In this document: piece by piece, positions 1-64,000 of the stretch
How positions within the stretch are numbered: the stretch's first letter is position 1
Layout: each line of letters begins with the position of its first letter
Virus record (IMG/VR): IMGVR_UViG_3300031977_002862
Location: 1 to 64,000 of that record
Length of the DNA: 64,000 nt
Direction: 5' to 3' (one strand)
DNA from: a virus
Translations under genes and position numbers: made by a program
The notes under the pieces: generated by a model
What the model was told of the DNA's origin: nothing
The model's database searches: none
Seen by the model: only the letters and a program-made list of their open reading frames with translations

Positions 1-2
1 CT

Positions 3-368
3 CCCAAGGTAGAAACTCCACGCTCTTTCACTGAGGCTGAAGAAGCTGAGTTTGTAAAGCACGCGTCTGCGGGTGCATATCTCGAAGATATTGCAGAAGC
101 CCTTGGACGATCTGTGAACCAGATTCGCGGTAAGGCTCTGTCTTTGTTGCGTCAAGGTTCTATTGATGCAATTCCTGCTCAGAAAGAGAGCAAGGCAAGT
201 GCTAAAGTTGACCCTCTCGAAGGTGTCGATGTTGCAGCGATGACTGTTGAAGAAATCGCAGAGCAGATCGGTAAAACTGCTCGTGGCGTCAAGACGATGT
301 TGACTCGTCGTGGCTTGACGGCTTCTAACTACGACGGAGCGGCAAAAGCAGCCAAGGCTGCGGGCTAA
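3..368 (+). CDS. D5: T5 D5-like DNA-binding protein (5'-truncated by window edge)
   Basis: Frame open from position 3 (PKVETPRSFTEAEEAEF...QIRGKALSLLR...MTVEEIAEQIGKTARGVKTMLTRRGL..NYDGAAK), matching the C-terminal HTH repeats of T5 D5; upstream of the D6 helicase as in T5. Confidence 0.85.
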   Translation, partial: PKVETPRSFTEAEEAEFVKHASAGAYLEDIAEALGRSVNQIRGKALSLLRQGSIDAIPAQKESKASAKVDPLEGVDVAAMTVEEIAEQIGKTARGVKTMLTRRGLTASNYDGAAKAAKAAG

Positions 369-382
369 TCCGTTTCCCCCCG

Positions 383-418
383 AGCTGGGGTGAGGTTTCG
401 ACCTTGCTCCGGCTTTTT
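383..418 (+). terminator. Rho-independent terminator with UUCG loop
   Basis: AGCTGGGGTGAGGT-TTCG-ACCTTGCTCCGGCT stem (several G-U pairs) followed by a T tract just after the D5 stop. Confidence 0.75.
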
Positions 419-448
419 ATCGCTAAAAGTTTATTACGGAGAAAGTAA

Positions 449-1786
449 GTGAATCTGGCATCTGTTCTACTCAAGACCATCATCGCGGATTGCGATATGG
501 ATACTTGGGCCAACTGCCAGAAGCATTATTTTCCAGCCGAGTATTCTTCTATCTGGACTTATCTTAATAAGTATGTAGAAGATCATAGTATACTTCCGAA
601 CTTTGACGACCTACGTCTCGCAGTCCGAGATGCAACCCTTCGTGACCGTTTCATCGCGCTTGAGAAAGTCGAGGATATGGAGATTGAAGGTGCCACGCTT
701 CTCGAATATCTAAAGAACGAATACACTCAGATTGAGATTATGAATCAGTTGGAGAAGTACCTCTCCGACTCAATCGCAATGGAGTCTGCTCAGGAAAATA
801 TTGAGCATTTACAGAGTATTGTTCTGGATCTTGAAGAGAAAGTAGAACTCAAAGATACCAGTACAAATATGAGAAAAATGGAACTGTTCGAGCCTCAAGA
901 AGAGCTTGATAGGTTTGTTCCTCTTGGTTTGAACATCGACTTCGATCGGCTTCAATCCTTTGGCCCGTCCGATTTTGTACTAGTAGGTGGTAAGCGTGGT
1001 GCAGGTAAATCTATTACTTGTGCGAATATCGCATCGAATGCTTATGAACAAGGTAACTCTGTAATCTACTTTACTATCGAGATGACCGCTCGTAGCATCA
1101 TGCAGCGTTGCTGTTCTATAACTACGGGAGTTCCTGCCGCCGCCATTCGTAATCGAAATCTCTCCGTAGGCGAGTGGGAACAGGTCGCTCGTTGGTGGTC
1201 TGAAAGATTCGAGGATGGTGAGAGAGCTTTCTCTCGCTATCTCTCGCATCGAGACTTTGACAAGTATCACGGCGAACTTACTGCAAAGCCTTTGCGTGAG
1301 AAGCAGCTTGATATTGTCTATACACCTTCTTTGACTCTCGCAAACATTCGCACAGAGTTGGATAAGAAAGTTGCAAAACTACAGCCTCGGATTGTGGTTG
1401 TAGATTATATTAACCAGGTTAAACGGTCTGCCTTTGGCAACAGTCGTATGGGTCAGTATGACTGGACAGAACAGATTGAAGTAAGTAAAGCTTTGAAGAC
1501 TTACGCACAAGACTATGGTGTAGTAATGGTATCTCCTTACCAAATTGATGCTTTAGGTGAAGCTCGATTTGCTAAGGGTATACTTGATGCCGCAGATGCG
1601 GCGTTTACTCTTGATGCGCACAACAAAGAAGATAATATTATTAGCTTCAATTGTGCAAAAATGAGAAACAGTGATGAAGTGAGTTTTACTTCTACGATGG
1701 ATTGGGCATCTCTTCGTATTGGTCCTGAAACAGGATATGTACCAAAAGACGATGACGGTCCTTCTGAGGATGTATACGAACTATGA
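449..1786 (+). CDS. D6: DnaB-like replicative helicase (T5 D6-like)
   Basis: Walker A GGKRGAGKS, YFTIEM, Walker B VVVDYINQ; T5 synteny. Confidence 0.9.
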   Translation: MNLASVLLKTIIADCDMDTWANCQKHYFPAEYSSIWTYLNKYVEDHSILPNFDDLRLAVRDATLRDRFIALEKVEDMEIEGATLLEYLKNEYTQIEIMNQLEKYLSDSIAMESAQENIEHLQSIVLDLEEKVELKDTSTNMRKMELFEPQEELDRFVPLGLNIDFDRLQSFGPSDFVLVGGKRGAGKSITCANIASNAYEQGNSVIYFTIEMTARSIMQRCCSITTGVPAAAIRNRNLSVGEWEQVARWWSERFEDGERAFSRYLSHRDFDKYHGELTAKPLREKQLDIVYTPSLTLANIRTELDKKVAKLQPRIVVVDYINQVKRSAFGNSRMGQYDWTEQIEVSKALKTYAQDYGVVMVSPYQIDALGEARFAKGILDAADAAFTLDAHNKEDNIISFNCAKMRNSDEVSFTSTMDWASLRIGPETGYVPKDDDGPSEDVYEL

Positions 1787-1944
1787 AGAAATTCTGGACT
1801 ATCTGGAAATATGCTTTAGGTGGATTCTCTGATGACAAAACGGAACCTTACGATAACTATGTTGCAATGCTACGCACTCTTATTGTGGGTGTTAATTTTG
1901 CTACGTGCTTTTTTATAATGGCAAACGTGGTGCATAACTGGTGA
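1783..1944 (+). CDS. Small 53-aa membrane protein of a type common in marine phages (not in ORF track)
   Basis: MKKFWTIWKYALGGFSDDKTEPYDNYVAMLRTLIVGVNFATCFFIMANVVHNW; overlaps the helicase stop (ATGA) and primase start (GTGA). Confidence 0.75.
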   Translation: MKKFWTIWKYALGGFSDDKTEPYDNYVAMLRTLIVGVNFATCFFIMANVVHNW

Positions 1945-2768
1945 GTGCAGTCATAGACCTACTTGAAGAGCGAGGCATTTACTATCGGCTGTCCGGCAAG
2001 GATGTGTTGATTAAGTGCCTCAATCCAGAACACGAAGATCGAAACCCAAGCATGAGAATTGATAAAGTACTCGGTGTCTTTCACTGCTTCTCTTGCGGCT
2101 ACAAGGGTAGTCTCTTTCGGCATTACAATGTAGATTACAGCGAGACAGAAATACGACGGGAAAAACTGAAAAGATTATTGTCTAATATACGTTCTTCAGG
2201 AGTAGGACTGTCAATGCCTGATAACTACATGCCGTATCTAGGAAACTGGCGGGATATCAAACCAGAAACCTATCGAAAGTTTAACGCATTTCGGCATCAT
2301 GATACCCACTTTATTGGTAGAATCAACTTCCCAATTACAGATGCAAGCGGTAGGATTGTGTGTTTCCAGGGACGAGATGAGATGGGAACACTCGATAATA
2401 AGTATATGTTCTATCCGAGCGGAGTTAAGTTACCTCTGTTTCCACAAGTTCGCCCACTTCAGGGGCGTGTCATTCTAGTGGAAGGTATATTTGATATGCT
2501 CAATCTGCATGACAAAGGACTTGACAACGCCATCTGTTGTTTTGGTGTAAAGAATTTTAATGAAACAAAGTTTAATTATCTCAAGATTTCTGGAGTGACA
2601 GGACTTGACCTTCTGTTTGATGCAGACCAAGCAGGAGAGCAAGCCGCCGAGCACGTCAAGAAACTTGCTAAAGATTTTCCTGTGCGAGTAATCAGTCTAA
2701 GATCTGGTGATCCTGGTTCTCTTGCACAGCCTCAAGTAACAGGACTACGGAGAAAGCTCTATGGCTAG
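1941..2768 (+). CDS. DNA primase (zinc finger + TOPRIM)
   Basis: CLNPEH...CFSC zinc finger; TOPRIM LVEGIFD and LFDADQAG. Confidence 0.92.
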   Translation: MSAVIDLLEERGIYYRLSGKDVLIKCLNPEHEDRNPSMRIDKVLGVFHCFSCGYKGSLFRHYNVDYSETEIRREKLKRLLSNIRSSGVGLSMPDNYMPYLGNWRDIKPETYRKFNAFRHHDTHFIGRINFPITDASGRIVCFQGRDEMGTLDNKYMFYPSGVKLPLFPQVRPLQGRVILVEGIFDMLNLHDKGLDNAICCFGVKNFNETKFNYLKISGVTGLDLLFDADQAGEQAAEHVKKLAKDFPVRVISLRSGDPGSLAQPQVTGLRRKLYG

Positions 2769-5043
2769 TGTAGCCGTGATTGAAACAAAACCAAGTAGAA
2801 ACGATTATGTTCGACTCTTTGATAATGAGTTCGAGTTCGACCGTTTCTCTCTTACCTCAGACCCCAATCTTGCAAAAGTGCTAAAGAAAGATGTGGATTT
2901 GGAGTTTGACCCAGACGCCTATGAGTGGGTAATTCTCATTGGCTCAGAACCCCTCAAGTTCTACACAAAGGTTACTCAGGTAATGCAGTATGCCGGAACA
3001 ATTGTAGATGACAAGTTTCTTCCTACAATCAATCCTGCGATGCTTGCATTCAAGCCTGAAGCCAAGAAGACCTGGGATGATGCCAAGAATAATATTCTAG
3101 GATACATTGCGGGCACAAAAAAGAAGGCAGACATCAATGATGAGAAGTTTGTTGGGATTACCGAAAAAGAAGATACTCTCGCCTATATTCAGGCGTGTAT
3201 CGACTCACCTTACGACTTTATCGGAATCGACTCAGAGACAACAGGACTTTATCCTCGCAATGGTCACATACTTGGTATATCTCTCTGCCACTCTCCTGAT
3301 TGCGGCGCTTATATTAACGCTGACGTTATTGACGACGAAGTAGAAGAGAAGATGCAGGAAATGTTCGACAAGAAGCGAATGGTATTCCATAACGCCAAGT
3401 TCGACATTCCGATGTTTGAGTATCATTTCAATGTGAAGCTGAAAGCCTTTGAAGATACAATGCTCATGCACTACATGATTGACGAGAATCCAGGCACTCA
3501 CGGACTGAAGATGCTCGCCATGAAGTATACCGACTATGGTGATTATGAAAAGCCAATGTATCAGTGGATGGAAGAGTATCGAAAGACTCACGGTGTATTG
3601 AAAGATGATTTCAAGTGGGAGTGGATTCCCTTTGAAGTGATGAAAACTTATGCCGCTATCGATGCCTGTGCTACATTTATGCTGTTTGAGAAGTTCGAGA
3701 AAGCTCTAAAGAAGGGAAATCCCAATCTGATGAGAGTGTATAAGAACATTCTTCTTCCAGCTTGTAGATTTTTAATGGACGTTCAAGACGCTGGAGTACC
3801 CTTCAGCAGAGATCGACTGCTTGCCGGTCAAGATCTGATGCTCGAAGAAATTACAAAAGCAGTAGAGAATCTTCAGGCTCACGAGGCTGTAGTAGCCTTT
3901 CAACAAGCCGAAGGTAAGGAGTTTAATCCTAACAGTGTCATTCAGCTTCGAAAGTTGCTGTTTGATTATGCAAAACTTGAACCTACTGGTATCAAGACTG
4001 AGAAGGGTGAACACTCAACAAACTCGGAAGTATTAGAAAAATTATCGCTACAGCACGAGATTCCTCGTTTGATTCTCGACGTTCGCAAAAAGACTAAAAT
4101 CAAGAATACATATCTTGATAAAATTATTCCTCAGCTCGATAGGGACGGTCACTTACGGACCAACTTTAATCTGCACGGAACAACTTCAGGACGCCTCTCA
4201 TCGAGTGGAAAACTGAATATGCAGCAGATTCCTCGTGACGACCCAATTGTCAAAGGTTGCATTCATGCTTCCGAAGGGCACAAGATTGTTGCGATGGACT
4301 TGACGACTGCCGAAGTGTATGTCGCCGCTGTTCTTGCAGATGATATCGAGTTGCAGGATGTATTCCGTTCCGGCGGAAACTTTCACTCTACAATTGCACA
4401 TAAAGTATTTCGACTAGACTGTCCAATTGAAGAGGTTGCAGAGAAGTATTCCACCTATCGTCAGGCTGCAAAAGCTGTAACCTTCGGTATTATGTATGGC
4501 GCAGGACCGCATAAGATTGCTGAACAGGTTACGAAAGACGGTGGAAGAATGTCTGTAGATGAAGCGCGTCAAGTAATTAAAGAATACTTTGGTGCCTTCT
4601 GGAAACTCGAAGAGTGGATTGAATCTCAGAAAGAATTGATTCGGAAAAACGGAAGTATATATTCTCATTTCGGTCGCAAGCGTCGTCTTCCAGACGTTCT
4701 CTCTGACAACAAGGGAGTTCAAGGACACGCCATTCGATCTGGACTCAACTTTCTAGTTCAATCCGCTGCTTCAGATATCAACCTAATTGGAGCTATAGAG
4801 GCACATGCACGTATCAAGGCGAAAGGTATGAAGAGTAAAATCTTCGCTCTCGTTCATGACTCTGTGCTGGCTGAAGTTCCTCTTGACGAAGTTGAAGAAT
4901 ATTCAGCAATTCTAAAAGAGGAGATTCAACGAGACCGTGGCATCTATATTTCAGGCGCTCCCGTTGGTTGTGACTTTGAAATCGGAGACGATTACTCAAT
5001 GGGTAAGTTTGAGTCGAAGTATGGTAGCATCCTTAACGTATAA
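2761..5043 (+). CDS. polA: Family A DNA polymerase with 3'-5' exonuclease (T5-type)
   Basis: Exo DSETTGL and FHNAKFD; TTSGRLSS; motif A MDLTTAEV; motif B RQAAKAVTFGIMYG; motif C VHDS. Confidence 0.96.
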   Translation: MASVAVIETKPSRNDYVRLFDNEFEFDRFSLTSDPNLAKVLKKDVDLEFDPDAYEWVILIGSEPLKFYTKVTQVMQYAGTIVDDKFLPTINPAMLAFKPEAKKTWDDAKNNILGYIAGTKKKADINDEKFVGITEKEDTLAYIQACIDSPYDFIGIDSETTGLYPRNGHILGISLCHSPDCGAYINADVIDDEVEEKMQEMFDKKRMVFHNAKFDIPMFEYHFNVKLKAFEDTMLMHYMIDENPGTHGLKMLAMKYTDYGDYEKPMYQWMEEYRKTHGVLKDDFKWEWIPFEVMKTYAAIDACATFMLFEKFEKALKKGNPNLMRVYKNILLPACRFLMDVQDAGVPFSRDRLLAGQDLMLEEITKAVENLQAHEAVVAFQQAEGKEFNPNSVIQLRKLLFDYAKLEPTGIKTEKGEHSTNSEVLEKLSLQHEIPRLILDVRKKTKIKNTYLDKIIPQLDRDGHLRTNFNLHGTTSGRLSSSGKLNMQQIPRDDPIVKGCIHASEGHKIVAMDLTTAEVYVAAVLADDIELQDVFRSGGNFHSTIAHKVFRLDCPIEEVAEKYSTYRQAAKAVTFGIMYGAGPHKIAEQVTKDGGRMSVDEARQVIKEYFGAFWKLEEWIESQKELIRKNGSIYSHFGRKRRLPDVLSDNKGVQGHAIRSGLNFLVQSAASDINLIGAIEAHARIKAKGMKSKIFALVHDSVLAEVPLDEVEEYSAILKEEIQRDRGIYISGAPVGCDFEIGDDYSMGKFESKYGSILNV

Positions 5044-5518
5044 ACAAGTACTCAAGTATGTTCGATTTCCGGTGTATGCCCTGCCGAGTGAGGACTTTTA
5101 TGTCCGTGACGGTCTATTGCTTCTCAATGAGTTAGTAGTAGACGATCGAAACCAGGCAGGGGATACTCTCGGAGTACGAAGACTACAAACACCACACAAA
5201 CTAAAAAAGCTGAACAAGGCATATGAAGAGTATTTTGACATTCTCAAAGAAAATCCTCCAGTAATGGTCGATAGCAATGGAAAGATATTTTCATATGAAA
5301 AAACAGAGTGGCACACTGTAAAAAGTGTAAGAATAAAAAGAAGAGAAGCAAGGGATACACACACCAGACTGTGGTGTTCTGATGTAAACTTTCCTTTTAT
5401 AATTAACCAGCCACACTATAGTAAAGAATGGGCTTCTGTTCTCTATCTTAACAAAAAGCCCTGGTTATTGTACGATCTTTCGGAAGAAAGACAGGAAGAT
5501 AGTCGAAGGAAGATTTAA
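5021..5518 (+). CDS. Conserved T5-like hypothetical protein downstream of the polymerase
   Basis: Probable ATG at 5021 (MVASLTYKQ...FPVY...TLGVRRLQTPH); same position as the T5 post-polymerase gene. Confidence 0.7.
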   Translation: MVASLTYKQVLKYVRFPVYALPSEDFYVRDGLLLLNELVVDDRNQAGDTLGVRRLQTPHKLKKLNKAYEEYFDILKENPPVMVDSNGKIFSYEKTEWHTVKSVRIKRREARDTHTRLWCSDVNFPFIINQPHYSKEWASVLYLNKKPWLLYDLSEERQEDSRRKI

Positions 5519-6183
5519 TGCCGAAAAAAAGAAGAGACGCATTATCTGCACTCAATTTCTACCTTAAAGAGATTGAGCCTCTTACAAAAAGCCAATTGGC
5601 TGTATTTGAATCAAATAAACATTTAATGTTGCATGGATGTGCAGGAACAGGAAAAACATTTATCTCTCTGTATCTTGCACTGGACGACCTTCAAAAAGAA
5701 GAGCATGACCGAATCGTTTTAGTGCGTAGTGCTGTTCCTACCAGAGAAATGGGCTTTTTGCCCGGAACAGAGGATGAGAAGTCAAAAGTCTATGAAAATC
5801 CTTATGTAAATATAATGCAGGAGCTATTTAGTCGTGGAGATAATCCCTACGGACAGCTCAAACAGAAGGGAATTATTAGCTTTTTAACTACATCTTATAT
5901 ACGCGGAACAACATTTAACGATTCAGTTATTATTGTAGATGAGTGTCAAAACATGACTTTTCACGAGCTAGACAGTATTATTACTCGTGTAGGAAGAAAC
6001 TGTAGAATTATTTTCTGCGGAGACTTCTTCCAGGCAGACCTAAGAAATAATGGATTAAACGACTTTATGAAAATCATCAAAGCGATGGCGGAGTTTGATT
6101 TTATAGAGTTCGGAATTAATGATATTGTACGTAGCGACTTCGTAAAGAGTTATCTTGTACAAAAGTATAAGGACTGTATATGA
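5518..6183 (+). CDS. phoH: PhoH-like ATPase
   Basis: GCAGTGKT, MGFLPG, YIRGTTF, IVDECQN, GDFFQAD, DIVRS. Confidence 0.93.
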   Translation: MPKKRRDALSALNFYLKEIEPLTKSQLAVFESNKHLMLHGCAGTGKTFISLYLALDDLQKEEHDRIVLVRSAVPTREMGFLPGTEDEKSKVYENPYVNIMQELFSRGDNPYGQLKQKGIISFLTTSYIRGTTFNDSVIIVDECQNMTFHELDSIITRVGRNCRIIFCGDFFQADLRNNGLNDFMKIIKAMAEFDFIEFGINDIVRSDFVKSYLVQKYKDCI

Positions 6184-6659
6184 TAGAAAATTTAGAGGGT
6201 GAAGAGTGGAAGACCCTTGTATATAAAGGAATAATCTTTACAAGGTATAAAGTATCAAACTATGCTAGATTAGTAGGCCCTAAGGGTACTTTAATGGGGA
6301 CTATGAGAGCTAAACATGGAGGTAAAAGGGCGGAAGCATTAAAATTTACTGTTTCCCCTTCAGCAGAAGAAAAGCTAAAATATCCAAAATTAGCTTTATT
6401 AAAATCTTCTTTAAAAATACCTGCGCATAAAGCTGTAATTGAAACTTTTAAACCAATAAAAGATAACTTGCCAAGCCCTTGGAGTGAGATAAAAGAGCAT
6501 TTAACAGAAGAATGTTTTAAAGTGTTGCAAAGACTGTATACTGTAGACCATATTGACGATGACCCTACAAACAATCATTTAGATAACTTACAGTATGTGA
6601 CTGCTGAACAAAATAATCACAGAAATAAACCTAATTACATGGCTGGTTTTAAATATTAA
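6180..6659 (+). mobile_element. Free-standing HNH (NUMOD4-like) homing endonuclease
   Basis: EEWK...YKVSNYAR N-terminus; VDHIDDDPTNNHLDNLQYVTAEQN HNH motif; visibly more AT-rich than flanking genes. Confidence 0.8.
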
Positions 6660-7948
6660 TGAAAGCAGTAATATCCAACAGAATCTATATGGATATCGAG
6701 CCGTCCAGCTTTAACGAGCTGGACAAGGCTCTCACATATAAAATAGAAAGTTATAGGCGAGATGCGGCTCCGATTATTATTAAAAATCTGAGAAAAATTC
6801 GATCCAACCTTGTTTCTATTCCTGTTGGAAGAACTGACCTCATACCTGAAGGGTATGAAGTGAAGGATAAGAGAGTCGAAGTTCCTGTAGAGCTTCCAGA
6901 GTTTAAGTATGAGCTAAGAGAAAGTCAGCAAGAGGTCTATGACCAGTTGAATGATAATGCTGTTATCAATGCTTTCGTATCTTGGGGAAAGACTTTTACA
7001 GCTCTTGCAATTGCAAAGAAGCTTGAACAGAAAACTCTAATTATTACTCACACTGTAGCATTGAGAACACAGTGGGAGAAAGAAATAAAGAAAGTATTTG
7101 GCATTGAAGCAGGTGTAATCGGCTCTGGAAGGTATGAAGTCGACGCTCCAATTGTAGTCGGAAACATACAAACACTCTACAAAATAAAGGAAAAGATTGT
7201 AAAAACATTCGGTACTTTAATTGTAGATGAGTGTCATCATATTCCAGCCAATACTTTCAATCGTCTTGTAGATTCGAGTTATGCTCGCTACAAGATTGGG
7301 TTATCTGGTACGGTAGAGAGAAAGGATGGGCGACACGTAATGTTGCCAGACTATTTTGGTCACACACGCTTTACTCCGCCCAAGGAAAACTATATGGAGC
7401 CTTCTATAGACGTAATTCAAACTAAGATTCGTTTTATGGACGGTGCGAAGATTCCTTGGGCAAACCGTATCAATGACCTTGTATCTCAGGAAGAGTATGG
7501 CAAGCTCATATGTTTTCTTGCCGCTGCTTATCGAAAGCAGGGACACAAAGTATTACTTCTCTCAGATCGAGTGTATTTTCTAAAGAGAATAAAAGAAACT
7601 CTTGGAGAATACTGTGAGCTGATTACAGGCGAAGTATCTCTTGAGGAAAGAGAGACGAAGATAAAGAAAGTGCAAGAAGGAAAAGTAGATATACTACTAG
7701 GAACACAGAGTATTTTTTCAGAAGGTATCAGTGTAAATCCTTTGAGTTGCCTTATTCTCGCGACTCCGGTGAACAATACCCCCCTTCTTACACAGTTGAT
7801 TGGTCGAGTAATTCGTGAACATCCAGGAAAGAAAGACCCTGTAGTTGTAGATATAAATCTAAAAGGCAAAACTGCTGAAAAGCAGGCAAAGTTACGCTTA
7901 GGACACTATCTACAACAGAAGTATAATGTATTCTTTAAAGACATGTGA
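6659..7948 (+). CDS. D10: SF2 helicase (T5 D10-like)
   Basis: AFVSWGKT, IVDECHH, GLSGT, QLIGRVIR. Confidence 0.9.
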   Translation: MKAVISNRIYMDIEPSSFNELDKALTYKIESYRRDAAPIIIKNLRKIRSNLVSIPVGRTDLIPEGYEVKDKRVEVPVELPEFKYELRESQQEVYDQLNDNAVINAFVSWGKTFTALAIAKKLEQKTLIITHTVALRTQWEKEIKKVFGIEAGVIGSGRYEVDAPIVVGNIQTLYKIKEKIVKTFGTLIVDECHHIPANTFNRLVDSSYARYKIGLSGTVERKDGRHVMLPDYFGHTRFTPPKENYMEPSIDVIQTKIRFMDGAKIPWANRINDLVSQEEYGKLICFLAAAYRKQGHKVLLLSDRVYFLKRIKETLGEYCELITGEVSLEERETKIKKVQEGKVDILLGTQSIFSEGISVNPLSCLILATPVNNTPLLTQLIGRVIREHPGKKDPVVVDINLKGKTAEKQAKLRLGHYLQQKYNVFFKDM

Positions 7949-7960
7949 GAAAAATAATTC

Positions 7961-7989
7961 TTGACAAAGGAAGATGTTTCCTGTATAAT
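7961..7989 (+). promoter_or_regulatory. Consensus sigma70 promoter with A-rich UP element
   Basis: AAAATAATTC-TTGACA-17 bp-TATAAT. Confidence 0.88.
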
Positions 7990-8014
7990 ATACTCCTTGA
8001 CTTCGAGAATTATA

Positions 8015-8404
8015 GTGATTTTTTATAACTGGGCGAGAATGTATCGAAAGTTGGAGGGTTCTTCTTCTGACATCGTAAGTCTAATCGCATATCTAACATT
8101 TCCACAGCTACCGAGAAATCGGTGGGACAGCATCAATCGCTGGACTCAGGTTGACTGGACTGGCGATAGCTTCCTTCTGCACCCAGAAAAAATCATAATC
8201 AACCGAAGCAAGTTCGGAGATACTGAACTAGCACAGTATGTGGCACTGGCTAGTTTTCGCAGCTATGCTGAGTATGAAGCCACAAAAAAGACTAGTCTTA
8301 ATCTGGCGCTTTCGCCTGTTAGGACAGAACTTATTGACAACCACAGGCTACTTACCCGAGTGGACGATGAAATATTCTTCTGCTGGGAAGAAGTCACGCA
8401 TTAA
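8015..8404 (+). CDS. Conserved T5-like hypothetical protein upstream of D11
   Basis: Likely GTG start at 8015 (the track start at 7961 lies in the promoter); GDSFLLHPE...QYVALASFRSY; T5 synteny. Confidence 0.7.
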   Translation: MIFYNWARMYRKLEGSSSDIVSLIAYLTFPQLPRNRWDSINRWTQVDWTGDSFLLHPEKIIINRSKFGDTELAQYVALASFRSYAEYEATKKTSLNLALSPVRTELIDNHRLLTRVDDEIFFCWEEVTH

Positions 8405-8418
8405 AAAAGGAAAAAACT

Positions 8419-9066
8419 ATGGGTATTAAATTTACTTCTTCTGCTGGCGGCGCTAAAAAGTCGTCTCTTGAGCAATACACTTATAAAAACGGTGACAACT
8501 GTGTTCGTCTTTTCGGCGACTTGTTGCCTCGTTATATATACTGGGTAAAGGGTGAAAACGACAAAAACATTCCGATGGAATGCTTGTCTTTTGACCGAGA
8601 GAAAGAGGCTTTTCTAAATGTTGAAAAAGACTGGGTTAGGGAGTATTATCCTGACCTCAAGTGCGGCTGGTCGTACTCTGTACAGTGCATCGACCCTACC
8701 GACGGAAAAGCAAAAGTATTCAATCTCAAGAAGAAGTTGATGGACCAGATTCTTGTAGCTGCTGAAGATTTGGGTGATCCGACCGACTCTGAAAACGGTT
8801 GGGATATTCACTTTAAGCGCACCAAGAATGGCCCAAACGTCTACAACGTCGAATACACTCTTCAAACTCTGAAGTGTCAAAAAGGTATTCGCCCTCTCTC
8901 CGATGAAGAGCAGGCAGTTGTAGCCGCTGCAACACCAATTGACGAACTACTTCCTCGTCCTACTCCCGACGCACAGAAGGAGCTTCTTGAGCGAATTATG
9001 GCTGGTGGAGCTGGTGCAGACGAGAATACCGATGAATCCATTGAGGACGAGTTCGACGTTGCATAA
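8419..9066 (+). CDS. D11: Single-stranded DNA-binding protein (T5 D11-like)
   Basis: LPRYIYWV, LKKKL..QI, GDPTD..GWD, acidic C-terminal tail DESIEDEFDVA. Confidence 0.85.
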   Translation: MGIKFTSSAGGAKKSSLEQYTYKNGDNCVRLFGDLLPRYIYWVKGENDKNIPMECLSFDREKEAFLNVEKDWVREYYPDLKCGWSYSVQCIDPTDGKAKVFNLKKKLMDQILVAAEDLGDPTDSENGWDIHFKRTKNGPNVYNVEYTLQTLKCQKGIRPLSDEEQAVVAAATPIDELLPRPTPDAQKELLERIMAGGAGADENTDESIEDEFDVA

Positions 9067-10025
9067 TGAATATTCTATTCTCTGCCGATTGGCATATTAA
9101 GTTAGGTCAGAAAAACGTGCCCATTAACTGGGCGCGTGCTCGCTATGATACGTTCTTTCACCAGATTCATTTACTGGAAGAAGATGCAGATGTGCATATT
9201 ATAGGCGGCGACCTGTTCGACAGAGTACCAACCATAGAGGAATTAGAATTATATTTTGCATTCGTAAAAAAGTGTGAGATTGAAACACTGATTTACGACG
9301 GTAATCACGAAGCTACGAAGAAGAATAAAACCTTCTTCACCGCTTTAAAGGAAGTTACAGCTTCTATTAACCCTAAAGTGAACGTAATTGATGAGGCATA
9401 CGAGGACGAAAGAGGATTTAGCATTTTGCCTTATTGTGATTTACATAAGAAAAACTCGATAGAGATGCTAAACAAGGATTTTCCAGTATTCACGCACGTT
9501 CGTGGAGAAATTCCACCTCACGTCACTCCAGAGGTTAATTTAGATCGCTTTGATAAATTTCCAGTTGTTTTTGCGGGAGATCTGCACTCGCATTCCAACT
9601 GCCAGAGAAACATAGTATATCCTGGTAGTCCTATGACTACTAGTTTTCATCGGTCAAAGGTGGAAACGGGAGTGCTAATGATAACAGACGCGGACTGGGA
9701 ATGGCGTTGGGAGAAGCTGGAACTTCCACAGTTACTCCGCAAAACCGTCTCAGACCCTTCCGAGATGACTACAGGTCTTTATGACCACGTAATCTACGAA
9801 CTCGAAGGGGATCTGGGCGATCTTGCGAAAGTAAGCTCTACAGAGCTTCTCGATAAGAAAGTAGTAAGACGAAGTTCTGAAGCTACGCTAGTTCTTGACA
9901 AAGAATTGACAGTTGGAGAGGAGCTTGTAGAGTACCTTCTCTACGTGTTAGAGATACATGAAGATAAAATACCAGATATAGTAGGAATATTTAATGATTA
10001 CGCTAAAAACCTTGAAGTGGAGTAA
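9066..10025 (+). CDS. D12: Mre11/SbcD-like nuclease subunit (T5 D12-like)
   Basis: ADWH, GGDLFD, GNHE, GDLH, YPGSP metallophosphoesterase motifs. Confidence 0.92.
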   Translation: MNILFSADWHIKLGQKNVPINWARARYDTFFHQIHLLEEDADVHIIGGDLFDRVPTIEELELYFAFVKKCEIETLIYDGNHEATKKNKTFFTALKEVTASINPKVNVIDEAYEDERGFSILPYCDLHKKNSIEMLNKDFPVFTHVRGEIPPHVTPEVNLDRFDKFPVVFAGDLHSHSNCQRNIVYPGSPMTTSFHRSKVETGVLMITDADWEWRWEKLELPQLLRKTVSDPSEMTTGLYDHVIYELEGDLGDLAKVSSTELLDKKVVRRSSEATLVLDKELTVGEELVEYLLYVLEIHEDKIPDIVGIFNDYAKNLEVE

Positions 10026-11790
10026 TTGTTTCTCGTATGGAGAGGACAATGAACTTGATTTATCCTCCACTCGACTTACTCAAATCTTGGGTAGTAATGG
10101 TGTTGGTAAGTCTTCAATCCCTCTAATACTAGAAGAAGTGCTGTTTAACAAGAACTCGAAAGGGATTAAAAAAGCAGATATTCCGAATCGAGAGTTAAAC
10201 GCTGGATACTCAATTTATATCTCTTTCTCAAAGGGACAAGATGAGTATGAAATTGACCTTCAAAGGAAATCTTCTTTGAAAGTAAAATTTCTAAAGAATG
10301 GGGAAGACATTGGTAGTCACACGGCTACCAATACCTATAAAACTATACAGGAAGTGCTTGGAATTGATTTCAAGACATTCTCTCAGGTTGTCTACCAGAA
10401 TACGAACGCAAGTTTGAACTTTCTAACAGCGACCGACGCAAATCGAAAAAAGTTTCTCATCGACTTGCTTGGACTTGAGAAGTATGTAAACCTGTTTGAA
10501 ATTTTTAAAGAAGCCTCAAGAGAGGTAGAACAAGAATTTTCAAATCTCGAAGGTCGTATATCCACCATTGAAAAATGGTTGGAAAATAATCGATTGACCG
10601 ATACTACCCCACGAGAACTTGTAAATCTTCCGAAAATCTCGGAAGAAGATGAGGAACAAGCCAGCAGTCTGATGGCTGAAATTAAAAATATTTCATCGAC
10701 GAATCGACAAATCTCACAAAATAATCAGTATAAAAAATTACTGAAAGAGATTGATATTAGCGAAATTAATGCAATTGACGCTACAGAAATACTTTCGTAT
10801 GATGAATTGCAGTCCGAAGTCGGGGCTATAGCGGGATCAATCGGTCTCTCACAAAAAATCATCAAAAAGATGGAGAGTCTGGAAAATGTATGTCCTACGT
10901 GCGAACAACCCGTTGACGAAGATTTTAAAGAGAAACATATCTCGGAAGAGAAAGAAAAGATTAAAATCGGACAAGACAAACAAACTGATATCCAGAAGAA
11001 AATTGAAGAAATTCAAGAAAACAACAAGAAGTTTCGCCTAAAAACTGAGAGGCAAAAAGAGTGGGAAGATTTATATCGTTCGGTCGATAGTTCGATTCCT
11101 GCGGAACCAGTAGATGAAGAAACTCTTCGTCTGCGTCTTTCAGAAGTTCGAGCACGGCTTGAAGACCAAAAGTCTGAAATCGCTAAAATACAGAAGGAGA
11201 ACGAAAGCCGTTCTGCTCACAATGCTCGAATTGAGGTTGTTACCGAGCAAACTACAGAGTTTGAGGAGCAACTTGCAGAACTTTCTGAAAGACACGCTGC
11301 TATTTCAAAGAAGCGTGGAAATCTTGAAATTCTCAAAAAAGCGTTCAGTACGAACGGACTGATAGCATACAAGATCGAAAATCTTGTGAAGGAACTGGAA
11401 GAATTAACAAGCGAATACCTCGCAGAACTTTCAGACGGTCGTTTTACTCTGAATTTTGCAGTCAACAATGATAAGTTGAATGTTGAAATTACAGATAACG
11501 GAAACATTATTGATATTCTCGCACTTTCGAGTGGAGAACTGGCACGAGTAAATACTGCTACTCTTCTAGCGATTCGTCGTCTAATGAGTAGTTTATCTTC
11601 GAGCCGTATCAATGTTCTGTTTCTTGACGAAGTAATGACTGTTCTCGACGAAGTAGGAAAAGAAAGGCTTGTAGAAGTTCTATTAGAAGAAGAACTCAAT
11701 ACTTATCTCGTGAATCACGGATGGTCTCATCCTCTTCTTGAGAAAGTAGAAGTTCAAAAGCAGTCAAATATAAGTAGGTTAGTAGCATAA
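9994..11790 (+). CDS. D13: Rad50/SbcC-like ATPase (T5 D13-like)
   Basis: GSNGVGKS, coiled coil with CPTC zinc hook, LSSGE signature, FLDE. Confidence 0.93.
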   Translation: MITLKTLKWSNCFSYGEDNELDLSSTRLTQILGSNGVGKSSIPLILEEVLFNKNSKGIKKADIPNRELNAGYSIYISFSKGQDEYEIDLQRKSSLKVKFLKNGEDIGSHTATNTYKTIQEVLGIDFKTFSQVVYQNTNASLNFLTATDANRKKFLIDLLGLEKYVNLFEIFKEASREVEQEFSNLEGRISTIEKWLENNRLTDTTPRELVNLPKISEEDEEQASSLMAEIKNISSTNRQISQNNQYKKLLKEIDISEINAIDATEILSYDELQSEVGAIAGSIGLSQKIIKKMESLENVCPTCEQPVDEDFKEKHISEEKEKIKIGQDKQTDIQKKIEEIQENNKKFRLKTERQKEWEDLYRSVDSSIPAEPVDEETLRLRLSEVRARLEDQKSEIAKIQKENESRSAHNARIEVVTEQTTEFEEQLAELSERHAAISKKRGNLEILKKAFSTNGLIAYKIENLVKELEELTSEYLAELSDGRFTLNFAVNNDKLNVEITDNGNIIDILALSSGELARVNTATLLAIRRLMSSLSSSRINVLFLDEVMTVLDEVGKERLVEVLLEEELNTYLVNHGWSHPLLEKVEVQKQSNISRLVA

Positions 11791-12227
11791 TGGTCGATTC
11801 AAGAGCAAAAGGTCAGAGAGGGGAATATCTTGTAAGAGATATGCTTCGTGATGCTACAGGTCTACAGTTTGAGAGAGTGCCCAGTTCGGGCGCTCTGTCT
11901 TACTTAAAAGGAGATCTTTACGTTCCAGATGCAAAGAATCTGTTTTGTATCGAAGTAAAAAACTATGAAAAGTCTCCTCTCACTGACAAGATTTTTACAA
12001 ATAAAACAAACTACTTTTTACAGTGGTGGGACAAGATTGTAAAGCAAGCTGAGCTAAAGTTACAGCAACCTTTACTCTTTTTCAAATACTCACGGTCGAA
12101 AGTGTTTGTAGCAACTACAATTGAGCCGAAGAATTGCAAGTATATGTATATCAACTGGCTCGATTGTTATGTGCTGCTCGCAGAAGAGTGGTTACAACAA
12201 GAAAAAGTGGAGTTTGTAGGTGGTTAG
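11790..12227 (+). CDS. D14: Holliday junction resolvase-like PD-(D/E)xK nuclease (T5 D14-like)
   Basis: DSRAKGQRGE, RVPSSGA, KGDL, IEVKNY. Confidence 0.88.
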   Translation: MVDSRAKGQRGEYLVRDMLRDATGLQFERVPSSGALSYLKGDLYVPDAKNLFCIEVKNYEKSPLTDKIFTNKTNYFLQWWDKIVKQAELKLQQPLLFFKYSRSKVFVATTIEPKNCKYMYINWLDCYVLLAEEWLQQEKVEFVGG

Positions 12228-13071
12228 TTTTAAAGAACAGATGATGGAGCCCAATAAGAATGTTCTTATTGTAGACGGAATGAATATTGCATTTCGCTGG
12301 AAACATCAGGGTAAGTTGGATTTCGAGTTTGATTATCTACGAACTGTTGAAAGTCTGGCACATTCCTATGAGTGCAGTAAGATTATTATTGCTGCCGATT
12401 GGGGAAACAGTAAGTGGCGAAAAGAAATCTGCCCAGATTACAAAGAAAACCGAAAAGAAAGGTACAAAGACCAGACTGAACAAGAAAAAGAAGAGATGGA
12501 GATGTTTTTTCAGGAATATGAAAGAACTCTTCGTACTCTTGGAGAAAAGTTTTTAGTGCTTCGCTACTATCAAGTTGAAGCAGACGATATTGCGGCGTAT
12601 GTAGTTCGCCATCGAGAAAAACACGGTATTGAGGACATTTGGCTTATCTCAAGTGACCGAGACTGGGATCTTCTTGTCAATGACAATGTATCTCGATTCT
12701 CTACCGTAACTCGAAAAGAAACTACAGTGTTTAACTGGGAAGAATTTTTTGACTTTCCACGAGAAGAATATATTAGCTTCAAGGTTCTAACAGGCGATAA
12801 GGGTGACAACATAACTGGTATTCCAGGCATCGGACCCAAGCGCGCTACGGACTTGATTCACGAGTATGGAACTGCATTCGATATTTATGACAATATTCCG
12901 CTCGAAGGAAAGTATAAGTATATTCAAGCAATTAATGAAAGTGAAGATTTGATACTACAGAATTATCGAATGATGGATCTGCTCTCGTACTGCGAAGAAG
13001 CGATTGCATATCCTGGGCATAGTCTAGAAGAAATAGACGATCGTATTGAGGAATACATGTATGATGGTTGA
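12220..13071 (+). CDS. D15: Flap endonuclease / 5'-3' exonuclease (T5 D15-like)
   Basis: IVDGMN, YKENR, VEADD, SSDRDWD, GDKGDNITGIPGIGPKRA. Confidence 0.93.
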   Translation: MVSFKEQMMEPNKNVLIVDGMNIAFRWKHQGKLDFEFDYLRTVESLAHSYECSKIIIAADWGNSKWRKEICPDYKENRKERYKDQTEQEKEEMEMFFQEYERTLRTLGEKFLVLRYYQVEADDIAAYVVRHREKHGIEDIWLISSDRDWDLLVNDNVSRFSTVTRKETTVFNWEEFFDFPREEYISFKVLTGDKGDNITGIPGIGPKRATDLIHEYGTAFDIYDNIPLEGKYKYIQAINESEDLILQNYRMMDLLSYCEEAIAYPGHSLEEIDDRIEEYMYDG

Positions 13072-14824
13072 TTATGGTAGAGACAGGTTACTGTCAAAGT
13101 TCGGGATACAGACTCTCGAAGATAGATACTTGGTTGCGAATGAACGCTCGCCTCAAGACGCCTTCGCACGTGCGGCGAAAGCCTTTGCCGATGACGAAGC
13201 GCACGCACAACGTCTGTATGATTATGCAAGTAATCTATGGTTTATGTTCTCCACGCCAGTTCTGTCAAACGGCGGAACGACTCGTGGATTGCCTATCTCG
13301 TGCTTTCTGAACTACATTGAAGATAGCCGAGGAGGACTCACCGACCACTACACGGAGAACGCTTATTTGTCCTCCGTTGGTGGTGGTGTTGGCGGGAGCT
13401 GGAGCAGTGTTCGCTCTGTAGGTTCTCGTACAAGTAACGGAAGTGAGAGTACTGGTGTGATTCCTTTTATGAAGGTAGTTGACGCCGAAATGCTCGCTTT
13501 CTCTCAAGGAGTAACTAGAAGGGGGTCGTATGCGGCATATTTACATATTTCTCATCCAGAGATTGAAGAGTTTCTTGATGTGCGAAAGCCCACTGGCGGA
13601 GATATTAATCGTAAGTCCACTAATCTGCATCATGCTGTGGTCATTCCTGACAGCTTTATGAAGCTGATTGCACAGGCAACGACTGAAGCAGGTTTCGATG
13701 ACAGTTGGGATTTGATTGACCCGCACTCTGGAGAAGTTACTAAAACCGTTGCTGCGAAAGCACTTTGGGTAAAACTGATTCAAAATCGTGTTGAAACAGG
13801 TGAGCCCTATATTATGTTTGAAGATGCTGTAAATGAAGATTTGCCAGAGTATCAACGCTCTCTCGGACTTCGTGTGCATCATTCAAATCTTTGTTCTGAG
13901 ATTACTCTTCCTACTAATGAAGAACGCACAGCCGTGTGCTGTCTTTCTTCTGTCAACCTGGAAGAGTATGATTCTTGGAAAGATATTGACGAGTTTATTC
14001 CAGATCTCGTGCGTATGCTTGATAATGTATTAACTTATTTTATCGAACACGCTCCAGATCAGCTTGGAAAAGCCAAGTATTCTGCAATGCGTGAGCGTTC
14101 GATTGGTCTCGGTGCGATGGGTTTTCATGCTTATCTTCAGAGAAATAACATTGCCTTTGAAAGTGCGATGGCAAAATCGTTTAACAATCGTGTGTTTGCA
14201 GATATTAAGAGAAGAGCAGTTGAAGCTACGAAAGAGCTTGCAAAAGAACGCGGAGCATGTCCAGATGATCCTACGGGAACTATAAGAAACGCGCATCTTT
14301 TGGCAATCGCACCCAATGCTTCTTCAAGTATCATTTGTGCAAATACGAGTCCAAGTATTGAACCGTATCGTGCAAATGCTTTTACACAAAAGACAAAGTC
14401 TGGTACGAGTCTACTAAAGAATGAGTATCTTGAGCATACTCTTGATGAGATTGGTATGAATACAGACGAAGTATGGAAGTCCATTATGACGAATAATGGA
14501 AGTGTGCAGCATCTTGATTTTCTTGATGACTACACAAAAGATGTATTTAAGACCGCCGTTGAGCTTGACCAACGCTGGGTTGTAGAACTTGCAGCAGACC
14601 GACAGCAGCATATCTGCCAGTCTCAGTCTGTAAATCTGTTCTTTCCAGCGAACGTAAGTAAGCAAGAGCTGCACAATGTGCATATGCTTGCCTGGCGTCG
14701 AAGAATGAAAACACTCTACTATGCTCGTAGCGAAGCCTACAAAAGAGCGGAGGTGGTATCTGATGAAAAACTACGAGAGTTCGTATTTGATGACGAAAAC
14801 TCATGCCTTGCGTGTGAAGGATAG
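13061..14824 (+). CDS. nrdA: Class Ia ribonucleotide reductase alpha subunit (short, no obvious ATP cone)
   Basis: FSTPVLSN, ISCF, SNLCSEI, AIAPNASSS, CQSQSVN, KTLYY, C-terminal CLACEG; SD GAGGAA before ATG at 13061. Confidence 0.95.
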   Translation: MMVDYGRDRLLSKFGIQTLEDRYLVANERSPQDAFARAAKAFADDEAHAQRLYDYASNLWFMFSTPVLSNGGTTRGLPISCFLNYIEDSRGGLTDHYTENAYLSSVGGGVGGSWSSVRSVGSRTSNGSESTGVIPFMKVVDAEMLAFSQGVTRRGSYAAYLHISHPEIEEFLDVRKPTGGDINRKSTNLHHAVVIPDSFMKLIAQATTEAGFDDSWDLIDPHSGEVTKTVAAKALWVKLIQNRVETGEPYIMFEDAVNEDLPEYQRSLGLRVHHSNLCSEITLPTNEERTAVCCLSSVNLEEYDSWKDIDEFIPDLVRMLDNVLTYFIEHAPDQLGKAKYSAMRERSIGLGAMGFHAYLQRNNIAFESAMAKSFNNRVFADIKRRAVEATKELAKERGACPDDPTGTIRNAHLLAIAPNASSSIICANTSPSIEPYRANAFTQKTKSGTSLLKNEYLEHTLDEIGMNTDEVWKSIMTNNGSVQHLDFLDDYTKDVFKTAVELDQRWVVELAADRQQHICQSQSVNLFFPANVSKQELHNVHMLAWRRRMKTLYYARSEAYKRAEVVSDEKLREFVFDDENSCLACEG

Positions 14825-14827
14825 AAA

Positions 14828-15781
14828 ATGCTTACAGAAGAACGAAACTATTACAAGCCCTTTCAATATAATTGGGCTTTTGAACACTATAAAAGCCAGC
14901 AGCATATGCACTGGCTTCCAGACGAAGTACCAATGGCAGACGACCTTAAAGATTATCGCAGTCTTGACGATAACAGCAAGCGGCTGCTCGGTCACATCTT
15001 CCGATTCTTTACACAATCAGACGTTGACGTCTGTTGTGGCTACGCAAAGCACTATCTGCCAACTTTCAAAGCACCTGAAGTGCGGATGATGTTGTCAGCT
15101 TTTGCTGCGATGGAAGCTGTTCATCAAGAAGCTTATTCCCAGCTTCTTGAGACGCTTGGATTTCCAGAAGACGAATACCAAATGTTTATGGATGTTCAAG
15201 CGATGGCAGATAAACACGAATATCTGTCAAACTTTGGAATGGGAACTAAAAAGGACATTGCGAAGACTGTAGCTGTCTATAGCGGATTTACGGAAGGCGT
15301 TCAGCTTTTTAGTAGTTTTGCTATATTGCTGAACTTTCCTCGCCATAATCTGATGAAAAATATGGGTCAGATTGTGACTTGGAGTATTCGAGACGAGACT
15401 CTACACGTTGAAGGAATGACGAAAATTTTCAAGACTTATGTTCGTGAAAATCCTGAAATATGGAATGATGAACTCAAGTATGAAATTTATTGTGCGGCTG
15501 AAAGAGTTGTAGAGCTTGAAGACGCATTTATTGACATTGCATTTAACAACTGTGAAGTCAAAGACTTAACTGCGAGCGAAGTGAAGGCATATATTCGTTA
15601 TATCGCTGACCGTCGATTGCTTCAGTTAGGTATGAAGAAAATCTTTAATAGCGAGAGTAATCCTCTTCCATGGCTTGATTATATGATTAATGCTGTGGAA
15701 CATACGAATTTCTTTGAGAATCGTGCTACAGAGTATGCTCGCGCAAGTACAACAGGTAACTGGCAGGATATATTTAAATGA
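14828..15781 (+). CDS. nrdB: Class Ia ribonucleotide reductase beta subunit
   Basis: FFTQSDVDV, EAVHQEAY, EGVQLFSSF, RDETLH, NFFE. Confidence 0.95.
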   Translation: MLTEERNYYKPFQYNWAFEHYKSQQHMHWLPDEVPMADDLKDYRSLDDNSKRLLGHIFRFFTQSDVDVCCGYAKHYLPTFKAPEVRMMLSAFAAMEAVHQEAYSQLLETLGFPEDEYQMFMDVQAMADKHEYLSNFGMGTKKDIAKTVAVYSGFTEGVQLFSSFAILLNFPRHNLMKNMGQIVTWSIRDETLHVEGMTKIFKTYVRENPEIWNDELKYEIYCAAERVVELEDAFIDIAFNNCEVKDLTASEVKAYIRYIADRRLLQLGMKKIFNSESNPLPWLDYMINAVEHTNFFENRATEYARASTTGNWQDIFK

Positions 15782-16053
15782 CAGAAATACAAGATAAACC
15801 TACACTAGTTTTTGATGACAAAAACTATACTATAGATGATTTATCAGATACTTCTAAATACATTGTTAGTCAGCTTCAAGACTTAGAAAACCAAATTAAT
15901 GTGGCAAAAGGACGTTTAGATCAACTGGAAGTTGCAAAACGAGGCTTTACCAGCATGCTTGGTGAGGAACTTAAAAGAACTGACGAAGAAAAACAGGAAG
16001 AAATTCCTGGAGAAGTACCAGAAGAAACACCAGAAGAAGTTACAGCACATTAA
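15778..16053 (+). CDS. Small coiled-coil protein (DUF6447-like)
   Basis: DDKNYTIDDLSD..K..VSQLQDL...LDQL pattern; acidic tail. Confidence 0.6.
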   Translation: MTEIQDKPTLVFDDKNYTIDDLSDTSKYIVSQLQDLENQINVAKGRLDQLEVAKRGFTSMLGEELKRTDEEKQEEIPGEVPEETPEEVTAH

Positions 16054-16077
16054 AAAGGGGCCTTGAGCCCCTTTTTT
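16053..16077. terminator. Bidirectional terminator between convergent replication and late blocks
   Basis: AAAAGGGGC-CTTGA-GCCCCTTTTTT. Confidence 0.85.
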
Positions 16078-16339
16078 ATAAAGTTACAGAAGTAGAATCT
16101 TGATCAATTTCAACTGAGACCGTTTCTACAGATATAGTATCTATTGAGACTCCGATTTCTTCCACTGAAGAGACAATGACACCAACTTCATCTATTGTTG
16201 CAAGAGATACTTCTTCAAAAATATCTATCCCAAAATCATTTTCCTGAGAGAAGGAAAATTCTTCCGAAATATAATATCGAGCACCTATATCCCCTCTATA
16301 ACCTCTAGTAGCAATAGCTAGTCTTCTCTGAACTGTCAT
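16076..16339 (-). CDS. Small acidic hypothetical protein, last gene of the late appendage cassette
   Basis: Overlaps the upstream stop; ends at the terminator. Confidence 0.6.
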   Translation of the reverse strand: MTVQRRLAIATRGYRGDIGARYYISEEFSFSQENDFGIDIFEEVSLATIDEVGVIVSSVEEIGVSIDTISVETVSVEIDQDSTSVTL

Positions 16340-16950
16340 GATGTTCTCGTAACAGTAGTGGTCTCTGTATTTGTTTGAGCAATAGTAAGTGTAATATCTC
16401 CTACAGTAATCGAAGTGTCTTGTATAGTTTGAGGAGCGCCACTATCTAAGCCTAGAATTCTCCATATATCATACAATCTTCCTGTAGTGGTTTCTCCACC
16501 AACTATTGCTGTTTCTGTAATGTTTGAACGAGTTAAACTAACAGAAACATTTGTAGTAGGGTTTACAGGATTTTCTCCTGGTTCACGAGTATAGATGTTT
16601 CCAACAATATCTAAGAGATATCCATTACTACCATTAGCACCTGCATCCCAGGGTTGAATTCTCCAACCATTTTCTAAAAAGTATGTGTCACCAATAAAAG
16701 TACTAGAAGTAATAGGATCTCCCCCTAGCACAGATATGGCTTTTGGCCAGGTAGAGTTCGATCTTGTAGAGACCCATTCTTTCCAGTTCGAATAAATATC
16801 CTCTTTTACATCAATCGTAGTTTCCCCGGCATTTATTAAGATTAACTTACTAGGGCCGTCAAAAGTAACTTTTTGATTACCGTAATAGCCAAGAGGAGGG
16901 TTTTTATCCCAAAAATCGTAATGACCGTAGTTGAAAGCTAAATTTGGCAT
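16336..16950 (-). CDS. Putative virion structural protein
   Basis: IYSNWKEW...GGDP...YFLENGWRI; T/G-rich; late cassette. Confidence 0.6.
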   Translation of the reverse strand: MPNLAFNYGHYDFWDKNPPLGYYGNQKVTFDGPSKLILINAGETTIDVKEDIYSNWKEWVSTRSNSTWPKAISVLGGDPITSSTFIGDTYFLENGWRIQPWDAGANGSNGYLLDIVGNIYTREPGENPVNPTTNVSVSLTRSNITETAIVGGETTTGRLYDIWRILGLDSGAPQTIQDTSITVGDITLTIAQTNTETTTVTRTS

Positions 16951-16951
16951 T

Positions 16952-19282
16952 TTACTGTTTAATCTCTTTCCACTCTATTACAAACATCGCTTTTGGGTCT
17001 TGGTACAAAAGCTGCTCATGTACAAAAAAGTCTACAATAAAGTCTGGGCCGATAAATCCATATAAATCGGCAGTAGAACCACTGTAATTTCCTGTACTTG
17101 TTACAGGAGTTGTATAAGAAGCATCGGCATAAAGAACGCCTGTGTTTCTGCCCGTAATATATAAGTATACATCATTAGTAGAAAGAGTCACTCCATCAAA
17201 GTTTCTTGCTTTGTAGAGACCTCCTCCTGGATTTGCTCCAAATGTTTTTGTATAAGGCTCTCCAAGTGTCCAACGATCGGCAGTTGTAGTAACTTTTACG
17301 GGAATAGTAAAGTTAATTTGTTCTGTCCCACCGAAAGAACCTGTAGTAGCATTACTAAGTTCTAAAGTTGTTGCGTTCGTGATAACTTCAACAGTAGTTC
17401 CTGCAGAAATGTTTGATCCTGTAATACTTGCACCAATCTCTATACTACTTGTATCATCTACAAGTAAAGTAGTGCTGCTTCCAGCATCTGACTGTGCAGT
17501 TACAGTTCCTGTAGAGGATGCAGTAATACTTGTTAAAGCCTCTTCAAACGTGCCACCATCATCGGAAGCTTGCTTCCAAGTTCCTTTCTGAACTCCAATG
17601 AATGTAGAGGACAGATCTTTTTCTCCTCTTCCATTGAACATATCTTCAAAAATTCTTGTGCCGTCAGAATCAGATTCTTCATAATTAATACCCTTCTGAA
17701 CAGATTGTCTCATAACTGTGCCAGGAATATTTGTCCAGCTTCTTCCATGGTGTACAGTATTTGTAGAGGCTCTCCAATGCACGATTGCATCTCGAACTAC
17801 GCCTGGAGAACCAACATTATTGTCATAGTTAATATTTACAATTCTTGTTGGAACGACAATACTGTGGTTTGTGTTGGTTCCATCATCCGCAAGAGGTTGA
17901 ATTCCAAGAGAGAATAAATATGAAAAGCTACTTCCTACTACGTCCAAATGCCCTGTAGAAAATGTTTTTTGATTTCCAAGTTGCTGTAAATCGATATCAG
18001 TTTCTGTCCATACAGCTTGGCTAAATTCTCTTACATAGATTTCATTATCGTCAATTGCTGTAATTCCGCCGATTGCACTCCAATACGCGTTTGCATCGAT
18101 TTCAGCTTGTGTATACCCGTACACAGCCGTACAGCAAGGAAGAGAAATAGTTTGATTCATTGGAAGAGTGTATCGATTATTATGGTAATACTCGTGCATA
18201 GTTACGCGAGCACCATTATGGTATGTTCCAAAGCGAACTCTTCCAGATCCGTGCCACTGCATATCGATCCAGTATTGATTATTGTTCGCCAAGTTTAACA
18301 GCATACCGCTAGGATTACCAGCACCTTTTGAGCCGTCTACAGTATCAGTATTAAAAGTATCAATTCCAAGAGTCGCTGCTGTAGTAGCATCTGAACAAGC
18401 TAAAAGCTTGTCTACTTTGGCTCCAGAATTTGAGTTTCTCTGCTCAAGATAGAGAACTCCGTCAGGACCAACATGAAACATAAATCCGTTTTTTGCATCA
18501 AATAAGCCAAAACGACGACTCGCTCCATTATTTGTAGGAGCGTTTACAGTGCCAGCTTCATTGAATAAACAAGTTCCCATAAAAAGATGTGAAGAACCTG
18601 CGATGTAGTGATGATAGGTTTTTGCTGTCGCTGTAGCTAAGTCGCTCGGATTTGTTACTCCAACATCTACGGATCTTTTATCGTTATCATATCGAACAAA
18701 AGATGTTTCGCTTCCAAAAGTAGCACTTGCTCCACCCTGTGTTGCTACTGTAGAGAAATTCTCGTCTAAAACATCTTGAGAAGAAAAAACATAATCACCA
18801 AGAAGAGTTGCTCCTGCTGTTCGTAGTTTTCCCCAAGCATCAAGCTGTGGCTGACCTTCTGTAAATCTTACATTTGCTGCACCAAGAACATCAATATCCA
18901 ATCCATACTCAGGATTGTCGTAACCCATAATATTATACCCAGGAATATACAAGTCCTGGGCAGCTCCATTTACAGTTGCAACAGTAGCTCCTTCATATTG
19001 AATAAGTTGATTATCTTCGGGAGTATAATTATTATGTCTCGCGCTCTTGTTGTAATGAACAGCTAAAACACCTGCGGTAGCAGTTTCTTCTTCAACTCCG
19101 TGTACATGGAACATGAAGTCATTATCAGAGTTAGTTCCTCCAGAAAGCTTATACATTTCTCCGATCTGCCACTGATGATTTGTGTCTTTTCCGTCATACC
19201 GAAGTTCAGCGGTATGAATCATCAATATACGATCGCCTGTGCTTTCTGGAGGTATGCGAGTATATTTTCTTTCGCCTGCCAT
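16952..19282 (-). CDS. Putative virion appendage / lectin-like structural protein (776 aa)
   Basis: Beta-rich; RFGLFD..NG...YWIDMQWHGSGRVRFG segment resembling concanavalin-like domains of phage structural proteins. Confidence 0.55.
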   Translation of the reverse strand: MAGERKYTRIPPESTGDRILMIHTAELRYDGKDTNHQWQIGEMYKLSGGTNSDNDFMFHVHGVEEETATAGVLAVHYNKSARHNNYTPEDNQLIQYEGATVATVNGAAQDLYIPGYNIMGYDNPEYGLDIDVLGAANVRFTEGQPQLDAWGKLRTAGATLLGDYVFSSQDVLDENFSTVATQGGASATFGSETSFVRYDNDKRSVDVGVTNPSDLATATAKTYHHYIAGSSHLFMGTCLFNEAGTVNAPTNNGASRRFGLFDAKNGFMFHVGPDGVLYLEQRNSNSGAKVDKLLACSDATTAATLGIDTFNTDTVDGSKGAGNPSGMLLNLANNNQYWIDMQWHGSGRVRFGTYHNGARVTMHEYYHNNRYTLPMNQTISLPCCTAVYGYTQAEIDANAYWSAIGGITAIDDNEIYVREFSQAVWTETDIDLQQLGNQKTFSTGHLDVVGSSFSYLFSLGIQPLADDGTNTNHSIVVPTRIVNINYDNNVGSPGVVRDAIVHWRASTNTVHHGRSWTNIPGTVMRQSVQKGINYEESDSDGTRIFEDMFNGRGEKDLSSTFIGVQKGTWKQASDDGGTFEEALTSITASSTGTVTAQSDAGSSTTLLVDDTSSIEIGASITGSNISAGTTVEVITNATTLELSNATTGSFGGTEQINFTIPVKVTTTADRWTLGEPYTKTFGANPGGGLYKARNFDGVTLSTNDVYLYITGRNTGVLYADASYTTPVTSTGNYSGSTADLYGFIGPDFIVDFFVHEQLLYQDPKAMFVIEWKEIKQ

Positions 19283-19287
19283 TTAAA

Positions 19288-19449
19288 TTACTCCTGTGGA
19301 ACTAGTAACTTTGCTAGTTCGTCTCGAATCACATTATAGTTTTTTACTGTTTCTATCGGTGAGACTTCATCTATATTTAGTCTGAGAACTGTATTTACAA
19401 ACTCGTCAAAATATTCTAAAGCTTCTTCTATTTTTTGTCTTTCAGACAT
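19288..19449 (-). CDS. Small hypothetical protein, 53 aa (not in ORF track)
   Basis: MSERQKIEEALEYFDEFVNTVLRLNIDEVSPIETVKNYNVIRDELAKLLVPQE with SD AGGAG upstream. Confidence 0.65.
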   Translation of the reverse strand: MSERQKIEEALEYFDEFVNTVLRLNIDEVSPIETVKNYNVIRDELAKLLVPQE

Positions 19450-19460
19450 TTAGACTCCTA

Positions 19461-19486
19461 AAAATAGGCGGGCTTTTCAGCCCGCC
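19461..19486 (-). terminator. Rho-independent terminator after the 600-aa structural gene
   Basis: Minus strand GGCGGGCT-GAAA-AGCCCGCC followed by TATTTT. Confidence 0.75.
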
Positions 19487-19494
19487 ATATATAG

Positions 19495-21297
19495 TTAAGC
19501 AGGATCGCTATAGTTTCTTTCGAGAGCAGAAGTAATAGATATTGTTTGTGTTTCTGTTCTTGAAATTGTACCTGTTGTGCTCGAATATTGAGCATTATTT
19601 AATCCAATTGCTACAAGAGTAACTCCAGCATCTGTTGCTTTTGTTCTTCCTCCATCTTCATTCAAATCATAATCATAAGTAAACTGAATGTTGCCAGTAG
19701 TATTTTTGCTTCTCAAAGACCAAGAACGTGCAGTCCCATCAGTCTCAAAGTCCTGAGGAGCAGTTACAGTAATTACTGTAGCAGTGTGGCTTGCGATAGT
19801 ATAGAAACCTGCATTCGGACCATCTAAGATATAAAGAATTTGTCCGTCTAAATCCCCTGCTTCTGGAGAACCAGTATCGCCCCAACCTGCTCCTGAAACA
19901 GTAAATGTTTTTCCTGACACAGTACCATCACTAGTACCGCTTGCAGCACCTTGAGTCGGAGTAAATGCTTGATAGTGCAGATCTCCTGTAACAGGAATAT
20001 TCTGATCTGGGCTAGCAGCATCATATGTGCCCGAAGATACATAGAAAGCATTTCCAGTACCATAATTACCTGATGGATTGGTAGTGTAGAAAAGGAAGTA
20101 CTTTGAGTTTGGATCATCTACCAAAGTCTGAGAGAAGTTTAAAGTGACCGAAGCACTAAAGGGGAAGTTTCTCTCAGTTCCTGTATTATCAACAAAAGTT
20201 AATCTGTTAATATCATTATTATTATAATCTACAATTGCTACACCACGATAAGGGCTTTCGTCTTCCGCTTGTATAACTGTTTTTAGATTATCACCAACAA
20301 AAGTAAGAAGCGGATCGGCAACTACACCAAACAAGCTTGCTGCACCTGCATCAATGTCAGAAGTTTGCCTTAGCTGATATTGCACAAACATATAAATTTG
20401 TTCAGCAGTAGGATTATCGCCCGCGTTGTCAACATTTGCATCAATTAAAACACCAAAATTATACGAGTTTGCACCAACACTAATTGCTTGATCAGACGTA
20501 TAGTAGGTAATATTCATATCAGTGTAAGGAGCGGAACCTCCAACTGTAGTATCGTTTTCTGTGATCTTAATATCAACCGCTTCTGAGAGTGGGAATCGAT
20601 ATACCTGGTTTGTAACAGTAGTAGCACCAATACTAGTAGTAGTAGAAGCTCCAAAAGTATACCCAACCACTGGACTTTCATCAGGGGCTGATCGAATGTA
20701 TGTTGTCAATACTTTTGCTCTGTTATCATAAGCAGTTGTAATTCCTCCTGGAGCGCCAAAAGCAGGAGCAGTTCCAGAAGTTTCATAAATTTTAATAGCT
20801 TGATTTACAGGACCAAAATATGTAAAGTCTGTTTTGGTAGTATTATCGTCCCAAGCAAAATAAGCTTTGTGATTTGTCTCGATATTTCCGAGAGTAATAA
20901 CTCCCATATATTCTCGAAGAACAGTACCTGCAGAGTCCTTTTCTGCCCAGCCTCCAGTACGAATAAACGAGCGAGTAGCCGTATTTGTATCGTCCGGTCC
21001 CCAACCATTGATAAATTCAAACTGTTCAGCAGTAATTGCTTCCATTGGGAAGGGGTATTTAATTAGATCAGATTCTGTTTTCCAAAGATTTTTTAGAAAA
21101 GAATATAAGCACTGAAGAGTAACTCCATCTGCTGCAACAAGGCTACTGAAGTTTGTGGGAGAGCCTCCAGTATCATCGTCTTGACTTATCAACTCAATAG
21201 TTTTATTGGTAAGATTCAAGAAAACTTCTCCATCAGGAGTTCCTGTAGAGTCGGCACTTGATCTTGCTAATAAATCTGGATCTGTAATAATTGCCAT
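19495..21297 (-). CDS. Putative virion structural protein (600 aa)
   Basis: T/G/D-rich; GVTLQCLYSFLK..W, YPFPM, IRTGGW; followed by a terminator. Confidence 0.65.
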   Translation of the reverse strand: MAIITDPDLLARSSADSTGTPDGEVFLNLTNKTIELISQDDDTGGSPTNFSSLVAADGVTLQCLYSFLKNLWKTESDLIKYPFPMEAITAEQFEFINGWGPDDTNTATRSFIRTGGWAEKDSAGTVLREYMGVITLGNIETNHKAYFAWDDNTTKTDFTYFGPVNQAIKIYETSGTAPAFGAPGGITTAYDNRAKVLTTYIRSAPDESPVVGYTFGASTTTSIGATTVTNQVYRFPLSEAVDIKITENDTTVGGSAPYTDMNITYYTSDQAISVGANSYNFGVLIDANVDNAGDNPTAEQIYMFVQYQLRQTSDIDAGAASLFGVVADPLLTFVGDNLKTVIQAEDESPYRGVAIVDYNNNDINRLTFVDNTGTERNFPFSASVTLNFSQTLVDDPNSKYFLFYTTNPSGNYGTGNAFYVSSGTYDAASPDQNIPVTGDLHYQAFTPTQGAASGTSDGTVSGKTFTVSGAGWGDTGSPEAGDLDGQILYILDGPNAGFYTIASHTATVITVTAPQDFETDGTARSWSLRSKNTTGNIQFTYDYDLNEDGGRTKATDAGVTLVAIGLNNAQYSSTTGTISRTETQTISITSALERNYSDPA

Positions 21298-21327
21298 TTT
21301 AAATTCCTAAGACTATATAGTCCTTGC

Positions 21328-23004
21328 CTATGAAGTAGGCGGTGTATCATCGTTATAATTTCTGTCAGATATTTGAAATAGTTGAAGAGAAGTATTCTCG
21401 GATGCTAATAACGTAATATCTGTAGAAAAATAATTATACGCAGTATTATGAGCAACTACTCTAACTGGTATGTTTCCAGCAGTTGAGTCATAGTTATATA
21501 TAGCGGTTATTGATCCATCACTTTCTTCTACTATCGAATCAAAAGTGCTGGAAGTAGGCGGAGAAGCTGCTAATTCTACTCCAGCTTCTTCCGTGTAAGT
21601 GCTGGGATCTGTAATATCTGTATAGCTGTAAACTCTTAATTCTGTATTTGGCTTAATATTTCTAATAGTAAAGCTTCTGGTTTGAATTATATTTACAGTT
21701 GAGCCAGTAGTAGAAAGAGTTCCTGTATCCCCAAGACCTCCTCCAACTAATGTTACATTTACAGTACCTCCACTAGTATTATTAAAAGCTTCATTTCCTG
21801 CTGTAGAAGTGAATCCTGTGAAAGTAAAATTAGTTAATGTATAATCTCCAGCCGTATTAAATTCTATTCCTCTGCTTGAACCATCAGAAATTAACTCAAA
21901 TCCTGACTGGTTAGCTATATTTGTAGAGCTATCAATAAGCATAGAACCTGCTGTACTTCTCGTTCCAATAATTTTACAGCCTGTAGCATCTATACCGTCA
22001 AAATCTATCTGTCCACAGTTTGAAAAAGTTACGTTTGTTAGTGTACGGTTTCCCGCGCTTTGAGCAGGATAAGTAATTGCACCAAAATTAATAAAACTAG
22101 TATCAGTAATTTTGCAAATATTATGGTTTGTATCAGAGAAGTCAAAAATTGCTGGTTCTCCAGAAGATACAAATGTACAGTTATCTAGTTCAAAAGAATT
22201 TGTAACACCACTTCCGCCAACTAGTCGTAATTTATGACGTCCTGTACCAAGCCCTGCACCTTTAAAAAATAGCTGAGATCCTGACTCTTTAAAATAAGAA
22301 GCGAGAGTCGGATGTCCCCACTCTATATTTGCTTGAATAGAGTACTGAGTACCGAAGTCTCTGTTTATTATTCCCCAACCATTTGCAGTGTTAAAATCGG
22401 CTGTATAGATGCTATCCATATCTATCTCTGTGCCGACACCTCCACCATCTATTCTAAAGTCGTAAGTAGTTGCTGGATTACTTGCTCGAATTACATCAAA
22501 GAATGCATTATTTACAGAGCCTCGAGCACTAACTGCGTGTATCGTACCATATCCTAATTCAGTAATTGAACTAGTATTTAAACTAGCTTCTGAGCCTGCA
22601 TATGTTGTAAAACTAGTAGGAACATTTGAGAGATCTAACCTATAAGCTACATATGCTCCGTATAATACTAGACCAATATTATCAACTCCTCCTACATGAT
22701 ACCCAATTCGATTTGTGCCATCACCAACAACTACTTGAATACCCCCTAAAGATTCTGTGGCAATAAGATTATCTTTTACTAGTAGAGTAACGATTTCTCC
22801 GTTTGTAAGAGAAATACTTCCAGTAGTTGCTCCATCTCTTAAAGTACCTGTATATACGGCAATTGAAGAATTACTTGCTTGAAAAGCGATAGCTCCGGAA
22901 CCCTCATATATAAGTTCTGAATCAAGGTCGGTAGTGTTTCCTCCAGGAGTCCAGTCACCGTCGTTTTCACAGTCATTTTGTACTGATCTTAAATCGGTAG
23001 CCAT
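21328..23004 (-). CDS. Putative virion structural protein with beta-helix-like segment (558 aa)
   Basis: LDNCTF, LTNVTFSNCG, LTNFTFTG repeats typical of right-handed beta helices. Confidence 0.6.
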   Translation of the reverse strand: MATDLRSVQNDCENDGDWTPGGNTTDLDSELIYEGSGAIAFQASNSSIAVYTGTLRDGATTGSISLTNGEIVTLLVKDNLIATESLGGIQVVVGDGTNRIGYHVGGVDNIGLVLYGAYVAYRLDLSNVPTSFTTYAGSEASLNTSSITELGYGTIHAVSARGSVNNAFFDVIRASNPATTYDFRIDGGGVGTEIDMDSIYTADFNTANGWGIINRDFGTQYSIQANIEWGHPTLASYFKESGSQLFFKGAGLGTGRHKLRLVGGSGVTNSFELDNCTFVSSGEPAIFDFSDTNHNICKITDTSFINFGAITYPAQSAGNRTLTNVTFSNCGQIDFDGIDATGCKIIGTRSTAGSMLIDSSTNIANQSGFELISDGSSRGIEFNTAGDYTLTNFTFTGFTSTAGNEAFNNTSGGTVNVTLVGGGLGDTGTLSTTGSTVNIIQTRSFTIRNIKPNTELRVYSYTDITDPSTYTEEAGVELAASPPTSSTFDSIVEESDGSITAIYNYDSTAGNIPVRVVAHNTAYNYFSTDITLLASENTSLQLFQISDRNYNDDTPPTS

Positions 23005-23372
23005 TACGAAGTACTACGAGTAATATCCTTCACTACTTTTACTTTTCCGATTAGAAGTGTCTGGACATTTCCTGAACCGTCTACCTGCTGAACATCATAA
23101 TTATATGTCTTTGCAGATAAAGCATTCGTCACAGTTTTACTCGCAGTAATATATACAATACCTTGAGAGGCTTGAGACGGATTTCCAGAAGTATCTGGAG
23201 TAGCAGTAACCTGCAAATCTCCTGGGTCTGCTTCATCAATATTATCTTTGAGAGTAAACCAGTAGGTATACCCAGTAATATCGAGAGCAGAACCCCCAGA
23301 AGTAATTGCGAGTTTAATAGTCCAGTCATCCCCACGAACAAGAGGAGACAGATCTCGTGCTGTATAAGACAT
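23004..23372 (-). CDS. BppU-like baseplate/collar protein (position of T5 p132)
   Basis: RGDDW, DITGYT..FT.K, YNYDVQ, L.GKVKV..DIT pattern. Confidence 0.7.
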   Translation of the reverse strand: MSYTARDLSPLVRGDDWTIKLAITSGGSALDITGYTYWFTLKDNIDEADPGDLQVTATPDTSGNPSQASQGIVYITASKTVTNALSAKTYNYDVQQVDGSGNVQTLLIGKVKVVKDITRSTS

Positions 23373-23430
23373 AGAATTTTATTTCCGGAAATCCTGTTTC
23401 AGCAAAGTGAAACTTTAGATATATGGAAAG

Positions 23431-23459
23431 ATTATAGCAACAGAACAGTATAATGTCAA
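23431..23459 (-). promoter_or_regulatory. Consensus sigma70 promoter driving the appendage cassette
   Basis: Minus strand AAAATAAATC-TTGACA-17 bp-TATAAT. Confidence 0.88.
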
Positions 23460-23462
23460 GAT

Positions 23463-23627
23463 TTATTTTTTGCGGGCTTTACGTTTTCGTCGAACCGTTT
23501 TAGCCTTCAAACCTCTTAATAATTTTACCATTCTTCCAGCAGCCGCCTTTGACTTTGCTGTAGCTTTTTTAACCCAGCGCCCGCGTTTTTTGACGAGCAC
23601 TGTATTTCCCGACACTTTATAAGGCAT
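23463..23627 (-). CDS. Small highly basic protein (54 aa)
   Basis: ATG at 23627: MPYKVSGNTVLVKKRGRWVKKATAKSKAAAGRMVKLLRGLKAKTVRRKRKARKK. Confidence 0.6.
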   Translation of the reverse strand: MPYKVSGNTVLVKKRGRWVKKATAKSKAAAGRMVKLLRGLKAKTVRRKRKARKK

Positions 23628-23628
23628 T

Positions 23629-23880
23629 TTAATCCGTCCAGATAGCCGCTGCAATCGTTTGTACTAAAGGATCATGCCGTGATACGTCCGTCGGTGTTTC
23701 CGTAACGCTTCCTCCGTTCTCCGTATAAGTGGTAGTCTGGTATAGCTGAACAACGCGCTGAGATTCATGAGGTAGCTGGTCATCTTCTGGGTCGTCAAAA
23801 ACGTCGTTATAAACCACCATCATTCTCTTGTCGGGGTAGACTTCTACGCGTTGAACAGTTGTTGTTTTAGTTATTGCCAT
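23629..23880 (-). CDS. Putative tail-fibre assembly/chaperone protein
   Basis: MAITKTTTVQRVEV...DVS.HDPLVQTIAAAIWT; immediately downstream of the fibre gene. Confidence 0.55.
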   Translation of the reverse strand: MAITKTTTVQRVEVYPDKRMMVVYNDVFDDPEDDQLPHESQRVVQLYQTTTYTENGGSVTETPTDVSRHDPLVQTIAAAIWTD

Positions 23881-26800
23881 TTAATTTCTCCTTAATTATA
23901 GCTTTTAGCTCTTCTATTTGTTCCTGTTGTTCTTTTATAGCCTCGATTAGTACAGGAATAATTTTTTGGTGCTGTACCGTCAAATAATTGTCATCGAAAG
24001 GCGCAGGCACTACAGCGTCTGGAATGACCTCTTGAACTTCCTGAGCGATAACACCAGTCTCATGGCGCACAGAAGGATTGAAGCCTTTTTCTTCAACGTC
24101 ATCACGCCAATCAAACTCTACGCCACGAAGTAGTTGGACTTTTTCGAGTGCGCTTTCAATCGGCTTAATGTTAGTTTTTAAACGAGCATCAGATGCATAA
24201 GCAGTTATGTTGCCAGTGGTTTGGATGTCTCCGCCAGAGTAGACTCGAAATACTACACTTCCAGCAACATTGTTTACCGCTATATAATTTGAAACGCCTG
24301 TGGCAAAACCGTTATATTCTATACTCATGCCCGACGTTAAACCTGTTGCCGTACTTTCGGAAAATTGCAACACAGGACGAGTAGAGTTAGAACCAAGAGT
24401 TAGAACCGTCGTTTGTGTATTCGAGGTTCCAGCTTTGTAAAAGTAGCCGGTTACTCCTGTTATATTACGACTAGAATCAATGACAGTTGTTCCGCCCATC
24501 TTGAGTGAAGTGCCTAGCCATAAGTCCTGCCAATACTTGTCAGTGCGGCCGAGATCAATTGAATTACTTACTGACGGAGAAAATCCCCCTGAAACCAGTA
24601 ACTGCCCTGCACTTGGGCTAAGATTGATAGTGTCGGAGTCTCTAATTAAATCAATATGAGAGCCATAGGTAGAGTTGGTAATTATTACTTTATCTGTAAA
24701 CGTTGAAGTTCCATTTGCGTTCAGGGTCAAAGAATTAGTTCCTGACGTTCCACCTGATATAGAGTCTGATGTTGCGTTTACCCAAAACCTTAAAAAACCG
24801 TTTGCGCTTGTATTTCCAGCTAAAATGTTGTTTTCACCGTTATTACCGAGATGCAATGTTCTCCAATCAACAAGCCCTCTATAGTTAGTAGAGCTTGCTT
24901 GATAGTTCATTATTAAAGCGCCGACCCCACTTCCGCCATTCAGAGTGAAAGAACCAGAATCGACGGATGAATTTCCCTTCATTGTAAGTGGATGATTTAA
25001 ATAGCTATGACTTCTGTAATATCCCTGCCCTCCGCCTAGTATGTCTGCAACGCGGTTTAATTGTTGAGACGCATCAGATTGCCCTGTAATGTCATTCCCA
25101 TTTGCATCTTTGACCATCGCAACGGTTAAGGAAGTGCTTGAGGTTCCTGAGTTATATCCGCTGGTGTAGACAGTAGCGTCTGACTCAGTGTGAAAATAGT
25201 ATGTTTCACCGCCGCGCAGATAGAAGATAATGACATTTGAGCTTGCTGTTCCTCGATACATTCCAAGAATGGTACGCTCGTTGTCTTGGTAGGCGTTGTA
25301 ATGAAAATCATAAGCAAGGGTCATGTCAGACCAGCCCTGACCTCGCGCCCAGCCCACGATCATATTATTATTGTATGGATCGTTACCGCTTTGTGAGTTT
25401 TGGCTGATGACAAAATGATGCGTACTGGTTACGTTGCCTGGATTAGTCAAAACGACTGGATAAAAATTACTCGTGCTAAACGCTGTAAGATTAATTGTTT
25501 TTTGCGTTTTTAAGCGAACATTGGCGCTATTGAGGCTAAGGGCGTTGGTAGTTAAATCCAAGCTGGTTGCACTTATTGTTCCTAGCGTAGCGTTCCCGCT
25601 CGCATCTATCCGTAGCGTTCCATTGCCAGACCCAGTTCGTAATCCGAATACCGCGTTGACGCCAATATCGTCTGTGATCCGCATTTGGAGCTTGTCGCTA
25701 TCTTCGGGTTCGTAAAAATCTAACGCATCGCTATTGGATCGAATGGCAAAGTCTATTCCGGCATCGTTATTACTGAAGTTAATTATTGGGCTCGTTGCCC
25801 CAGTGCTTATCAAGTTAATATTTCTACTGCTATCGATTACCGTACTTCCTCCAACTCGATAACCGTTTAACACGTCAACGTAACCAGCGGCAGATCCATC
25901 ACTCGCATAGCTGGTGCCAGCGTATAGGCTTTCGACTCTAATGCCTTGTGCGGAAGAGCCATCTAGGACTGAGATTTTGTCTGTGGATTGTAGGCTTGCG
26001 GGATAAAACTCGCCAGAACTAGCGATTCTAGTGGTGCCGTTTACAACAAAAGAACCCGGAATGGTAGTGTTGCCGGAACCGTCAAATACAAATTCTTTAT
26101 AAGTCGAGGTGTTTTGTAGACCTGTTCTAAACCTAACACCACCGTCTGTTAGTAAATAAATTTCTTCGCTGTCGGCGTCTGGATTCCATCCGCCTGCATC
26201 CGGATCATAATTTCTACCGATATCTCCTGAGGCAAGAATTAGAGTGTCGTCGGCTGATGCAAGCATCAATCCACCTCGACCCGTTGTTTGCCACAGACCT
26301 CCGTTACCGCTATTACCCATTGAGATAAGCTTTCGTTTATCTCCAGAAACCGTTGGAGAATCTGCTACGTTTTTATCTGGGAATACAATCGTTGCACTAT
26401 CCGTAGTACTACCAACAGTTAATGACCCTGTTAGAGTACCGCCAGTGAGTGGAAGATGTCCTACTTGAGAATAAGTGTAGGCTGTGTTTGCGTTGGTAGA
26501 GCTGCCGCCGGTCCAAGTGACTACACCAAAACCAGTACTCCCGCCTGGTTCAAAAGTTGCGTGAGTACTCCAAGCTGCCGCATTAACCCTTCTCTGTATA
26601 ATTAGAGGGACATCTCCACTACCATTGTCCGGATTAAAAATACGCCAACCGTAGCCATTATTGACATTTGCAGATACAAACTCTAAGCCTGCAGCAGCAT
26701 TCGGCGATCCTTCTGATCCACCTTCTCCGAGCCTAATAAGTCCGTTTTGAGAAGCTTGACCAGTACCGGAAGTAGAATCATTTCCTATAAATAATTGTCC

Positions 26801-29800
26801 TGCTATAATACCTGCAGCATAAGAATCTGCTTGAAAATAATAATACCCCCCTGTATTAAATAGCGCAGTATCATTATAGGTTATAGAATCATTATTATCT
26901 GGAGAAGAAGTCCCCATATAAATAGTACTTGAATAAAGCGTACCTACAAAAGCAGAGGCGTTTACGGTTCCTGTATTCGATACCGAAAACCTAACGGTTA
27001 CACCCGAGTCAGCAATTTTGAAAAGATTAGTACTATCATGCCCCAATAAGGCTCCGTAAGTTCCGCTGTTACTGTCTCTCAAATCAAGCCAGGCATCTGA
27101 GTCTTCACTTTCAAAGATAGCGACGACGTTAGTAGTGCCAGAATTAAAATTAGCAGCAGTAGTATTATTAGCATCTACTGCAAGAGGTCCAGTTAGAGTA
27201 CCACCAGCGAGTGGAAGATGTCCTACTTGAGAATAAGTGTAGGCTGTGTTTGCATTTGTCGAAGACCCACCATCCCACGTAACAGTGTTCGCAACTGTTA
27301 AATTTCCTGCACCCGCGCCTCTGTCAGGAGAACCTGGATGAACATTTATATTTACATTTCCATAAAAAGATGCTGCGAGCGGGTCTGTCCAAGAATTAGA
27401 GCCTCGGCCATGCAAAACAAATGTTGTCCATTCACTGCCTTGATCACTTTCGATAAAAGTTAAATCGTGATCGGGATAAACTGAAGCCGTAGGTATGTTG
27501 CGAATTTTCCAGTTAACGTCTTTCGCTACAGCGTTATTTGTATCCCATCCGCTTGCTCGGAATTCCAATGTTTGCGAGCTATAAGATGTTTCACTAACTG
27601 TCGCTGTGCCCGTTTTTTCTAGTATTATGTTCCCGCTCGCATCGATCCGTTCCGTTCCATCGCCAGACCCAGTTCGTAATCCGAATACCGCGTTGACACC
27701 AGAGTCGTCCGTGATCCGCATATGTAGTTTGTTGGTATCTTCGGGCTCATAAAAGTCTAGCGCTTCAGGCGTTGCTTTTATCGCAAAGTCAACACTACTA
27801 TCAGACGTACCATTGAATGTAATTTCGGGAGTGGCTGTTCCCTCTAGAATTAGAGAGGGGGTAGTTACAGAAGTAGGCGTAATCGCTCCAAGACCAAGAG
27901 TAAAGCTTGCATCCCCAGAAGTAACTGTTGCGCCCCCTGTGATACCATTATTTGTTGTAATGGCAACACCAGTAATATCGGCAGCACCAACAGTCTGGGA
28001 ACCTCCAGAGCCCCCAGGAACAAAACCACCATCGGTCGTCGCGTCTGTAATTGCAATCTCTCTTGCAGTTGTTCCGCTCCACTGATTTTCTGTGGCTACT
28101 CCTGTTCCTGCATAGCTTAATGCAGTTCGAAAATAGTAAGTATCATCTGCGGCTGCTAAAGTAACAGTATCAGTAGCAGTATCAAGAGTAATATATCCAC
28201 TTGCGTCTATACAAGAACTTCCACCAAACTCTACGTTTGCTGTATAAGTTGTAAGAGTTACAAAAAGCTGTTCACCGCCTTCATAGCCGAGATCGATAAT
28301 TTCTGTGTCTTCTGTTTGAACTACTTTATATTGAGTTGAAGTAGGAGTTCCGCTTGTTATTCGAGTAAAAGTTCTTGTATAACTATCTCCTGAAACGGTT
28401 CCGTTTCCGCCGGCTGCAATACTTACTATGGTTGAACCATTAAAAGAAGTATCATCGTCAACATCAAAAGTAATTGTTAAGCTTGTAGGGATTTTTGCGA
28501 GAGTACTTGCAGCACTATCTCCGTTATAACTATATCCTATCGCGGAAAATCCTGCGAAAGCTTTTACTCGAACACGTACAGTTACATTTGAATTATCTAC
28601 TGCTGTTGAAATCGTAGCATACTGGCCAGCAGTATTATGGTTTTCTGCATAAGTTTCTACTTTTGTTTGAGAAACTTGAGCGATTTCTGTAAGAGCAGGA
28701 AATGAGAAGCCTCCGTCATTGCTGTCAAAATATACAGTGCCTTCTGAAGAACGAAGTACTAAATTTCTTGCATTTACTAGGCCATCAGACTTTACAGAAA
28801 AAGTTCCAGAGGTAGGGGTTGATCCCGTATAAAATCTATAATCACCGACTCCGGAAAGACTTGCTGAAGTAGCGCCGGTTCCGGCGGTAATCGTCGTGTC
28901 CGACGCTACAGCTCTTCCTGTTATACTTCCATCAACAATTAAGGAAGAATTTATTCGTAGAGTGTTTCCAAAACTCCATGCGGATCCATCATAAGACCAT
29001 TCAGCCACTTTTGGGGGTGACGATCCATCATATACTAAAACAATGTCTCCGTCAATAGGATTTCTTCCGGCAACGGCAAAAACTTCAGAGTTCGAAGGAG
29101 CGTCTAAATCATCGGGGGAGTTTGCGCTTCTTCTTACTCTCCAATATCCTGGAATAGCGGAAGCGGCTTGAACTTCTTCAATTACTATATTGTCAACTAA
29201 AGTTGTGCCTGCTGCTCCGTTATATTGTACGAGAATGAGAGGTGCGATATATCTTACATTTGGATGTGCTACTGCAGGATCAAGAAAAGTTCTTGAATTA
29301 TAGCCGCCAGCAGAAGCTCCGTGCCCTGAAAAATACCCTTCATATAGAGTCCATGCGTCTGGAATATCTACTCCAACAGCAGCAAAATAGTGCTGACTGC
29401 TGTGGGTATTCGTACCATCTATATTTACAAGAGTTGTTTTGTCTGCTGCAAAACCTCCGAAACCAAAATAAGCAGCTCCACTTCCAGCGGTTTGTCGTGC
29501 AACAACTCTTACTCGATATATTCTTGAAGGATCAAAGGGAATTAATTGCTTTGAAATCAACCATCTTTCATCGTTTCCAGAGTTATTCCCGATTGAGAGA
29601 GAAGTTCCTCCAGAATACGAAGTGGAGGAGAAAGTGATTTCTCCAGCTGCTGTATGGCTTGTCCAATAAGTAAGAAAATCGGCTGAATCTGCGTATTGTT
29701 CAAAATTATCGCGAAGTCGATCTACTACGATTGCTGTAGACTGAATTGTTTCTCCGCCTTCATCCTTTAGGTCTACACCTGCAGTAGCTCCTACAGTCGC

Positions 29801-32800
29801 AGACGGAGAAGCTACAAGACTAAGAGGTATAGGAGCACCGAACAATCCACCCGCAGCAATTTCGTCCGGAGAGCCCGCCGGTCTTGTTTCAAGCCAGCCT
29901 AAAGCTACATAACTATCGGCAGGAGTAAAATCTACCCAAGTAGAGTTGTTATCGTACTGCCACTGGGTTCCATTCAAGCGAGCAAACGCAACGTCCATCG
30001 CTGTACTTACAACAGTGAACGGATTACCTTTAGCCGTATCAAATACTATAAAGCCTTTAGTGTCTGTTTGGCTTGTTGCAAAAGTAATAGGATCTAACGC
30101 ATTAAGTTGAACTGCGTCTACAGTTATTTTGGAACCATTCCAGATAATAAATCCATCTGTGTTTAGCTGAGGGCTTCCTTCATTATCGCACCCAACAAGA
30201 GCGCCTTCTCCGTCATTGGCAGTGCCGTCAGAGCGTTTATTTAGTAAAAGAGCTAATCCTTGGCTTGCGTTATAACTATTTAGCAGGTCTGCGTCTGCGG
30301 GTTGCGAGGTGATGTTCGATCCCCAAGTAGCTCCAGCAGTAGCACCGGCTTCAGCAACAGCATTTGTTATTTGAGTAGCATCAACTTGACCAGAACCACT
30401 TCCCGTATAGTTCAGAGTACCGTCAGAATTTATTTGAATGTCTTCATTAAATACGTTACCTGCTCCAGAACCTGTTAGAGCGACTCCTCCAATAGAAACT
30501 GTTCCTTTAAATCCTGCGCCTTCATCACTTGAATAAAAGAAAGGAGTTTGAATAATTCCATCGGTAAGGTCTATCGAAGAACCTGCCGAAGAAAAAGCAT
30601 CGGGACTTCCTGTACCGCTATAGTTATCAGATTCAATAGAGCCCGTCGTAATATTTCCACCGTCAATAACAGTTTGACCGCTCGTGGACAGATTTGTGAA
30701 GGTTACAAGATTTGTAAAGCTTGCTGCTTTTAATGCGGTGCCACCAAAAGTTAAAGTTTCACCACTATAGGTATCATTTCCAGAATTATATGTTCCGCTT
30801 TCAGATGCGGAAAATCCTATATACCAAAACTCTGCGTCCGGACTTCCACCTGTGTATGTTGGAGCATTATGGCTCCAATTAGAAAGAATTGTTCCGAATT
30901 CTCCTGTACCAAAATTCATCGTATTCGTGTCGGCACTTGTAGGAAGTGTAGTAGGTTGAGTGCTAGTTTTTACAGAGTAGAATAAATAGCCAGTTACAGT
31001 TCGAGTTCCTCGGGCACCCGTTGATCCCGTGTCTCCTTTACGAGAAATACTAAACCAAAACTGAATGGGATTGCCTGATGCAGTACTAAGATTTGAAGTG
31101 CCCCCTTCTTGATTAAAATTAAGCAGAGATACAGGAATCTTAATTTTATTGGTAGTCTCTTCTATTGGAGAACCTGTAACTAAAAAGTTTACCCAACGAT
31201 CTGAGGCTTCATACCAAGCAATTGTTGTTCCTGCTATAACTTGATTGAGCAGAAAGTCTTTATTGTCTGTTCCATTAGTTTCGCTTCTATGAAAGAGTAT
31301 ATAATCAATATCTCCCGGAGTAGTAATATCGCTCCAACTTGTAGTTCCTTTATCTGGAGAAGCTGAATTTAAAAGAAGTGCATATCTTCCCTGACCAGCC
31401 GCCTCGCCGGTAGTATCCAAATCGTCATAGTTTAAAACAGTAGAAGCTGATGGTAGAGAATTTTCGCCATCTATTGCAAGAAGAGAAGGAGTGCTCCACT
31501 CTCCCTGAGCTATTGTATCAGTAGAAGAAGTTGAAGCAGCAGTAGCCTGAGATACCCATAAATATCTTCCGGTACCTGTACTCTGTATATCATCCGTCCA
31601 GCCATTTGCAGTTGTAAAAGAAATAGCGCCGCCCAAAAAAGTATAGGTCGTGTTCCCTTCAGGTTTACCGCTATTTGATCCAGTACTTGGAGCAGTATCG
31701 GTAATAGTTCTTTGATATATAAATACTGAAGCAGTATTTAAACCATCTCCACCATCCTCTGCTAATTTAACCGGAGCTGACCACTCAGGAGAACCTATAT
31801 CGTCGGTGCTTCCGTTACCAGAAGCAGTTGCTGCTACAACATATAAAGGATCGGAGCCTCCGGTAGGTTCTTTTTGCCACCCATCATCTAAAGTAGTGGT
31901 GGTTATTTTTCCCGTACTTAGGTTTACTGTTACAGGCCCGGGATTATCTGAAGGAGCCGCTGCGCTTCTCTTATAAGCGTAGACGAGTGCATTTGAATTT
32001 CCGTCAGTTCTTACAGCATAAACCGAGCTTCCAGTCCAAGTAATAGAAGCCGAAGTACTAGTTCTGGAACCTACAGCAAGGCCAACTCCTACATAAGAAG
32101 TTTCCCCATTTGCCAAAGTAGGGGGTGTAGTACTCCAATTTGTAGGAGCTGTTAGAGTATTAGTAGTAAAATTATAAGAGCCTCCAGTAAGACCAGCATT
32201 TGAAGTTTTTCTAAATACATATACTTCGGCTACAGCGTCTGCTTCGATTTGAAACGGGCTACCCCAGTCATAGTTTGTAGCTCCTACAGCTTTCTCACCC
32301 GTGCTGGCCCAAAGAGTATAAGGAGAACCATCATCTAAAAGTGTATCGACTGCATTGGTTCTCCAGCCTACAGGTGTACCAGGAGTAGAGCTAGGAGTGT
32401 CTGGTTCACCGTCATTTCGCTTAAAGATTATATCTACACTAGCGCCTGTTTCTCCTGGAGATCCGTCTTCGCCCTCTACAGATTGAGCTAAAGATTGGAT
32501 TTTTGTTAAACTAAAAGAAGTTCCATTAGCTCTCTTTCCCTCTATAAGATAAGATACTGTAGCATTTGTAGCTGTCATATCATCATGAGGAGGGATAGTA
32601 GCGTAAGTACCCGAGTCAGTAACAGGGCTTCCTGGATCAATATTTACACCTGTAGAGGTTACTTTCCAAGTGCCATTTGAAGTTCCTACGCCGTCATAGG
32701 TAAGTTCTGTAGTACCTTCATAAACTCGAATAGTTGTTCCGGAGCCTGTATATGTAATCTGACTACCGCCTCCGGTGTTTGTAACCGGAAGAACATGGGA

Positions 32801-35800
32801 ATCATTAGGCAATATAATAGTAAGAGCATCGGTTCCGTTTGCTCCCACAGTACCTTCCTGAATACCATAAATCGAAACAGTATCAAAAGAGTAGACTCCT
32901 CCGTCAGGGGATCCTGCGTCACTTTCCGCTACTTGAAGAGTATATGAATGAACTTCGTTGGGCCCTGGTTCTCTTCTATCTGGAGATCCGGAATCAAAAT
33001 CAGGAATATCATAAGTATTTTGAGAACCCCAAGCCCTTACCTCGACCCCATCTTTTAAAAATCTATATATTGGAGAAGTATAGTTTGTGCCCGTTCCTGT
33101 AAGAGTAATAGTAGTTTCAGGGCTTTCATTACCATCAGCGTCGAATAAAATTACATATTTATTTGCTGTAAGAGTTGCGGTTTTTCCTTCTGCTCCATCA
33201 GCTCCATCAGTAGATAATAGACTTGCAGCAACCCAATCACCACTACCAATAGTTACAGTATCTGTTAAACTTTTTACATATTGCTGAACTATCCAAAGAT
33301 ATGCTCCTCCACTTGAAGGAATGCTGGTAGTCCAAGAATTAGATGGAGCAGGATCAAGTGCGCCTGTACTAAAAGTATAGGTTACTTGATTATCGGGGGA
33401 ACTAGGAGTGCTTCCAGAAGTAGTTCTACGATAAAGATTTATAAAAGCACTGTTAAACCTTCCAATAGTTGTTCCGGAAGCCTCAGTGCTATAATCGCTG
33501 TAGTAATCTCTTTGCTCCGAAGATCGAGTTGTTTGTACAGTTGTGCGAGTAAAGGCCCTTACCCAATAATAAAATGTTGTTCGAGTTTCTGGAAGAAGAA
33601 TATCGATGTAGCTTCTTTCTAGCGTGGAAGATTGATCAGCGATTTTAACGGCTGTATTTACATTATTTGAAGTACTTCTCCAAATCTCATATCCATTTGC
33701 CTTTGCAACATTATCCCAAGTTACTGTAATCTGGTTAGTTTCCTCATTCGAAGTACCGGTTCCTGTTGCTGCAACATTCGTAGGCGCAGAAGGACGGCGA
33801 ATAACCGCATCTACTTCAAGAGGTACATTGAAAGGGCTTGCTTTTGGAGCATCTATAAAATATATAGAGTCATCGTGCTCTGTAGCTACTACACTTACTA
33901 GACAATTTGTTTGATAAGTAAGGGATTGAATTCTGAAATACTTTCCGCTGTCCCAACCAAATCGAGGATATTTTACACGAATTAGTTCACCAGGACTCAA
34001 TGCTAAACCAACAGGTCGAACTGTAAAAGAAATCTGGCGAGAAAATCTTGAACGATTGAGGATCTGCTCAACAGCAAGTCGAGCATTGTAGTAGTTTGTA
34101 ATTCCTTCGAGCTTGAAAGATCCTGAACGAACAACTCCTCGATCTTGCTTCAAATAATCTGAGTTAAAGAAAGATACGTTTCGACTGTTAAAATTATTCT
34201 GAGGGTCGATAATGCTTGCAGATAAAGAATTATACGCTTTCGAAAGTCCGTCGTCTTTAATCGAAAGAGAACCAATAATATCTTCTTGCTCAATGACTCG
34301 AACACTTGAGCCTACAGAAATCCACTCAATATCAAAATCATCTGCAGACGAAAGACCCAAATCTAATCGAAGACCCGTAATATAGCTGTCTTCCCAATCT
34401 GTTCCACCAGCAGTTAGATTTGACATATCCCACGAAGCAATCACCCACTCATTTAAAACTGTGGGGTCAGAAATATCTTTTTGAAAAGAAGCCGATTCAC
34501 CGTGAGAGTCGGTAGTGTAATAAGCAGCACCATCCCAACCAGTCCCTCCAGTTCTACGTATTCTTGCACGAATAATTAAGTTTTCAGAACCTTTGAAAGA
34601 AAGATTTGATTTTCTAAATACAGGATCGGAGCCACTTGAGTCAAGAGTTATATACTCTTCTTCTTGTGTAATTGAAGCCTGGCCATTTACTGTCCAACCC
34701 TCTGAAGAGTTCTGGAAATTCCAGAAAAGTTCTCCGTCAGCATCTCTCTTTGTCTCTACTGAAAGAGTGAACTTGCCGTCCTCAAATGCAAGTATTCCAT
34801 TAAAGTGCTCAAGAATAACGCCAATAACATTAAAGACGGGCTGAGATGTATCAATTGATAAATTTCCCTGATGGCGAGTAACCCAACGCTGGTCGGGAGA
34901 GTCCCACCCAAGATACTTCCAATACTGTATAAAGTCGGAATCGTAGAGAGAATAATCTAAAACATTACCAGAGCCAGAGGCTACAGAAACACTTGTGCTG
35001 TCTCCGCCAACTTGAGTTAAGGTAAATGAAGAAATCTCAACAGCATTTGTACTTATAGTTGTTTGCAAACCACTGGTTGTATTAAATCTATAAAGACTTG
35101 ATCCAGCCTCCCAAATAATATCGTCTTGCAAGCGAGTACGGACTTTATTGAATTGATTTGTAAGTTTCCCAATACAGTCTGTAAAAGTAACTTTGAAACG
35201 ATCTGGAGAACCACTCAATGCATCTTCAATAGTTTTAATAGTTCCTTGCCACTTAAAACCACCAGTAGGCTCATACTTAAACTTATCCCCTACTGCAAGA
35301 GTATGTCCGACACTGTCTACTTGTATTTCGACTGTAATATCTGATCGAGTATCGCAAGTTCGGGCAGCTTGTAAAAAGCTATTAATATTTAACTTATCAT
35401 CAGAAAGACCCGCCCCATAACGCTTACTCTTCATATAATCTAAAAGAATAAGTCCAAAGTTTGTAGTGGGCCGAACGTCTCTTCCTTCTTCGTTTCCGTA
35501 TATTAGTACTTCATCTCCTGCTTCTGGAACTTCTCCATCGGCTAGATCAGTAGTAAGAGTTAGAATGCGAGTGGCTCCGTCGTAGTCTTTAATTACTTTA
35601 AGAGTTTCTATTATATTGCCATTAAAATCGGTTCTTCTGATTAAAACAGCTTTACCATTATAAGCATCATCAACAGAACTCGGGCTTCCAGTTGTAGAAA
35701 GTTTAATCTGATTCTTTATTGTTATATATGTAGTAGTAGAAGCATTTCCTGTTACAGTACTTATATTATTTGTAGGAGTATCATCAAGGACAGTGTTAGT

Positions 35801-38251
35801 TTGATCTACAGTTACAGTAGTTGAAGAGGTTACCGGGTTTTCTTGATATGTTGGACTCTTAGGGTTTGAACCATCAAAACCATTAGCAAGAGGAATTGTT
35901 CTTTCTGTATTTACCGAGGCTCTAGAACTTCCAGTAGAGCTTTGAGCATCTCTTACGTTGCTTGTACTTGTTGTAGCATTTATGTCAGCAGTACCACTAG
36001 AATTTATTGCAGAAATTTCATCTTGAAGTTTTGTTTCAATAGTAAAGGCTGCATTCCCTTCTGTAAAATCATATGTTGCCATGGTCCAAGTATTTGAACC
36101 ATCATCCATGTAGAATTTTTTAGCCTGCTGTAGAGAGATTTCTTGAGCCGCTGTTAAATCCCAACGAAATCTATAATTTGTATTTCCCTTCCCGTCCTGG
36201 TAAAACCACTTATCTATAATTTGAACATTTGAAGCAAGTGCAGTGTCATCAGAAGACTTTTTGATAGTTACTGTGTCGCCGAGAGAAAAATTAGTGTGGT
36301 TTTCACCACTTCCTACATGACCATAACTTCCGTCGTAGTTATAAGATTCTACAAGCTTTCCTTTTACTACGTAGTCTATATCTGGTACTGTAGTCTGGTC
36401 AGGTGTAATGGTGTGCTTAGAAACAGTATAAGCAGTATCAAGAAGTTTATGGTTTGCCCCCCAGTAATTAGTAGCTGGAGCAGATCCAAAATAATCATTC
36501 TGAAGTTTAAATTTTGTCCCGTTTGCAACACTAGATAAACGAGAAGATGCTTGTTGATCTTCTAAACCTGATTTAAACTCTATAACGGTGTCAGTAGGAC
36601 TTGTAAAATTAATTCCGTAATCATGTACAAGACCTTTTTGTCCTACAGGAACTCCGGAACTATATATTCCATTTACCAATCCATTGTAAACTTCATTTCT
36701 TTGTACGTAAACTCCAGAAGGAGCATTGAACACCCAAGAAACAAGCTCTTGTGCCGCTTGAGCATTTACTTCGGCCTCTGCTTCTATAGCTTCATAGTCC
36801 TCTACAGAAAGAGTTTGACTGCCGCTGTAAACCACTACGGAAGGGTCTACGGTATACTCTCCGAGAATTACGTCGCCTTTATCTGCTCTTCCATAACAAG
36901 CAATATCAACAGCATCGGAAGAGAAATTTGCTCCGGCAGAGTTTCTTACGTCAAAGTCTTGCTCAGAAATACAAACTAAGGGTTGGTCATCCACGTAAAC
37001 ATTCAGAATACTCTGAATCGGACCTTCAGCAAGACTTTCTGCAATATAAACTGTATCGGCGTCCGAGGTATTCTCTAAATCTGCAAAGATTGGATTTCCG
37101 CCTACACGACGAACTCCGTAAATAACAGGAATATAAGTAGCATTTAAATTAAACCTTAAATCAACTTCATTCTCTACCTCTACTTCATATTTCTTTAGCT
37201 TTTTAGTTCCGAGAAGTTTATTTCTCCATACTTCTTTATACCGTTCTTCTGTTGTAGTGTATATTGCAATTACGTTTACCGCATTATTTGCATGTTGAAA
37301 ACCCATATCGCTCGCATATTCAGGTCGAATAGTAGCATCTGGATTGGGGTTGCCATTTCTGTTTAGCGCTCTGTGGAAATCATCTGAACCTAATCGCCCT
37401 CGAACTTGTTGAAAGTCTCCCCAGTGGCTTCTACATACCCAAGAAAACTGTGCAATACCGTTTGGGTCCTCTTTATAATTTGCTGTAGCAATAATACCAC
37501 TGAAAAGAAGAACGGGAGATCCAATAAAAACATCGGGCTCGTCTTCATAGAAAAAAGCCTTATAGACAGATACCTGACGATTAACAAAGTTTGCAGCTTT
37601 TTGAGGAAGAGTAAGTGCAGTTAATTCAGTACTCGCTTGAAGAATATCATAACTTTCTCCTGTTTCTGTCCAGGTAGAGAAAGGAAAAGTCTCTTCTTCA
37701 ACTTTTACAGTTTTGCCCTCGTTTCGAAAAGAATGAATACGAAATCTCTGAAGGCTAAAGTCGGCTGTTGGAGAGCTTGCTGTAGTTGCTTTTAAACGAA
37801 TTAAGTCTCCTTCTACAAAACCAGCATCACTGAAGCTCTCATCCGCTGTAATTAAGTAATCCCCTCCAGAAGTTGAAAAAGTAAGAGATTGGTTGTAGAG
37901 AGCGGCATCAAGAGAATTTGCAGCTATATTAATAGTAAAGTTTGCTATCTTGTTTTCTGCAGAATCCTGAACAGAGGAGACACTAATTAGTTTATTGGCA
38001 TGATACGTCTGAGAACCGTTATTCAGTACAGAACCTGACTCTTCGTAAGTTGATTCATCGTTAAAATTAATCGCATAAGAAGCATCCGTTACATAAGCGT
38101 AACGAGTAAATTTTTGGCTGTATAAAACCTCTAGATTTGGTGCATTCCATTCTTTTAGTGGGCGCTCAAATTTTACAAGATGTGCATAAGTAAAAGGACG
38201 ATTCTCGTCAAGATGAAGTGCGAGAGTAGGATTTAAATCTAATTTTGCCAT
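23867..38251 (-). CDS. Giant tail-tip protein: baseplate hub (pb3-like) + FNIII/central fibre (pb4-like) + distal fibre with C-terminal intramolecular chaperone (peptidase S74-like)
   Basis: 4,794 aa directly downstream of Dit; IPVIYGVRRVGG and AEGPIQSI..VYVDD hub motifs; PSAPTNVAA..VTWD...YEIWRS...YYWVRA FNIII; C-terminal ASDARLKTNIKPI...GVIAQEV...LIEAIKE. Confidence 0.85.
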   Translation of the reverse strand: MAKLDLNPTLALHLDENRPFTYAHLVKFERPLKEWNAPNLEVLYSQKFTRYAYVTDASYAINFNDESTYEESGSVLNNGSQTYHANKLISVSSVQDSAENKIANFTINIAANSLDAALYNQSLTFSTSGGDYLITADESFSDAGFVEGDLIRLKATTASSPTADFSLQRFRIHSFRNEGKTVKVEEETFPFSTWTETGESYDILQASTELTALTLPQKAANFVNRQVSVYKAFFYEDEPDVFIGSPVLLFSGIIATANYKEDPNGIAQFSWVCRSHWGDFQQVRGRLGSDDFHRALNRNGNPNPDATIRPEYASDMGFQHANNAVNVIAIYTTTEERYKEVWRNKLLGTKKLKKYEVEVENEVDLRFNLNATYIPVIYGVRRVGGNPIFADLENTSDADTVYIAESLAEGPIQSILNVYVDDQPLVCISEQDFDVRNSAGANFSSDAVDIACYGRADKGDVILGEYTVDPSVVVYSGSQTLSVEDYEAIEAEAEVNAQAAQELVSWVFNAPSGVYVQRNEVYNGLVNGIYSSGVPVGQKGLVHDYGINFTSPTDTVIEFKSGLEDQQASSRLSSVANGTKFKLQNDYFGSAPATNYWGANHKLLDTAYTVSKHTITPDQTTVPDIDYVVKGKLVESYNYDGSYGHVGSGENHTNFSLGDTVTIKKSSDDTALASNVQIIDKWFYQDGKGNTNYRFRWDLTAAQEISLQQAKKFYMDDGSNTWTMATYDFTEGNAAFTIETKLQDEISAINSSGTADINATTSTSNVRDAQSSTGSSRASVNTERTIPLANGFDGSNPKSPTYQENPVTSSTTVTVDQTNTVLDDTPTNNISTVTGNASTTTYITIKNQIKLSTTGSPSSVDDAYNGKAVLIRRTDFNGNIIETLKVIKDYDGATRILTLTTDLADGEVPEAGDEVLIYGNEEGRDVRPTTNFGLILLDYMKSKRYGAGLSDDKLNINSFLQAARTCDTRSDITVEIQVDSVGHTLAVGDKFKYEPTGGFKWQGTIKTIEDALSGSPDRFKVTFTDCIGKLTNQFNKVRTRLQDDIIWEAGSSLYRFNTTSGLQTTISTNAVEISSFTLTQVGGDSTSVSVASGSGNVLDYSLYDSDFIQYWKYLGWDSPDQRWVTRHQGNLSIDTSQPVFNVIGVILEHFNGILAFEDGKFTLSVETKRDADGELFWNFQNSSEGWTVNGQASITQEEEYITLDSSGSDPVFRKSNLSFKGSENLIIRARIRRTGGTGWDGAAYYTTDSHGESASFQKDISDPTVLNEWVIASWDMSNLTAGGTDWEDSYITGLRLDLGLSSADDFDIEWISVGSSVRVIEQEDIIGSLSIKDDGLSKAYNSLSASIIDPQNNFNSRNVSFFNSDYLKQDRGVVRSGSFKLEGITNYYNARLAVEQILNRSRFSRQISFTVRPVGLALSPGELIRVKYPRFGWDSGKYFRIQSLTYQTNCLVSVVATEHDDSIYFIDAPKASPFNVPLEVDAVIRRPSAPTNVAATGTGTSNEETNQITVTWDNVAKANGYEIWRSTSNNVNTAVKIADQSSTLERSYIDILLPETRTTFYYWVRAFTRTTVQTTRSSEQRDYYSDYSTEASGTTIGRFNSAFINLYRRTTSGSTPSSPDNQVTYTFSTGALDPAPSNSWTTSIPSSGGAYLWIVQQYVKSLTDTVTIGSGDWVAASLLSTDGADGAEGKTATLTANKYVILFDADGNESPETTITLTGTGTNYTSPIYRFLKDGVEVRAWGSQNTYDIPDFDSGSPDRREPGPNEVHSYTLQVAESDAGSPDGGVYSFDTVSIYGIQEGTVGANGTDALTIILPNDSHVLPVTNTGGGSQITYTGSGTTIRVYEGTTELTYDGVGTSNGTWKVTSTGVNIDPGSPVTDSGTYATIPPHDDMTATNATVSYLIEGKRANGTSFSLTKIQSLAQSVEGEDGSPGETGASVDIIFKRNDGEPDTPSSTPGTPVGWRTNAVDTLLDDGSPYTLWASTGEKAVGATNYDWGSPFQIEADAVAEVYVFRKTSNAGLTGGSYNFTTNTLTAPTNWSTTPPTLANGETSYVGVGLAVGSRTSTSASITWTGSSVYAVRTDGNSNALVYAYKRSAAAPSDNPGPVTVNLSTGKITTTTLDDGWQKEPTGGSDPLYVVAATASGNGSTDDIGSPEWSAPVKLAEDGGDGLNTASVFIYQRTITDTAPSTGSNSGKPEGNTTYTFLGGAISFTTANGWTDDIQSTGTGRYLWVSQATAASTSSTDTIAQGEWSTPSLLAIDGENSLPSASTVLNYDDLDTTGEAAGQGRYALLLNSASPDKGTTSWSDITTPGDIDYILFHRSETNGTDNKDFLLNQVIAGTTIAWYEASDRWVNFLVTGSPIEETTNKIKIPVSLLNFNQEGGTSNLSTASGNPIQFWFSISRKGDTGSTGARGTRTVTGYLFYSVKTSTQPTTLPTSADTNTMNFGTGEFGTILSNWSHNAPTYTGGSPDAEFWYIGFSASESGTYNSGNDTYSGETLTFGGTALKAASFTNLVTFTNLSTSGQTVIDGGNITTGSIESDNYSGTGSPDAFSSAGSSIDLTDGIIQTPFFYSSDEGAGFKGTVSIGGVALTGSGAGNVFNEDIQINSDGTLNYTGSGSGQVDATQITNAVAEAGATAGATWGSNITSQPADADLLNSYNASQGLALLLNKRSDGTANDGEGALVGCDNEGSPQLNTDGFIIWNGSKITVDAVQLNALDPITFATSQTDTKGFIVFDTAKGNPFTVVSTAMDVAFARLNGTQWQYDNNSTWVDFTPADSYVALGWLETRPAGSPDEIAAGGLFGAPIPLSLVASPSATVGATAGVDLKDEGGETIQSTAIVVDRLRDNFEQYADSADFLTYWTSHTAAGEITFSSTSYSGGTSLSIGNNSGNDERWLISKQLIPFDPSRIYRVRVVARQTAGSGAAYFGFGGFAADKTTLVNIDGTNTHSSQHYFAAVGVDIPDAWTLYEGYFSGHGASAGGYNSRTFLDPAVAHPNVRYIAPLILVQYNGAAGTTLVDNIVIEEVQAASAIPGYWRVRRSANSPDDLDAPSNSEVFAVAGRNPIDGDIVLVYDGSSPPKVAEWSYDGSAWSFGNTLRINSSLIVDGSITGRAVASDTTITAGTGATSASLSGVGDYRFYTGSTPTSGTFSVKSDGLVNARNLVLRSSEGTVYFDSNDGGFSFPALTEIAQVSQTKVETYAENHNTAGQYATISTAVDNSNVTVRVRVKAFAGFSAIGYSYNGDSAASTLAKIPTSLTITFDVDDDTSFNGSTIVSIAAGGNGTVSGDSYTRTFTRITSGTPTSTQYKVVQTEDTEIIDLGYEGGEQLFVTLTTYTANVEFGGSSCIDASGYITLDTATDTVTLAAADDTYYFRTALSYAGTGVATENQWSGTTAREIAITDATTDGGFVPGGSGGSQTVGAADITGVAITTNNGITGGATVTSGDASFTLGLGAITPTSVTTPSLILEGTATPEITFNGTSDSSVDFAIKATPEALDFYEPEDTNKLHMRITDDSGVNAVFGLRTGSGDGTERIDASGNIILEKTGTATVSETSYSSQTLEFRASGWDTNNAVAKDVNWKIRNIPTASVYPDHDLTFIESDQGSEWTTFVLHGRGSNSWTDPLAASFYGNVNINVHPGSPDRGAGAGNLTVANTVTWDGGSSTNANTAYTYSQVGHLPLAGGTLTGPLAVDANNTTAANFNSGTTNVVAIFESEDSDAWLDLRDSNSGTYGALLGHDSTNLFKIADSGVTVRFSVSNTGTVNASAFVGTLYSSTIYMGTSSPDNNDSITYNDTALFNTGGYYYFQADSYAAGIIAGQLFIGNDSTSGTGQASQNGLIRLGEGGSEGSPNAAAGLEFVSANVNNGYGWRIFNPDNGSGDVPLIIQRRVNAAAWSTHATFEPGGSTGFGVVTWTGGSSTNANTAYTYSQVGHLPLTGGTLTGSLTVGSTTDSATIVFPDKNVADSPTVSGDKRKLISMGNSGNGGLWQTTGRGGLMLASADDTLILASGDIGRNYDPDAGGWNPDADSEEIYLLTDGGVRFRTGLQNTSTYKEFVFDGSGNTTIPGSFVVNGTTRIASSGEFYPASLQSTDKISVLDGSSAQGIRVESLYAGTSYASDGSAAGYVDVLNGYRVGGSTVIDSSRNINLISTGATSPIINFSNNDAGIDFAIRSNSDALDFYEPEDSDKLQMRITDDIGVNAVFGLRTGSGNGTLRIDASGNATLGTISATSLDLTTNALSLNSANVRLKTQKTINLTAFSTSNFYPVVLTNPGNVTSTHHFVISQNSQSGNDPYNNNMIVGWARGQGWSDMTLAYDFHYNAYQDNERTILGMYRGTASSNVIIFYLRGGETYYFHTESDATVYTSGYNSGTSSTSLTVAMVKDANGNDITGQSDASQQLNRVADILGGGQGYYRSHSYLNHPLTMKGNSSVDSGSFTLNGGSGVGALIMNYQASSTNYRGLVDWRTLHLGNNGENNILAGNTSANGFLRFWVNATSDSISGGTSGTNSLTLNANGTSTFTDKVIITNSTYGSHIDLIRDSDTINLSPSAGQLLVSGGFSPSVSNSIDLGRTDKYWQDLWLGTSLKMGGTTVIDSSRNITGVTGYFYKAGTSNTQTTVLTLGSNSTRPVLQFSESTATGLTSGMSIEYNGFATGVSNYIAVNNVAGSVVFRVYSGGDIQTTGNITAYASDARLKTNIKPIESALEKVQLLRGVEFDWRDDVEEKGFNPSVRHETGVIAQEVQEVIPDAVVPAPFDDNYLTVQHQKIIPVLIEAIKEQQEQIEELKAIIKEKLNGNN
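25592..25725 (-). repeat. Fibre direct repeat A' (partner at 27629-27762)
   Basis: Near-identical DNA incl. GCCAGACCCAGTTCGTAATCCGAATACCGCGTTGAC; encodes LDFYEPED..KL.MRITDD.GVNAVFGLRTGSG.GT.RIDASGN. Confidence 0.9.
26447..26491 (-). repeat. Fibre direct repeat B' (identical 45-bp partner at 27209-27253)
   Basis: GAGTGGAAGATGTCCTACTTGAGAATAAGTGTAGGCTGTGTTTGC occurs twice; encodes ANTAYTYSQVGHLPL. Confidence 0.92.
27209..27253 (-). repeat. Fibre direct repeat B
   Basis: Identical to 26447-26491. Confidence 0.92.
27629..27762 (-). repeat. Fibre direct repeat A
   Basis: Near-identical to 25592-25725. Confidence 0.9.
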
Positions 38252-38971
38252 TTAGGGTAGAGCCTCTTCTAAAGATAAACTGAACTGAAAAAGATTGTTC
38301 GTTCCAAGGGAGTATTCTTGAGTATCACCTTTTGGTATTACTCGAATTTTTGGTGCAGAAAAATTAACAGTAGCATTGTCCGCAACTGAATAAACAAGAG
38401 AAGGATTAAAATGAATAATTCTTTGATCCTCCGCGGGTTGAGTAGTTTCAAAATCTCCGTTAGTCTCAACACGAGTAACCATATATGCTTTTACATGGTT
38501 TGAGTTTGCTGAGTCTGTAATAGTAAATATGTCTCCTGGTTTTGGACTTCCACTTGCTCCAGTAAGGCCATCGATAGTCATTTTTGTAGCCCCAGAGTTT
38601 GTAGCACCGTTTACAGAGATTGTATTTGGAACCGCTAAATAAGTTGAAAATGTGGAGTCTTGTGTATCCTCATACTGGGGAAGAACTACGAAAAAAGGAT
38701 TGAGTCTTCCCTGTCTCGACAAAAGAAAAGTATTAACTGGCTCGAACTCTGCTCGTGTAAGTGGATTATAAGAAATATCAAGAGACCAATGCTGCTTTGC
38801 CTGAGAACGAGTAACTACTCGTCCGCCGTTTGTTCGGGACATCATCGTAGGCTGATTCGAAGTAAATTTTACAGAAGCAAAACCAGGACCGGCAGTACCA
38901 GTACTATTATTCTGCTTTCCTGAAGGAAGAATCTTTCGATCAGGATCTGGTAATATATTCATAAAAGCCAT
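38252..38971 (-). CDS. Distal tail protein (Dit, T5 pb9-like)
   Basis: LPDP...GPGFASVKF, WSLDISYNPLTR.EF; between tape measure and tail tip. Confidence 0.85.
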   Translation of the reverse strand: MAFMNILPDPDRKILPSGKQNNSTGTAGPGFASVKFTSNQPTMMSRTNGGRVVTRSQAKQHWSLDISYNPLTRAEFEPVNTFLLSRQGRLNPFFVVLPQYEDTQDSTFSTYLAVPNTISVNGATNSGATKMTIDGLTGASGSPKPGDIFTITDSANSNHVKAYMVTRVETNGDFETTQPAEDQRIIHFNPSLVYSVADNATVNFSAPKIRVIPKGDTQEYSLGTNNLFQFSLSLEEALP

Positions 38972-41900
38972 TAGATTTTACCTCCACCAGCATTAATTGC
39001 TGAGTCGTTCACTCCTTCGAGAAAGGTTTCTCCATATGTATTGGCGGCTTCTCGAATCATTGAGATAATATTTCCACGCTGAGTAGTCAGTGCATCATTG
39101 AAGCTTGAGGCATCAATGGCCTGAACATTAAAGTTGACATTGACAGGCTGAGCTTGCTTCATTTCATCATTTGGCACAATTCTTCCAGGAGTTTCTGGAA
39201 CGAAGAGTTCTGGACCCTGCTCTCCAACAACATATCCTGCTGTTGGTCCTCCTTCGGCGCGATACTTGGCACCCATGAAAGCAGAAGTGGGCATTCCGCC
39301 GATCTTTCTAGTATCTCCACCCCTTAGTCCTGCGAGTTCTGAACCTGTCGCCTGTTGTGCGACATCTACTTTATTGGATCTTTCCCCTACACTTATATTC
39401 CTAGGGACCGAGGTTCCTCCAGAACTAGAGCCTCCCTGATATGTAGTTGATGAAATAATAGCTAATTGAGCTGCGGTCAAAGCTCCAATAGCTGCTGCTA
39501 GTATAGGACCTAATATTGGACCTCCTTCTGCTAATGCTTTTACTATCGCTAAAGATCCTTGTATTACGGCTTCCGCCATACTAATCTTTTTATTTTGTTC
39601 AAACTGCTTTCTTTTAGCTCTATCCTTTTTCTTTTCAAGAGCTTGAATTTTTGATAAACTTTCCTTTGATTTTCCGTCTCGTTTTTTCTCAGCCTCAATC
39701 TCTTTGTCAATTCCTGCAATTCTTGCCTCGCTCGAAGCCGCCATGATATTTCCTATTGAAGATACTATAGCTCCGACTGCTGCTATCTTATCTGCAGCAG
39801 TATTTGTTTCTTTTGACAATTCTATAAAGGCGGAAGACATTACAAGAGTTCCTTCGCTTATAGCTGCAACAAGCTCTCCGTTAGGACCTAGCTCTCTTAG
39901 CTTATTCAGCATAGGCTGAATACCTTCTAAAGTTGCATTTATAAAAGCTTGTTTAAGGCTTTTTCCAGCATCTTTTGCTTTACTTTTTGCTTTTTCTAAT
40001 GCTTCTTCTAGCTTAGCTATTTCTTCAGCGGAGTCTCCCATTCCACGACCAATAGCTAAGTCTATTTTTGCTCCAGCAACTTCTTTGTCAGCAGATTCTT
40101 TATCTCTTCCAGCTACCTCTATAGTAGCTTTGCCTCTTGTTATTCCCTCTCCTACTTGATTTATAAATTCGGCAGTTTTTGTAAATCCTGGAGAATCTTG
40201 TTCCGCTCTTTTTCTCAGAACTTGCTCTTCTAGTTCCAGTCTTTTTAAAGCTAGATCATACTCCTTTTTGGCGGCTTCTTGTGCCGCAGACCTTCCTTCA
40301 CTTAATAGTTGAGAAATTCTACCAGTATTTGAAAGCTCTACACCGTTCGCTTTAGCTTGTGCCTTAATAATCTCAAACTTTGCTTCTAACAAATCATATT
40401 CTAGGTCGATGGCTTTTGTTTTTAAATTAAACTCTTCTAGCAATATTTTCTTTCTGTTTTCTTTTTCTTTTAAGAAAAAGTTTAATTCTTCAATTGGAGA
40501 AAGCTCTTCTGAACCTGTGTCTGCTAATCTTTGAAGTTTATACTGTACACGAGCAAGCTCCATTTCTGCTTCTAAAGTAGCTTTCTTAGAGGCGAAAATC
40601 TTTTGCTCTAACCCAAGTATTTCTTGTTTGGCTTTTAGTTGCTCTTGATTGACTCTTGCTGTTATTTCTTCTTGGGAAATTCTTTCTTTTCCTTTTGCAA
40701 TAATTTGAGCATCAATTTGATCGATTCGTTCTTTTTGAGCTTCAGAAAGATTTAAAAGATCATAACCTTCTCTTTCGGTTTCGAGTTTTTCAATTTCTCT
40801 GTCAATAATAGTATTTGTAAGATCTAAAGATTTTTCTAAAACTAGAGGTTGGTTATTTACAAATTTATTTAAGTTTTTTTGGTCCGTTTGAAGACCTTTA
40901 ATCTCAGAACCTATAGTTTGGTAGGTGGACACAACTCCATCTAATTTTTCTTGTAGAGATTCGAGTCTTTTTACATCTGTGTCTCCAGTAATAAATCCCT
41001 CAGAGGCAAGCTTTTGTAGATATTCAGCAGAACCGGCTGCTTGCTCAAAAAAGGCGTCTATGCCTATACCTCCTACTTCAGAAGCTGCTTTGGCTTCGTT
41101 TAAGAAACCCTGAAGTCCTTCAGTGGCTCTATCAAAAGGAGTAGAGGACTTATCTCCGGCCGCCCTTGCAGCTTTTGTAAAATTAGCATAGGAGGCTGCT
41201 GCATTATCTATAGCGTCTGTAAATGCTTTTTCTTTTTTTCTAAGACCCTCTAAAAAATTTTCTATCTGTTCTGCGCTTAGCTCTGCTCCTGCATCTAATC
41301 CGTTTTTTACTATCTTTAAAGATTTAACCTGTGTAGCCATTAGGGAGGATAAATTCTCATTGTCACCAATTCGGTCGATGGCTCGTTGTAAAATTTGCGA
41401 GGCGGCCTGTCTTCCAGCAGCATCTAAAGTATCTCCTTTAGAGAGTAAAGAATCAATATTCTCCTCTATTCTTTTTAGCTCTTTGTCTATGCCGACTACG
41501 CCGACGCCGCTCACTGCTAGTGCGTAGGCTTGGGCGAAGAATCCTGCATCTCCTGAAAGATTTAAAAAGTCTTCTCGAAGTTTAGCTATTTGTTGTGTCC
41601 TTGATTCTTTTATAGCCACTCCTAAAGAGCTAATCCCGTCTTTTACTTGCCCAATAATATTTACCAATACTCTTGATTTTCTTGTAAAATTTTCTGTCTC
41701 AGAATTTGAGTCTTTTAAAGCTTTTCCCAGCTCATAAGAAATATCCGAAAAAGAATCAAAACTCTTTGCGGCAGAATCCGCAGCTTGTTGAACTTTTGAT
41801 TTTTCAAATAAACCTTTCAATAGGGGGAAGAGTAAAGAACCGATACTTAGAATTTGCCCTATTATAGGAATAAAATTTAAAAAAGCTCTTCCGAGAAGAA

Positions 41901-43395
41901 TAGCTCCATTCCTGGCAACAGTAAGAGAAGTAGATAAAGTATTTACTAGACCGGTAACCTGTCCGATTTTTTTGCCTTGTTTTCCTATACTGGCAAAGGC
42001 GACGCCAAAACCGCCAAATGCGCCAGTTTGATCTATTTTTTGCAGAGAAGCGGCTTGCAGGCCAGCTAAACGAGACTTTGCTCTCTTTGCTTCGCCTTTT
42101 GCTCCTAAAGTAAATCTCCTGTTCTCAGCCGCTATCAGTTGCTCCGTAGCAATACGAAGCTGACGAATTTGATCAAGTTCTGCTTGTTTTTGTACCTTTT
42201 TCTCGGCGGAATGGTTTTTGAGAGCAACTTGTCTTAATTGTTCTGATTTTTTAAGATTTTTAACAGCAGTTGTTAAGTCTTTGGCACTCAGAGTGCCTGC
42301 TCTCATCTGGTCTTCTAAAAGCTTTACACTTTTTGGTGCAGCAGCGAAAGTTGGTAAACTTTTTGCTTGTTTAGTATATTCTGCGGCTTGTTTTTTTACA
42401 GAGCCTATAGTTTCTTGTAAAGCTACTCTAGCTAAAAGTCTTTGTCTTTCTATAGCAATATTTATTGCGGGAACGATTTTGTCAATAATTGAGGAAGCAA
42501 AAAGTGCCAAAACACCAGCCAAAGCAGTAGGTGTTTCCGAAAGAAAACGAATTAGAGGAGTCAAAACATTGTTAGCAAGTTTAAGACCAGTATCACTTAA
42601 CTCCCTAAAAGCTGCTGCTAACTGGTCATAGGGATTCGGATCTACAGATTGAGAAATGTCTCCAAATTTCTTTATACCTTGAGTAATAGTTGCATTTAAA
42701 AATGCTTGCCTTCTTTCTGCTTGAGTAAGTTGTTTTGGAAGCTTTCCAAGGCTGTCCGCATAGTCGCTGACAGCATCGTCAAGACGAACCATAATACCTA
42801 ATTCATCTAAAATTTCTGGCTCTAACTTAGCTGTACCTCGTACTAACCTATTCAGAGCATCTTCTAAATCTCTTCCAAGAGCTAATGAAGCTCCTTTTGC
42901 TACTTTGGTAAGCTCTTCAATTTGAGAAGACTCAAAACCAGCACTTGTTCCAAGTGCCACAGCTTCTAAAGATGCCCTTGTTGAAATAGCGTCTCCGGTA
43001 ATTTCTTTTAATTTGTCAGAAATAAATCCTAAATTTTTACCGGCAACTGTACCTGTTCTTTCTAGCCCCTGTTCTAACTGAGTTAATGCTGCATTTTGGC
43101 GAAGAACATTAAAAGCGGCAGAAATTGCAAATACGTTTGCCGCTAAGGTTGCATAAGCGGGTACTAAACCGCCCTCGATTGTTTGTGCTTGTTTTGCGAA
43201 AGCTTTTGTAGAGTTAGAAGTAATTTGGGCGGTGCCCTTCTCCTGTCTCTGATAAGCATTAGTTTTCTTAGCTTGAGTATCTCTAGCAGCAGTCTGCTTA
43301 TTGATAGATTTAGTAACTCCATCAATCTGCTTCTGAACTACTTTTATGTTTTTACCTTCGAGTACTACCTCTAGTAAAACTGAACTATCTGCCAC
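38971..43395 (-). CDS. Tape measure protein (T5 pb2-like)
   Basis: 1,474 aa helical; YATLAANVFAISAAF, KLEPEILDELGI, hydrophobic segments, C-terminal YVVGEQGPELFVP. Confidence 0.92.
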   Translation of the reverse strand: MADSSVLLEVVLEGKNIKVVQKQIDGVTKSINKQTAARDTQAKKTNAYQRQEKGTAQITSNSTKAFAKQAQTIEGGLVPAYATLAANVFAISAAFNVLRQNAALTQLEQGLERTGTVAGKNLGFISDKLKEITGDAISTRASLEAVALGTSAGFESSQIEELTKVAKGASLALGRDLEDALNRLVRGTAKLEPEILDELGIMVRLDDAVSDYADSLGKLPKQLTQAERRQAFLNATITQGIKKFGDISQSVDPNPYDQLAAAFRELSDTGLKLANNVLTPLIRFLSETPTALAGVLALFASSIIDKIVPAINIAIERQRLLARVALQETIGSVKKQAAEYTKQAKSLPTFAAAPKSVKLLEDQMRAGTLSAKDLTTAVKNLKKSEQLRQVALKNHSAEKKVQKQAELDQIRQLRIATEQLIAAENRRFTLGAKGEAKRAKSRLAGLQAASLQKIDQTGAFGGFGVAFASIGKQGKKIGQVTGLVNTLSTSLTVARNGAILLGRAFLNFIPIIGQILSIGSLLFPLLKGLFEKSKVQQAADSAAKSFDSFSDISYELGKALKDSNSETENFTRKSRVLVNIIGQVKDGISSLGVAIKESRTQQIAKLREDFLNLSGDAGFFAQAYALAVSGVGVVGIDKELKRIEENIDSLLSKGDTLDAAGRQAASQILQRAIDRIGDNENLSSLMATQVKSLKIVKNGLDAGAELSAEQIENFLEGLRKKEKAFTDAIDNAAASYANFTKAARAAGDKSSTPFDRATEGLQGFLNEAKAASEVGGIGIDAFFEQAAGSAEYLQKLASEGFITGDTDVKRLESLQEKLDGVVSTYQTIGSEIKGLQTDQKNLNKFVNNQPLVLEKSLDLTNTIIDREIEKLETEREGYDLLNLSEAQKERIDQIDAQIIAKGKERISQEEITARVNQEQLKAKQEILGLEQKIFASKKATLEAEMELARVQYKLQRLADTGSEELSPIEELNFFLKEKENRKKILLEEFNLKTKAIDLEYDLLEAKFEIIKAQAKANGVELSNTGRISQLLSEGRSAAQEAAKKEYDLALKRLELEEQVLRKRAEQDSPGFTKTAEFINQVGEGITRGKATIEVAGRDKESADKEVAGAKIDLAIGRGMGDSAEEIAKLEEALEKAKSKAKDAGKSLKQAFINATLEGIQPMLNKLRELGPNGELVAAISEGTLVMSSAFIELSKETNTAADKIAAVGAIVSSIGNIMAASSEARIAGIDKEIEAEKKRDGKSKESLSKIQALEKKKDRAKRKQFEQNKKISMAEAVIQGSLAIVKALAEGGPILGPILAAAIGALTAAQLAIISSTTYQGGSSSGGTSVPRNISVGERSNKVDVAQQATGSELAGLRGGDTRKIGGMPTSAFMGAKYRAEGGPTAGYVVGEQGPELFVPETPGRIVPNDEMKQAQPVNVNFNVQAIDASSFNDALTTQRGNIISMIREAANTYGETFLEGVNDSAINAGGGKI

Positions 43396-43798
43396 GCGAT
43401 TTACTCTTCATCTTGTCGTATTCGCGTTTCAATCTCTCTTGTGAGATTCGAATCGCTTCTGCGTCAAGTCTTGATAATACTTCTAAAAGAAGTTCCTTAT
43501 CATCAATCTGATAGAGTCCCATCAAAATTGGTAGGTTTGTATAATCTTTTCCTATATAACCAATTTCTGGATAAACTCGATCACCTAAGAAATTAAATAT
43601 TTCAATACCGTCAACTATAATTTGCGGAAAATCTTCAATACCTGGAGGACATCTTTCTGGGTTTGGTTCTCTTCCGAGCTGTTCTTCCATTTCCAGATAT
43701 TTTTCTTTGGTCATTCCGACCGTATTATTCCTCTGCCACTGTTCGAAGCGTGTCCAAAGGGTCTCCTTTTCCTCCTCTGCGAAAGTTGGCAAGGTCAA
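43385..43798 (-). CDS. Tail assembly chaperone C-terminal extension (probably reached by frameshift)
   Basis: Overlaps the upstream chaperone in the +1 frame; only a TTG start; MTKEKYLEM.EQLG.EP...PP motif. Confidence 0.75.
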   Translation of the reverse strand: MTLPTFAEEEKETLWTRFEQWQRNNTVGMTKEKYLEMEEQLGREPNPERCPPGIEDFPQIIVDGIEIFNFLGDRVYPEIGYIGKDYTNLPILMGLYQIDDKELLLEVLSRLDAEAIRISQERLKREYDKMKSKSRGR

Positions 43799-44174
43799 AG
43801 ACCACCTCGTTTACCCAATTATCGAACTCTGTAGAGTTTTGAACTAATACTTCTGCCTGCTCTTTATCATACTCTAGTTCTGCTTCTTCATCTTGATTGT
43901 TTAGATCTACAAGAATAAGATCTTCGAGATATTTAAGCTTTAAGCCTTTCCAACCTTTAATAGTTGCTTGTGCAAATTCAATTACAAATTTATCTTCGTC
44001 AAGTTCTTCGACCATTTGTCGTGTTTTTCGGTCAAATTTTTGTGCAATACATCTTTTTCTCAGGTTTAAAAGTTCTTTTCTAGATAAATTACAAACCTCA
44101 ACCTGAAAGCCGGGACACCCAGGAAAGTCAAGCCATGCTGACTTGGTGTCAACCATCAAATCTTTTAATTTCAT
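43725..44174 (-). CDS. Tail assembly chaperone
   Basis: IKGWKGLK..YL, NS.EFDNWV...DLANF; upstream of the tape measure gene. Confidence 0.85.
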   Translation of the reverse strand: MKLKDLMVDTKSAWLDFPGCPGFQVEVCNLSRKELLNLRKRCIAQKFDRKTRQMVEELDEDKFVIEFAQATIKGWKGLKLKYLEDLILVDLNNQDEEAELEYDKEQAEVLVQNSTEFDNWVNEVVFDLANFRRGGKGDPLDTLRTVAEE

Positions 44175-44182
44175 TAAATCTC

Positions 44183-45103
44183 CTAATACGTGAAATAAGT
44201 ATTTAAGTCTGTTGGGTTCGTCATAAGACGAAAATCATAGTTCTGTGAGAAAATATCTCCAAAGGTGGCGCGATTAGTAAAAGAACAGGCGTTATTCATT
44301 TCTACATCAAGTTGTAGGTTTGAAGCTGATAAGCCTGCTCGAATACGAACACTTGTACTTTCCTGCCATGTTAATAAGTTATTCACAGATTGAGCGTTGG
44401 TGCTATCAATATATTGACTAATACTTCCTCCAAGATTTCTACTTTGTAATGTAAAATTTGAGGGAAAAATTGTGTTGGACGCATTTGTAACCGCTTTTGT
44501 TGAATGTACGGTTTCATTTCTTGTCCAGTCTATATTGTTTTGCAGCTCTAAAGACGCTCCTTGAATATTGTCTAAATTACTTCCAGCAACTGAAACTATA
44601 AACTCTTTTGAAACAGCGAAAGATGGTGTTGAATCATAACTTCCATCGGTATTCGACCAGCTCGCCTCTGTTCTCGTAAGTTTAGTTCCTTGACCATTTA
44701 AGGCCACGGTCATTATTCCTGCACGAGGAATATTGAAAGTTCCACCAGTAAAGACAGCATTCTCTATTTTATAGTATACTGGAGTACTATTGTTCTCATA
44801 TACAAAATATAGATTAAACTGCTTTAAAGTATTGCCTGAATAGTCTATTAGCAAATCCAAGGGCAAATGTTGGTGTACGGAAGCTTCATCTAACATATAC
44901 AATGTGAATGAAAAATCCGCAGGGTTTGCTTTCTGAATAAGGGAACCTTCGAACAAGTTATTTGGAGCGTGCAAAGTTCTTTTTGCAACGCCTTCTTGTG
45001 CGAAAGTTTGGGAGAAAGTGACATCTCTCATCGTATGGAGAAGGTAGAACGTGCTTGAATACTCTAACCAAACACGCCCTTCTCTTAATAGTTCAAAAGT
45101 CAC
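44183..45103 (-). CDS. Minor tail/baseplate tube protein (T5 p140-like)
   Basis: VTFSQTF...RTLH, KANPADFSF; between tail tube and chaperones. Confidence 0.78.
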   Translation of the reverse strand: MTFELLREGRVWLEYSSTFYLLHTMRDVTFSQTFAQEGVAKRTLHAPNNLFEGSLIQKANPADFSFTLYMLDEASVHQHLPLDLLIDYSGNTLKQFNLYFVYENNSTPVYYKIENAVFTGGTFNIPRAGIMTVALNGQGTKLTRTEASWSNTDGSYDSTPSFAVSKEFIVSVAGSNLDNIQGASLELQNNIDWTRNETVHSTKAVTNASNTIFPSNFTLQSRNLGGSISQYIDSTNAQSVNNLLTWQESTSVRIRAGLSASNLQLDVEMNNACSFTNRATFGDIFSQNYDFRLMTNPTDLNTYFTY

Positions 45104-45169
45104 TAGGGGATCTCCTCGACAATCTCCTTATAGAGAAACGGGGGAAACTATTTTCCCCCAAGTCTCATA

Positions 45170-45198
45170 ATTATATCTAACGAGTAGTAAATTGTCAA
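45170..45198 (-). promoter_or_regulatory. Consensus sigma70 promoter
   Basis: Minus strand AAAAAATAATTC-TTGACA-17 bp-TATAAT. Confidence 0.88.
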
Positions 45199-45217
45199 GA
45201 ATTATTTTTTGGTATGC

Positions 45218-46429
45218 TTATGCCTTATAAATAATCGTGGCTTCGTTGGTTGAATCAACATTGCCATCTGCTACCTGACCGTGGAAAGCGACTTCCAGCG
45301 TAAGCAAATCTTCAACATTAATTACAGGCACTTCGAGGTGTGCTGTGGGAAGGTCGAAAGCAATACGAGGAGTATTTGTGGTTTCGCCTCCAATATTTAC
45401 AGTCATATCGAATACGTTTCTGACTGTTGAAGTATCGCTCACTAAGTCTGCAAAAAGTTCTCCTGATTTACTCTGGTTGGTATCATTATCAAGATAACAG
45501 GTTAGAGATCCTGAAATTGAACGAGCACCAGTAATATTTGCAAGAGGAGCATTTACAACACCGAGTTCCTCCGGAGTGAGGTAGGTGATGTTATTTTCCA
45601 TAGAAATACTTCCACCGGTAAGAACAATACTGTAAACATCTTGAATATTATCGGGAGAAGTTGATTCATTCAAACCAGCATCAGGTGAGCCAATAAACTT
45701 ATCGTTTCTTACGAGAGAAAGTGTTGAGATTCGGTTACGAATAAAGTTTGTTGTATCAGTAAGACCATTTGAAATTACTTTATCAGGAGAAGTGTTACCA
45801 AGCTCATCAGGTTGAGTTAGTCCTTCATCTGAAATTTGCTTTGCAAAACCGCTCCACTGAAGAGTTGCAATTCCATCGATATCAAAATCCATCGTAATAG
45901 AGTTTACGACGGCACTCTGAAGTTTATAGTACTGTTTATTGTCCCCATCTTCAAAAGCAAACCAAATATCCCAGTTATCGGGCATCGATGAAACATTTGA
46001 CTGGCTAAAATCAAATGTGTTTGTTGAATCAAGAGCGGGACTTTGATCTACTAAACTATTTACAGCGTTGCCGCCCTTTTTAAATACTTCGTTATTTGTA
46101 TCCCACGTATCAGCACCTACAAACATGGCCCATAAAGACTCTTCTACAGCGTGACATTTTGAGTCATTATCCGGACTAGAAGTTGAGTCAAAAGGTCGAG
46201 CATAAGTACTCATTGACCATTCTACAGGGGCCAAACTGTCATTGAAGAGCAGTCTTGCTCGTCGTGAAGTTGTTCCTGCTTCATTGATCGTAATTTCTGA
46301 AGAATTAATTGATTGCGTAAAAGAAAAGCCATCAAGTACAGAAAGTTTCCATGATTGTACATGATTTCCTGAACTGGCGTCTCTCAACGAAACGTATACT
46401 TCTGCATTTCTTGTAAATTGTAATGCCAT
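45218..46429 (-). CDS. Major tail tube protein (T5 pb6-like)
   Basis: VLDGFSFTQ, FNDSLAPVEWSMSTY.RP, FDIDGIA, NNITYLTPEELG.VN.P. Confidence 0.9.
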   Translation of the reverse strand: MALQFTRNAEVYVSLRDASSGNHVQSWKLSVLDGFSFTQSINSSEITINEAGTTSRRARLLFNDSLAPVEWSMSTYARPFDSTSSPDNDSKCHAVEESLWAMFVGADTWDTNNEVFKKGGNAVNSLVDQSPALDSTNTFDFSQSNVSSMPDNWDIWFAFEDGDNKQYYKLQSAVVNSITMDFDIDGIATLQWSGFAKQISDEGLTQPDELGNTSPDKVISNGLTDTTNFIRNRISTLSLVRNDKFIGSPDAGLNESTSPDNIQDVYSIVLTGGSISMENNITYLTPEELGVVNAPLANITGARSISGSLTCYLDNDTNQSKSGELFADLVSDTSTVRNVFDMTVNIGGETTNTPRIAFDLPTAHLEVPVINVEDLLTLEVAFHGQVADGNVDSTNEATIIYKA

Positions 46430-46476
46430 TATTTATCTCCGAAGAGAAGATTATCTTCTCATCTTAACCTAAAAGG

Positions 46477-46929
46477 TTAGTATCGAACTTCGCAAATGAT
46501 CTCCCCAACTGCTAGAGGTTCGAGAGCACCCTCATCGGTGTCCAAGCTCAAGATTGTTATCTGCTGAACACTTTGAGTATTTCCGTCCTGGTCCTTGTAA
46601 GAGAGACCTGCGTTGTCTTCTAATACTGTTTCAATATCTTCAAAGAGCTTTTCAAGTGCGAAAATTGCATTTTCTTCTTGAACATAAACTCGAAGAGTAA
46701 CAGTTAGAAATCTGTCTTTGTAGCCTCCTCCTTGGTATTGTCGAGTCTCAGATCCAGCACTTACATGAACCGCTGGAAAATCCTCTACTTCATCCCAAAA
46801 CTTTAATCGAGGAAGTACATTATTATATAAGTTTGTCCTATAAGGAGAATTGCCGTTAATTAACTTTAGCTTCTCTTCTAGGGCTCGGACAATGGCCATT
46901 CTACGTGTACTATAGTCTCTTGTGGCCAT
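46477..46929 (-). CDS. Tail terminator protein (T5 p142-like)
   Basis: LKFWDEV.DFP, E.R.Y, TDEG.L.P..VGEI...VRY. Confidence 0.82.
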   Translation of the reverse strand: MATRDYSTRRMAIVRALEEKLKLINGNSPYRTNLYNNVLPRLKFWDEVEDFPAVHVSAGSETRQYQGGGYKDRFLTVTLRVYVQEENAIFALEKLFEDIETVLEDNAGLSYKDQDGNTQSVQQITILSLDTDEGALEPLAVGEIICEVRY

Positions 46930-48350
46930 TAAACTCTCCTAGTATAAAATCTTGCTGTCAATAATTCTGCCGCTATCTCTCTTATAGATTTATCTATTAA
47001 TTTCCTTGGATCTCTGTCTACTGTTGCCCAAGGAGGTTTTCCGGCCCCTTTCTCAAAAATCTGATAAGGATTTTTTCTATAAGTATATCCAATACTTGGA
47101 AAGCCTCTTGCTGTTTGTGAAATATCTGTTACTCTAACACTCTCTGCGAATCTTCCAGTTTTATTCTCTAGTCCTGGGGCTCCCATATTGTTTTTTACAG
47201 TTCTTGGTAGCTTTTGATTAATTAAAGCTATCATAGAAATATTGCTAGCTGCGGAAGATTTTTTAGGTCCTGGAGCTTTGAGTCCTTTCAGTGCCCCAAG
47301 CTGTAAATTTTTTGGTTTTACTTTTTTTACTTTTTTATTAGCTTTTTTAGTTTCTTTTGCCGTTTTAGTTAAATCTATTTTAAAATTATCGCTTTTAACT
47401 TTTACATTTTTTCTTCGAACTATTTTAGTATCAAACCTTTCTATTACTTTTTTTCGCTCTACGTCTATTCTGGTATCTGAGCCAGGCCTTTTAGACAAAC
47501 TCTTAGATTTATCTACTTTTAATAGAGCGTTTCGTAATCTTTGTAAAGCATCTCTTTTAAAAGAGGCTTCAGTTGTTGTACCGTATAACCTATTATAATA
47601 TTCTGATTCAAAACCAACTTCTAATGTTTCTTTTTCTTTAGTAGCCTTCTTTTTTACGAAAAAACCTAACCCTAAATTTCTGATGTCTTTTTCAGTTATT
47701 TTATTATCTTGCTTAGCTCTTTGATTGTATGTATTAATTCTGCTGCTTAGTTGTGAACTGGCCCTGCCAACCTGCTGCTCTACAACAGAAGAACCTGCCC
47801 GATGTCCTAAATCTAAAAACTTCCCTGCTTGTATTTCTGAGCTTTGCGAGTTTTTAAAAGCATCGGGATCTATACTCTTCAAAACTGTATTTAAGTTTTT
47901 TACTAAAGTGTCTTTTCTACTAGAGAATAAATTTTTTATCGCATTGAAAACACTTTCAGGAGTATCTTTCCAGTAAACTCTTTCGTTTTTTTCAGCCTCT
48001 AAAACTTTTATTGCCCACGCCGACCTATTACCAACTACACGGGTATTAACATTAGATCCGTATTTTTTTCGTGCCTTCTCGTAGGTACCATTTACAAGAT
48101 TTCTTACATACTTATCTAAGGTTTCTTCAAATCTTTGATCGATTAAAACTCTAATATCTATTCTGTATGTCGGGGAGGTCAGTTCTCTAATAACTTGAGC
48201 CTTTACTCCGTTCACTGAAGATTTGAAAGTATGTTCTTTTAGGTCAGAATCCGTTTGTCTAAAACCATCTATGCCTTGTCTAGTATTAGAAGGTTTCTCT
48301 AACTCTGCTATAGTTTCTTCAAGTAATTTCTTTAAAAACCTTTTGCTCAC
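46929..48350 (-). CDS. Tail completion/neck protein (extended T5 p143-like)
   Basis: Basic; C-terminal M..P.L...TGRFA.SV, Y...PY..FE, RDPR.LI..SIREIA. Confidence 0.7.
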   Translation of the reverse strand: MSKRFLKKLLEETIAELEKPSNTRQGIDGFRQTDSDLKEHTFKSSVNGVKAQVIRELTSPTYRIDIRVLIDQRFEETLDKYVRNLVNGTYEKARKKYGSNVNTRVVGNRSAWAIKVLEAEKNERVYWKDTPESVFNAIKNLFSSRKDTLVKNLNTVLKSIDPDAFKNSQSSEIQAGKFLDLGHRAGSSVVEQQVGRASSQLSSRINTYNQRAKQDNKITEKDIRNLGLGFFVKKKATKEKETLEVGFESEYYNRLYGTTTEASFKRDALQRLRNALLKVDKSKSLSKRPGSDTRIDVERKKVIERFDTKIVRRKNVKVKSDNFKIDLTKTAKETKKANKKVKKVKPKNLQLGALKGLKAPGPKKSSAASNISMIALINQKLPRTVKNNMGAPGLENKTGRFAESVRVTDISQTARGFPSIGYTYRKNPYQIFEKGAGKPPWATVDRDPRKLIDKSIREIAAELLTARFYTRRV

Positions 48351-48955
48351 GTTCTATACATATCCAGCACTCTTCGAATATGGTCCGGAAATCCAGGATC
48401 ATTTCGTATTGCAGAGCTTCCTGCACCTTCACGAGTAGCTGAACCAATAGTTTGACGCTCTTTCCATTCGTCTTTATGGTAATAAGTTACCAAGTCACTA
48501 ATAGCTAATTTCAAATCTGAAGGAGTTTCTACATATCCGGCAGTATATACCACCTTTACAGCTCCTACTCCTTTCGGCCAATTTCTATACTGCCCGCTTT
48601 CATAAGTTCTAAAAATAGAATCGCTTACAGTATCAAGATACCAAGAATAATCTGCCGGGCTTCCTTCTCCCGCGCTAAATAATTCTTTATAATCGGCCGA
48701 TTGTGTAGCTCTCTCATATACATTTAAAACATTAATGACAGGGCTTTCTCTTAGTTGTACTACATAAGTATCCCACTGAATATTAAATAATTCTGTATAT
48801 CCAGGGGAGGCAGAATAAGTATCAAACTCATTACTACAATAAGTTCGGACAAGTTGACTTACACTCGTAATCAATGACTCAAACTTTTCGTCGTACTGAG
48901 TAGAGTTTACACCTTCAAATAACTTATACTCATCTAATGTAATTAAATCTGCCAT
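48347..48955 (-). CDS. Head completion / head-tail connector protein (T5 p144-like)
   Basis: LITLDEYK, VKVVYTAGY.ETP.DLKLA, FPDHIRRVLDMYR. Confidence 0.85.
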   Translation of the reverse strand: MADLITLDEYKLFEGVNSTQYDEKFESLITSVSQLVRTYCSNEFDTYSASPGYTELFNIQWDTYVVQLRESPVINVLNVYERATQSADYKELFSAGEGSPADYSWYLDTVSDSIFRTYESGQYRNWPKGVGAVKVVYTAGYVETPSDLKLAISDLVTYYHKDEWKERQTIGSATREGAGSSAIRNDPGFPDHIRRVLDMYRT

Positions 48956-48967
48956 GATTTCCTCAGG

Positions 48968-49001
48968 AAAAAGAGCTTGGGAGGCCCAGATGAACCTCCC
49001 A
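48968..49001 (-). terminator. Probable terminator after the capsid gene
   Basis: GGGAGG...CCTCCC stem followed on the minus strand by AAGCTCTTTTT. Confidence 0.55.
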
Positions 49002-49018
49002 TTCTCAATAAGTATCTA

Positions 49019-51079
49019 TTAATACTTGTGAACAACAACCTGACCAGCTGCTTCAAAGATCTGGTCGAAACCACGTCTTTGAGTAGCAACCAATACACGG
49101 CGCTGAGCTTCGACTTGATAGTCTTGCTCAACCGTAGCGCCACGCAATACGGGAACTACGAAGTTGCGGGTATTTACAGCAACACCCCATGCAGCATTTT
49201 CAGCTACAGCAGGGAATTCGTCACATACGACTACGGGTGAACCGTAAACCGTACCCAACTCACCCGTTACACGAGTACCAACTTCACCGAGTTCATTAGA
49301 CTTCTGGAAGTCAACATCATCAAGCAGATCGTAGTAAGCATCCAAAGAAATAATGTATACTACATCACCAGGACGACGACCATACTTGCCCATTGCTTGA
49401 CGCATATCTAAAAGCTTAGCTGCCGTGATAGAAATATCGACCGCAGGTGAGCCCAAATCAAGAACCATACCAGAGCCTGAAAGATCTTCAGCACGCTTTA
49501 CAAGACCCTTGTAGCTTGCGGGAGTAGTAATAGAGTCGCCAGAAGCATTACCCATCAAAAGCGAGTGTTCAATCAAACGAGCGTGTGCACGAATCATTGA
49601 CTCACGAATCAAAGGCAATACTGGAATAATTGCGTCTTCCTCTACTTCATTAGCAATGTAAGACTTTGATACCATCTTTTCAACGGTAAGAATCTTGCTT
49701 CCCATTGCAATGCCATCATTAGGAGACGTGCCTGCACGATCTTCTAAGTTGCCGCCAAAGGGATTTTCTGCACCTGAACCTGCAGTGTTACCTGCAGTAG
49801 TAAAGTCTGCATAACCTGCATCGGGCATAGTAGGAATAACCATTGAAGCGGCAGTCATCTGAATCTTACGGAAAAGAGGATCCAAAACAAGCTCAAGCTC
49901 GATGTCACGCTCAATCGCCGTAGAAACAGTAGTTTCAAAAGCTTCAATAGAAGCGGAAGGAACAGAAACGCCTGAATTTTCATTCACAGCCTTTTCAATT
50001 AAAGACTTAGCGAGTTTGTTGTCCCAACCCTTGCGAGAAATAACGCCCAACAAATGAGCATCAACTAAATCAGACTCATGAGTCTTGATAAAATCACGCT
50101 CTTGGCCACGATCAGCAAAGACACGCTTTGACTCACGAATCTTCTCAATTTCAGCAGCTTTTTCCGTCAGCTCACCTTGCAGTTCGCCAATAATTTTTTC
50201 ATAATCAGCATCTTTTTCAGCCATTTTAGCTTCAACGTCAGCCATTAATTTTTCTGTACCGCTAGTTACGGCGGTAACAATACGCTGTTCTTCGTCAGCT
50301 TTCTGAGCTTCAGCTTCGGCAGCAGCTTTTTGTTCTGCTTCCATCTTAGCTTGCTCTTCTGCCTTGCGCTCAGCGTCTTTCATTGCCATTGCAGCCGCAG
50401 TCTTCTCGACAGCAGCGGCTACGATAGCGTCGATATCAATATCGCTCATAGTTTTCTCCTGTGCTTCGACTTGTGATAAGTCTTTTGGCATTGATTCGTC
50501 AGAATGTTTTTCAAACTCAACAGTTACTTTATCTTCGGTCTCCCGAACACTCAGTACATGTTTCTCTTCGGAATCGTTTAATTTGAAAGATTTCTTGAAC
50601 TCTTCGTACTCATTCTCTGAGTCAAAAGATTTCGCAAGAGAAAAGGTTGCAGCCTGGTTAGCAGGAACCGTGACTACCGAAACCTCCAGTAATTCTGCAT
50701 CCTTGATCTTGTATCCATCGGTTTCCGTCATATACTCCGCGTCCTTGACTCGGAAACCAACAGAAAAAGCTCCAAGAACGCCTTCTTTAATCAATTCGCC
50801 TACGTGACCAGCAGATTTAGCAATTTTTGCTTTTAACTGCAGACCATTATCATTCGTACCAAGCTGAACTGCCCGGCCAATCGGCTGATTGTAGTCATGA
50901 TTAAAAAGAATTACAGGGTTATTAAGAAAGTTGTCAAGCCCGCCTTTAGTCCAGGCCTCTGTCTCAATAACATCTCCAACTCGGTCAGTACCATTAGTAC
51001 TGGCCATTCCAGCAATGTGAAGGTCATCGCCCTCATCAAATGCTTTGAAAGTGGAGCCAATATGAAAAATTTTATTCAC
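49019..51079 (-). CDS. Fused HK97-type prohead protease + major capsid protein
   Basis: N-terminal protease (GMAST...DRVGD, NPVILFNHD, FSVGF, ELLEVSVVTVPAN), then coiled-coil scaffold and HK97-fold capsid (EVEEDAIIP.LPLIRESM, G.VYGSPVVV). Confidence 0.93.
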   Translation of the reverse strand: MNKIFHIGSTFKAFDEGDDLHIAGMASTNGTDRVGDVIETEAWTKGGLDNFLNNPVILFNHDYNQPIGRAVQLGTNDNGLQLKAKIAKSAGHVGELIKEGVLGAFSVGFRVKDAEYMTETDGYKIKDAELLEVSVVTVPANQAATFSLAKSFDSENEYEEFKKSFKLNDSEEKHVLSVRETEDKVTVEFEKHSDESMPKDLSQVEAQEKTMSDIDIDAIVAAAVEKTAAAMAMKDAERKAEEQAKMEAEQKAAAEAEAQKADEEQRIVTAVTSGTEKLMADVEAKMAEKDADYEKIIGELQGELTEKAAEIEKIRESKRVFADRGQERDFIKTHESDLVDAHLLGVISRKGWDNKLAKSLIEKAVNENSGVSVPSASIEAFETTVSTAIERDIELELVLDPLFRKIQMTAASMVIPTMPDAGYADFTTAGNTAGSGAENPFGGNLEDRAGTSPNDGIAMGSKILTVEKMVSKSYIANEVEEDAIIPVLPLIRESMIRAHARLIEHSLLMGNASGDSITTPASYKGLVKRAEDLSGSGMVLDLGSPAVDISITAAKLLDMRQAMGKYGRRPGDVVYIISLDAYYDLLDDVDFQKSNELGEVGTRVTGELGTVYGSPVVVCDEFPAVAENAAWGVAVNTRNFVVPVLRGATVEQDYQVEAQRRVLVATQRRGFDQIFEAAGQVVVHKY

Positions 51080-51401
51080 TTGATTCTCCTCTTGCGGTAC
51101 GAAGTTTCTCTAAAGGAGAAAGTTCGTCTCTGGGAGCTTCTACTGGCTCCGCTTTTGGAACCGGAGCTGGTTCCAGTTTTTTAGTGGCTGGCTTTGCAGC
51201 GGTCTGCTTTTCGTATTCTCGAAGAGCCGATACTCGAATTCTATTCCAACCAGATCCAGGAAACGCCCTTACTAAAAGTCCTCTATCAAACCCTAGATCT
51301 GCGTCTGGTACAAGACGAAACTCTCTTGAGGTCATTTTCTTCTGTCCTCTTTCAGTTAAAAGTTTCCCTAATTTAAAAAGAAGTTCTGATTTACTTGCCA
51401 T
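51072..51401 (-). CDS. Small head-associated protein between portal and protease
   Basis: Position of the T5 pb10 decoration gene; P/A/E/K-rich linker; C-terminal ELSPLEKLR. Confidence 0.55.
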   Translation of the reverse strand: MASKSELLFKLGKLLTERGQKKMTSREFRLVPDADLGFDRGLLVRAFPGSGWNRIRVSALREYEKQTAAKPATKKLEPAPVPKAEPVEAPRDELSPLEKLRTARGESSE

Positions 51402-51449
51402 ATTTATTCCTTCTCTAAAGCTTCTTTATTTACTTCAAAAGTAAAGCAT

Positions 51450-52646
51450 TTACTGATCTGACCCATCATCTGCTGGCCTACCTCCTTCTGTTGGATTGGC
51501 TGCTGATCCTGCAATATTTGCAGGTACTCGAAGCTCGCCTGCCCCAAACTGTTCATCATAATTTAATGCCTCTCTTGCTTCATTCGGAGTAATAATTCCT
51601 GTATTTACAAGAGTGGCGTAATATGCGGCAGCATCTCGAAGTTCTGGCTGAAGTGCGGGAATATTACTCACGTCTTCAGTAATTTCATATCCGAAAAATC
51701 TCTCTAAGCCATAGTTAATCTTTCGGATAATCGGTAAAACCGTTTCTAAATAGTAAAGTCGATGATTTGGGCGAATGTTTGCATTATTCCCAGAATCAAG
51801 CATAATAGGTGGAACACCTAACACCTTTAAGATTTCTTTTTCGGCAGTTTCAATAGACTGCTCAAAATCAAGTTCTCTAAAGTTGACATTTGAAAGTGCG
51901 TCTAAGTCCATTCCTCCATCTAAGATCAGAGGTCTTCTTCCCCCACCATCTGGACGATAACGAGTCATCCAGGATTGAATCATTCTTTCTTTGTTCTTCT
52001 CACTTATGACCGCCGGAGACTTAAGAACCAACCCAGGAACTGCACCGTTCTTAAAGAAATTATCTTGAAATTCTCGCATACGAGTAAGCTGAGACATAAT
52101 GCGACGAGCCGCTCTTAGTCTGCTGGTTCCTCTATAAATGCTATGAAAGGAGTTTTCTTTTACGTGGATAATTTCTGAGGGAGAGTAGTCAATACTCTTC
52201 TGGAAAGTAAACTTTTGTATATAAGTTTTCTTATCTGGTTCAATGTCTGTGTAAACAGCAGGTAAATGGTAGAGATGCGCCCCATCAAAGTAGACAAAAA
52301 TATTTCCATCAAGTATATAATCGATAATGAGGTTTCGCTTAAAGGTGGAAATATCTTGAAAAGGATTCGGCTCTTTATTCAGTAGCAACTGAACTCTTGA
52401 ACGTCTTACTCCTTTTGCAACCGAATTCAGTCCCTGAATTGGTTCGCCTACCCGAAGGGGGATCTCAGCCGTGTCGTCAACAATCATATTAACGGCACGA
52501 TTCACAACTTCTAAATATTCATAGTATGCTGTATAATTAGTCGGAAGCTCACGAGAACCTATAGGCCCTGCACCTTCGAGACTAACTACAATCTCTTCCT
52601 GGGCTGGGTTGAGCTTTTCTTTCTGCCAGAAATTATACCATGCCAT
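51450..52646 (-). CDS. Portal protein (HK97/T5 pb7-like)
   Basis: PNPFQD, DYILDGN, FFKNGAVPG, LDGG, LGVPP, GIITPNEARE. Confidence 0.93.
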   Translation of the reverse strand: MAWYNFWQKEKLNPAQEEIVVSLEGAGPIGSRELPTNYTAYYEYLEVVNRAVNMIVDDTAEIPLRVGEPIQGLNSVAKGVRRSRVQLLLNKEPNPFQDISTFKRNLIIDYILDGNIFVYFDGAHLYHLPAVYTDIEPDKKTYIQKFTFQKSIDYSPSEIIHVKENSFHSIYRGTSRLRAARRIMSQLTRMREFQDNFFKNGAVPGLVLKSPAVISEKNKERMIQSWMTRYRPDGGGRRPLILDGGMDLDALSNVNFRELDFEQSIETAEKEILKVLGVPPIMLDSGNNANIRPNHRLYYLETVLPIIRKINYGLERFFGYEITEDVSNIPALQPELRDAAAYYATLVNTGIITPNEAREALNYDEQFGAGELRVPANIAGSAANPTEGGRPADDGSDQ

Positions 52647-53016
52647 GTTTTTCTCGTTGAATCTCTACCCAGCGCATTTGCTTCATTGCTGTGTGAAGCG
52701 GCGGATTGCGCCCATAAATACTATGCAGCTTTAGATGGTGCTCATGGCACAAAGTAACTGTATCGTTATACAGTTCTTGCCAATTATCCTCGATAAACTC
52801 GTCTCTCCAGATTGTAATGTATTCATCTGTGTAATGTTCTGGACGAAGTTTTTTCTTCTCTTCTATCCACTTATGATACAATGGAGCCAGTGTATAGAAA
52901 TGATGAAAGTCGAGTCTTACCTTTGCATCGCAAATCTCACAAGCATCGCCTTTTTCATATTTCGCTTTGGCTTTGTCTCTGATATACTTGATCGGGTCGC
53001 GTTTTAGCTGTGCCAT
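52633..53016 (-). CDS. HNH-type nicking endonuclease (T5-like, between portal and terminase)
   Basis: KYIRD.AK..Y.K, CEIC, LDFHH, TLCHEHHLKLHSIYG. Confidence 0.85.
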   Translation of the reverse strand: MAQLKRDPIKYIRDKAKAKYEKGDACEICDAKVRLDFHHFYTLAPLYHKWIEEKKKLRPEHYTDEYITIWRDEFIEDNWQELYNDTVTLCHEHHLKLHSIYGRNPPLHTAMKQMRWVEIQREKHGMV

Positions 53017-53024
53017 TTTTATAA

Positions 53025-53053
53025 ATTATACTGAGAGGTTAGTTGAAAGTCAA
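53025..53053 (-). promoter_or_regulatory. sigma70 promoter for the nicking endonuclease/portal/capsid operon
   Basis: Minus strand AAAAAATAATTC-TTGACT-17 bp-TATAAT. Confidence 0.85.
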
Positions 53054-53073
53054 GAATTATTTTTTCTTCGGAT

Positions 53074-54357
53074 TTAAAATGTCGGAGCGTTCTCTTGAAA
53101 GCTATAAAGAGCGTATCGTAATGCGTCAGCCATATGAGAAGAAGAATCGTGTACAGGTTTCTCTTTGATTAAGTTCGGATTTGGATCCCACCGATATTGG
53201 TCGAGAGATCGAAGAACTTCTACACACGAAGAATCAACGATAAGCCGATCATTGTCAATAAGGGAAGCTACGTGGCCAATCCCATCCACAACAGATTTTT
53301 TGGCGTTAATGGTTGAAATGTCATATTGTTGAGCAAAGTCAAAACGTGTTTGTGCTGCTGCTGCGTCGATAAAGCAATAGTCGACTTCTCGTCGATCAAT
53401 GATTTCTGCAAGATATCCGGCATGTTCCTCCGTTGTGCGCTCCGCGGCATAATACTCTTCCATGAGATAGTATTTATCTCCGTCGAAAGCAATTACGCAC
53501 AGTGCTGTGGGGTCTTTAAATCCTACGTCGAGCCCCGATATTATATCCATCCCCCTAAAATCCATTTCGGACAGATCTTGCACACAGTCTTCATAATTGA
53601 AGTTCCAAATCTGTCCTTCGAATACGTTAAAGTCTGCCTCGTATTCTTGTGCAAACTCGGCTTGTGACATTGAGCGCCGAGCTTCTGCAATATCTTCTTC
53701 TGATGCTCTTGGATTATCCTCCCAAGTAGCTTTTATGCTGGCCCATTCAGCAAATTCATCAGTATAGCCCCGATTATAAAAACGACTGAACCAATTGTTA
53801 CGACCCCGAGGAGTGCTAATAAATAAAGCCTTACTACCCGGTTTATCGAGTGTGGGTCGGATGGCAACATTGAAGGCAGTTTCTCCATCCGCCAAAGCCG
53901 CTTCATCGAAGAGAACAAAGTCATATGAACGTCCTACTACTGAATCAATTTGATTTACAGAACCGAGTCGAATTGTTGAGCCGTTTGTCAGTTCAATTAC
54001 ACGGTCCTTCGCATTATCTCGTGCAACTTCAAGGTCAAAGTGTTTTATAAGATTGCGTTGAAGGTCAAACGATATGTTACTAAGGTTATAATTAGGGCTA
54101 ACAATAAGTACATGGCATCCTGGAACGAGGGCGACGCATTGGGCAATAATATTTCCGATATACGTCTTCCCTTGACGACGACTAAGAGCAGCGACAATAA
54201 AGCGATACTTGCTAGAATTAATTGCATTGATGAGAGCCATCTGCGATGGAATTGCAGTAATTCCGAGCAGCTCAAGGTACGACTCAATCGGTACCTTTAG
54301 GAATGATCCTCCGTCGAGGATTCTGTCGTCGATGATGTCTCTTCTACTGAGTTCCAT
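53074..54357 (-). CDS. terL: Terminase large subunit (T5-like)
   Basis: SRRQGKT, GRSYDFVLFDEAA, ISTPRG, GLDVG..D, HMADALRY. Confidence 0.95.
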   Translation of the reverse strand: MELSRRDIIDDRILDGGSFLKVPIESYLELLGITAIPSQMALINAINSSKYRFIVAALSRRQGKTYIGNIIAQCVALVPGCHVLIVSPNYNLSNISFDLQRNLIKHFDLEVARDNAKDRVIELTNGSTIRLGSVNQIDSVVGRSYDFVLFDEAALADGETAFNVAIRPTLDKPGSKALFISTPRGRNNWFSRFYNRGYTDEFAEWASIKATWEDNPRASEEDIAEARRSMSQAEFAQEYEADFNVFEGQIWNFNYEDCVQDLSEMDFRGMDIISGLDVGFKDPTALCVIAFDGDKYYLMEEYYAAERTTEEHAGYLAEIIDRREVDYCFIDAAAAQTRFDFAQQYDISTINAKKSVVDGIGHVASLIDNDRLIVDSSCVEVLRSLDQYRWDPNPNLIKEKPVHDSSSHMADALRYALYSFQENAPTF

Positions 54358-54578
54358 TCTTCTTCACACTCACATGGGTCGCAATCACACTCTTCACAAA
54401 TCTTGTGCCCTCTTAATCTTTCTAATGGGCTTAATTCCTCAGAAAGCTGAACAACCTCGGGAATTTCTTTAGGGGGAAGGTGTAAATGTTCTGCTTCTGC
54501 TTTTTCCGCCTCTTTATAGCTGTGAAACTTTTGTGGAAGATATGTACTTTTCCACATTCCTCTTTTTTGATAAATCAT
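54297..54578 (-). CDS. Small hypothetical protein with a Cys-rich motif
   Basis: Likely ATG at 54578 overlapping the upstream stop; ELSPLERLR and CEECDCDPCEC. Confidence 0.55.
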   Translation of the reverse strand: MIYQKRGMWKSTYLPQKFHSYKEAEKAEAEHLHLPPKEIPEVVQLSEELSPLERLRGHKICEECDCDPCECEEEWNSVEETSSTTESSTEDHS

Positions 54579-54808
54579 AGAACATTTCCTGCAGCAACCA
54601 TTCCCGCTAAAAAGAGAATGACTGCTCCTCCGCCTGCCCAAACGAGACGATGTAGAGATTGAACCGAAAGTTTGACTTCAGCCCATCGTTCCTTTGACTC
54701 TTCCTTTCCTTCTCGAAGTTCGTTAAATATTGTTCTCCATCTCTCTTCGCACACAGCTTCGTGCTGTAGAAAGGCGCTCTTCAAATCATTCAGATCCTGG
54801 TTGTCCAC
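54575..54808 (-). CDS. Small membrane protein (XhlA/holin-like coiled coil + C-terminal TM)
   Basis: HEAVCEERW coiled coil; C-terminal hydrophobic LVWAGGGAVILFLAGMV. Confidence 0.6.
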   Translation of the reverse strand: MDNQDLNDLKSAFLQHEAVCEERWRTIFNELREGKEESKERWAEVKLSVQSLHRLVWAGGGAVILFLAGMVAAGNVL

Positions 54809-55226
54809 CTAAAAGTTTCTCCATTAATTTTCCGTAATTTCCTTCACCAAATGGAGAGTTGATCTGCACGTTCTGCTGTTTGATATTCGTAGTCGCTTTT
54901 GCTTCTTTTGAATGATCTGTGGAGATTTTGTGTGCGAGAGCAATTATATCTACAAGGTCTTTACTGGAATACTGGTCGGAGTCGCGTGCTTCTTGAATTT
55001 TATTCTCAATTACTTCGTCAAGAAGCTCAGCGAGCCGAAAGCGGTTTCTGTAACCCTGGTCGAGGTAGACCGAGTTGATATATTCTTTGACTTCGTTCTT
55101 TTCAAGTATTTCGTAAACTTTATCTGGCGGGATACCCATCTCAGTTGCGACAGCGATCGCGTTGCCGGTGCTCAGATAAGCATTCGCAACCTCAACATTT
55201 TCCGGAGCCATTTTTACGAGTTTCAT
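54786..55226 (-). CDS. terS: Terminase small subunit (T5-like)
   Basis: ATG at 55226; PE..EVANAYL, EVKEYI..VYLD.GYRNR, SSKDL.DI, GNYGKLMEKLL. Confidence 0.88.
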   Translation of the reverse strand: MKLVKMAPENVEVANAYLSTGNAIAVATEMGIPPDKVYEILEKNEVKEYINSVYLDQGYRNRFRLAELLDEVIENKIQEARDSDQYSSKDLVDIIALAHKISTDHSKEAKATTNIKQQNVQINSPFGEGNYGKLMEKLLGGQPGSE

Positions 55227-55233
55227 AGACTTA

Positions 55234-55262
55234 AGTATAGACCGATAAGACCAAAAAGTCAA
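55234..55262 (-). promoter_or_regulatory. sigma70 promoter for terS
   Basis: Minus strand TTGACT-17 bp-TATACT with an upstream A tract. Confidence 0.8.
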
Positions 55263-55271
55263 GAACTTTTT

Positions 55272-55640
55272 TTAGCTTGGAGTTCTCCAACGAATTAGTT
55301 CTACCTCATTTTGCATTGAAGACTCCATCAATCTATCAATAATAAGATTCTTTTGAGACTGAATTTGAGCCGGTGCCTGAGCCTCACACCACTCCAGTAG
55401 CATTTCTTCTGTAATGTCTTCATAAGCAATATAAGGGCTGGAAGTTACTTCAGATAAATCTAATCCGATTATGCAGCCTCCCTCTATGGGGGCTAGTCCT
55501 GGTGCTGAACCTTTCAATCCATAACAGACTTGAAAGATTACCTCACTTTGAGTATCTCCATCAGCCGTATAATAACTATTATACTTTCGTACATATTCAA
55601 CCCACCTTTCGATGGTAATATCATTTATTTGTAAATACAT
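55272..55640 (-). CDS. Hypothetical protein, possible adhesin chaperone/adaptor
   Basis: YIAYEDITEEMLLEW motif typical of small fibre-associated phage proteins. Confidence 0.5.
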   Translation of the reverse strand: MYLQINDITIERWVEYVRKYNSYYTADGDTQSEVIFQVCYGLKGSAPGLAPIEGGCIIGLDLSEVTSSPYIAYEDITEEMLLEWCEAQAPAQIQSQKNLIIDRLMESSMQNEVELIRWRTPS

Positions 55641-55649
55641 AAAAATTCC

Positions 55650-57137
55650 TTAGGTAAAATAATTTACTAAAACCGTATTCATTTCTTCTGGCACATTCAT
55701 TGCGAACGTTTTTGAACTACCTATCCAGTCACTCGGCACCTCTGTTAACCAAGAAACCTGCCATCTCTGTTTATCCCCACAGTTCGAAAAACTAGCCATT
55801 CTACGATTATGGTAGTTACCTCCATCAATGTTTCCTAAATCCGCATTGTCCCAAGTATAGCTTATTCCGCTATCTGCTATAACTAAGTAGTCTTCGACGG
55901 ACGTTATTTCTGAAAGGTTTGCGCTATTCCAGGATTTATGAACAAGAGTTTGAGAACTCGAATTGTTCTCAAAAAGGGGAGACTTTCCATCATCCCAGTT
56001 TGTTACATAATCAAAAGAAAATACTACCCAGTCTCCTGCTTTAATATCATGGCCTCCTACAGGTCCAGAGGTGAAGCTATAAGCTGATTGATAACTTACA
56101 AAATATTCGGTATATCCATTATCAGTAACCATCATAGCTCTATTATTTGTGGATACATAGTCTAAAAAAGCTCCTGTAGATCCGTTATACGCTCTGTAAT
56201 AACTTTGAAGTACAAAAGGCCCTGCTGTTGCATTTCGAAACTCTCCGATTGAAATGGTTGTGCCAGGAGTTTTATTTATTCCATCTCCACCATCATAGGT
56301 TGAATCGGTTGCTCGAATCGCTCGAAAATCGGCATCGTTCAAACTACAAGTGGTTTGACTTACTGTCGAAGTTTTTGATACGTTAATATGAATTGAATTC
56401 ATGCTTAAATTGGTGGTTTGTAGAGGCGCTCTTTGAGATCCTGAAATAACACACATTTTTATCTTGATAGTTTTTCCGAGCGAGTAAAGAAATTTCCATG
56501 CTGCGAACCAGTTATCAAAATTAGCGTCACAACGAATAAAAGACTTTTCTCCGTCTCCCCCAGTTAATCCATTTGTACAAGTTGCGTTTTTTGAAAATAA
56601 ATATTCCCAGTTATAATTATCGGAGATACTTTGTTGATACGGAGATTCCGAATTGAGGGTGGTATCGAGAGTAACTTCTATCACGTCATTTAAAGCAACA
56701 TTATTTCCATAATAGTAAAAAGAACCCGGTGAAGGAGTTCCATCGAAATAAAGAGTTAATTGAAAGTCAGAAGATCCGGTTGCAGCAGTACCGTCCCAAG
56801 TTACTGTAGTTTGTGCATCAATACCAGAGGTAAAAGGATTGGACATCGAGGCCCACGTGTACTGAGTACGAGTGGGACTACTTAAGGTACTAGCTGTGGC
56901 AGCAGTTCTATTTAAAGTGGTGCTGCCAATAGTAATACTCGTCCATTCTGTATTTGAAGAATAACTTCCTGCAAGTGTAAAGTATGGCGTTCCGGTGGCC
57001 CACTTTACTTCTAATATTTCTGGTTGTCCGGTTATATTAAATATATTATTACTTATATAACCATAACTTCCTAGATCGCTGTAACCGTAAGTAGTTGTAC
57101 TGGTATTTGTAACAATCGCACTATCAATCTGTGCCAT
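55650..57137 (-). CDS. Putative receptor-binding protein/adhesin (position of T5 pb5)
   Basis: Position next to terS; S/T/G/Y/W-rich; internal LSMNSIH...SLNDADFR...TISIGEF segment resembling adhesin anchor domains. Confidence 0.5.
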   Translation of the reverse strand: MAQIDSAIVTNTSTTTYGYSDLGSYGYISNNIFNITGQPEILEVKWATGTPYFTLAGSYSSNTEWTSITIGSTTLNRTAATASTLSSPTRTQYTWASMSNPFTSGIDAQTTVTWDGTAATGSSDFQLTLYFDGTPSPGSFYYYGNNVALNDVIEVTLDTTLNSESPYQQSISDNYNWEYLFSKNATCTNGLTGGDGEKSFIRCDANFDNWFAAWKFLYSLGKTIKIKMCVISGSQRAPLQTTNLSMNSIHINVSKTSTVSQTTCSLNDADFRAIRATDSTYDGGDGINKTPGTTISIGEFRNATAGPFVLQSYYRAYNGSTGAFLDYVSTNNRAMMVTDNGYTEYFVSYQSAYSFTSGPVGGHDIKAGDWVVFSFDYVTNWDDGKSPLFENNSSSQTLVHKSWNSANLSEITSVEDYLVIADSGISYTWDNADLGNIDGGNYHNRRMASFSNCGDKQRWQVSWLTEVPSDWIGSSKTFAMNVPEEMNTVLVNYFT

Positions 57138-57324
57138 TTTGCTGCTCGAATAAAACTATGTGATCTAGTTTTGCTTGATCTATAATCTGCTGGATATGGT
57201 CTTCAGAAGTAAGAGTCTGAAAAGGCAATACAATAGTACATAACCCAACTATTGGAGAATCATATTCAAATTCTATTCTTCCTTCTTTTGTAAGAGTGTA
57301 TGGAGTCATTTTCCTCTTTTCCAA
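57124..57324 (-). CDS. Small hypothetical protein
   Basis: Overlaps both neighbours in the operon. Confidence 0.5.
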   Translation of the reverse strand: MEKRKMTPYTLTKEGRIEFEYDSPIVGLCTIVLPFQTLTSEDHIQQIIDQAKLDHIVLFEQQNGTD

Positions 57325-57788
57325 AGTTCGCTGCCGTTAGGGTTTGTGGTGGGCATCTTTTGCCATTTTGAGTTTAATGTTTGAGCTTTTTCAGAATCGG
57401 GCAAAACTATGTTTATATCTACAATTCCCCAATCTGAGCGATAAAGAAGCCACTTCCCCATTTCTGAGCTTGATGCGAGAAGCTCTCCGGTGTCTCTGTA
57501 GTCGGGATGAACAATCATACCTCGAATCGAGTAAGTTGCTAAGGTTTCATACATTCCCGTAATAATTACTACGGGTGTGTTAGTTTCGATTTTTGTAAGA
57601 ATGCAGGGAGCCCATAAGTTTTCTCGGGGCCCACGATTGACTTCCCAAGCACGGAATTCTTCGGCATGGTCTAAAATATCTTGTGGACTAAAAATAAATT
57701 CGGGAGCATCTACAATACAGCTTTCGATCCAGGTTCGATCGGCTTCTGTGGGAAGATGCCAGCGATAATTGTCAATATCGTATTGCAT
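57306..57788 (-). CDS. GNAT-like acetyltransferase-fold protein
   Basis: ATG at 57788 with SD GGAG; motif A-like IRGMIVHPDYRDTG. Confidence 0.55.
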   Translation of the reverse strand: MQYDIDNYRWHLPTEADRTWIESCIVDAPEFIFSPQDILDHAEEFRAWEVNRGPRENLWAPCILTKIETNTPVVIITGMYETLATYSIRGMIVHPDYRDTGELLASSSEMGKWLLYRSDWGIVDINIVLPDSEKAQTLNSKWQKMPTTNPNGSELWKRGK

Positions 57789-57807
57789 AGAACTCTCCAA
57801 AAGATAT

Positions 57808-57836
57808 ATTCTAATTTACTCGAAGGTAAAAGTCAA
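57808..57836 (-). promoter_or_regulatory. sigma70 promoter for the GNAT/adhesin operon
   Basis: Minus strand TTGACT-17 bp-TAGAAT. Confidence 0.75.
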
Positions 57837-57868
57837 GAAAAATTTTTGGGAGAAGGTGTGGAAAAGAC

Positions 57869-57897
57869 TTGACAAGCTAGTCTTTTGGGCATATACT
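57869..57897 (+). promoter_or_regulatory. Orphan rightward sigma70 promoter
   Basis: TTGACA-17 bp-TATACT; -35 overlapped by the inverted repeat AAAAGACT...AGTCTTTT. Confidence 0.7.
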
Positions 57898-58128
57898 AGA
57901 GGCATATTCGGGGTCGTATTGAGTCCATACTTCACACTGAAGAATCGGATCGAGACCACCATTGAGGCTTTTCAAATATTTTTTTCTTTTGGGAGAGTTG
58001 AGGGGCTTCATTCGATACTCGCAGTAGCTTTCACCTCTTTTTTGGCAGGCTAGAATCTTTCTCTCGATGTGTTCGGAGTACAGAATACCTCCGGGGAGGA
58101 GAAGAAGAAAGAGAAGCACGGCACCCAT
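57877..58128 (-). CDS. Possible small membrane-anchored Cys-containing protein
   Basis: Hydrophobic N-terminus and four Cys; no clear SD; may be spurious. Confidence 0.3.
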   Translation of the reverse strand: MGAVLLFLLLLPGGILYSEHIERKILACQKRGESYCEYRMKPLNSPKRKKYLKSLNGGLDPILQCEVWTQYDPEYASSICPKD

Positions 58129-58196
58129 TTAGGCGTACCGTGTTTCGTCTTCGGTTTCAAAAATTGTGGGGCAGAGAGCGCGGCAGGAGGGTTCCT

Positions 58197-58415
58197 TTAG
58201 GCTTCTGCGTCTTGCGACTTTTTTGAGACAGTGTACCCTGCCTTTTCCCACTCTGCAATCGTGCGACACTTTTTCACTTTGCGTGAGCCAGTAACGGTTG
58301 CGACTTCTACACGAGCACAGAAAACTTCTCCGTCTTCGGATTTGGCGACATAATCTTTCTCATCTGCTAGAAGAGCGAAGGGCGAGAGAAGTACAGCGGC
58401 GAGTAAATATTTCAT
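58197..58415 (-). CDS. Small secreted/periplasmic protein (position of T5 llp)
   Basis: Signal peptide MKYLLAAVLLSPFALLA; C...TGS...C.T..EW pattern; SD AAGGA. Confidence 0.75.
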   Translation of the reverse strand: MKYLLAAVLLSPFALLADEKDYVAKSEDGEVFCARVEVATVTGSRKVKKCRTIAEWEKAGYTVSKKSQDAEA

Positions 58416-58464
58416 TTGATTGTTCCTTGTCTGGGCTTTGAAATCTTTGTTGATTTCGGTGCAT

Positions 58465-58519
58465 ATTATACAGGTCGTGTGTTGCTTTTTGATAAAGATT
58501 TTGTTAAGATTCGGTTAAG
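58465..58519 (-). promoter_or_regulatory. -10 element plus three 11-bp-spaced direct repeats (OmpR-family box-like)
   Basis: TATAAT at 58470-58465 with no consensus -35; plus strand TAAAG-N6-TTAAG-N6-TTAAG at 58493-58519. Confidence 0.55.
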
Positions 58520-58708
58520 ATTAGCACCATTTGCGGTTCAAAAATACCCCAAGTTGCGCATGAAGGTGGGCGCGAGCGCGCGCTTATAACTTTTGTCTAT
58601 AAACCGCCCCCTCTATATAACAAATTAATCTAAAAAAATATTTGCAAAGGGCTTGTGCTCTCGGTCGCGATATGCGAGAATCATCCTATCAATTAAGGAT
58701 GAAACGAA

Positions 58709-58906
58709 ATGACTAGCTACACAATCAGCCACTTTCAAAAGGTTAACGCTAACGCCAGCAAAGCAAGCCGCTTTGTCATTGAAGCTCACAACATCCGCAA
58801 CGCAATGCGGAAGCTTTGGGACGCTCACGGCGTCAACCTAATCAACGGCGACACCATCACATGGCAAGATGGCGGCCGCTTCCACCGTTTAATGATTAAC
58901 CAATAA
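58709..58906 (+). CDS. Pre-early-type hypothetical protein
   Basis: SD AAGGA; first ORF of the GC-richer segment. Confidence 0.65.
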   Translation: MTSYTISHFQKVNANASKASRFVIEAHNIRNAMRKLWDAHGVNLINGDTITWQDGGRFHRLMINQ

Positions 58907-58918
58907 GGGGGTCAGGTC

Positions 58919-59083
58919 ATGGCTTTTCTTCTGAAATTTTTGCTAGAGGCTTGGGCGATCATCGCGCTAATAATTGGCATGATTACTGCTTTCCTCGGCG
59001 CTCCGCTTTGGGCCGCCTTCCCAATCGTTTGCGCGATCGCTTGCGCTTATTCAGCAAGCCTCATTGATGAAATTCTGGAATAG
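58919..59083 (+). CDS. Small membrane protein, 54 aa (not in ORF track)
   Basis: MAFLLKFLLEAWAIIALIIGMITAFLGAPLWAAFPIVCAIACAYSASLIDEILE; SD GGGG. Confidence 0.6.
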   Translation: MAFLLKFLLEAWAIIALIIGMITAFLGAPLWAAFPIVCAIACAYSASLIDEILE

Positions 59084-59162
59084 GATATATTCCGGATTTT
59101 CTCTGGACTTTTTCAAAAACCGCAGGCATACTATGCCTGTTCAATCAACTAAAGGAGACGCT

Positions 59163-59465
59163 ATGTCTAACTACTCAACTTCAATGGTAACTGCTCTTCA
59201 ATCTCAATCTTGGGATTATGAGAGCGCCTCGGCCTTCGCTGCCGAGCACAATCTGTCGGTTCGTTCTGTCATCTCCAAGATTAAAAATCTTGACCTTGAC
59301 TATACGCCAAAGCCTAAGACGGTTTCCACCGCTGGCCCTCGCGTTGTCAAAGCTGACATTGTGGACGCCATCACCAAGGCGCTAGACGCTGACCCCGACT
59401 CGCTCGCGGGTCTGGCTAAAGCTGACGCTCGCGCACTCAACGCGCTATTGATGGCGATTAGCTAA
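59163..59465 (+). CDS. A2: T5 A2-like DNA-binding pre-early protein, copy 1
   Basis: SD AAGGAG, ATG at 59163; SVRSVISK..L..Y..K...KADIV..I...LAGLAKA...L resembles T5 A2 as I recall it; upstream TGGACT-17 bp-CATACT promoter. Confidence 0.72.
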   Translation: MSNYSTSMVTALQSQSWDYESASAFAAEHNLSVRSVISKIKNLDLDYTPKPKTVSTAGPRVVKADIVDAITKALDADPDSLAGLAKADARALNALLMAIS

Positions 59466-59665
59466 TGCTTATCAATGCCTCCGCTTGGGTTGGGACCGCT
59501 CTCATGGGGGCGGCTCCCTTCCTCATCGACTCGGCCACTGGTAAGATCATGGCAATTTTAGGGCTCGCGCTTTTATGCTTGCAAGCCTACGATAAAAAAT
59601 GCTACAATCTGATCATATTAAACTTGATAGGAATTTTCGGTTATGCTTCACACTTTTATCTTTGA
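59465..59665 (+). CDS. Small 3-TM membrane protein
   Basis: Three hydrophobic segments; coupled to both neighbours. Confidence 0.65.
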   Translation: MLINASAWVGTALMGAAPFLIDSATGKIMAILGLALLCLQAYDKKCYNLIILNLIGIFGYASHFYL

Positions 59666-60107
59666 TCTCGACGGCACGACCGTCAACTCTGATCACCGAC
59701 TCGGCGAGACTCTCGCAGACTGGCGCAGGATGAATACTCCCGCCAACATTATGCGAGATACTCCGCTCCCGTTGGCCGAGCAAATGCGCCAGGCCATCCG
59801 CGATGGTTTGGACGTTGTGATCTTGACCTCGCGTGTTATGGGTCACGCTGACCGCGTTTGGCTACATGCTCACGGCATGGTTGCCCCTGTCATTATGTCG
59901 CGGCATATCAGCGACAATCGTCCGGCTGGTGAATACAAGCTTGCTAAACTTCACGAGCTTGCCGTTGATCGTCGCGTCTCATTCCGCGATCTGGCCGCCT
60001 CGGTCGTCATGTGGGATGATGACTCGGATGTCCAACAAACTCTCGCAAATGCTGGCGTTCGCGTCATCGATCCTGTAAACTTCAATCAATTAGCAGAGGC
60101 TATCTAA
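59643..60107 (+). CDS. HAD-superfamily phosphatase
   Basis: Motif I FDLDGT, motif II ILTSR, motif III K, motif IV WDD. Confidence 0.85.
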   Translation: MLHTFIFDLDGTTVNSDHRLGETLADWRRMNTPANIMRDTPLPLAEQMRQAIRDGLDVVILTSRVMGHADRVWLHAHGMVAPVIMSRHISDNRPAGEYKLAKLHELAVDRRVSFRDLAASVVMWDDDSDVQQTLANAGVRVIDPVNFNQLAEAI

Positions 60108-60775
60108 TGAAACAGATTATCCTAACCCTTGACACTGAAACCGCAGACCTAACCGGTGATGTCTATGATGTTGGCTTTGTGGTTCATACGCGAGACGGTG
60201 AGATTCTCGAAACTTACAATGCGCTCGTTGAAGAGATCTTCACGGATGCTAAGAAAATGATGGGCGCATTCTATGCTTCAAAACTTTTCACCCACTACAG
60301 CAAAATGCTTTCCGAGCAATCTATCGGCTTTGCATCTTGGGGTGATATCGTTGCCAACATTCAACGCGCTATCGCGGAGCATGGCGTTACCACTATCGCC
60401 GCCTACAATCTCGGCTTTGACCGTCGTGTCATGCGAAACACTCACCGAGCGCTCGGCTTTTCTGGCTCCATTTGTCCGGCTGGCTTGCAACAGCTCGACA
60501 TCTGGCAATTTGCCTGCGAAACCAAATTGAGCCAAGCCACCTACAAAAAACTCGCTCGTGAGGCTGGCTGGGTTTCTGCCGCTGGCAATATCAAGACGGG
60601 CGCAGAATACGCATATCGATTTTGCTCTGGCGATTTTGGATTTATCGAAGATCATACCGCCTTGAGCGATGCTTTAATCGAGGTTCAGATTCTCGCGGCT
60701 TGCTTTGCAACCAAGAAAAAAATTCCGTATAATATCGTGAACGGCGCACCTTGGAGGATTGTAAACAATGGCTAA
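60107..60775 (+). CDS. DEDDh (DnaQ-like) 3'-5' exonuclease
   Basis: ExoI LDTET, ExoII AYNLGFD, ExoIII HTALSDA. Confidence 0.88.
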   Translation: MKQIILTLDTETADLTGDVYDVGFVVHTRDGEILETYNALVEEIFTDAKKMMGAFYASKLFTHYSKMLSEQSIGFASWGDIVANIQRAIAEHGVTTIAAYNLGFDRRVMRNTHRALGFSGSICPAGLQQLDIWQFACETKLSQATYKKLAREAGWVSAAGNIKTGAEYAYRFCSGDFGFIEDHTALSDALIEVQILAACFATKKKIPYNIVNGAPWRIVNNG

Positions 60776-60875
60776 AAAATTCGCAGCTCTGGCTTTCAAA
60801 GCCTATCTTGTTTATTCCGTCACCGCTGACTTGCTCGTCATCGCTGGCATAATTTACCTAATCTTTGGAGGCTAG
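60768..60875 (+). CDS. Small membrane peptide, 35 aa (not in ORF track)
   Basis: MAKKFAALAFKAYLVYSVTADLLVIAGIIYLIFGG; SD GGAGG upstream; its end carries the SD for ppk2. Confidence 0.6.
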   Translation: MAKKFAALAFKAYLVYSVTADLLVIAGIIYLIFGG

Positions 60876-60878
60876 AAA

Positions 60879-61487
60879 ATGCTCAAGGAACAACAAGCAA
60901 GACTCAATCGGATTTTAGACTCTCGGGGGCATGGCGGGATTGCCGTTGTGCTTGAAGGTCGCGACACTGCCGGAAAATCTAGCACGATTCGCGAGGTTAC
61001 GCATTATCTGAATCCGGCAAAATACAGCGTGCATCTCTCGCGCAAGCCTAGCAAATCCACCATGAAACACTGGCTCGGGTATTGGTCAAAACGAATGCCC
61101 GCAACGAATCAAATCGTATTTTACGATCGAAGCTGGTATTCTCGCGCAATGGTTCAACGCATGAACGGCTGGTGCTCAGAAACTCAATATGAGAATTTTC
61201 TGGCAAAGCATAAATCATGGGAAGAAAAGCAGGGCTTGCGTTTTATTAAATTCTGGCTTTCGATTTCAGAAGAGGAACAACGCCGCCGAATTGAACGCCG
61301 CAAAGCTTCGCCTCTCACCTATTGGAAATTTTCCGAGAATGACGAAAATGCGCTCTCGTATTATGACCGCATGACGCTCTTAAAGGAGCGCGTCATTGAT
61401 TCCGATTGGCACGTGATCGACTACAACGACAAGCGCCAGGGCATCCTTGACCTCACCACCCGCCTCTGTGACCTGCTAGAATCCTAG
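60879..61487 (+). CDS. ppk2: Polyphosphate kinase 2 (class I-like, compact)
   Basis: Walker A VLEGRDTAGKSSTI, Walker B FYDRSWYSR, KFWLSISEEEQ, lid R..SPL..WKFS.ND. Confidence 0.92.
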   Translation: MLKEQQARLNRILDSRGHGGIAVVLEGRDTAGKSSTIREVTHYLNPAKYSVHLSRKPSKSTMKHWLGYWSKRMPATNQIVFYDRSWYSRAMVQRMNGWCSETQYENFLAKHKSWEEKQGLRFIKFWLSISEEEQRRRIERRKASPLTYWKFSENDENALSYYDRMTLLKERVIDSDWHVIDYNDKRQGILDLTTRLCDLLES

Positions 61488-61494
61488 CAGGTTT
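61471..61494 (+). terminator. Hairpin spanning the ppk2 stop
   Basis: ACCTGCTAG-AATC-CTAGCAGGT-TT; short U tract. Confidence 0.45.
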
Positions 61495-61502
61495 CATGCC
61501 AA
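61487..61502 (-). promoter_or_regulatory. sigma54-type -24/-12 element (copy 1, imperfect)
   Basis: Minus strand TTGGCATGAAACCTGC, GG-N10-GC. Confidence 0.55.
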
Positions 61503-61508
61503 CTTTTT

Positions 61509-61524
61509 TGTTTCACGTGAAACA
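61509..61524. promoter_or_regulatory. parS: parS centromere site (perfect consensus palindrome)
   Basis: TGTTTCACGTGAAACA. Confidence 0.85.
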
Positions 61525-61538
61525 TGAGAAAAACGCGC

Positions 61539-61551
61539 TAACCCCTTGATT
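61539..61551 (-). promoter_or_regulatory. IHF binding site
   Basis: Minus strand AATCAAGGGGTTA matches WATCAANNNNTTR. Confidence 0.65.
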
Positions 61552-61657
61552 TTATTGGATTTTTGGCGCGCGGGCGCCAGTGCGAAAGTGAAGTTCTGAA
61601 CCTATGTGGCGCGCGTAAAATTTCGAGAGTGCAGTTTCGAGGCTATAGTCTCTTATA

Positions 61658-61673
61658 GCAAGAACCGTGCCAA
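61658..61673 (-). promoter_or_regulatory. sigma54-type -24/-12 element (copy 2, full consensus)
   Basis: Minus strand TTGGCACGGTTCTTGC(T) = TGGCACG-N4-TTGCW. Confidence 0.75.
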
Positions 61674-61694
61674 GTTTTCGGCGCGGCCGCGCCT

Positions 61695-61723
61695 ATTATA
61701 GTGCAGTTCCGAACCTATGTCAA
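61695..61723 (-). promoter_or_regulatory. Orphan leftward sigma70 promoter with GC-rich discriminator
   Basis: TTGACA-17 bp-TATAAT then AGGCGCGGCCGCGCC; no minus-strand ORF follows. Confidence 0.8.
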
Positions 61724-61779
61724 GAGTTTTTTACACTTGATGTGAAAAAAATTATTTCACCTAGTCTCCTAAAAAATTG

Positions 61780-61808
61780 TTGACACGGCTTGCTCCATCC
61801 CATATAAT
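61780..61808 (+). promoter_or_regulatory. Consensus sigma70 promoter for A2-like copy 2
   Basis: TTGACA-17 bp-TATAAT. Confidence 0.88.
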
Positions 61809-61853
61809 ATCCGCATTGATTGAGAGAACACACACAAACAAAAGGAAAAATTT

Positions 61854-62165
61854 ATGTCTGCATACACTGATAAAATGGTAAACGAACTCAAAGCTGTTGA
61901 CTCTTGGAACTACGACCTTGCCTCCGACTATGCCGCTCTGCACGGCCTGTCAGTACGCTCTGTCATCTCCAAGCTCAAGAACTTAGACATTGACTACACG
62001 CCCAAGCCTGTTGTCAAAGCAGCAAGCCCACGCATTCGCAAGGCTGACATTGTTGTCCAGATTGCCGAAGCATTAGGCATGGCTGACAATGCCGAAGCCC
62101 TGGCGGGATTGGAGAAAGCTGACGCACGCTCGCTCACTGCAGTGCTCAAGCAATTGCCCTGCTAA
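61854..62165 (+). CDS. A2: T5 A2-like DNA-binding protein, copy 2
   Basis: Clear paralogue of 59163-59465 (LSVRSVISK.KNLD.DYTPKP...PR..KADIV..I..AL...LAGL.KADAR.L). Confidence 0.75.
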   Translation: MSAYTDKMVNELKAVDSWNYDLASDYAALHGLSVRSVISKLKNLDIDYTPKPVVKAASPRIRKADIVVQIAEALGMADNAEALAGLEKADARSLTAVLKQLPC

Positions 62166-62181
62166 GGCTTGCTGAAACCAC

Positions 62182-62206
62182 AAAGCCCCGATAAGGGGCT
62201 TTTTTT
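62182..62206 (+). terminator. Rho-independent terminator after A2-like copy 2
   Basis: AAAGCCCC-GATAA-GGGGCTTT-TTTT. Confidence 0.85.
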
Positions 62207-62232
62207 ATGCCTGTAGAAAGCGCTCGGCGCCA

Positions 62233-62261
62233 ATTTTAGTGCCAAAGTGATGGCATGTCAA
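62233..62261 (-). promoter_or_regulatory. Second orphan leftward sigma70 promoter with GC-rich discriminator
   Basis: TTGACA-17 bp-TAAAAT then TGGCGCCGAGCG; same AAAAAACTC-TTGACAT upstream as the 61723 promoter. Confidence 0.7.
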
Positions 62262-62474
62262 GAGTTTTTTAAATTTTAGCACTTATTTAAGTTTTAGAAG
62301 GTCTTGTCGGGGCAAGAGCAAGTTTTTTTAACTTTTTAAGACTTTTGCAAGCAAATAAAACTTGACCCGAAGTGGTCGTGAGCGCCCGCCCCCGATAAAA
62401 TTTGCGTCTGCTCTCAGAAGCCCCGGAAAGTAAGAAAACCACCTAAATTTTGTGTAGATCTACCTATTTTTTAG

Positions 62475-62538
62475 GTAAAATTTACGGTTTTTAGTTTTTG
62501 ACGTGGTGCCTAAATTAGTTTTTTAAGTAAAATTTACG
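62475..62538 (+). repeat. Direct repeat GTAAAATTTACG x2 embedded in T tracts
   Basis: Copies at 62475-62486 and 62527-62538, each with CCTAAATT upstream. Confidence 0.75.
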
Positions 62539-62569
62539 ATTTTTTTCATAGGTCCGGTGTAAATATCTT

Positions 62570-62598
62570 TTGACACAGTTGCTCTCAGCTCGTATAAT
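62570..62598 (+). promoter_or_regulatory. Consensus sigma70 early promoter
   Basis: TTGACA-17 bp-TATAAT. Confidence 0.88.
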
Positions 62599-62621
62599 AT
62601 ACGGAAATTAGGAGCAAAATT

Positions 62622-63032
62622 ATGATGTTAAAAAAGTTAGAGATTGCAAGAATTACGATGGAGTTGGTATCCGACTACTTCGGGCTGCACGGCACTCGTG
62701 TTAAAGTTGTGCCCACCAGAGAAGTAGGAGACCAAGATAACGCGTACCTCAAGCCCATTTCGGACTGGGAGTATGAGATCGAAGTGCATCCTGACTTTAT
62801 GAAAAACTCTACAGAAGAAGAGTTAGTCAAAGTTATTGCTCACGAAATGACTCACGTAAAACAGTATGAATACGACGACCTTGAACTTGGTGTGAAGTGC
62901 CAATACTGGAAAGGTGAGATATATGACGAAGAGGTCGAAGGCTACTGGTTTATGCCTTGGGAGATTGAAGCCCGAGGTTATGAAGCAGCCTTCTGGGCTC
63001 TTTATTCAGACAAATGGGAGCAGTATGTCTAG
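62622..63032 (+). CDS. Zincin-like (HExxH) metallopeptidase-domain protein
   Basis: IAHEMTHVKQY...YW.MPWEIEARG; SD AGGAG. Confidence 0.75.
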   Translation: MMLKKLEIARITMELVSDYFGLHGTRVKVVPTREVGDQDNAYLKPISDWEYEIEVHPDFMKNSTEEELVKVIAHEMTHVKQYEYDDLELGVKCQYWKGEIYDEEVEGYWFMPWEIEARGYEAAFWALYSDKWEQYV

Positions 63033-63210
63033 GCAAGAAATTATGTATAAAATGGATAAGTTCGGTGAGCAGTACGGACATAAGTATGTACTCAACGAAT
63101 TTATGCTCTATATGAACGATAATCAACTGAAGGAATTTTATGACGCATTCAAAAGGCTTCATCCACAATCTTATTATGACGACGAAGGGAACCTACTTGG
63201 ACAAGATTGA
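63025..63210 (+). CDS. Hypothetical early protein
   Basis: ATG at 63025 with SD GGGAG, overlapping the upstream stop. Confidence 0.6.
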   Translation: MSRQEIMYKMDKFGEQYGHKYVLNEFMLYMNDNQLKEFYDAFKRLHPQSYYDDEGNLLGQD

Positions 63211-63279
63211 TATGGCTTACTGGGTTGGCTTTCTTTGTGGTGTGATTACACTAAAACTTGTTCTGTTAGGAGTGCTAAT

Positions 63280-63579
63280 ATGGTCAATATAACGGAACCG
63301 CTAGAAAAGGTAAATGAGGAATTCTCTGAAACTCTGAAAAGCCTTGAAGATGGTGAAAACTATTGGAACTATCGAGTAGTAAAACGAGGTTCGTATTATG
63401 GTATTCACGAAGTACATTACTGCCAAGGCGGAAAGATTGAGTTGATAAGTGAAAATCCTATAGCTATCGAAGCTGATAGCAAAGAAAGTGTAAAATGGAT
63501 AATGAGAATGATGCAAGCCAACTGGGTTTTGCCTACAATCGACTACGATACGTTGGAGGAAATTGATGACATTGTATGA
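63280..63579 (+). CDS. Hypothetical early protein
   Basis: ATG at 63280 with SD AGGAG; WNYRVV...YGIHEVHY pattern common in phage early proteins. Confidence 0.65.
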   Translation: MVNITEPLEKVNEEFSETLKSLEDGENYWNYRVVKRGSYYGIHEVHYCQGGKIELISENPIAIEADSKESVKWIMRMMQANWVLPTIDYDTLEEIDDIV

Positions 63580-63727
63580 AATCTTTATGATGCCTGTGGA
63601 GCTGTTCAAGATTGCATTTGCTCTTGTAATCTGGGGCATGATGGTAATGGGAATCTATGAGTTTGTATTCAAATGGCTTGATGCGAACTCCCTAATTGAG
63701 AGGGTAAAGAAATGGCTGAAGCGCTAG
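63566..63727 (+). CDS. Small membrane protein, 53 aa (not in ORF track)
   Basis: MTLYEIFMMPVELFKIAFALVIWGMMVMGIYEFVFKWLDANSLIERVKKWLKR; SD GGAGG. Confidence 0.55.
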   Translation: MTLYEIFMMPVELFKIAFALVIWGMMVMGIYEFVFKWLDANSLIERVKKWLKR

Positions 63728-64000
63728 GTTTTTTATTCTTTTTTGCTGTAGGAATTTGTGGCTGTATTTACGGATTGATAGAGGATAATGAAGATGATTG
63801 AAGCAATGGCGGCAGCACTTTTTGGAGTGTCTTGTTTAGCAATCATAATGTGGGCTTATAAAAAAGATTTGGACAACTTTGATAGAAAGTACCATAAAAG
63901 TGATAAACATTATCGAGATAAGGACCACACATGAAGAATAAACTTGACAGATTTATTGAAGTATTGGACATAACAGTAATAATTCTATGTACACTAATGA

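What the first reader, a model, noticed from the sequence alone, without database searches (positions are those of the whole stretch)
19495..51079. Virion-wide (G/S/T)-S-P-(D) motif: a candidate modification or binding sequon on capsid, neck, tail tube and fibre proteins
Seen: the 403-aa tail tube has five SP sites, four of them SPD (SSPDN, TSPDK, GSPDA, TSPDN, plus QSPAL). By hand count the 4,794-aa tip/fibre has about 35 SP, about 17 GSP and about 12 SPD (SGSPDRF, DSGSPDRR, AGSPDGG, ASPDKG, GGSPDAE, TGSPDAF, AGSPDEI, NSPDD, PGSPDRG, SSPDNN). The 600-aa protein has GGSPT, DESPV, DESPY, AASPD and TGSPE; the capsid has GTSPND and LGSPAV; the head completion protein has SASPG and EGSPAD; Dit has SGSPK. 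The replication enzymes contain only scattered SP. Ser codons differ between sites (AGT-CCG-GAT, TCT-CCT-GAT, TCA-CCT-GAT, TCT-CCC-GAT in the tail tube), so this is not a DNA repeat and points to protein-level selection. Established: some phages glycosylate capsid and tail-tube proteins, and bacterial O-glycosylation often targets Ser in Pro-containing loops. Inference: these are surface-loop tags for a particle-wide modification (O-glycosylation, phosphorylation or prolyl hydroxylation) or docking sites for a decoration factor. No modifying enzyme is evident in this window.
Basis: partly seen in the sequence, partly recalled or inferred. Interest (0 to 1): 0.86.

Follow-up and report, generated by a model that had tools for sequence, protein, structure and literature searches.

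The report
G-S-P-D tag on phage tail
The outward-facing tail tube and giant tail-tip protein of this uncultured marine T5-like phage carry the short motif Gly-Ser-Pro-(Asp) about ten times more often than chance, and the phage encodes its own sugar-transferase gene island, so the motif may mark sugar-attachment sites, although no modification has been shown and close relatives give mixed support.

Summary
The 4,794-aa hub-fibre protein has 35 SP, 17 GSP, 12 SPD and 7 GSPD (expected 17.5, 1.75, 1.2 and 0.12). The 403-aa tube has 4 SPD (expected 0.14). The excess survives 15-20-residue local shuffles. It uses both Ser codon families and does not come from repeats. It is absent from 150 homologous fibre proteins. 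"Virion-wide" is overstated: other outer proteins show only modest GSP excess (7 vs 1.5), and inner proteins and replication genes show none.

S-P is the conserved core and lies in variable exposed loops. Outside the window (genome 79.3-85.3 kb) is a ten-gene island of soluble enzymes: a Maf/DUF115-like transferase, GT8, a GT8-like paralogue, methyltransferases and a cupin. I found no kinase, prolyl hydroxylase or DNA-hypermodification gene.

My best reading (about 0.38) is an O-glycosylation tag read by this island. Co-occurrence evidence is thin. One complete relative has both the transferase pair and S-P excess, and one has neither. Several close island-bearing relatives show only weak excess in the fibres available. 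D3 and CcrBL9, which carry DUF115 homologues, show none. A purely structural turn motif remains a strong rival (about 0.30). The scan has noted analogous motif-plus-transferase cases on other phage DNA.

The parts
23867..38251 (-). 4,794-aa baseplate hub plus fibre fusion. It is the main carrier of the motif: 35 SP, 17 GSP, 12 SPD, 7 GSPD.
   Evidence: N-terminal residues about 207-440 match the T5 pb3 baseplate hub (E = 2e-58). The C-terminus has a Peptidase_S74 chaperone domain at 4687-4747. Counts and shuffles. Flanks of the 22 core sites are no more alike than random Ser-anchored windows.
29864..32989 (-). Densest run of sites in the giant protein (residues 1756-2794): 11 of its 17 GSP, including five GSPD.
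   Evidence: Site list and nucleotide coordinates. In the AF2 model of residues 1700-2300, GSPE at 2154 forms a short helical turn between strands in a confident region. The other sites fall in loops or low-confidence stretches.
45218..46429 (-). T5 pb6-type tail tube protein (403 aa) with 5 SP, of which 4 are SPD.
   Evidence: Pfam Phage_tube_2. Foldseek match to T5 pb6 and the DT57C tube at E about 1e-18. SPD 4 vs 0.14 expected.
46169..46177 (-). Tube site S85-P-D (context SSPDN), in a lineage-specific loop insertion.
   Evidence: pLDDT below 50 in loop 84-88. The insertion is present in a minority of 121 homologues, and others carry TP, ASP or SPDA there.
46034..46042 (-). Tube site S130-P-A (context QSPAL).
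   Evidence: Loop 130-133. Most homologues have NTPA at this position.
45782..45790 (-). Tube site S214-P-D (context TSPDK), in a variable loop.
   Evidence: Lies between strands 188-203 and 236-241. Other homologues have GGSPA, AGSPA or TSPEK here.
45650..45688 (-). Tube sites S248-P-D (IGSPDA) and S258-P-D (TSPDN), in one flexible loop.
   Evidence: pLDDT below 50 in loop 248-260. Site 258 is family-conserved: VSPD in about 74 of 121 homologues. Site 248 lies in an insertion found in about 25 of 121. Some homologues insert a whole domain here.
49019..51079 (-). Prohead protease fused to the major capsid protein (686 aa). It has 3 SP, all in the capsid part: GTSPND, LGSPAV and YGSPVVVC.
   Evidence: Peptidase_S78 at residues 38-149. 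YGSPV[IV]VC is conserved across relatives and has hydrophobic flanks, so it is probably a structural position.
48347..48955 (-). Head completion protein (202 aa) with 3 SP: SASPG, ESPV and EGSPAD.
   Evidence: Pfam HCP. SP 3 vs 0.7 expected. GSPA[ED]Y is conserved in relatives.
38252..38971 (-). Distal tail protein (Dit, pb9-like) with one GSP (SGSPK).
   Evidence: Pfam DTP-pb9 domains. Relative L030 has three GSP in its Dit.
19495..21297 (-). 600-aa distal fibre-like protein with 5 SP, including 2 GSP.
   Evidence: SP 5 vs 1.9, GSP 2 vs 0.2. No family match. Its partial homologue in relative G021 has 0 SP.
38971..43395 (-). Tape measure protein (1,474 aa). It is an internal negative control: SP 2 vs 1.9 expected and no GSP.
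   Evidence: Pooled inner or transient proteins have SP 7 vs 6.7 and GSP 0 vs 0.4.

Best explanation
The (G)-S-P-(D) motif is a short tag selected on outward-facing loops of the tail tube and the hub-fibre giant protein of this marine T5-like phage. I think it most likely marks serines that the phage's own cytoplasmic enzymes O-glycosylate during assembly.

Proposed sequence of events (all inferred):
- The stand-alone Maf/DUF115-like transferase puts the first sugar on Ser. This could be an ulosonic acid such as Kdo taken from the host CMP-Kdo pool, since G000 encodes no sugar-nucleotide pathway of its own.
- GT8 and its paralogue extend the glycan.
- The three to four methyltransferases cap it.
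- The result is a methylated sugar coat on the tube and tail tip.

Shown: the motif's enrichment, its directionality and Ser-specificity, its loop location, its restriction to outer proteins, retention of S-P in fast-evolving loops, and the existence and soluble nature of the enzyme island.

Inferred: that the island acts on virion proteins, that Ser of the motif is the acceptor, and the nature of the sugar.
For: 1. A compact motif in unrelated contexts. Over 22 core sites, Gly or another small residue is at -1 in 91%, an acidic residue at +1 in 59%, and an acidic residue at -3 in 32% against 11% background. Flanks are no more similar than random.

2. Directional and Ser-specific. In the G000 structural block, SP is 70 vs 39.7 expected while PS is 38, TP 0.99x, GTP 5 and PSG 4. 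The SP:PS ratio differs from the fibre background at p = 9e-6.

3. Not a property of the protein class. In 150 homologous fibre proteins (272,105 aa), SP is 1.01x, GSP 1.36x and SPD 0.81x, with 6 GSPD in total.

4. Outer proteins only, in loops and insertions.

5. Repeated gains. In 40 non-redundant tube homologues, SP occupies 37 alignment columns, against 11 for PS, 15 for TP and 19 for AP. GSP occurs 31 times vs 4.4 expected. PSG and DPS never occur.

6. S-P is kept at 14 of 14 sites in the 92-97%-identical relative, while flanks in the tube loops change.

7. The enzyme island. DUF115 passes the Pfam cut-off and matches phrog_4603. Its structural neighbours are Maf, WaaZ and GT fusions at TM about 0.8. 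GT8, a GT8-like paralogue, methyltransferases and a cupin are also present. No island protein has a convincing membrane segment. Pfam finds no flippase, polymerase or ligase family in the island, and there is no Wzy_C hit in six frames. There is no thymidylate-synthase-type hydroxymethylase that would point to DNA as the target.

8. DUF115-plus-methyltransferase cassettes sit inside or next to virion modules in phages D3 and CcrBL9.

9. Three informative genomes agree. G000 has the island and the motif. G001 (complete) has the DUF115-GT8 pair within a 16-gene glycan operon, and SP 127 vs 59.9 in its structural block. G002 has an empty syntenic site and no excess; its tube has 0 SP.
Against: 1. 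No modification has been observed.

2. Close relatives with the DUF115 gene, some also with GT8 (G021, G032/G034, G033/G036, G035), show only weak excess in the fibre proteins on their contigs: SP 1.37x (p = 0.014) and GSP 1.9x (p = 0.04). Their tube and hub genes are cut off, so the test is incomplete.

3. D3 head and tail proteins, and the CcrBL9 tail protein next to DUF115 homologues, have no S-P excess.

4. Maf-type enzymes have no known sequon (my own knowledge; the Maf preprint read uses neither 'consensus', 'sequon' nor 'motif').

5. Part of G001's S-P excess comes from tandem repeats. Many of its other contexts look like first strands of Ig-like domains, although Pfam finds none.

6. 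Some GSP sites have hydrophobic flanks and are family-conserved, which suggests structural rather than exposed positions: hub IGSPVLLF and capsid YGSPVVVC.

7. G, S, P and D are the classic turn-forming residues. The one confidently modelled site is a turn cap.

8. The island is 22 kb or more from the structural genes. Its enzyme families (WaaZ-like, GT8, RfbT/FkbM-like) also resemble LPS-modifying enzymes.
Confidence: 0.38

Rival explanations
1. A purely structural loop motif. Gly-Ser-Pro-Asp is a favourable tight turn or helix N-cap: Ser caps, Pro rigidifies, Asp hydrogen-bonds, and Gly allows the backbone angle. This lineage would have used it repeatedly when building and stabilising exposed loops and insertions in long beta-rich tail proteins. 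Nothing is attached to it.
For: All mapped sites are in loops or turns. GSPE at residue 2154 is modelled as a short helical turn in a confident region. Several sites are conserved with hydrophobic flanks. S-P at tube position 258 is conserved across most of the family. Island-bearing relatives, D3 and CcrBL9 lack strong enrichment.
Against: It does not explain why 150 homologous fibre proteins of the same architecture show no enrichment: GSP 1.36x, SPD 0.81x, and 6 GSPD in 272,105 aa against 7 in this one protein. It does not explain why Thr-Pro and Gly-Thr-Pro are not enriched, or why the reverse motifs are absent. The excess also survives 15-20-residue local-composition shuffles.
Confidence: 0.3
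2. A docking or ion-binding site rather than a modification site. The acidic-x-Gly-Ser-Pro-Asp loops would bind divalent cations abundant in sea water, or a decoration protein or host surface ligand, along the tube and tip.
For: Acidic residues are enriched at -3 (32% vs 11%, p = 0.007) and at +1 (59%) around an exposed Ser. The motif is restricted to outer proteins.
Against: The motif matches no canonical Ca-binding motif that I know of (own knowledge). The acidic flanks are not conserved: D changes to E or G in the 92%-identical relative, and relatives use GSPA, GSPG or GSPT. No decoration-protein candidate was identified.
Confidence: 0.1
3. A different or host-encoded modification of Ser-Pro. 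This could be proline-directed phosphorylation, prolyl hydroxylation followed by glycosylation, or a host general O-glycosylation system. In this reading the phage island serves another target, such as host LPS or another envelope component.
For: Relative G001 encodes a P4H-family 2OG-Fe(II) oxygenase (PF13640, E = 2e-16) inside its glycan operon. The island's enzyme families (WaaZ-like DUF115, GT8, FkbM/RfbT-like) are typical of LPS modification.
Against: G000 has no PF13640, Pkinase, GT2 or Wzy_C/PglL hit in six frames. The host is unknown. A lytic T5-like phage has no obvious need for seroconversion (own knowledge).
Confidence: 0.08
4. A chance or compositional artefact of Ser-, Gly-, Asp- and Pro-rich fibre sequence.
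For: The proteins are rich in S (10.7%), G (10%) and D (7%).
Against: p is between 1e-9 and 1e-11 against composition. No block shuffle of 500 reaches the observed counts. The motif ranks top among tripeptides with more than two occurrences. It exceeds the first-order expectation.
Confidence: 0.02

Closest known systems
Virion glycosylation of mycobacteriophages by phage-encoded glycosyltransferases (Che8, Corndog, Myrna; Freeman et al. 2023, Cell Host Microbe). Recalled from my own knowledge and not read here. It is cited indirectly in PMC11256854 and PMC12363180.
   Same: A phage encodes its own glycosyltransferases, and the capsid and tail tube are the outward-facing candidate targets.
   Different: Actinobacterial hosts and unrelated enzymes. 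As I recall, those glycans sit on C-terminal extensions of the capsid and tube subunits. Here the candidate sites are internal loops with a defined G-S-P-(D) core. The host is presumably Gram-negative and marine, and nothing has been shown biochemically.
Maf (motility-associated factor, DUF115/PF01973) flagellin Ser/Thr-O-nonulosonic-acid glycosyltransferases, including their promiscuous Kdo and Neu5Ac transfer (bioRxiv 10.1101/2020.06.03.131540).
   Same: The same catalytic domain family (Pfam hit above cut-off; structural neighbours at TM about 0.8). Both are cytoplasmic and act on surface-exposed Ser/Thr of a self-assembling polymer before assembly. CMP-Kdo from the host could serve as donor.
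   Different: The phage protein is a 211-aa stand-alone domain without the Maf N- and C-terminal domains. Its clade is phage-specific, with no close bacterial homologue. Maf has no known sequon. The acceptor here would be tail proteins rather than flagellin.
Self-encoded glycosylation of giant-virus capsids (chloroviruses, mimiviruses; reviewed in PMC9614988, listed but not read in detail).
   Same: Virus-encoded cytoplasmic glycosylation machinery with methylated sugars and atypical sequons (my own knowledge).
   Different: Eukaryotic viruses with N-linked glycans on Asn in chloroviruses, and different enzyme families.
Ser-Pro glycomodules of plant and algal hydroxyproline-rich glycoproteins (own knowledge).
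   Same: An S-P dipeptide is the core recognition unit. Relative G001 carries a P4H-family oxygenase next to its glycosyltransferases.
   Different: G000 has no prolyl hydroxylase. The sites are isolated loops, not clustered repeats.
T5 tail tube pb6 and baseplate hub pb3.
   Same: The carrier proteins are clear homologues.
   Different: The cultured-like outgroup of T5-type phages (IMG/VR loci with about 40% identical tubes, and G002) shows no S-P enrichment. No Vibrio, Salmonella or other T5-like phage is named among the organisms with a DUF115 match in the cultured-phage collection, although four minor organism groups were not listed.

Membership tests
Phage-encoded virion glycosylation (mycobacteriophage type) | The phage genome encodes glycosyltransferases. 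| tested here: met
   GT8 (PF01501, E = 5e-7, above cut-off), DUF115/MptE-like (PF01973, 37.8 bits vs cut-off 34.6) and a GT8-like paralogue at genome 79296-85253.
Phage-encoded virion glycosylation (mycobacteriophage type) | A glycan is detected on the capsid or tail tube subunits. | not testable with these tools
   This needs virion mass spectrometry or glycan staining, and the phage is uncultured.
Phage-encoded virion glycosylation (mycobacteriophage type) | Acceptor sites lie on C-terminal extensions of the capsid and tube subunits (feature recalled from memory). | tested here: not met
   The tube sites are at residues 85, 130, 214, 248 and 258 of 403, and the capsid sites at 452, 544 and 614 of 686. 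All are internal loops.
Maf-type protein O-glycosyltransferase (DUF115) | A PF01973 catalytic domain with a Maf-like fold. | tested here: met
   Pfam hit above cut-off, although it covers only residues 8-48. phrog_4603 at E = 1e-27. Atlas structural neighbours include Maf_flag10_N- and WaaZ_KDO_III-bearing clusters at TM 0.79-0.86.
Maf-type protein O-glycosyltransferase (DUF115) | Multi-domain architecture (Maf N-terminal and C-terminal domains) and a flagellin acceptor. | tested here: not met
   The protein is a 211-aa stand-alone domain. Its nearest clusters are 190-225-aa viral proteins. There is no PDB sequence match.
Maf-type protein O-glycosyltransferase (DUF115) | A linked CMP-nonulosonic-acid biosynthesis pathway. 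| tested here: inconclusive
   Pfam found none in the G000 island. G001 has Polysacc_synt_2, an RmlD-like reductase and a UDP-GlcNAc 2-epimerase. These fit a UDP-L-FucNAc-type pathway at least as well as a NulO pathway.
Sequon-directed O-glycosylation | A short ordered motif enriched on exposed parts of target proteins only. | tested here: met
Sequon-directed O-glycosylation | Motif density co-varies with presence of the enzyme across genomes. | tested here: inconclusive
   Consistent in G000, G001 and G002. Weak in the fibres of G021, G032, G033 and G035. Absent in D3 and CcrBL9.
Proline-directed phosphorylation | A Ser/Thr protein kinase is available from the phage. | tested here: not met
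   No PF00069 hit in six frames. A host kinase cannot be tested.
Hydroxyproline-linked glycosylation (S-P glycomodule) | A prolyl-4-hydroxylase-type 2OG-Fe(II) oxygenase is present. | tested here: not met
   No PF13640 hit in G000. One is present in relative G001.
T5 pb6 tail tube / pb3 hub | Fold and sequence homology. | tested here: met
   Foldseek E = 1.5e-18 to 7qg9_A and 5ngj. phmmer E = 2e-58 to pb3 7zhj.

The most novel reading that the evidence does not exclude
G-S-P-(D) is the acceptor sequon of a phage-encoded cytoplasmic O-glycosylation system. A stand-alone Maf-like ulosonic-acid transferase starts the glycan, GT8 enzymes extend it and methyltransferases cap it. The system coats the tail tube and tail tip of a clade of marine T5-like phages with a methylated glycan. 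The variable gene slot after HSP20 (empty, 2, 4, 10 or 16 genes in different relatives) diversifies that coat.
Probability: 0.3. Interest if true: 0.8.

Novelty: new variant of a known kind. Interest (0 to 1): 0.6.

Why it matters
If the tag is a glycosylation site, this would be the first sequon-type, loop-directed sugar coat on the tail of a phage of (presumably) Gram-negative marine bacteria. It would be made by a phage-specific clade of Maf-like enzymes. That would extend virion glycosylation beyond mycobacteriophages.

It would also give a defined four-residue tag that can be tested by co-expression. It would explain why lytic marine phages carry large, rapidly changing glycan gene islands. 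A coat of this kind could affect adsorption, stickiness to marine particles and recognition by host defences.

Even if the motif proves to be structural, it is an unusually clean case of a lineage-specific tetrapeptide enriched about 50-fold in one protein.

Tried and rejected
- Repeat ancestry in the giant protein. Only three copies of a 90-aa repeat exist and GSP is not in register. Flank similarity is at random level. Rejected for G000. It does explain much of the S-P excess in G001's 1187-aa ORF, P0127 and P0141.

- DNA-level motif. Rejected because Ser uses mixed codon families.

- Local composition. Rejected by block shuffles.

- A general property of fibre proteins. Rejected by the 150-homologue background.

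- Ig-like domain first strands as the source of G001's S-P sites. No Pfam support, so left open.

- Genome-level co-occurrence.
  - IMG/VR and JGI contigs holding the tube are all fragments, apart from G001 and G002.
  - GT8- or DUF115-bearing contigs never reach the tube.
  - The two genome-contig scans found nothing.

- A full-length homologue search for the giant's middle region found one weak hit.

- The marine phage PTM paper (PMC12014285) reports only phosphorylation and acetylation and no sequon. The JBD30 paper is irrelevant. No paper on sequon-directed phage virion glycosylation turned up.

- The AF2 model of giant residues 1700-2300 is only partly confident (mean pLDDT 62), so six of its ten sites (five in stretches with pLDDT below 50, plus the terminal ASPD at residue 2298) could not be placed.

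Full report
**What the window is.** The window is the first 64 kb of a 91,844-bp single-contig virus record (CheckV 91% complete). It is a T5-like siphovirus.

- Its structural block on the minus strand encodes a portal, a large terminase subunit and a prohead protease fused to the major capsid protein.
- It also encodes a head completion protein, a T5 p143-like tail completion protein and a tail terminator.
- The tail proteins are a pb6-type tail tube, a tape measure protein and a pb9-type Dit.
- The last large gene is a 4,794-aa protein. Its N-terminus is a pb3-type baseplate hub and its C-terminus is a Peptidase_S74 chaperone.
- The nearest cultured phages are Vibrio T5-likes, with only 31% tube identity.
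- Metagenomes hold many relatives at 50-92% identity.

| Protein | Motif | Observed | Expected | p (Poisson) |
|---|---|---|---|---|
| Giant | SP | 35 | 17.5 | 1.5e-4 |
| Giant | GSP | 17 | 1.75 | 8e-12 |
| Giant | SPD | 12 | 1.22 | 7e-9 |
| Giant | GSPD | 7 | 0.12 | 7e-11 |
| Tube | SPD | 4 | 0.14 | 1.5e-5 |

Further controls:

- GSP and SPD are the most over-represented tripeptides with more than two occurrences in the giant. They exceed a dipeptide-based expectation 3-fold and 2.2-fold.
- Shuffling only within blocks of 15-100 residues leaves the result unchanged.
- Ser is TCN at 22 sites and AGY at 13.
- The 'virion-wide' part is weaker. Without the giant and tube, the structural block has GSP 7 vs 1.5 (p = 1e-3) and SPD 1 vs 1.3.
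- Inner or transient proteins have SP 7 vs 6.7 and no GSP.
- Non-structural genes are at expectation.

**What the motif looks like.** The 22 GSP-or-SPD sites of the giant share nothing beyond a compact core:

- hydrophobic at -4 (50% vs 29% background);
- acidic at -3 (32% vs 11%);
- Gly or another small residue at -1 (91%);
- Ser, then Pro;
- acidic at +1 (59%, mostly Asp).

Their flanks are no more alike than random Ser-anchored windows. The only clear internal repeat, three copies of about 90 aa, does not carry GSP in register.

The signal is directional and Ser-specific. In the structural block SP is 70 and PS is 38. TP is at 0.99x expectation. GTP occurs 5 times and PSG 4 times, against GSP 25.

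**Where the sites sit.** In the AF2 tube model (pLDDT 65, confirmed as pb6-like by Foldseek), all five S-P lie outside strands. Four lie in segments with pLDDT below 50.

In an alignment of 121 homologues, position 258 is a family-conserved VSPD. Positions 85, 214 and 248 lie in insertions present in a minority of homologues. Some homologues insert a whole domain at the 248-260 loop, which marks the outer face of the tube.

The giant-segment model is only partly confident. There, GSPE at 2154 is a short helical turn between strands.

**Evolution.**

- Across 40 non-redundant tube homologues, S-P occurs 119 times in 37 columns. PS occurs 27 times in 11 columns, TP 101 in 15, and AP 113 in 19. 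GSP occurs 31 times vs 4.4 expected. PSG and DPS never occur.
- In the closest relative (tube 92% identical), all 14 S-P of the shared proteins are kept. In the tube loops the flanks change at four of five sites, and Asp becomes Glu or Gly at two. S-P is therefore the core and Asp is a local preference.
- Against P0123, the nearest homologue of the giant (55% identity over residues 1-2264), 9 of 19 S-P are conserved, compared with 36% of all dipeptides. Several GSP(D) sites are specific to G000.
- The enrichment is not a class property. In 150 homologous fibre proteins (272,105 aa), SP is 1.01x, GSP 1.36x and SPD 0.81x, with 6 GSPD in all.
- Pooled over 80 IMG/VR structural loci of relatives, SP is 1.08x and GSP 2.1x. 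The GSP excess is concentrated in closer relatives and partly in conserved capsid and head completion protein positions.

**Candidate modifier.** At genome 79296-85253, right after an HSP20 gene, ten tightly packed genes encode:

- a DUF115/MptE-like protein (PF01973 above cut-off; phrog_4603);
- a Coq4-like protein;
- GT8;
- a class I methyltransferase;
- an unknown protein;
- a second methyltransferase;
- a GT8-like paralogue;
- a second unknown protein;
- an FkbM/RfbT-like methyltransferase;
- a small cupin.

The atlas model of the DUF115 protein (pTM 0.91) aligns at TM about 0.8 with DUF115 domains of several families. These are Maf flagellin O-glycosyltransferases, WaaZ Kdo transferase, and fusions with GT2 or glycerophosphotransferases. 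Its nearest clusters are almost purely viral. No close bacterial homologue was found.

Other points on the island and genome:

- None of the island proteins has a convincing membrane segment.
- In six frames the genome has no P4H-type oxygenase, Hanks kinase, GT2, Wzy_C/PglL or thymidylate-synthase-type hydroxymethylase.
- The replication module is ordinary.

The enzymes therefore look like a cytoplasmic system acting on a soluble target. Phosphorylation and hydroxylation have no phage-encoded enzyme.

Homologues of the DUF115 gene sit in or beside virion modules in two unrelated phages:

- In phage D3 it lies between the major head protein and the head-tail adaptor, with a methyltransferase nearby.
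- In Caulobacter phage CcrBL9 it lies directly after the tail fibre genes, and is again followed by a methyltransferase.

**Does the motif go with the island?** The slot after HSP20 is variable.

- G001 (106 kb, complete) has DUF115 plus GT8 heading a 16-gene glycan operon. The operon includes:
  - two GT2 enzymes, several methyltransferases and a UDP-sugar dehydrogenase;
  - a WbjB/C/D-like triad;
  - a PF13640 oxygenase.
- G001's structural block has SP 127 vs 59.9, PS 1.07x and TP 1.00x. Part of this excess is repeat-driven.
- G002 (75 kb) has an empty slot. Its tube has no S-P, and the rest of its genome shows no SP or GSP excess.

These three genomes agree with the sequon idea. Other evidence does not:

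- Several close relatives of G000 (replication genes 72-89% identical) carry DUF115, and some of them also GT8.
- They show only weak excess in the fibre proteins present on their contigs. Pooled SP is 57 vs 41.7 and GSP is 10 vs 5.2.
- Their tube and hub genes are cut off.
- D3 and CcrBL9 show no S-P excess.

**Verdict.** A lineage-specific, ordered, Ser-specific tetrapeptide that arises independently in exposed loops of outer tail proteins, and that is absent from homologous proteins elsewhere, points to a lineage-specific reader of the motif. The phage's own glycosylation island is the best candidate. I put this at about 0.38.

A purely structural turn motif is the main rival, at about 0.30. 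It fits the loop and turn locations and the weak co-occurrence. It does not explain the lineage specificity, the directionality or the Ser-over-Thr preference. Ion or partner binding (about 0.10), another or host-encoded modification (about 0.08) and chance (about 0.02) follow.

No paper in the library describes sequon-directed glycosylation of phage tails. Earlier notes of this scan describe analogous motif-plus-glycosyltransferase cases in other phages. Those notes are unverified AI notes, and I used them as leads only.

Noticed in passing
G000 genome 79296-85253 (outside the window; L002:696-6653): A ten-gene island of soluble enzymes sits directly after an HSP20 gene. It encodes a DUF115/Maf-like transferase, a Coq4-like protein, GT8, three to four methyltransferases including an FkbM/RfbT-like one, a GT8-like paralogue, two unknown proteins and a cupin.
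   Followed up: yes
G001 53367-65697 (L093, L086, L087): The same slot in a complete 106-kb relative holds a 16-gene glycan operon. It includes two GT2 enzymes, a UDP-sugar dehydrogenase, a Polysacc_synt_2 / RmlD-like / UDP-GlcNAc 2-epimerase triad (UDP-L-FucNAc-type pathway) and a P4H-family 2OG-Fe(II) oxygenase. The slot is empty in G002 and holds 2-4 genes in G032-G036, so it is a hypervariable glycan cassette.
   Followed up: partly
window 49019-51079 (-): The prohead serine protease (Peptidase_S78, residues 38-149) is fused in one ORF with the major capsid protein.
   Followed up: no
window 23867-38251 (-): A single 4,794-aa ORF combines a pb3-type baseplate hub, about 4,000 residues of fibre and a C-terminal Peptidase_S74 intramolecular chaperone. 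Residues about 2265-4568 have no counterpart in the nearest homologue, P0123.
   Followed up: partly
window 6180-6659 (+): An HNH endonuclease gene is inserted between the PhoH-like gene and the helicase gene of the replication module. It has no homologue in G001.
   Followed up: no
L090 (phage D3, NC_002484) 5691-6409: The DUF115 match spans both annotated CDS, orf6.5 and orf7 (5861-6388), so these are probably one gene that has been mis-split. It lies between the major head protein and the head-tail adaptor.
   Followed up: no
protein P0127 (4,388-aa fibre homologue from a metagenome): It has SP 84 vs 22 expected while TP is 4 vs 27.7 expected. This is mostly repeat-driven, but the near-absence of Thr-Pro is striking.
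   Followed up: partly
protein P0271 (2,540 aa): It has 24 S-P (8.8 expected) in non-duplicated contexts. Fourteen of them are preceded by Asp or Asn, a different flavour of S-P enrichment in another fibre protein.
   Followed up: no

Follow-up and report, generated by a model that had tools for sequence, protein, structure and literature searches.

The locus described here raises the question of what a perfect chromosomal-type parS, a loading site for the ParB protein, is doing on the genome of a T5-like phage, at the point where one set of genes gives way to another. The DNA that was analyzed, referred to below as the window, comprises the first 64 kb of an IMG/VR record of 91,844 bases, which is estimated to be 91% complete. 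In a protein search, the tail-tube protein (45218–46429) shows ∼31% identity to 908 Demerecviridae records, the matches being T5 and the T5-like phages of Vibrio, Salmonella, and Klebsiella, and PHROG matches include a tape-measure protein, a family A DNA polymerase, an SbcC-like nuclease, and ribonucleotide reductase. The late structural genes span 16–57.8 kb on the minus strand and are followed by A2-like, dmp, exonuclease, and ppk2 genes, then by untranslated repeats, and finally by small early-type genes. Judged by its tail-tube, dmp, and A2 homologs, the last two of which flank the region of interest, the phage is a distant relative of T5, in agreement with an earlier interpretation of this DNA (hereafter the sequence-only reading) that had called it T5-like. 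A nucleotide search with the 2.3-kb region against cultured phages returned no match. The tmRNA of the phage is permuted, a form that we take to be reminiscent of lineages with two-piece tmRNAs.

The pre-early-type operon opens with the gene for an A2-like DNA-binding protein (paralog 1, 133 aa; 59064–59465, plus strand; phrog_1725), whose product is 35% identical to T5 A2 over 81 aa (E = 3e-4) and which most relatives have on the left side of parS. Next comes a dmp-like HAD phosphatase gene (154 aa; 59643–60107, plus strand; phrog_415, with a weak Pfam Hydrolase match), the product of which shares 37% identity with T5 Dmp over 84 aa (E = 1e-12); the position of this gene is kept in relatives. 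It is followed by an exonuclease-like gene of 222 aa (60107–60775, plus strand; phrog_20187 at 8e-43, with a weak phrog_192 match) and by ppk2, a member of the polyphosphate kinase 2 family (60879–61487, plus strand; Pfam PPK2 at 3e-42). Here, ppk2 is the final gene before parS, and in 11 relatives it is found on the opposite side of the module. A second A2-like gene (paralog 2, 103 aa; 61854–62165, plus strand; phrog_1725) lies beyond the untranslated gap and encodes a protein 32% identical to T5 A2 over 102 aa (E = 6e-5). The 222-aa exonuclease-like product shows no similarity to T5 A1, and neither pairwise comparison nor a search of the record found an A1 homolog; the pre-early-type genes adjacent to the region are dmp and the two A2 homologs.

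The intergenic gap that follows ppk2 extends over 366 bp (61488–61853). All five of the motifs that the sequence-only reading had described around this gap, namely two sigma54 elements, a parS, an IHF site, and a sigma70 promoter, are present at the coordinates given for them. The parS at 61509–61524 (TGTTTCACGTGAAACA) is a 16-bp palindrome, and as such has no strand; it fits the parS pattern TGTTNCACGTGAAACA exactly and is the sole match in the 91.8-kb record. Perfect parS sites occur in at least 119 other IMG/VR contigs among the matches listed, and part of those single sites are probably chance matches, so that a single match by itself carries little weight. Among 50 sampled parS-bearing IMG/VR records, 49 have no ParB_N, and several have three to five sites; the occurrence of parS in the absence of ParB may extend more widely among viruses. 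Of the five motifs around the gap, parS is the one with firm support, through its conservation among relatives.

Relatives were collected in two ways. A ppk2-anchored search, in which parS was not demanded, yielded 42 related IMG/VR loci with 62–95% protein identity. A parS variant is present in 34 of them, and six of the eight without one have too little flank to tell. In these loci, the site is found between −8 and +697 nt from the ppk2 stop codon, with one at −4047 nt. The second scan demanded only one half-site and the GC palindrome that lies downstream of parS, and returned 60 loci comprising 50 distinct modules; the undemanded half of parS, GTTYC, is present in all 50. At the undemanded parS positions 1–3, information content reaches 2 bits, compared with 0.03–0.34 bits across the 29 nt leftward, and the conservation footprint over the 50 distinct modules is exactly 16 bp with unconserved flanks. 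Within these 16 bp, variation is confined to positions 5 (T/C) and 12 (A/G), which are also the variable positions of parS on bacterial chromosomes. The forms observed in the clade are TGTTCCACGTGGAACA, which is the commonest, TGTTTCACGTGAAACA, and the mixed form TGTTCCACGTGAAACA.

The location of the site is similarly constrained. parS always directly follows the operon of A2-like, dmp, and exonuclease genes, with or without ppk2. The left flank of parS swaps wholly between relatives, either because a different gene end is found there or because ppk2 has moved across the module, and despite this changing flank the distance from the end of parS to the GC palindrome is held at 26–51 nt. In the window, this palindrome, GGCGCGCGGGCGCC, is followed by AGTGCGAAAGTGAAGT (unit 1; 61565–61578, no strand), and TTTTGGCGCGnGGGCGCCAGT is found downstream of parS in every parS-bearing relative. 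Two near-complete relatives carry a single parS per genome. The module is present and parS absent in relatives L006 and L025, which indicates that the site is dispensable or can be lost in some lineages, and no parS was found in T5 or in two Vibrio T5-like phages. As far as these alignments can tell, parS is kept under selection as a unit in the relatives.

Which protein would recognize this site? No ParB_N gene was found in four clade genomes that are 91–100% complete. The precise conservation of parS in genomes without a ParB gene suggests that host ParB is its natural ligand. Likewise, the site is held within the universal parS sequence space as its surroundings diverge, which points to an external and conserved ligand, with host ParB as the candidate. 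The phage thus appears to be one that probably borrows the ParB protein of its host. The closest cellular ppk2 sequences (∼40% identity) are those of Porticoccaceae, Cellvibrionales or Pseudomonadales, and TGTTCCACGTGGAACA also occurs in two of five marine gammaproteobacterial genomes with the closest cellular ppk2, a lineage that is a candidate by ppk2 only. A literature search on host-type parS in lytic phages gave nothing on point, which is absence of evidence only.

With modest confidence, we favor the reading in which the 16-bp palindrome is a loading site for host chromosomal ParB at the edge of a control region that resembles the injection stop signal (iss) of T5. The uncultured marine T5-like siphovirus clade would keep parS as the first element of an untranslated control region that has the pre-early-type operon (A2-like, dmp, exonuclease, ppk2) on one side and the early genes on the other. 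Once this stretch has entered the cell, host ParB dimers would bind parS and, together with CTP, form closed clamps, from which a small partition-type complex would be nucleated on the phage DNA. The early control region would thereby be tethered or positioned with the host ParB/ParA machinery. The other motifs would belong to this control region as features in their own right, the IHF match being due to chance. From the identity of parS, its conservation and synteny, and the lack of a phage ParB gene, we infer both the binding of ParB and its consequence.

Against binding by ParB, the palindrome could instead be recognized by a protein of the phage. parS and the GC palindrome would then be operators for such a protein, for example an A2-like one, or else structural elements of the DNA, and the likeness to parS would be convergent or incidental. 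Two A2-like genes do flank the module, the region contains many further conserved palindromes and repeats for which no host ligand is known, and the distance between parS and the GC palindrome is constrained, as in paired operators. A phage-specific operator, however, could change in step with its protein, and yet the 50 diverged modules stay in canonical parS space; in addition, no ParB-type helix-turn-helix protein is encoded. On these grounds, recognition by a phage protein appears unlikely, and host ParB is retained as the preferred ligand.

The sigma54-type elements and the IHF match differ from parS in how they are distributed. Element 1 (TTGGCATGAAACCTGC; 61502–61487, minus strand), located by motif search, has the −24 GG and the −12 GC at the correct spacing, and overlaps two features, the stop codon of ppk2 and the 3′ arm of a hairpin located at 61472–61491. 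Its homologs are found in eight other modules, 22–54 nt (in one case 89 nt) to the left of parS and always on the minus strand. Element 2 (TTGGCACGGTTCTTGC; 61673–61658, minus strand, motif search) is a full consensus, and its presence at this position is common only to the closest relatives, L012, L013, and L065. The exact sigma54 core, TGGCACGGTTCTTGC, has one match, and two matches are found when at most one mismatch is allowed, versus 0.64 expected. Across the clade loci, TGGCAYG-N5-TGC occurs in 41 distinct contexts, versus none for a control read backward, and the clade consensus of these elements is aaagTTGGCACGattcTTGC, also given as aaagTTGGCACGattcTTGCtt.ag. A copy within 300 nt of parS is present in nine of the 50 modules, always on the minus strand. 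Judged from their recurrence, the sigma54-type elements are a real recurring class and an optional cassette near parS. The claim of two sigma54 elements is thus sustained with respect to their consensus and their recurrence, and not with respect to a regular place beside parS.

Similar to sigma54-dependent promoters (TGGCACG-N4-TTGC), the elements in the window have the −24 GG and −12 GC at the exact spacing. Unlike such promoters, both copies here are without a downstream gene, and no activator ATPase gene (Sigma54_activat) was found in the same four clade genomes, although a host activator is possible; these genomes also contain no HU/IHF gene. Some of the copies elsewhere in the clade form face-to-face pairs, which is unusual for promoters, so the designation as sigma54 promoters is one of consensus only. 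Literature on sigma54 phage promoters offered nothing on point, which again is absence of evidence only. The IHF match (AATCAAGGGGTTA; 61551–61539, minus strand, motif search) was likewise located where the sequence-only reading had put it. The IHF consensus WATCAANNNNTTR has six matches in the window versus 5.0 expected, which is chance level, so the match has no weight alone, and only four of the 50 modules have one in the spacer.

Because several host-type sites (parS, sigma54, and Fur-box-like palindromes) recur in the region across the clade, and because neither ParB nor a sigma54 activator nor HU/IHF is encoded by the phages, the region could be imagined as a sponge. Hundreds of copies of high-affinity sites present after replication would titrate host ParB, sigma54 holoenzyme, and regulators, thereby disrupting host segregation and regulation. 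One parS per genome is weak compared with a multi-site array, and a decoy would not need a strictly conserved position at the end of an operon. We regard titration as very unlikely.

The rest of the gap is occupied by hairpins, repeats, and sigma70 promoters. The hairpin that spans the ppk2 stop codon (61472–61491, plus strand), read from the sequence, has 8-bp arms (CCTGCTAG-AATC-CTAGCAGG) and is missing from the output of the terminator scan. A repeat search identified a ∼40-nt unit in three copies at 61568–61607, 61609–61648, and 61681–61720 (61568–61720 overall, plus strand), with a fourth, partial copy at 62215–62265. The latter lies in a second untranslated repeat region (62166–62621, no strand), in which repeat, promoter, and terminator scans show a terminator at 62182–62202, a left-facing promoter at 62261–62233, direct repeats at 62467–62544, and a right-facing promoter at 62570–62598. 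The module architecture, with the untranslated stretches that correspond to 61488–61853 and 62166–62621, is kept in ∼50 relatives. No known RNA family was found by Rfam between 61300 and 62700.

In 37 of the 50 modules, parS is followed by an AT-rich hairpin that has an A-run on one side and a T-run on the other. The arms of this hairpin occur in 27 different sequences, so the hairpin covaries and resembles a bidirectional terminator. It is absent from the window, where the spacer variant matches the IHF consensus instead. In most relatives, then, parS is bounded on one side by the stop codon that closes the upstream operon and on the other by a terminator-like hairpin. Should transcription of this operon continue as far as the hairpin, RNA polymerase would cross parS. 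The same hairpin separates parS from the left-facing promoters in most relatives.

The sigma70 promoter that the sequence-only reading had described as an orphan was recovered by the promoter scan at 61723–61695 on the minus strand, where it matches TTGACA-N17-TATAAT at 12 of 12 consensus bases. Opposite it is the perfect right-facing promoter of the second A2-like gene (61780–61808, plus strand). Perfect TTGACA-N17-TATAAT promoters number six in the window and 15 in the record, versus ∼0.01 by our own chance estimate, so this phage clearly uses consensus sigma70 promoters. The left-facing promoter is perfect and correctly placed, and it is a conserved feature: one to four left-facing promoters with 11 or 12 of 12 consensus bases are present in 40 of 43 modules, and in all 40 they are positioned between parS and the first right-facing promoter. 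As had been claimed, no minus-strand gene lies downstream; the gap contains no minus-strand ORF of at least 40 aa after the left-facing promoters, and among smaller minus-strand ORFs none is convincing. In most relatives, these promoters would give a transcript of ∼70–300 nt that ends before parS. Their most likely products are thus short non-coding transcripts that would terminate at the hairpin ahead of parS.

The combination of 40-nt repeat units and AT-rich hairpins with strong promoters that face either way is also what might be expected of an origin with a centromere, in which the repeats would serve as iterons, the promoters would activate the origin, and host ParABS would segregate the phage as an episome in a carrier or pseudolysogenic state. 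In bacteria, parS sites are found in clusters close to the origin, and the cumulative GC skew of this DNA has its minimum at 60–62 kb. This minimum largely tracks the switch in gene strand, however, and the repeat units are themselves consensus promoters. Genes for an initiator, an integrase, and ParA were not noticed near the region (ParB_N alone was formally searched). In T5, moreover, the origins lie near the genome center and not in the terminal repeat (Davison, bioRxiv 10.1101/866236). An origin with a centromere is accordingly held to be quite unlikely, and a site for host ParB in a control region remains the reading that we prefer.

How closely does this control region resemble the iss? 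The annotated iss of T5 (9140–10149) is untranslated and contains numerous repeats, a major nick, and DnaA boxes. In 25 T5-like phages, eight such boxes are conserved in the iss, and it has been proposed that membrane-bound host DnaA stops injection there (Davison, bioRxiv 10.1101/866236), a proposal that the docking idea of the sequence-only reading parallels. Similar to the T5 iss, which is Repeat Region 3 of the terminal repeat, the region described here is large, untranslated, and conserved among relatives, and contains direct repeats, palindromes, and GC-rich units. Both are found beside pre-early genes (dmp and A2) and ahead of early genes, and both carry a consensus site for a host chromosome-maintenance protein. 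The overall polarity is also shared; in T5, late genes are followed by the terminal repeat with its pre-early genes and iss, and then by early genes. The differences are that the host site is parS here and paired DnaA boxes in T5, that an A1 gene was not found, that the dmp operon points the opposite way to that of T5 and Vibrio phage Thalassa, and that one to four left-facing consensus promoters are present in the region.

A palindrome provides a further link. In T5, AATGAGAAYNATT is confined to the iss, in each of the two terminal repeats, and the palindrome is also present in some of the marine relatives: AAATGAGAAYCATTCTCATTT is found no more than ∼30 nt to the left of parS in ∼10 of the 50 marine modules. 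The AATGAGAAYNATT palindrome is absent from the window. In Vibrio phage Thalassa, the AATGAGAAYNATT motif is located just after dmp, near the repeat end, so its position is not uniform across the family. The AATGAGAA palindrome was considered as a Fur box and matches the E. coli consensus at 13 of 19 positions, which is a resemblance only. The ∼37 kb of module sequence contain 13 DnaA boxes (0.35/kb, versus 0.12/kb genome-wide in the record), and the region in the window has one. Taken with the shared gene order, the occurrence of AATGAGAAYNATT beside parS in some relatives makes an iss-like position plausible. The claim of an injection-stop-like position is therefore borne out in part, by the large untranslated zone of repeats that separates pre-early-type from early genes, and is weakened by the A1 homolog that was not found and by the few DnaA boxes.

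The termini of these genomes were also considered. Contig ends were rejected as termini, since their positions within repeat units or genes vary and coincide with no fixed landmark. A flag for a direct terminal repeat in relative G003 was likewise rejected, the 4,911 bp in question being an assembly wrap that takes in the terminase and portal genes as well as part of the capsid gene. The ends of relative G001 overlap by 184 nt, and related assemblies close into circles.

The sequence-only reading had gone further and proposed that ParB, IHF, and non-firing RNA polymerase form a plug that halts, anchors, or licenses second-step DNA transfer, making the region an equivalent of the iss. In this proposal, the halting or licensing of DNA transfer and the non-firing state of RNA polymerase are pure conjecture. 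The succession of late genes, pre-early homologs (dmp and A2), untranslated repeats, and early genes, as in T5, is consistent with a plug, as is AAATGAGAAYCATTCTCATTT near parS in ∼10 of the 50 relatives when the restriction of AATGAGAAYNATT to the iss in T5 is considered. The precedent of the conserved DnaA boxes of the T5 iss, from which docking by host DnaA was proposed (10.1101/866236), favors it as well. The five sites, however, are not conserved as a single array in which the spacing is fixed. Related marine phages conserve parS and the left-facing promoters, and do not conserve the IHF match (four of 50 modules) or the sigma54 elements beside parS (nine of 50), and in most relatives a hairpin separates parS from the promoters. 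The A1 homolog that was not found, the sparse DnaA boxes (13 in ∼37 kb, one in the region of the window), the reversed dmp operon, and assemblies that close into circles, with a 4.9-kb "terminal repeat" that is an assembly wrap, all stand against an equivalent of the iss. On physical grounds, proteins that bind DNA in the cytoplasm should pull the entering DNA inward by a ratchet and not stop its entry. A plug of this kind seems improbable, and the preferred reading remains the narrower one, in which host ParB would load at parS and the neighboring motifs would act separately.

Comparison with known partition systems clarifies what is unusual about this site. Similar to the parS of chromosomal ParABS systems (consensus tGTTNCACGTGAAACa), it is an identical 16-bp palindrome that varies only at the known degenerate positions. 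In contrast to those sites, it is found on an apparently lytic phage genome without parA or parB, in a single copy, and by promoters instead of an origin. P1 parABS, N15 sop, and F sopABC also place a cis-acting centromere on a mobile element, and these cassettes encode their own ParA and ParB and use private site sequences. The marine clade differs from them in that neither ParA nor ParB is encoded and the host chromosomal site is copied.

The cis-acting signal for the pause in T5 DNA entry has been a question of decades, and the sole concrete proposal is host DnaA acting on DnaA boxes. A strictly conserved parS without ParB, in the corresponding position of a distant T5-like clade, would represent a second, independent host-protein site and would provide a comparative handle on the pause. 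One broader idea, which we put forward as speculative and rather doubtful, is that T5-like phages dock whichever host chromosome-maintenance protein is on offer beside their pre-early genes, by DnaA boxes in the enterobacterial relatives, whose hosts are without ParABS, and by parS in the marine clade. The first-entering DNA would then be captured by a protein of the host origin region, as part of the entry pause or of genome positioning. The conserved site also points to a little-explored interaction, namely the use of the host chromosome segregation machinery by lytic phages.

The untranslated module that opens with the 16-bp parS site (window positions 61509–61524) does not keep a fixed place relative to ppk2. 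In 11 relatives from the same marine T5-like clade (L057, L058, L071, L072, L091, L093, L094, L099, L100, L105, and L107), ppk2 is located 0.5–1.1 kb to the right of parS rather than to its left; in these phages the gene has shifted from one side of the module to the other. The pre-early-type block to the left of parS in the window coincides with a stretch of elevated G+C content (0.47–0.49 at 58000–62000 vs ~0.40 elsewhere). Perfect parS sites are also found in more than 119 unrelated viral contigs among the IMG/VR matches listed (L152–L231), several of which carry three to five copies each (L159, L168, L187, L188, and L189). A ParB_N gene is missing from 49 of 50 sampled records with a perfect parS.

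Sigma54-type elements of the consensus aaagTTGGCACGattcTTGCttaag form a class of ~40 across the clade loci and the window, where they are observed at 58975 (plus strand), 61501 (minus), and 61672 (minus). Upstream of the A2-like/dmp operon, a small ORF for a membrane protein contains some members of this class, and other copies are arranged face-to-face as inverted pairs. Perfect TTGACA-N17-TATAAT promoters number 15 in the whole 92-kb record, for which we estimate a chance expectation of ~0.01; several point into stretches lacking an ORF of at least 100 residues, such as that at 66255 on the minus strand.

The structural module includes, in its tail region, a single ORF of 4,794 residues (window 23867–38251, minus strand). 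By eye, both ends of the record (1–200 and 91645–91844) seemingly lie within coding sequence resembling an A2-like domain, and the assembly may break inside a repeated-domain gene.

The marine repeat unit CCTGCGCC-ATTATAA-GTGCAAAAGCGA is similar to the T5 sequence around the annotated major nick (NC_005859, 9740–9775), CCCTGCGC|TTTTGTGCAAATCCGAC. The marine units may be related to the T5 nick or DRD repeats. Outside the window, ARAGORN identifies a permuted (two-piece) tmRNA with the tag ANDEVYDLAIAA (record positions 71772–72115, minus strand), which may hint at the lineage of the host.
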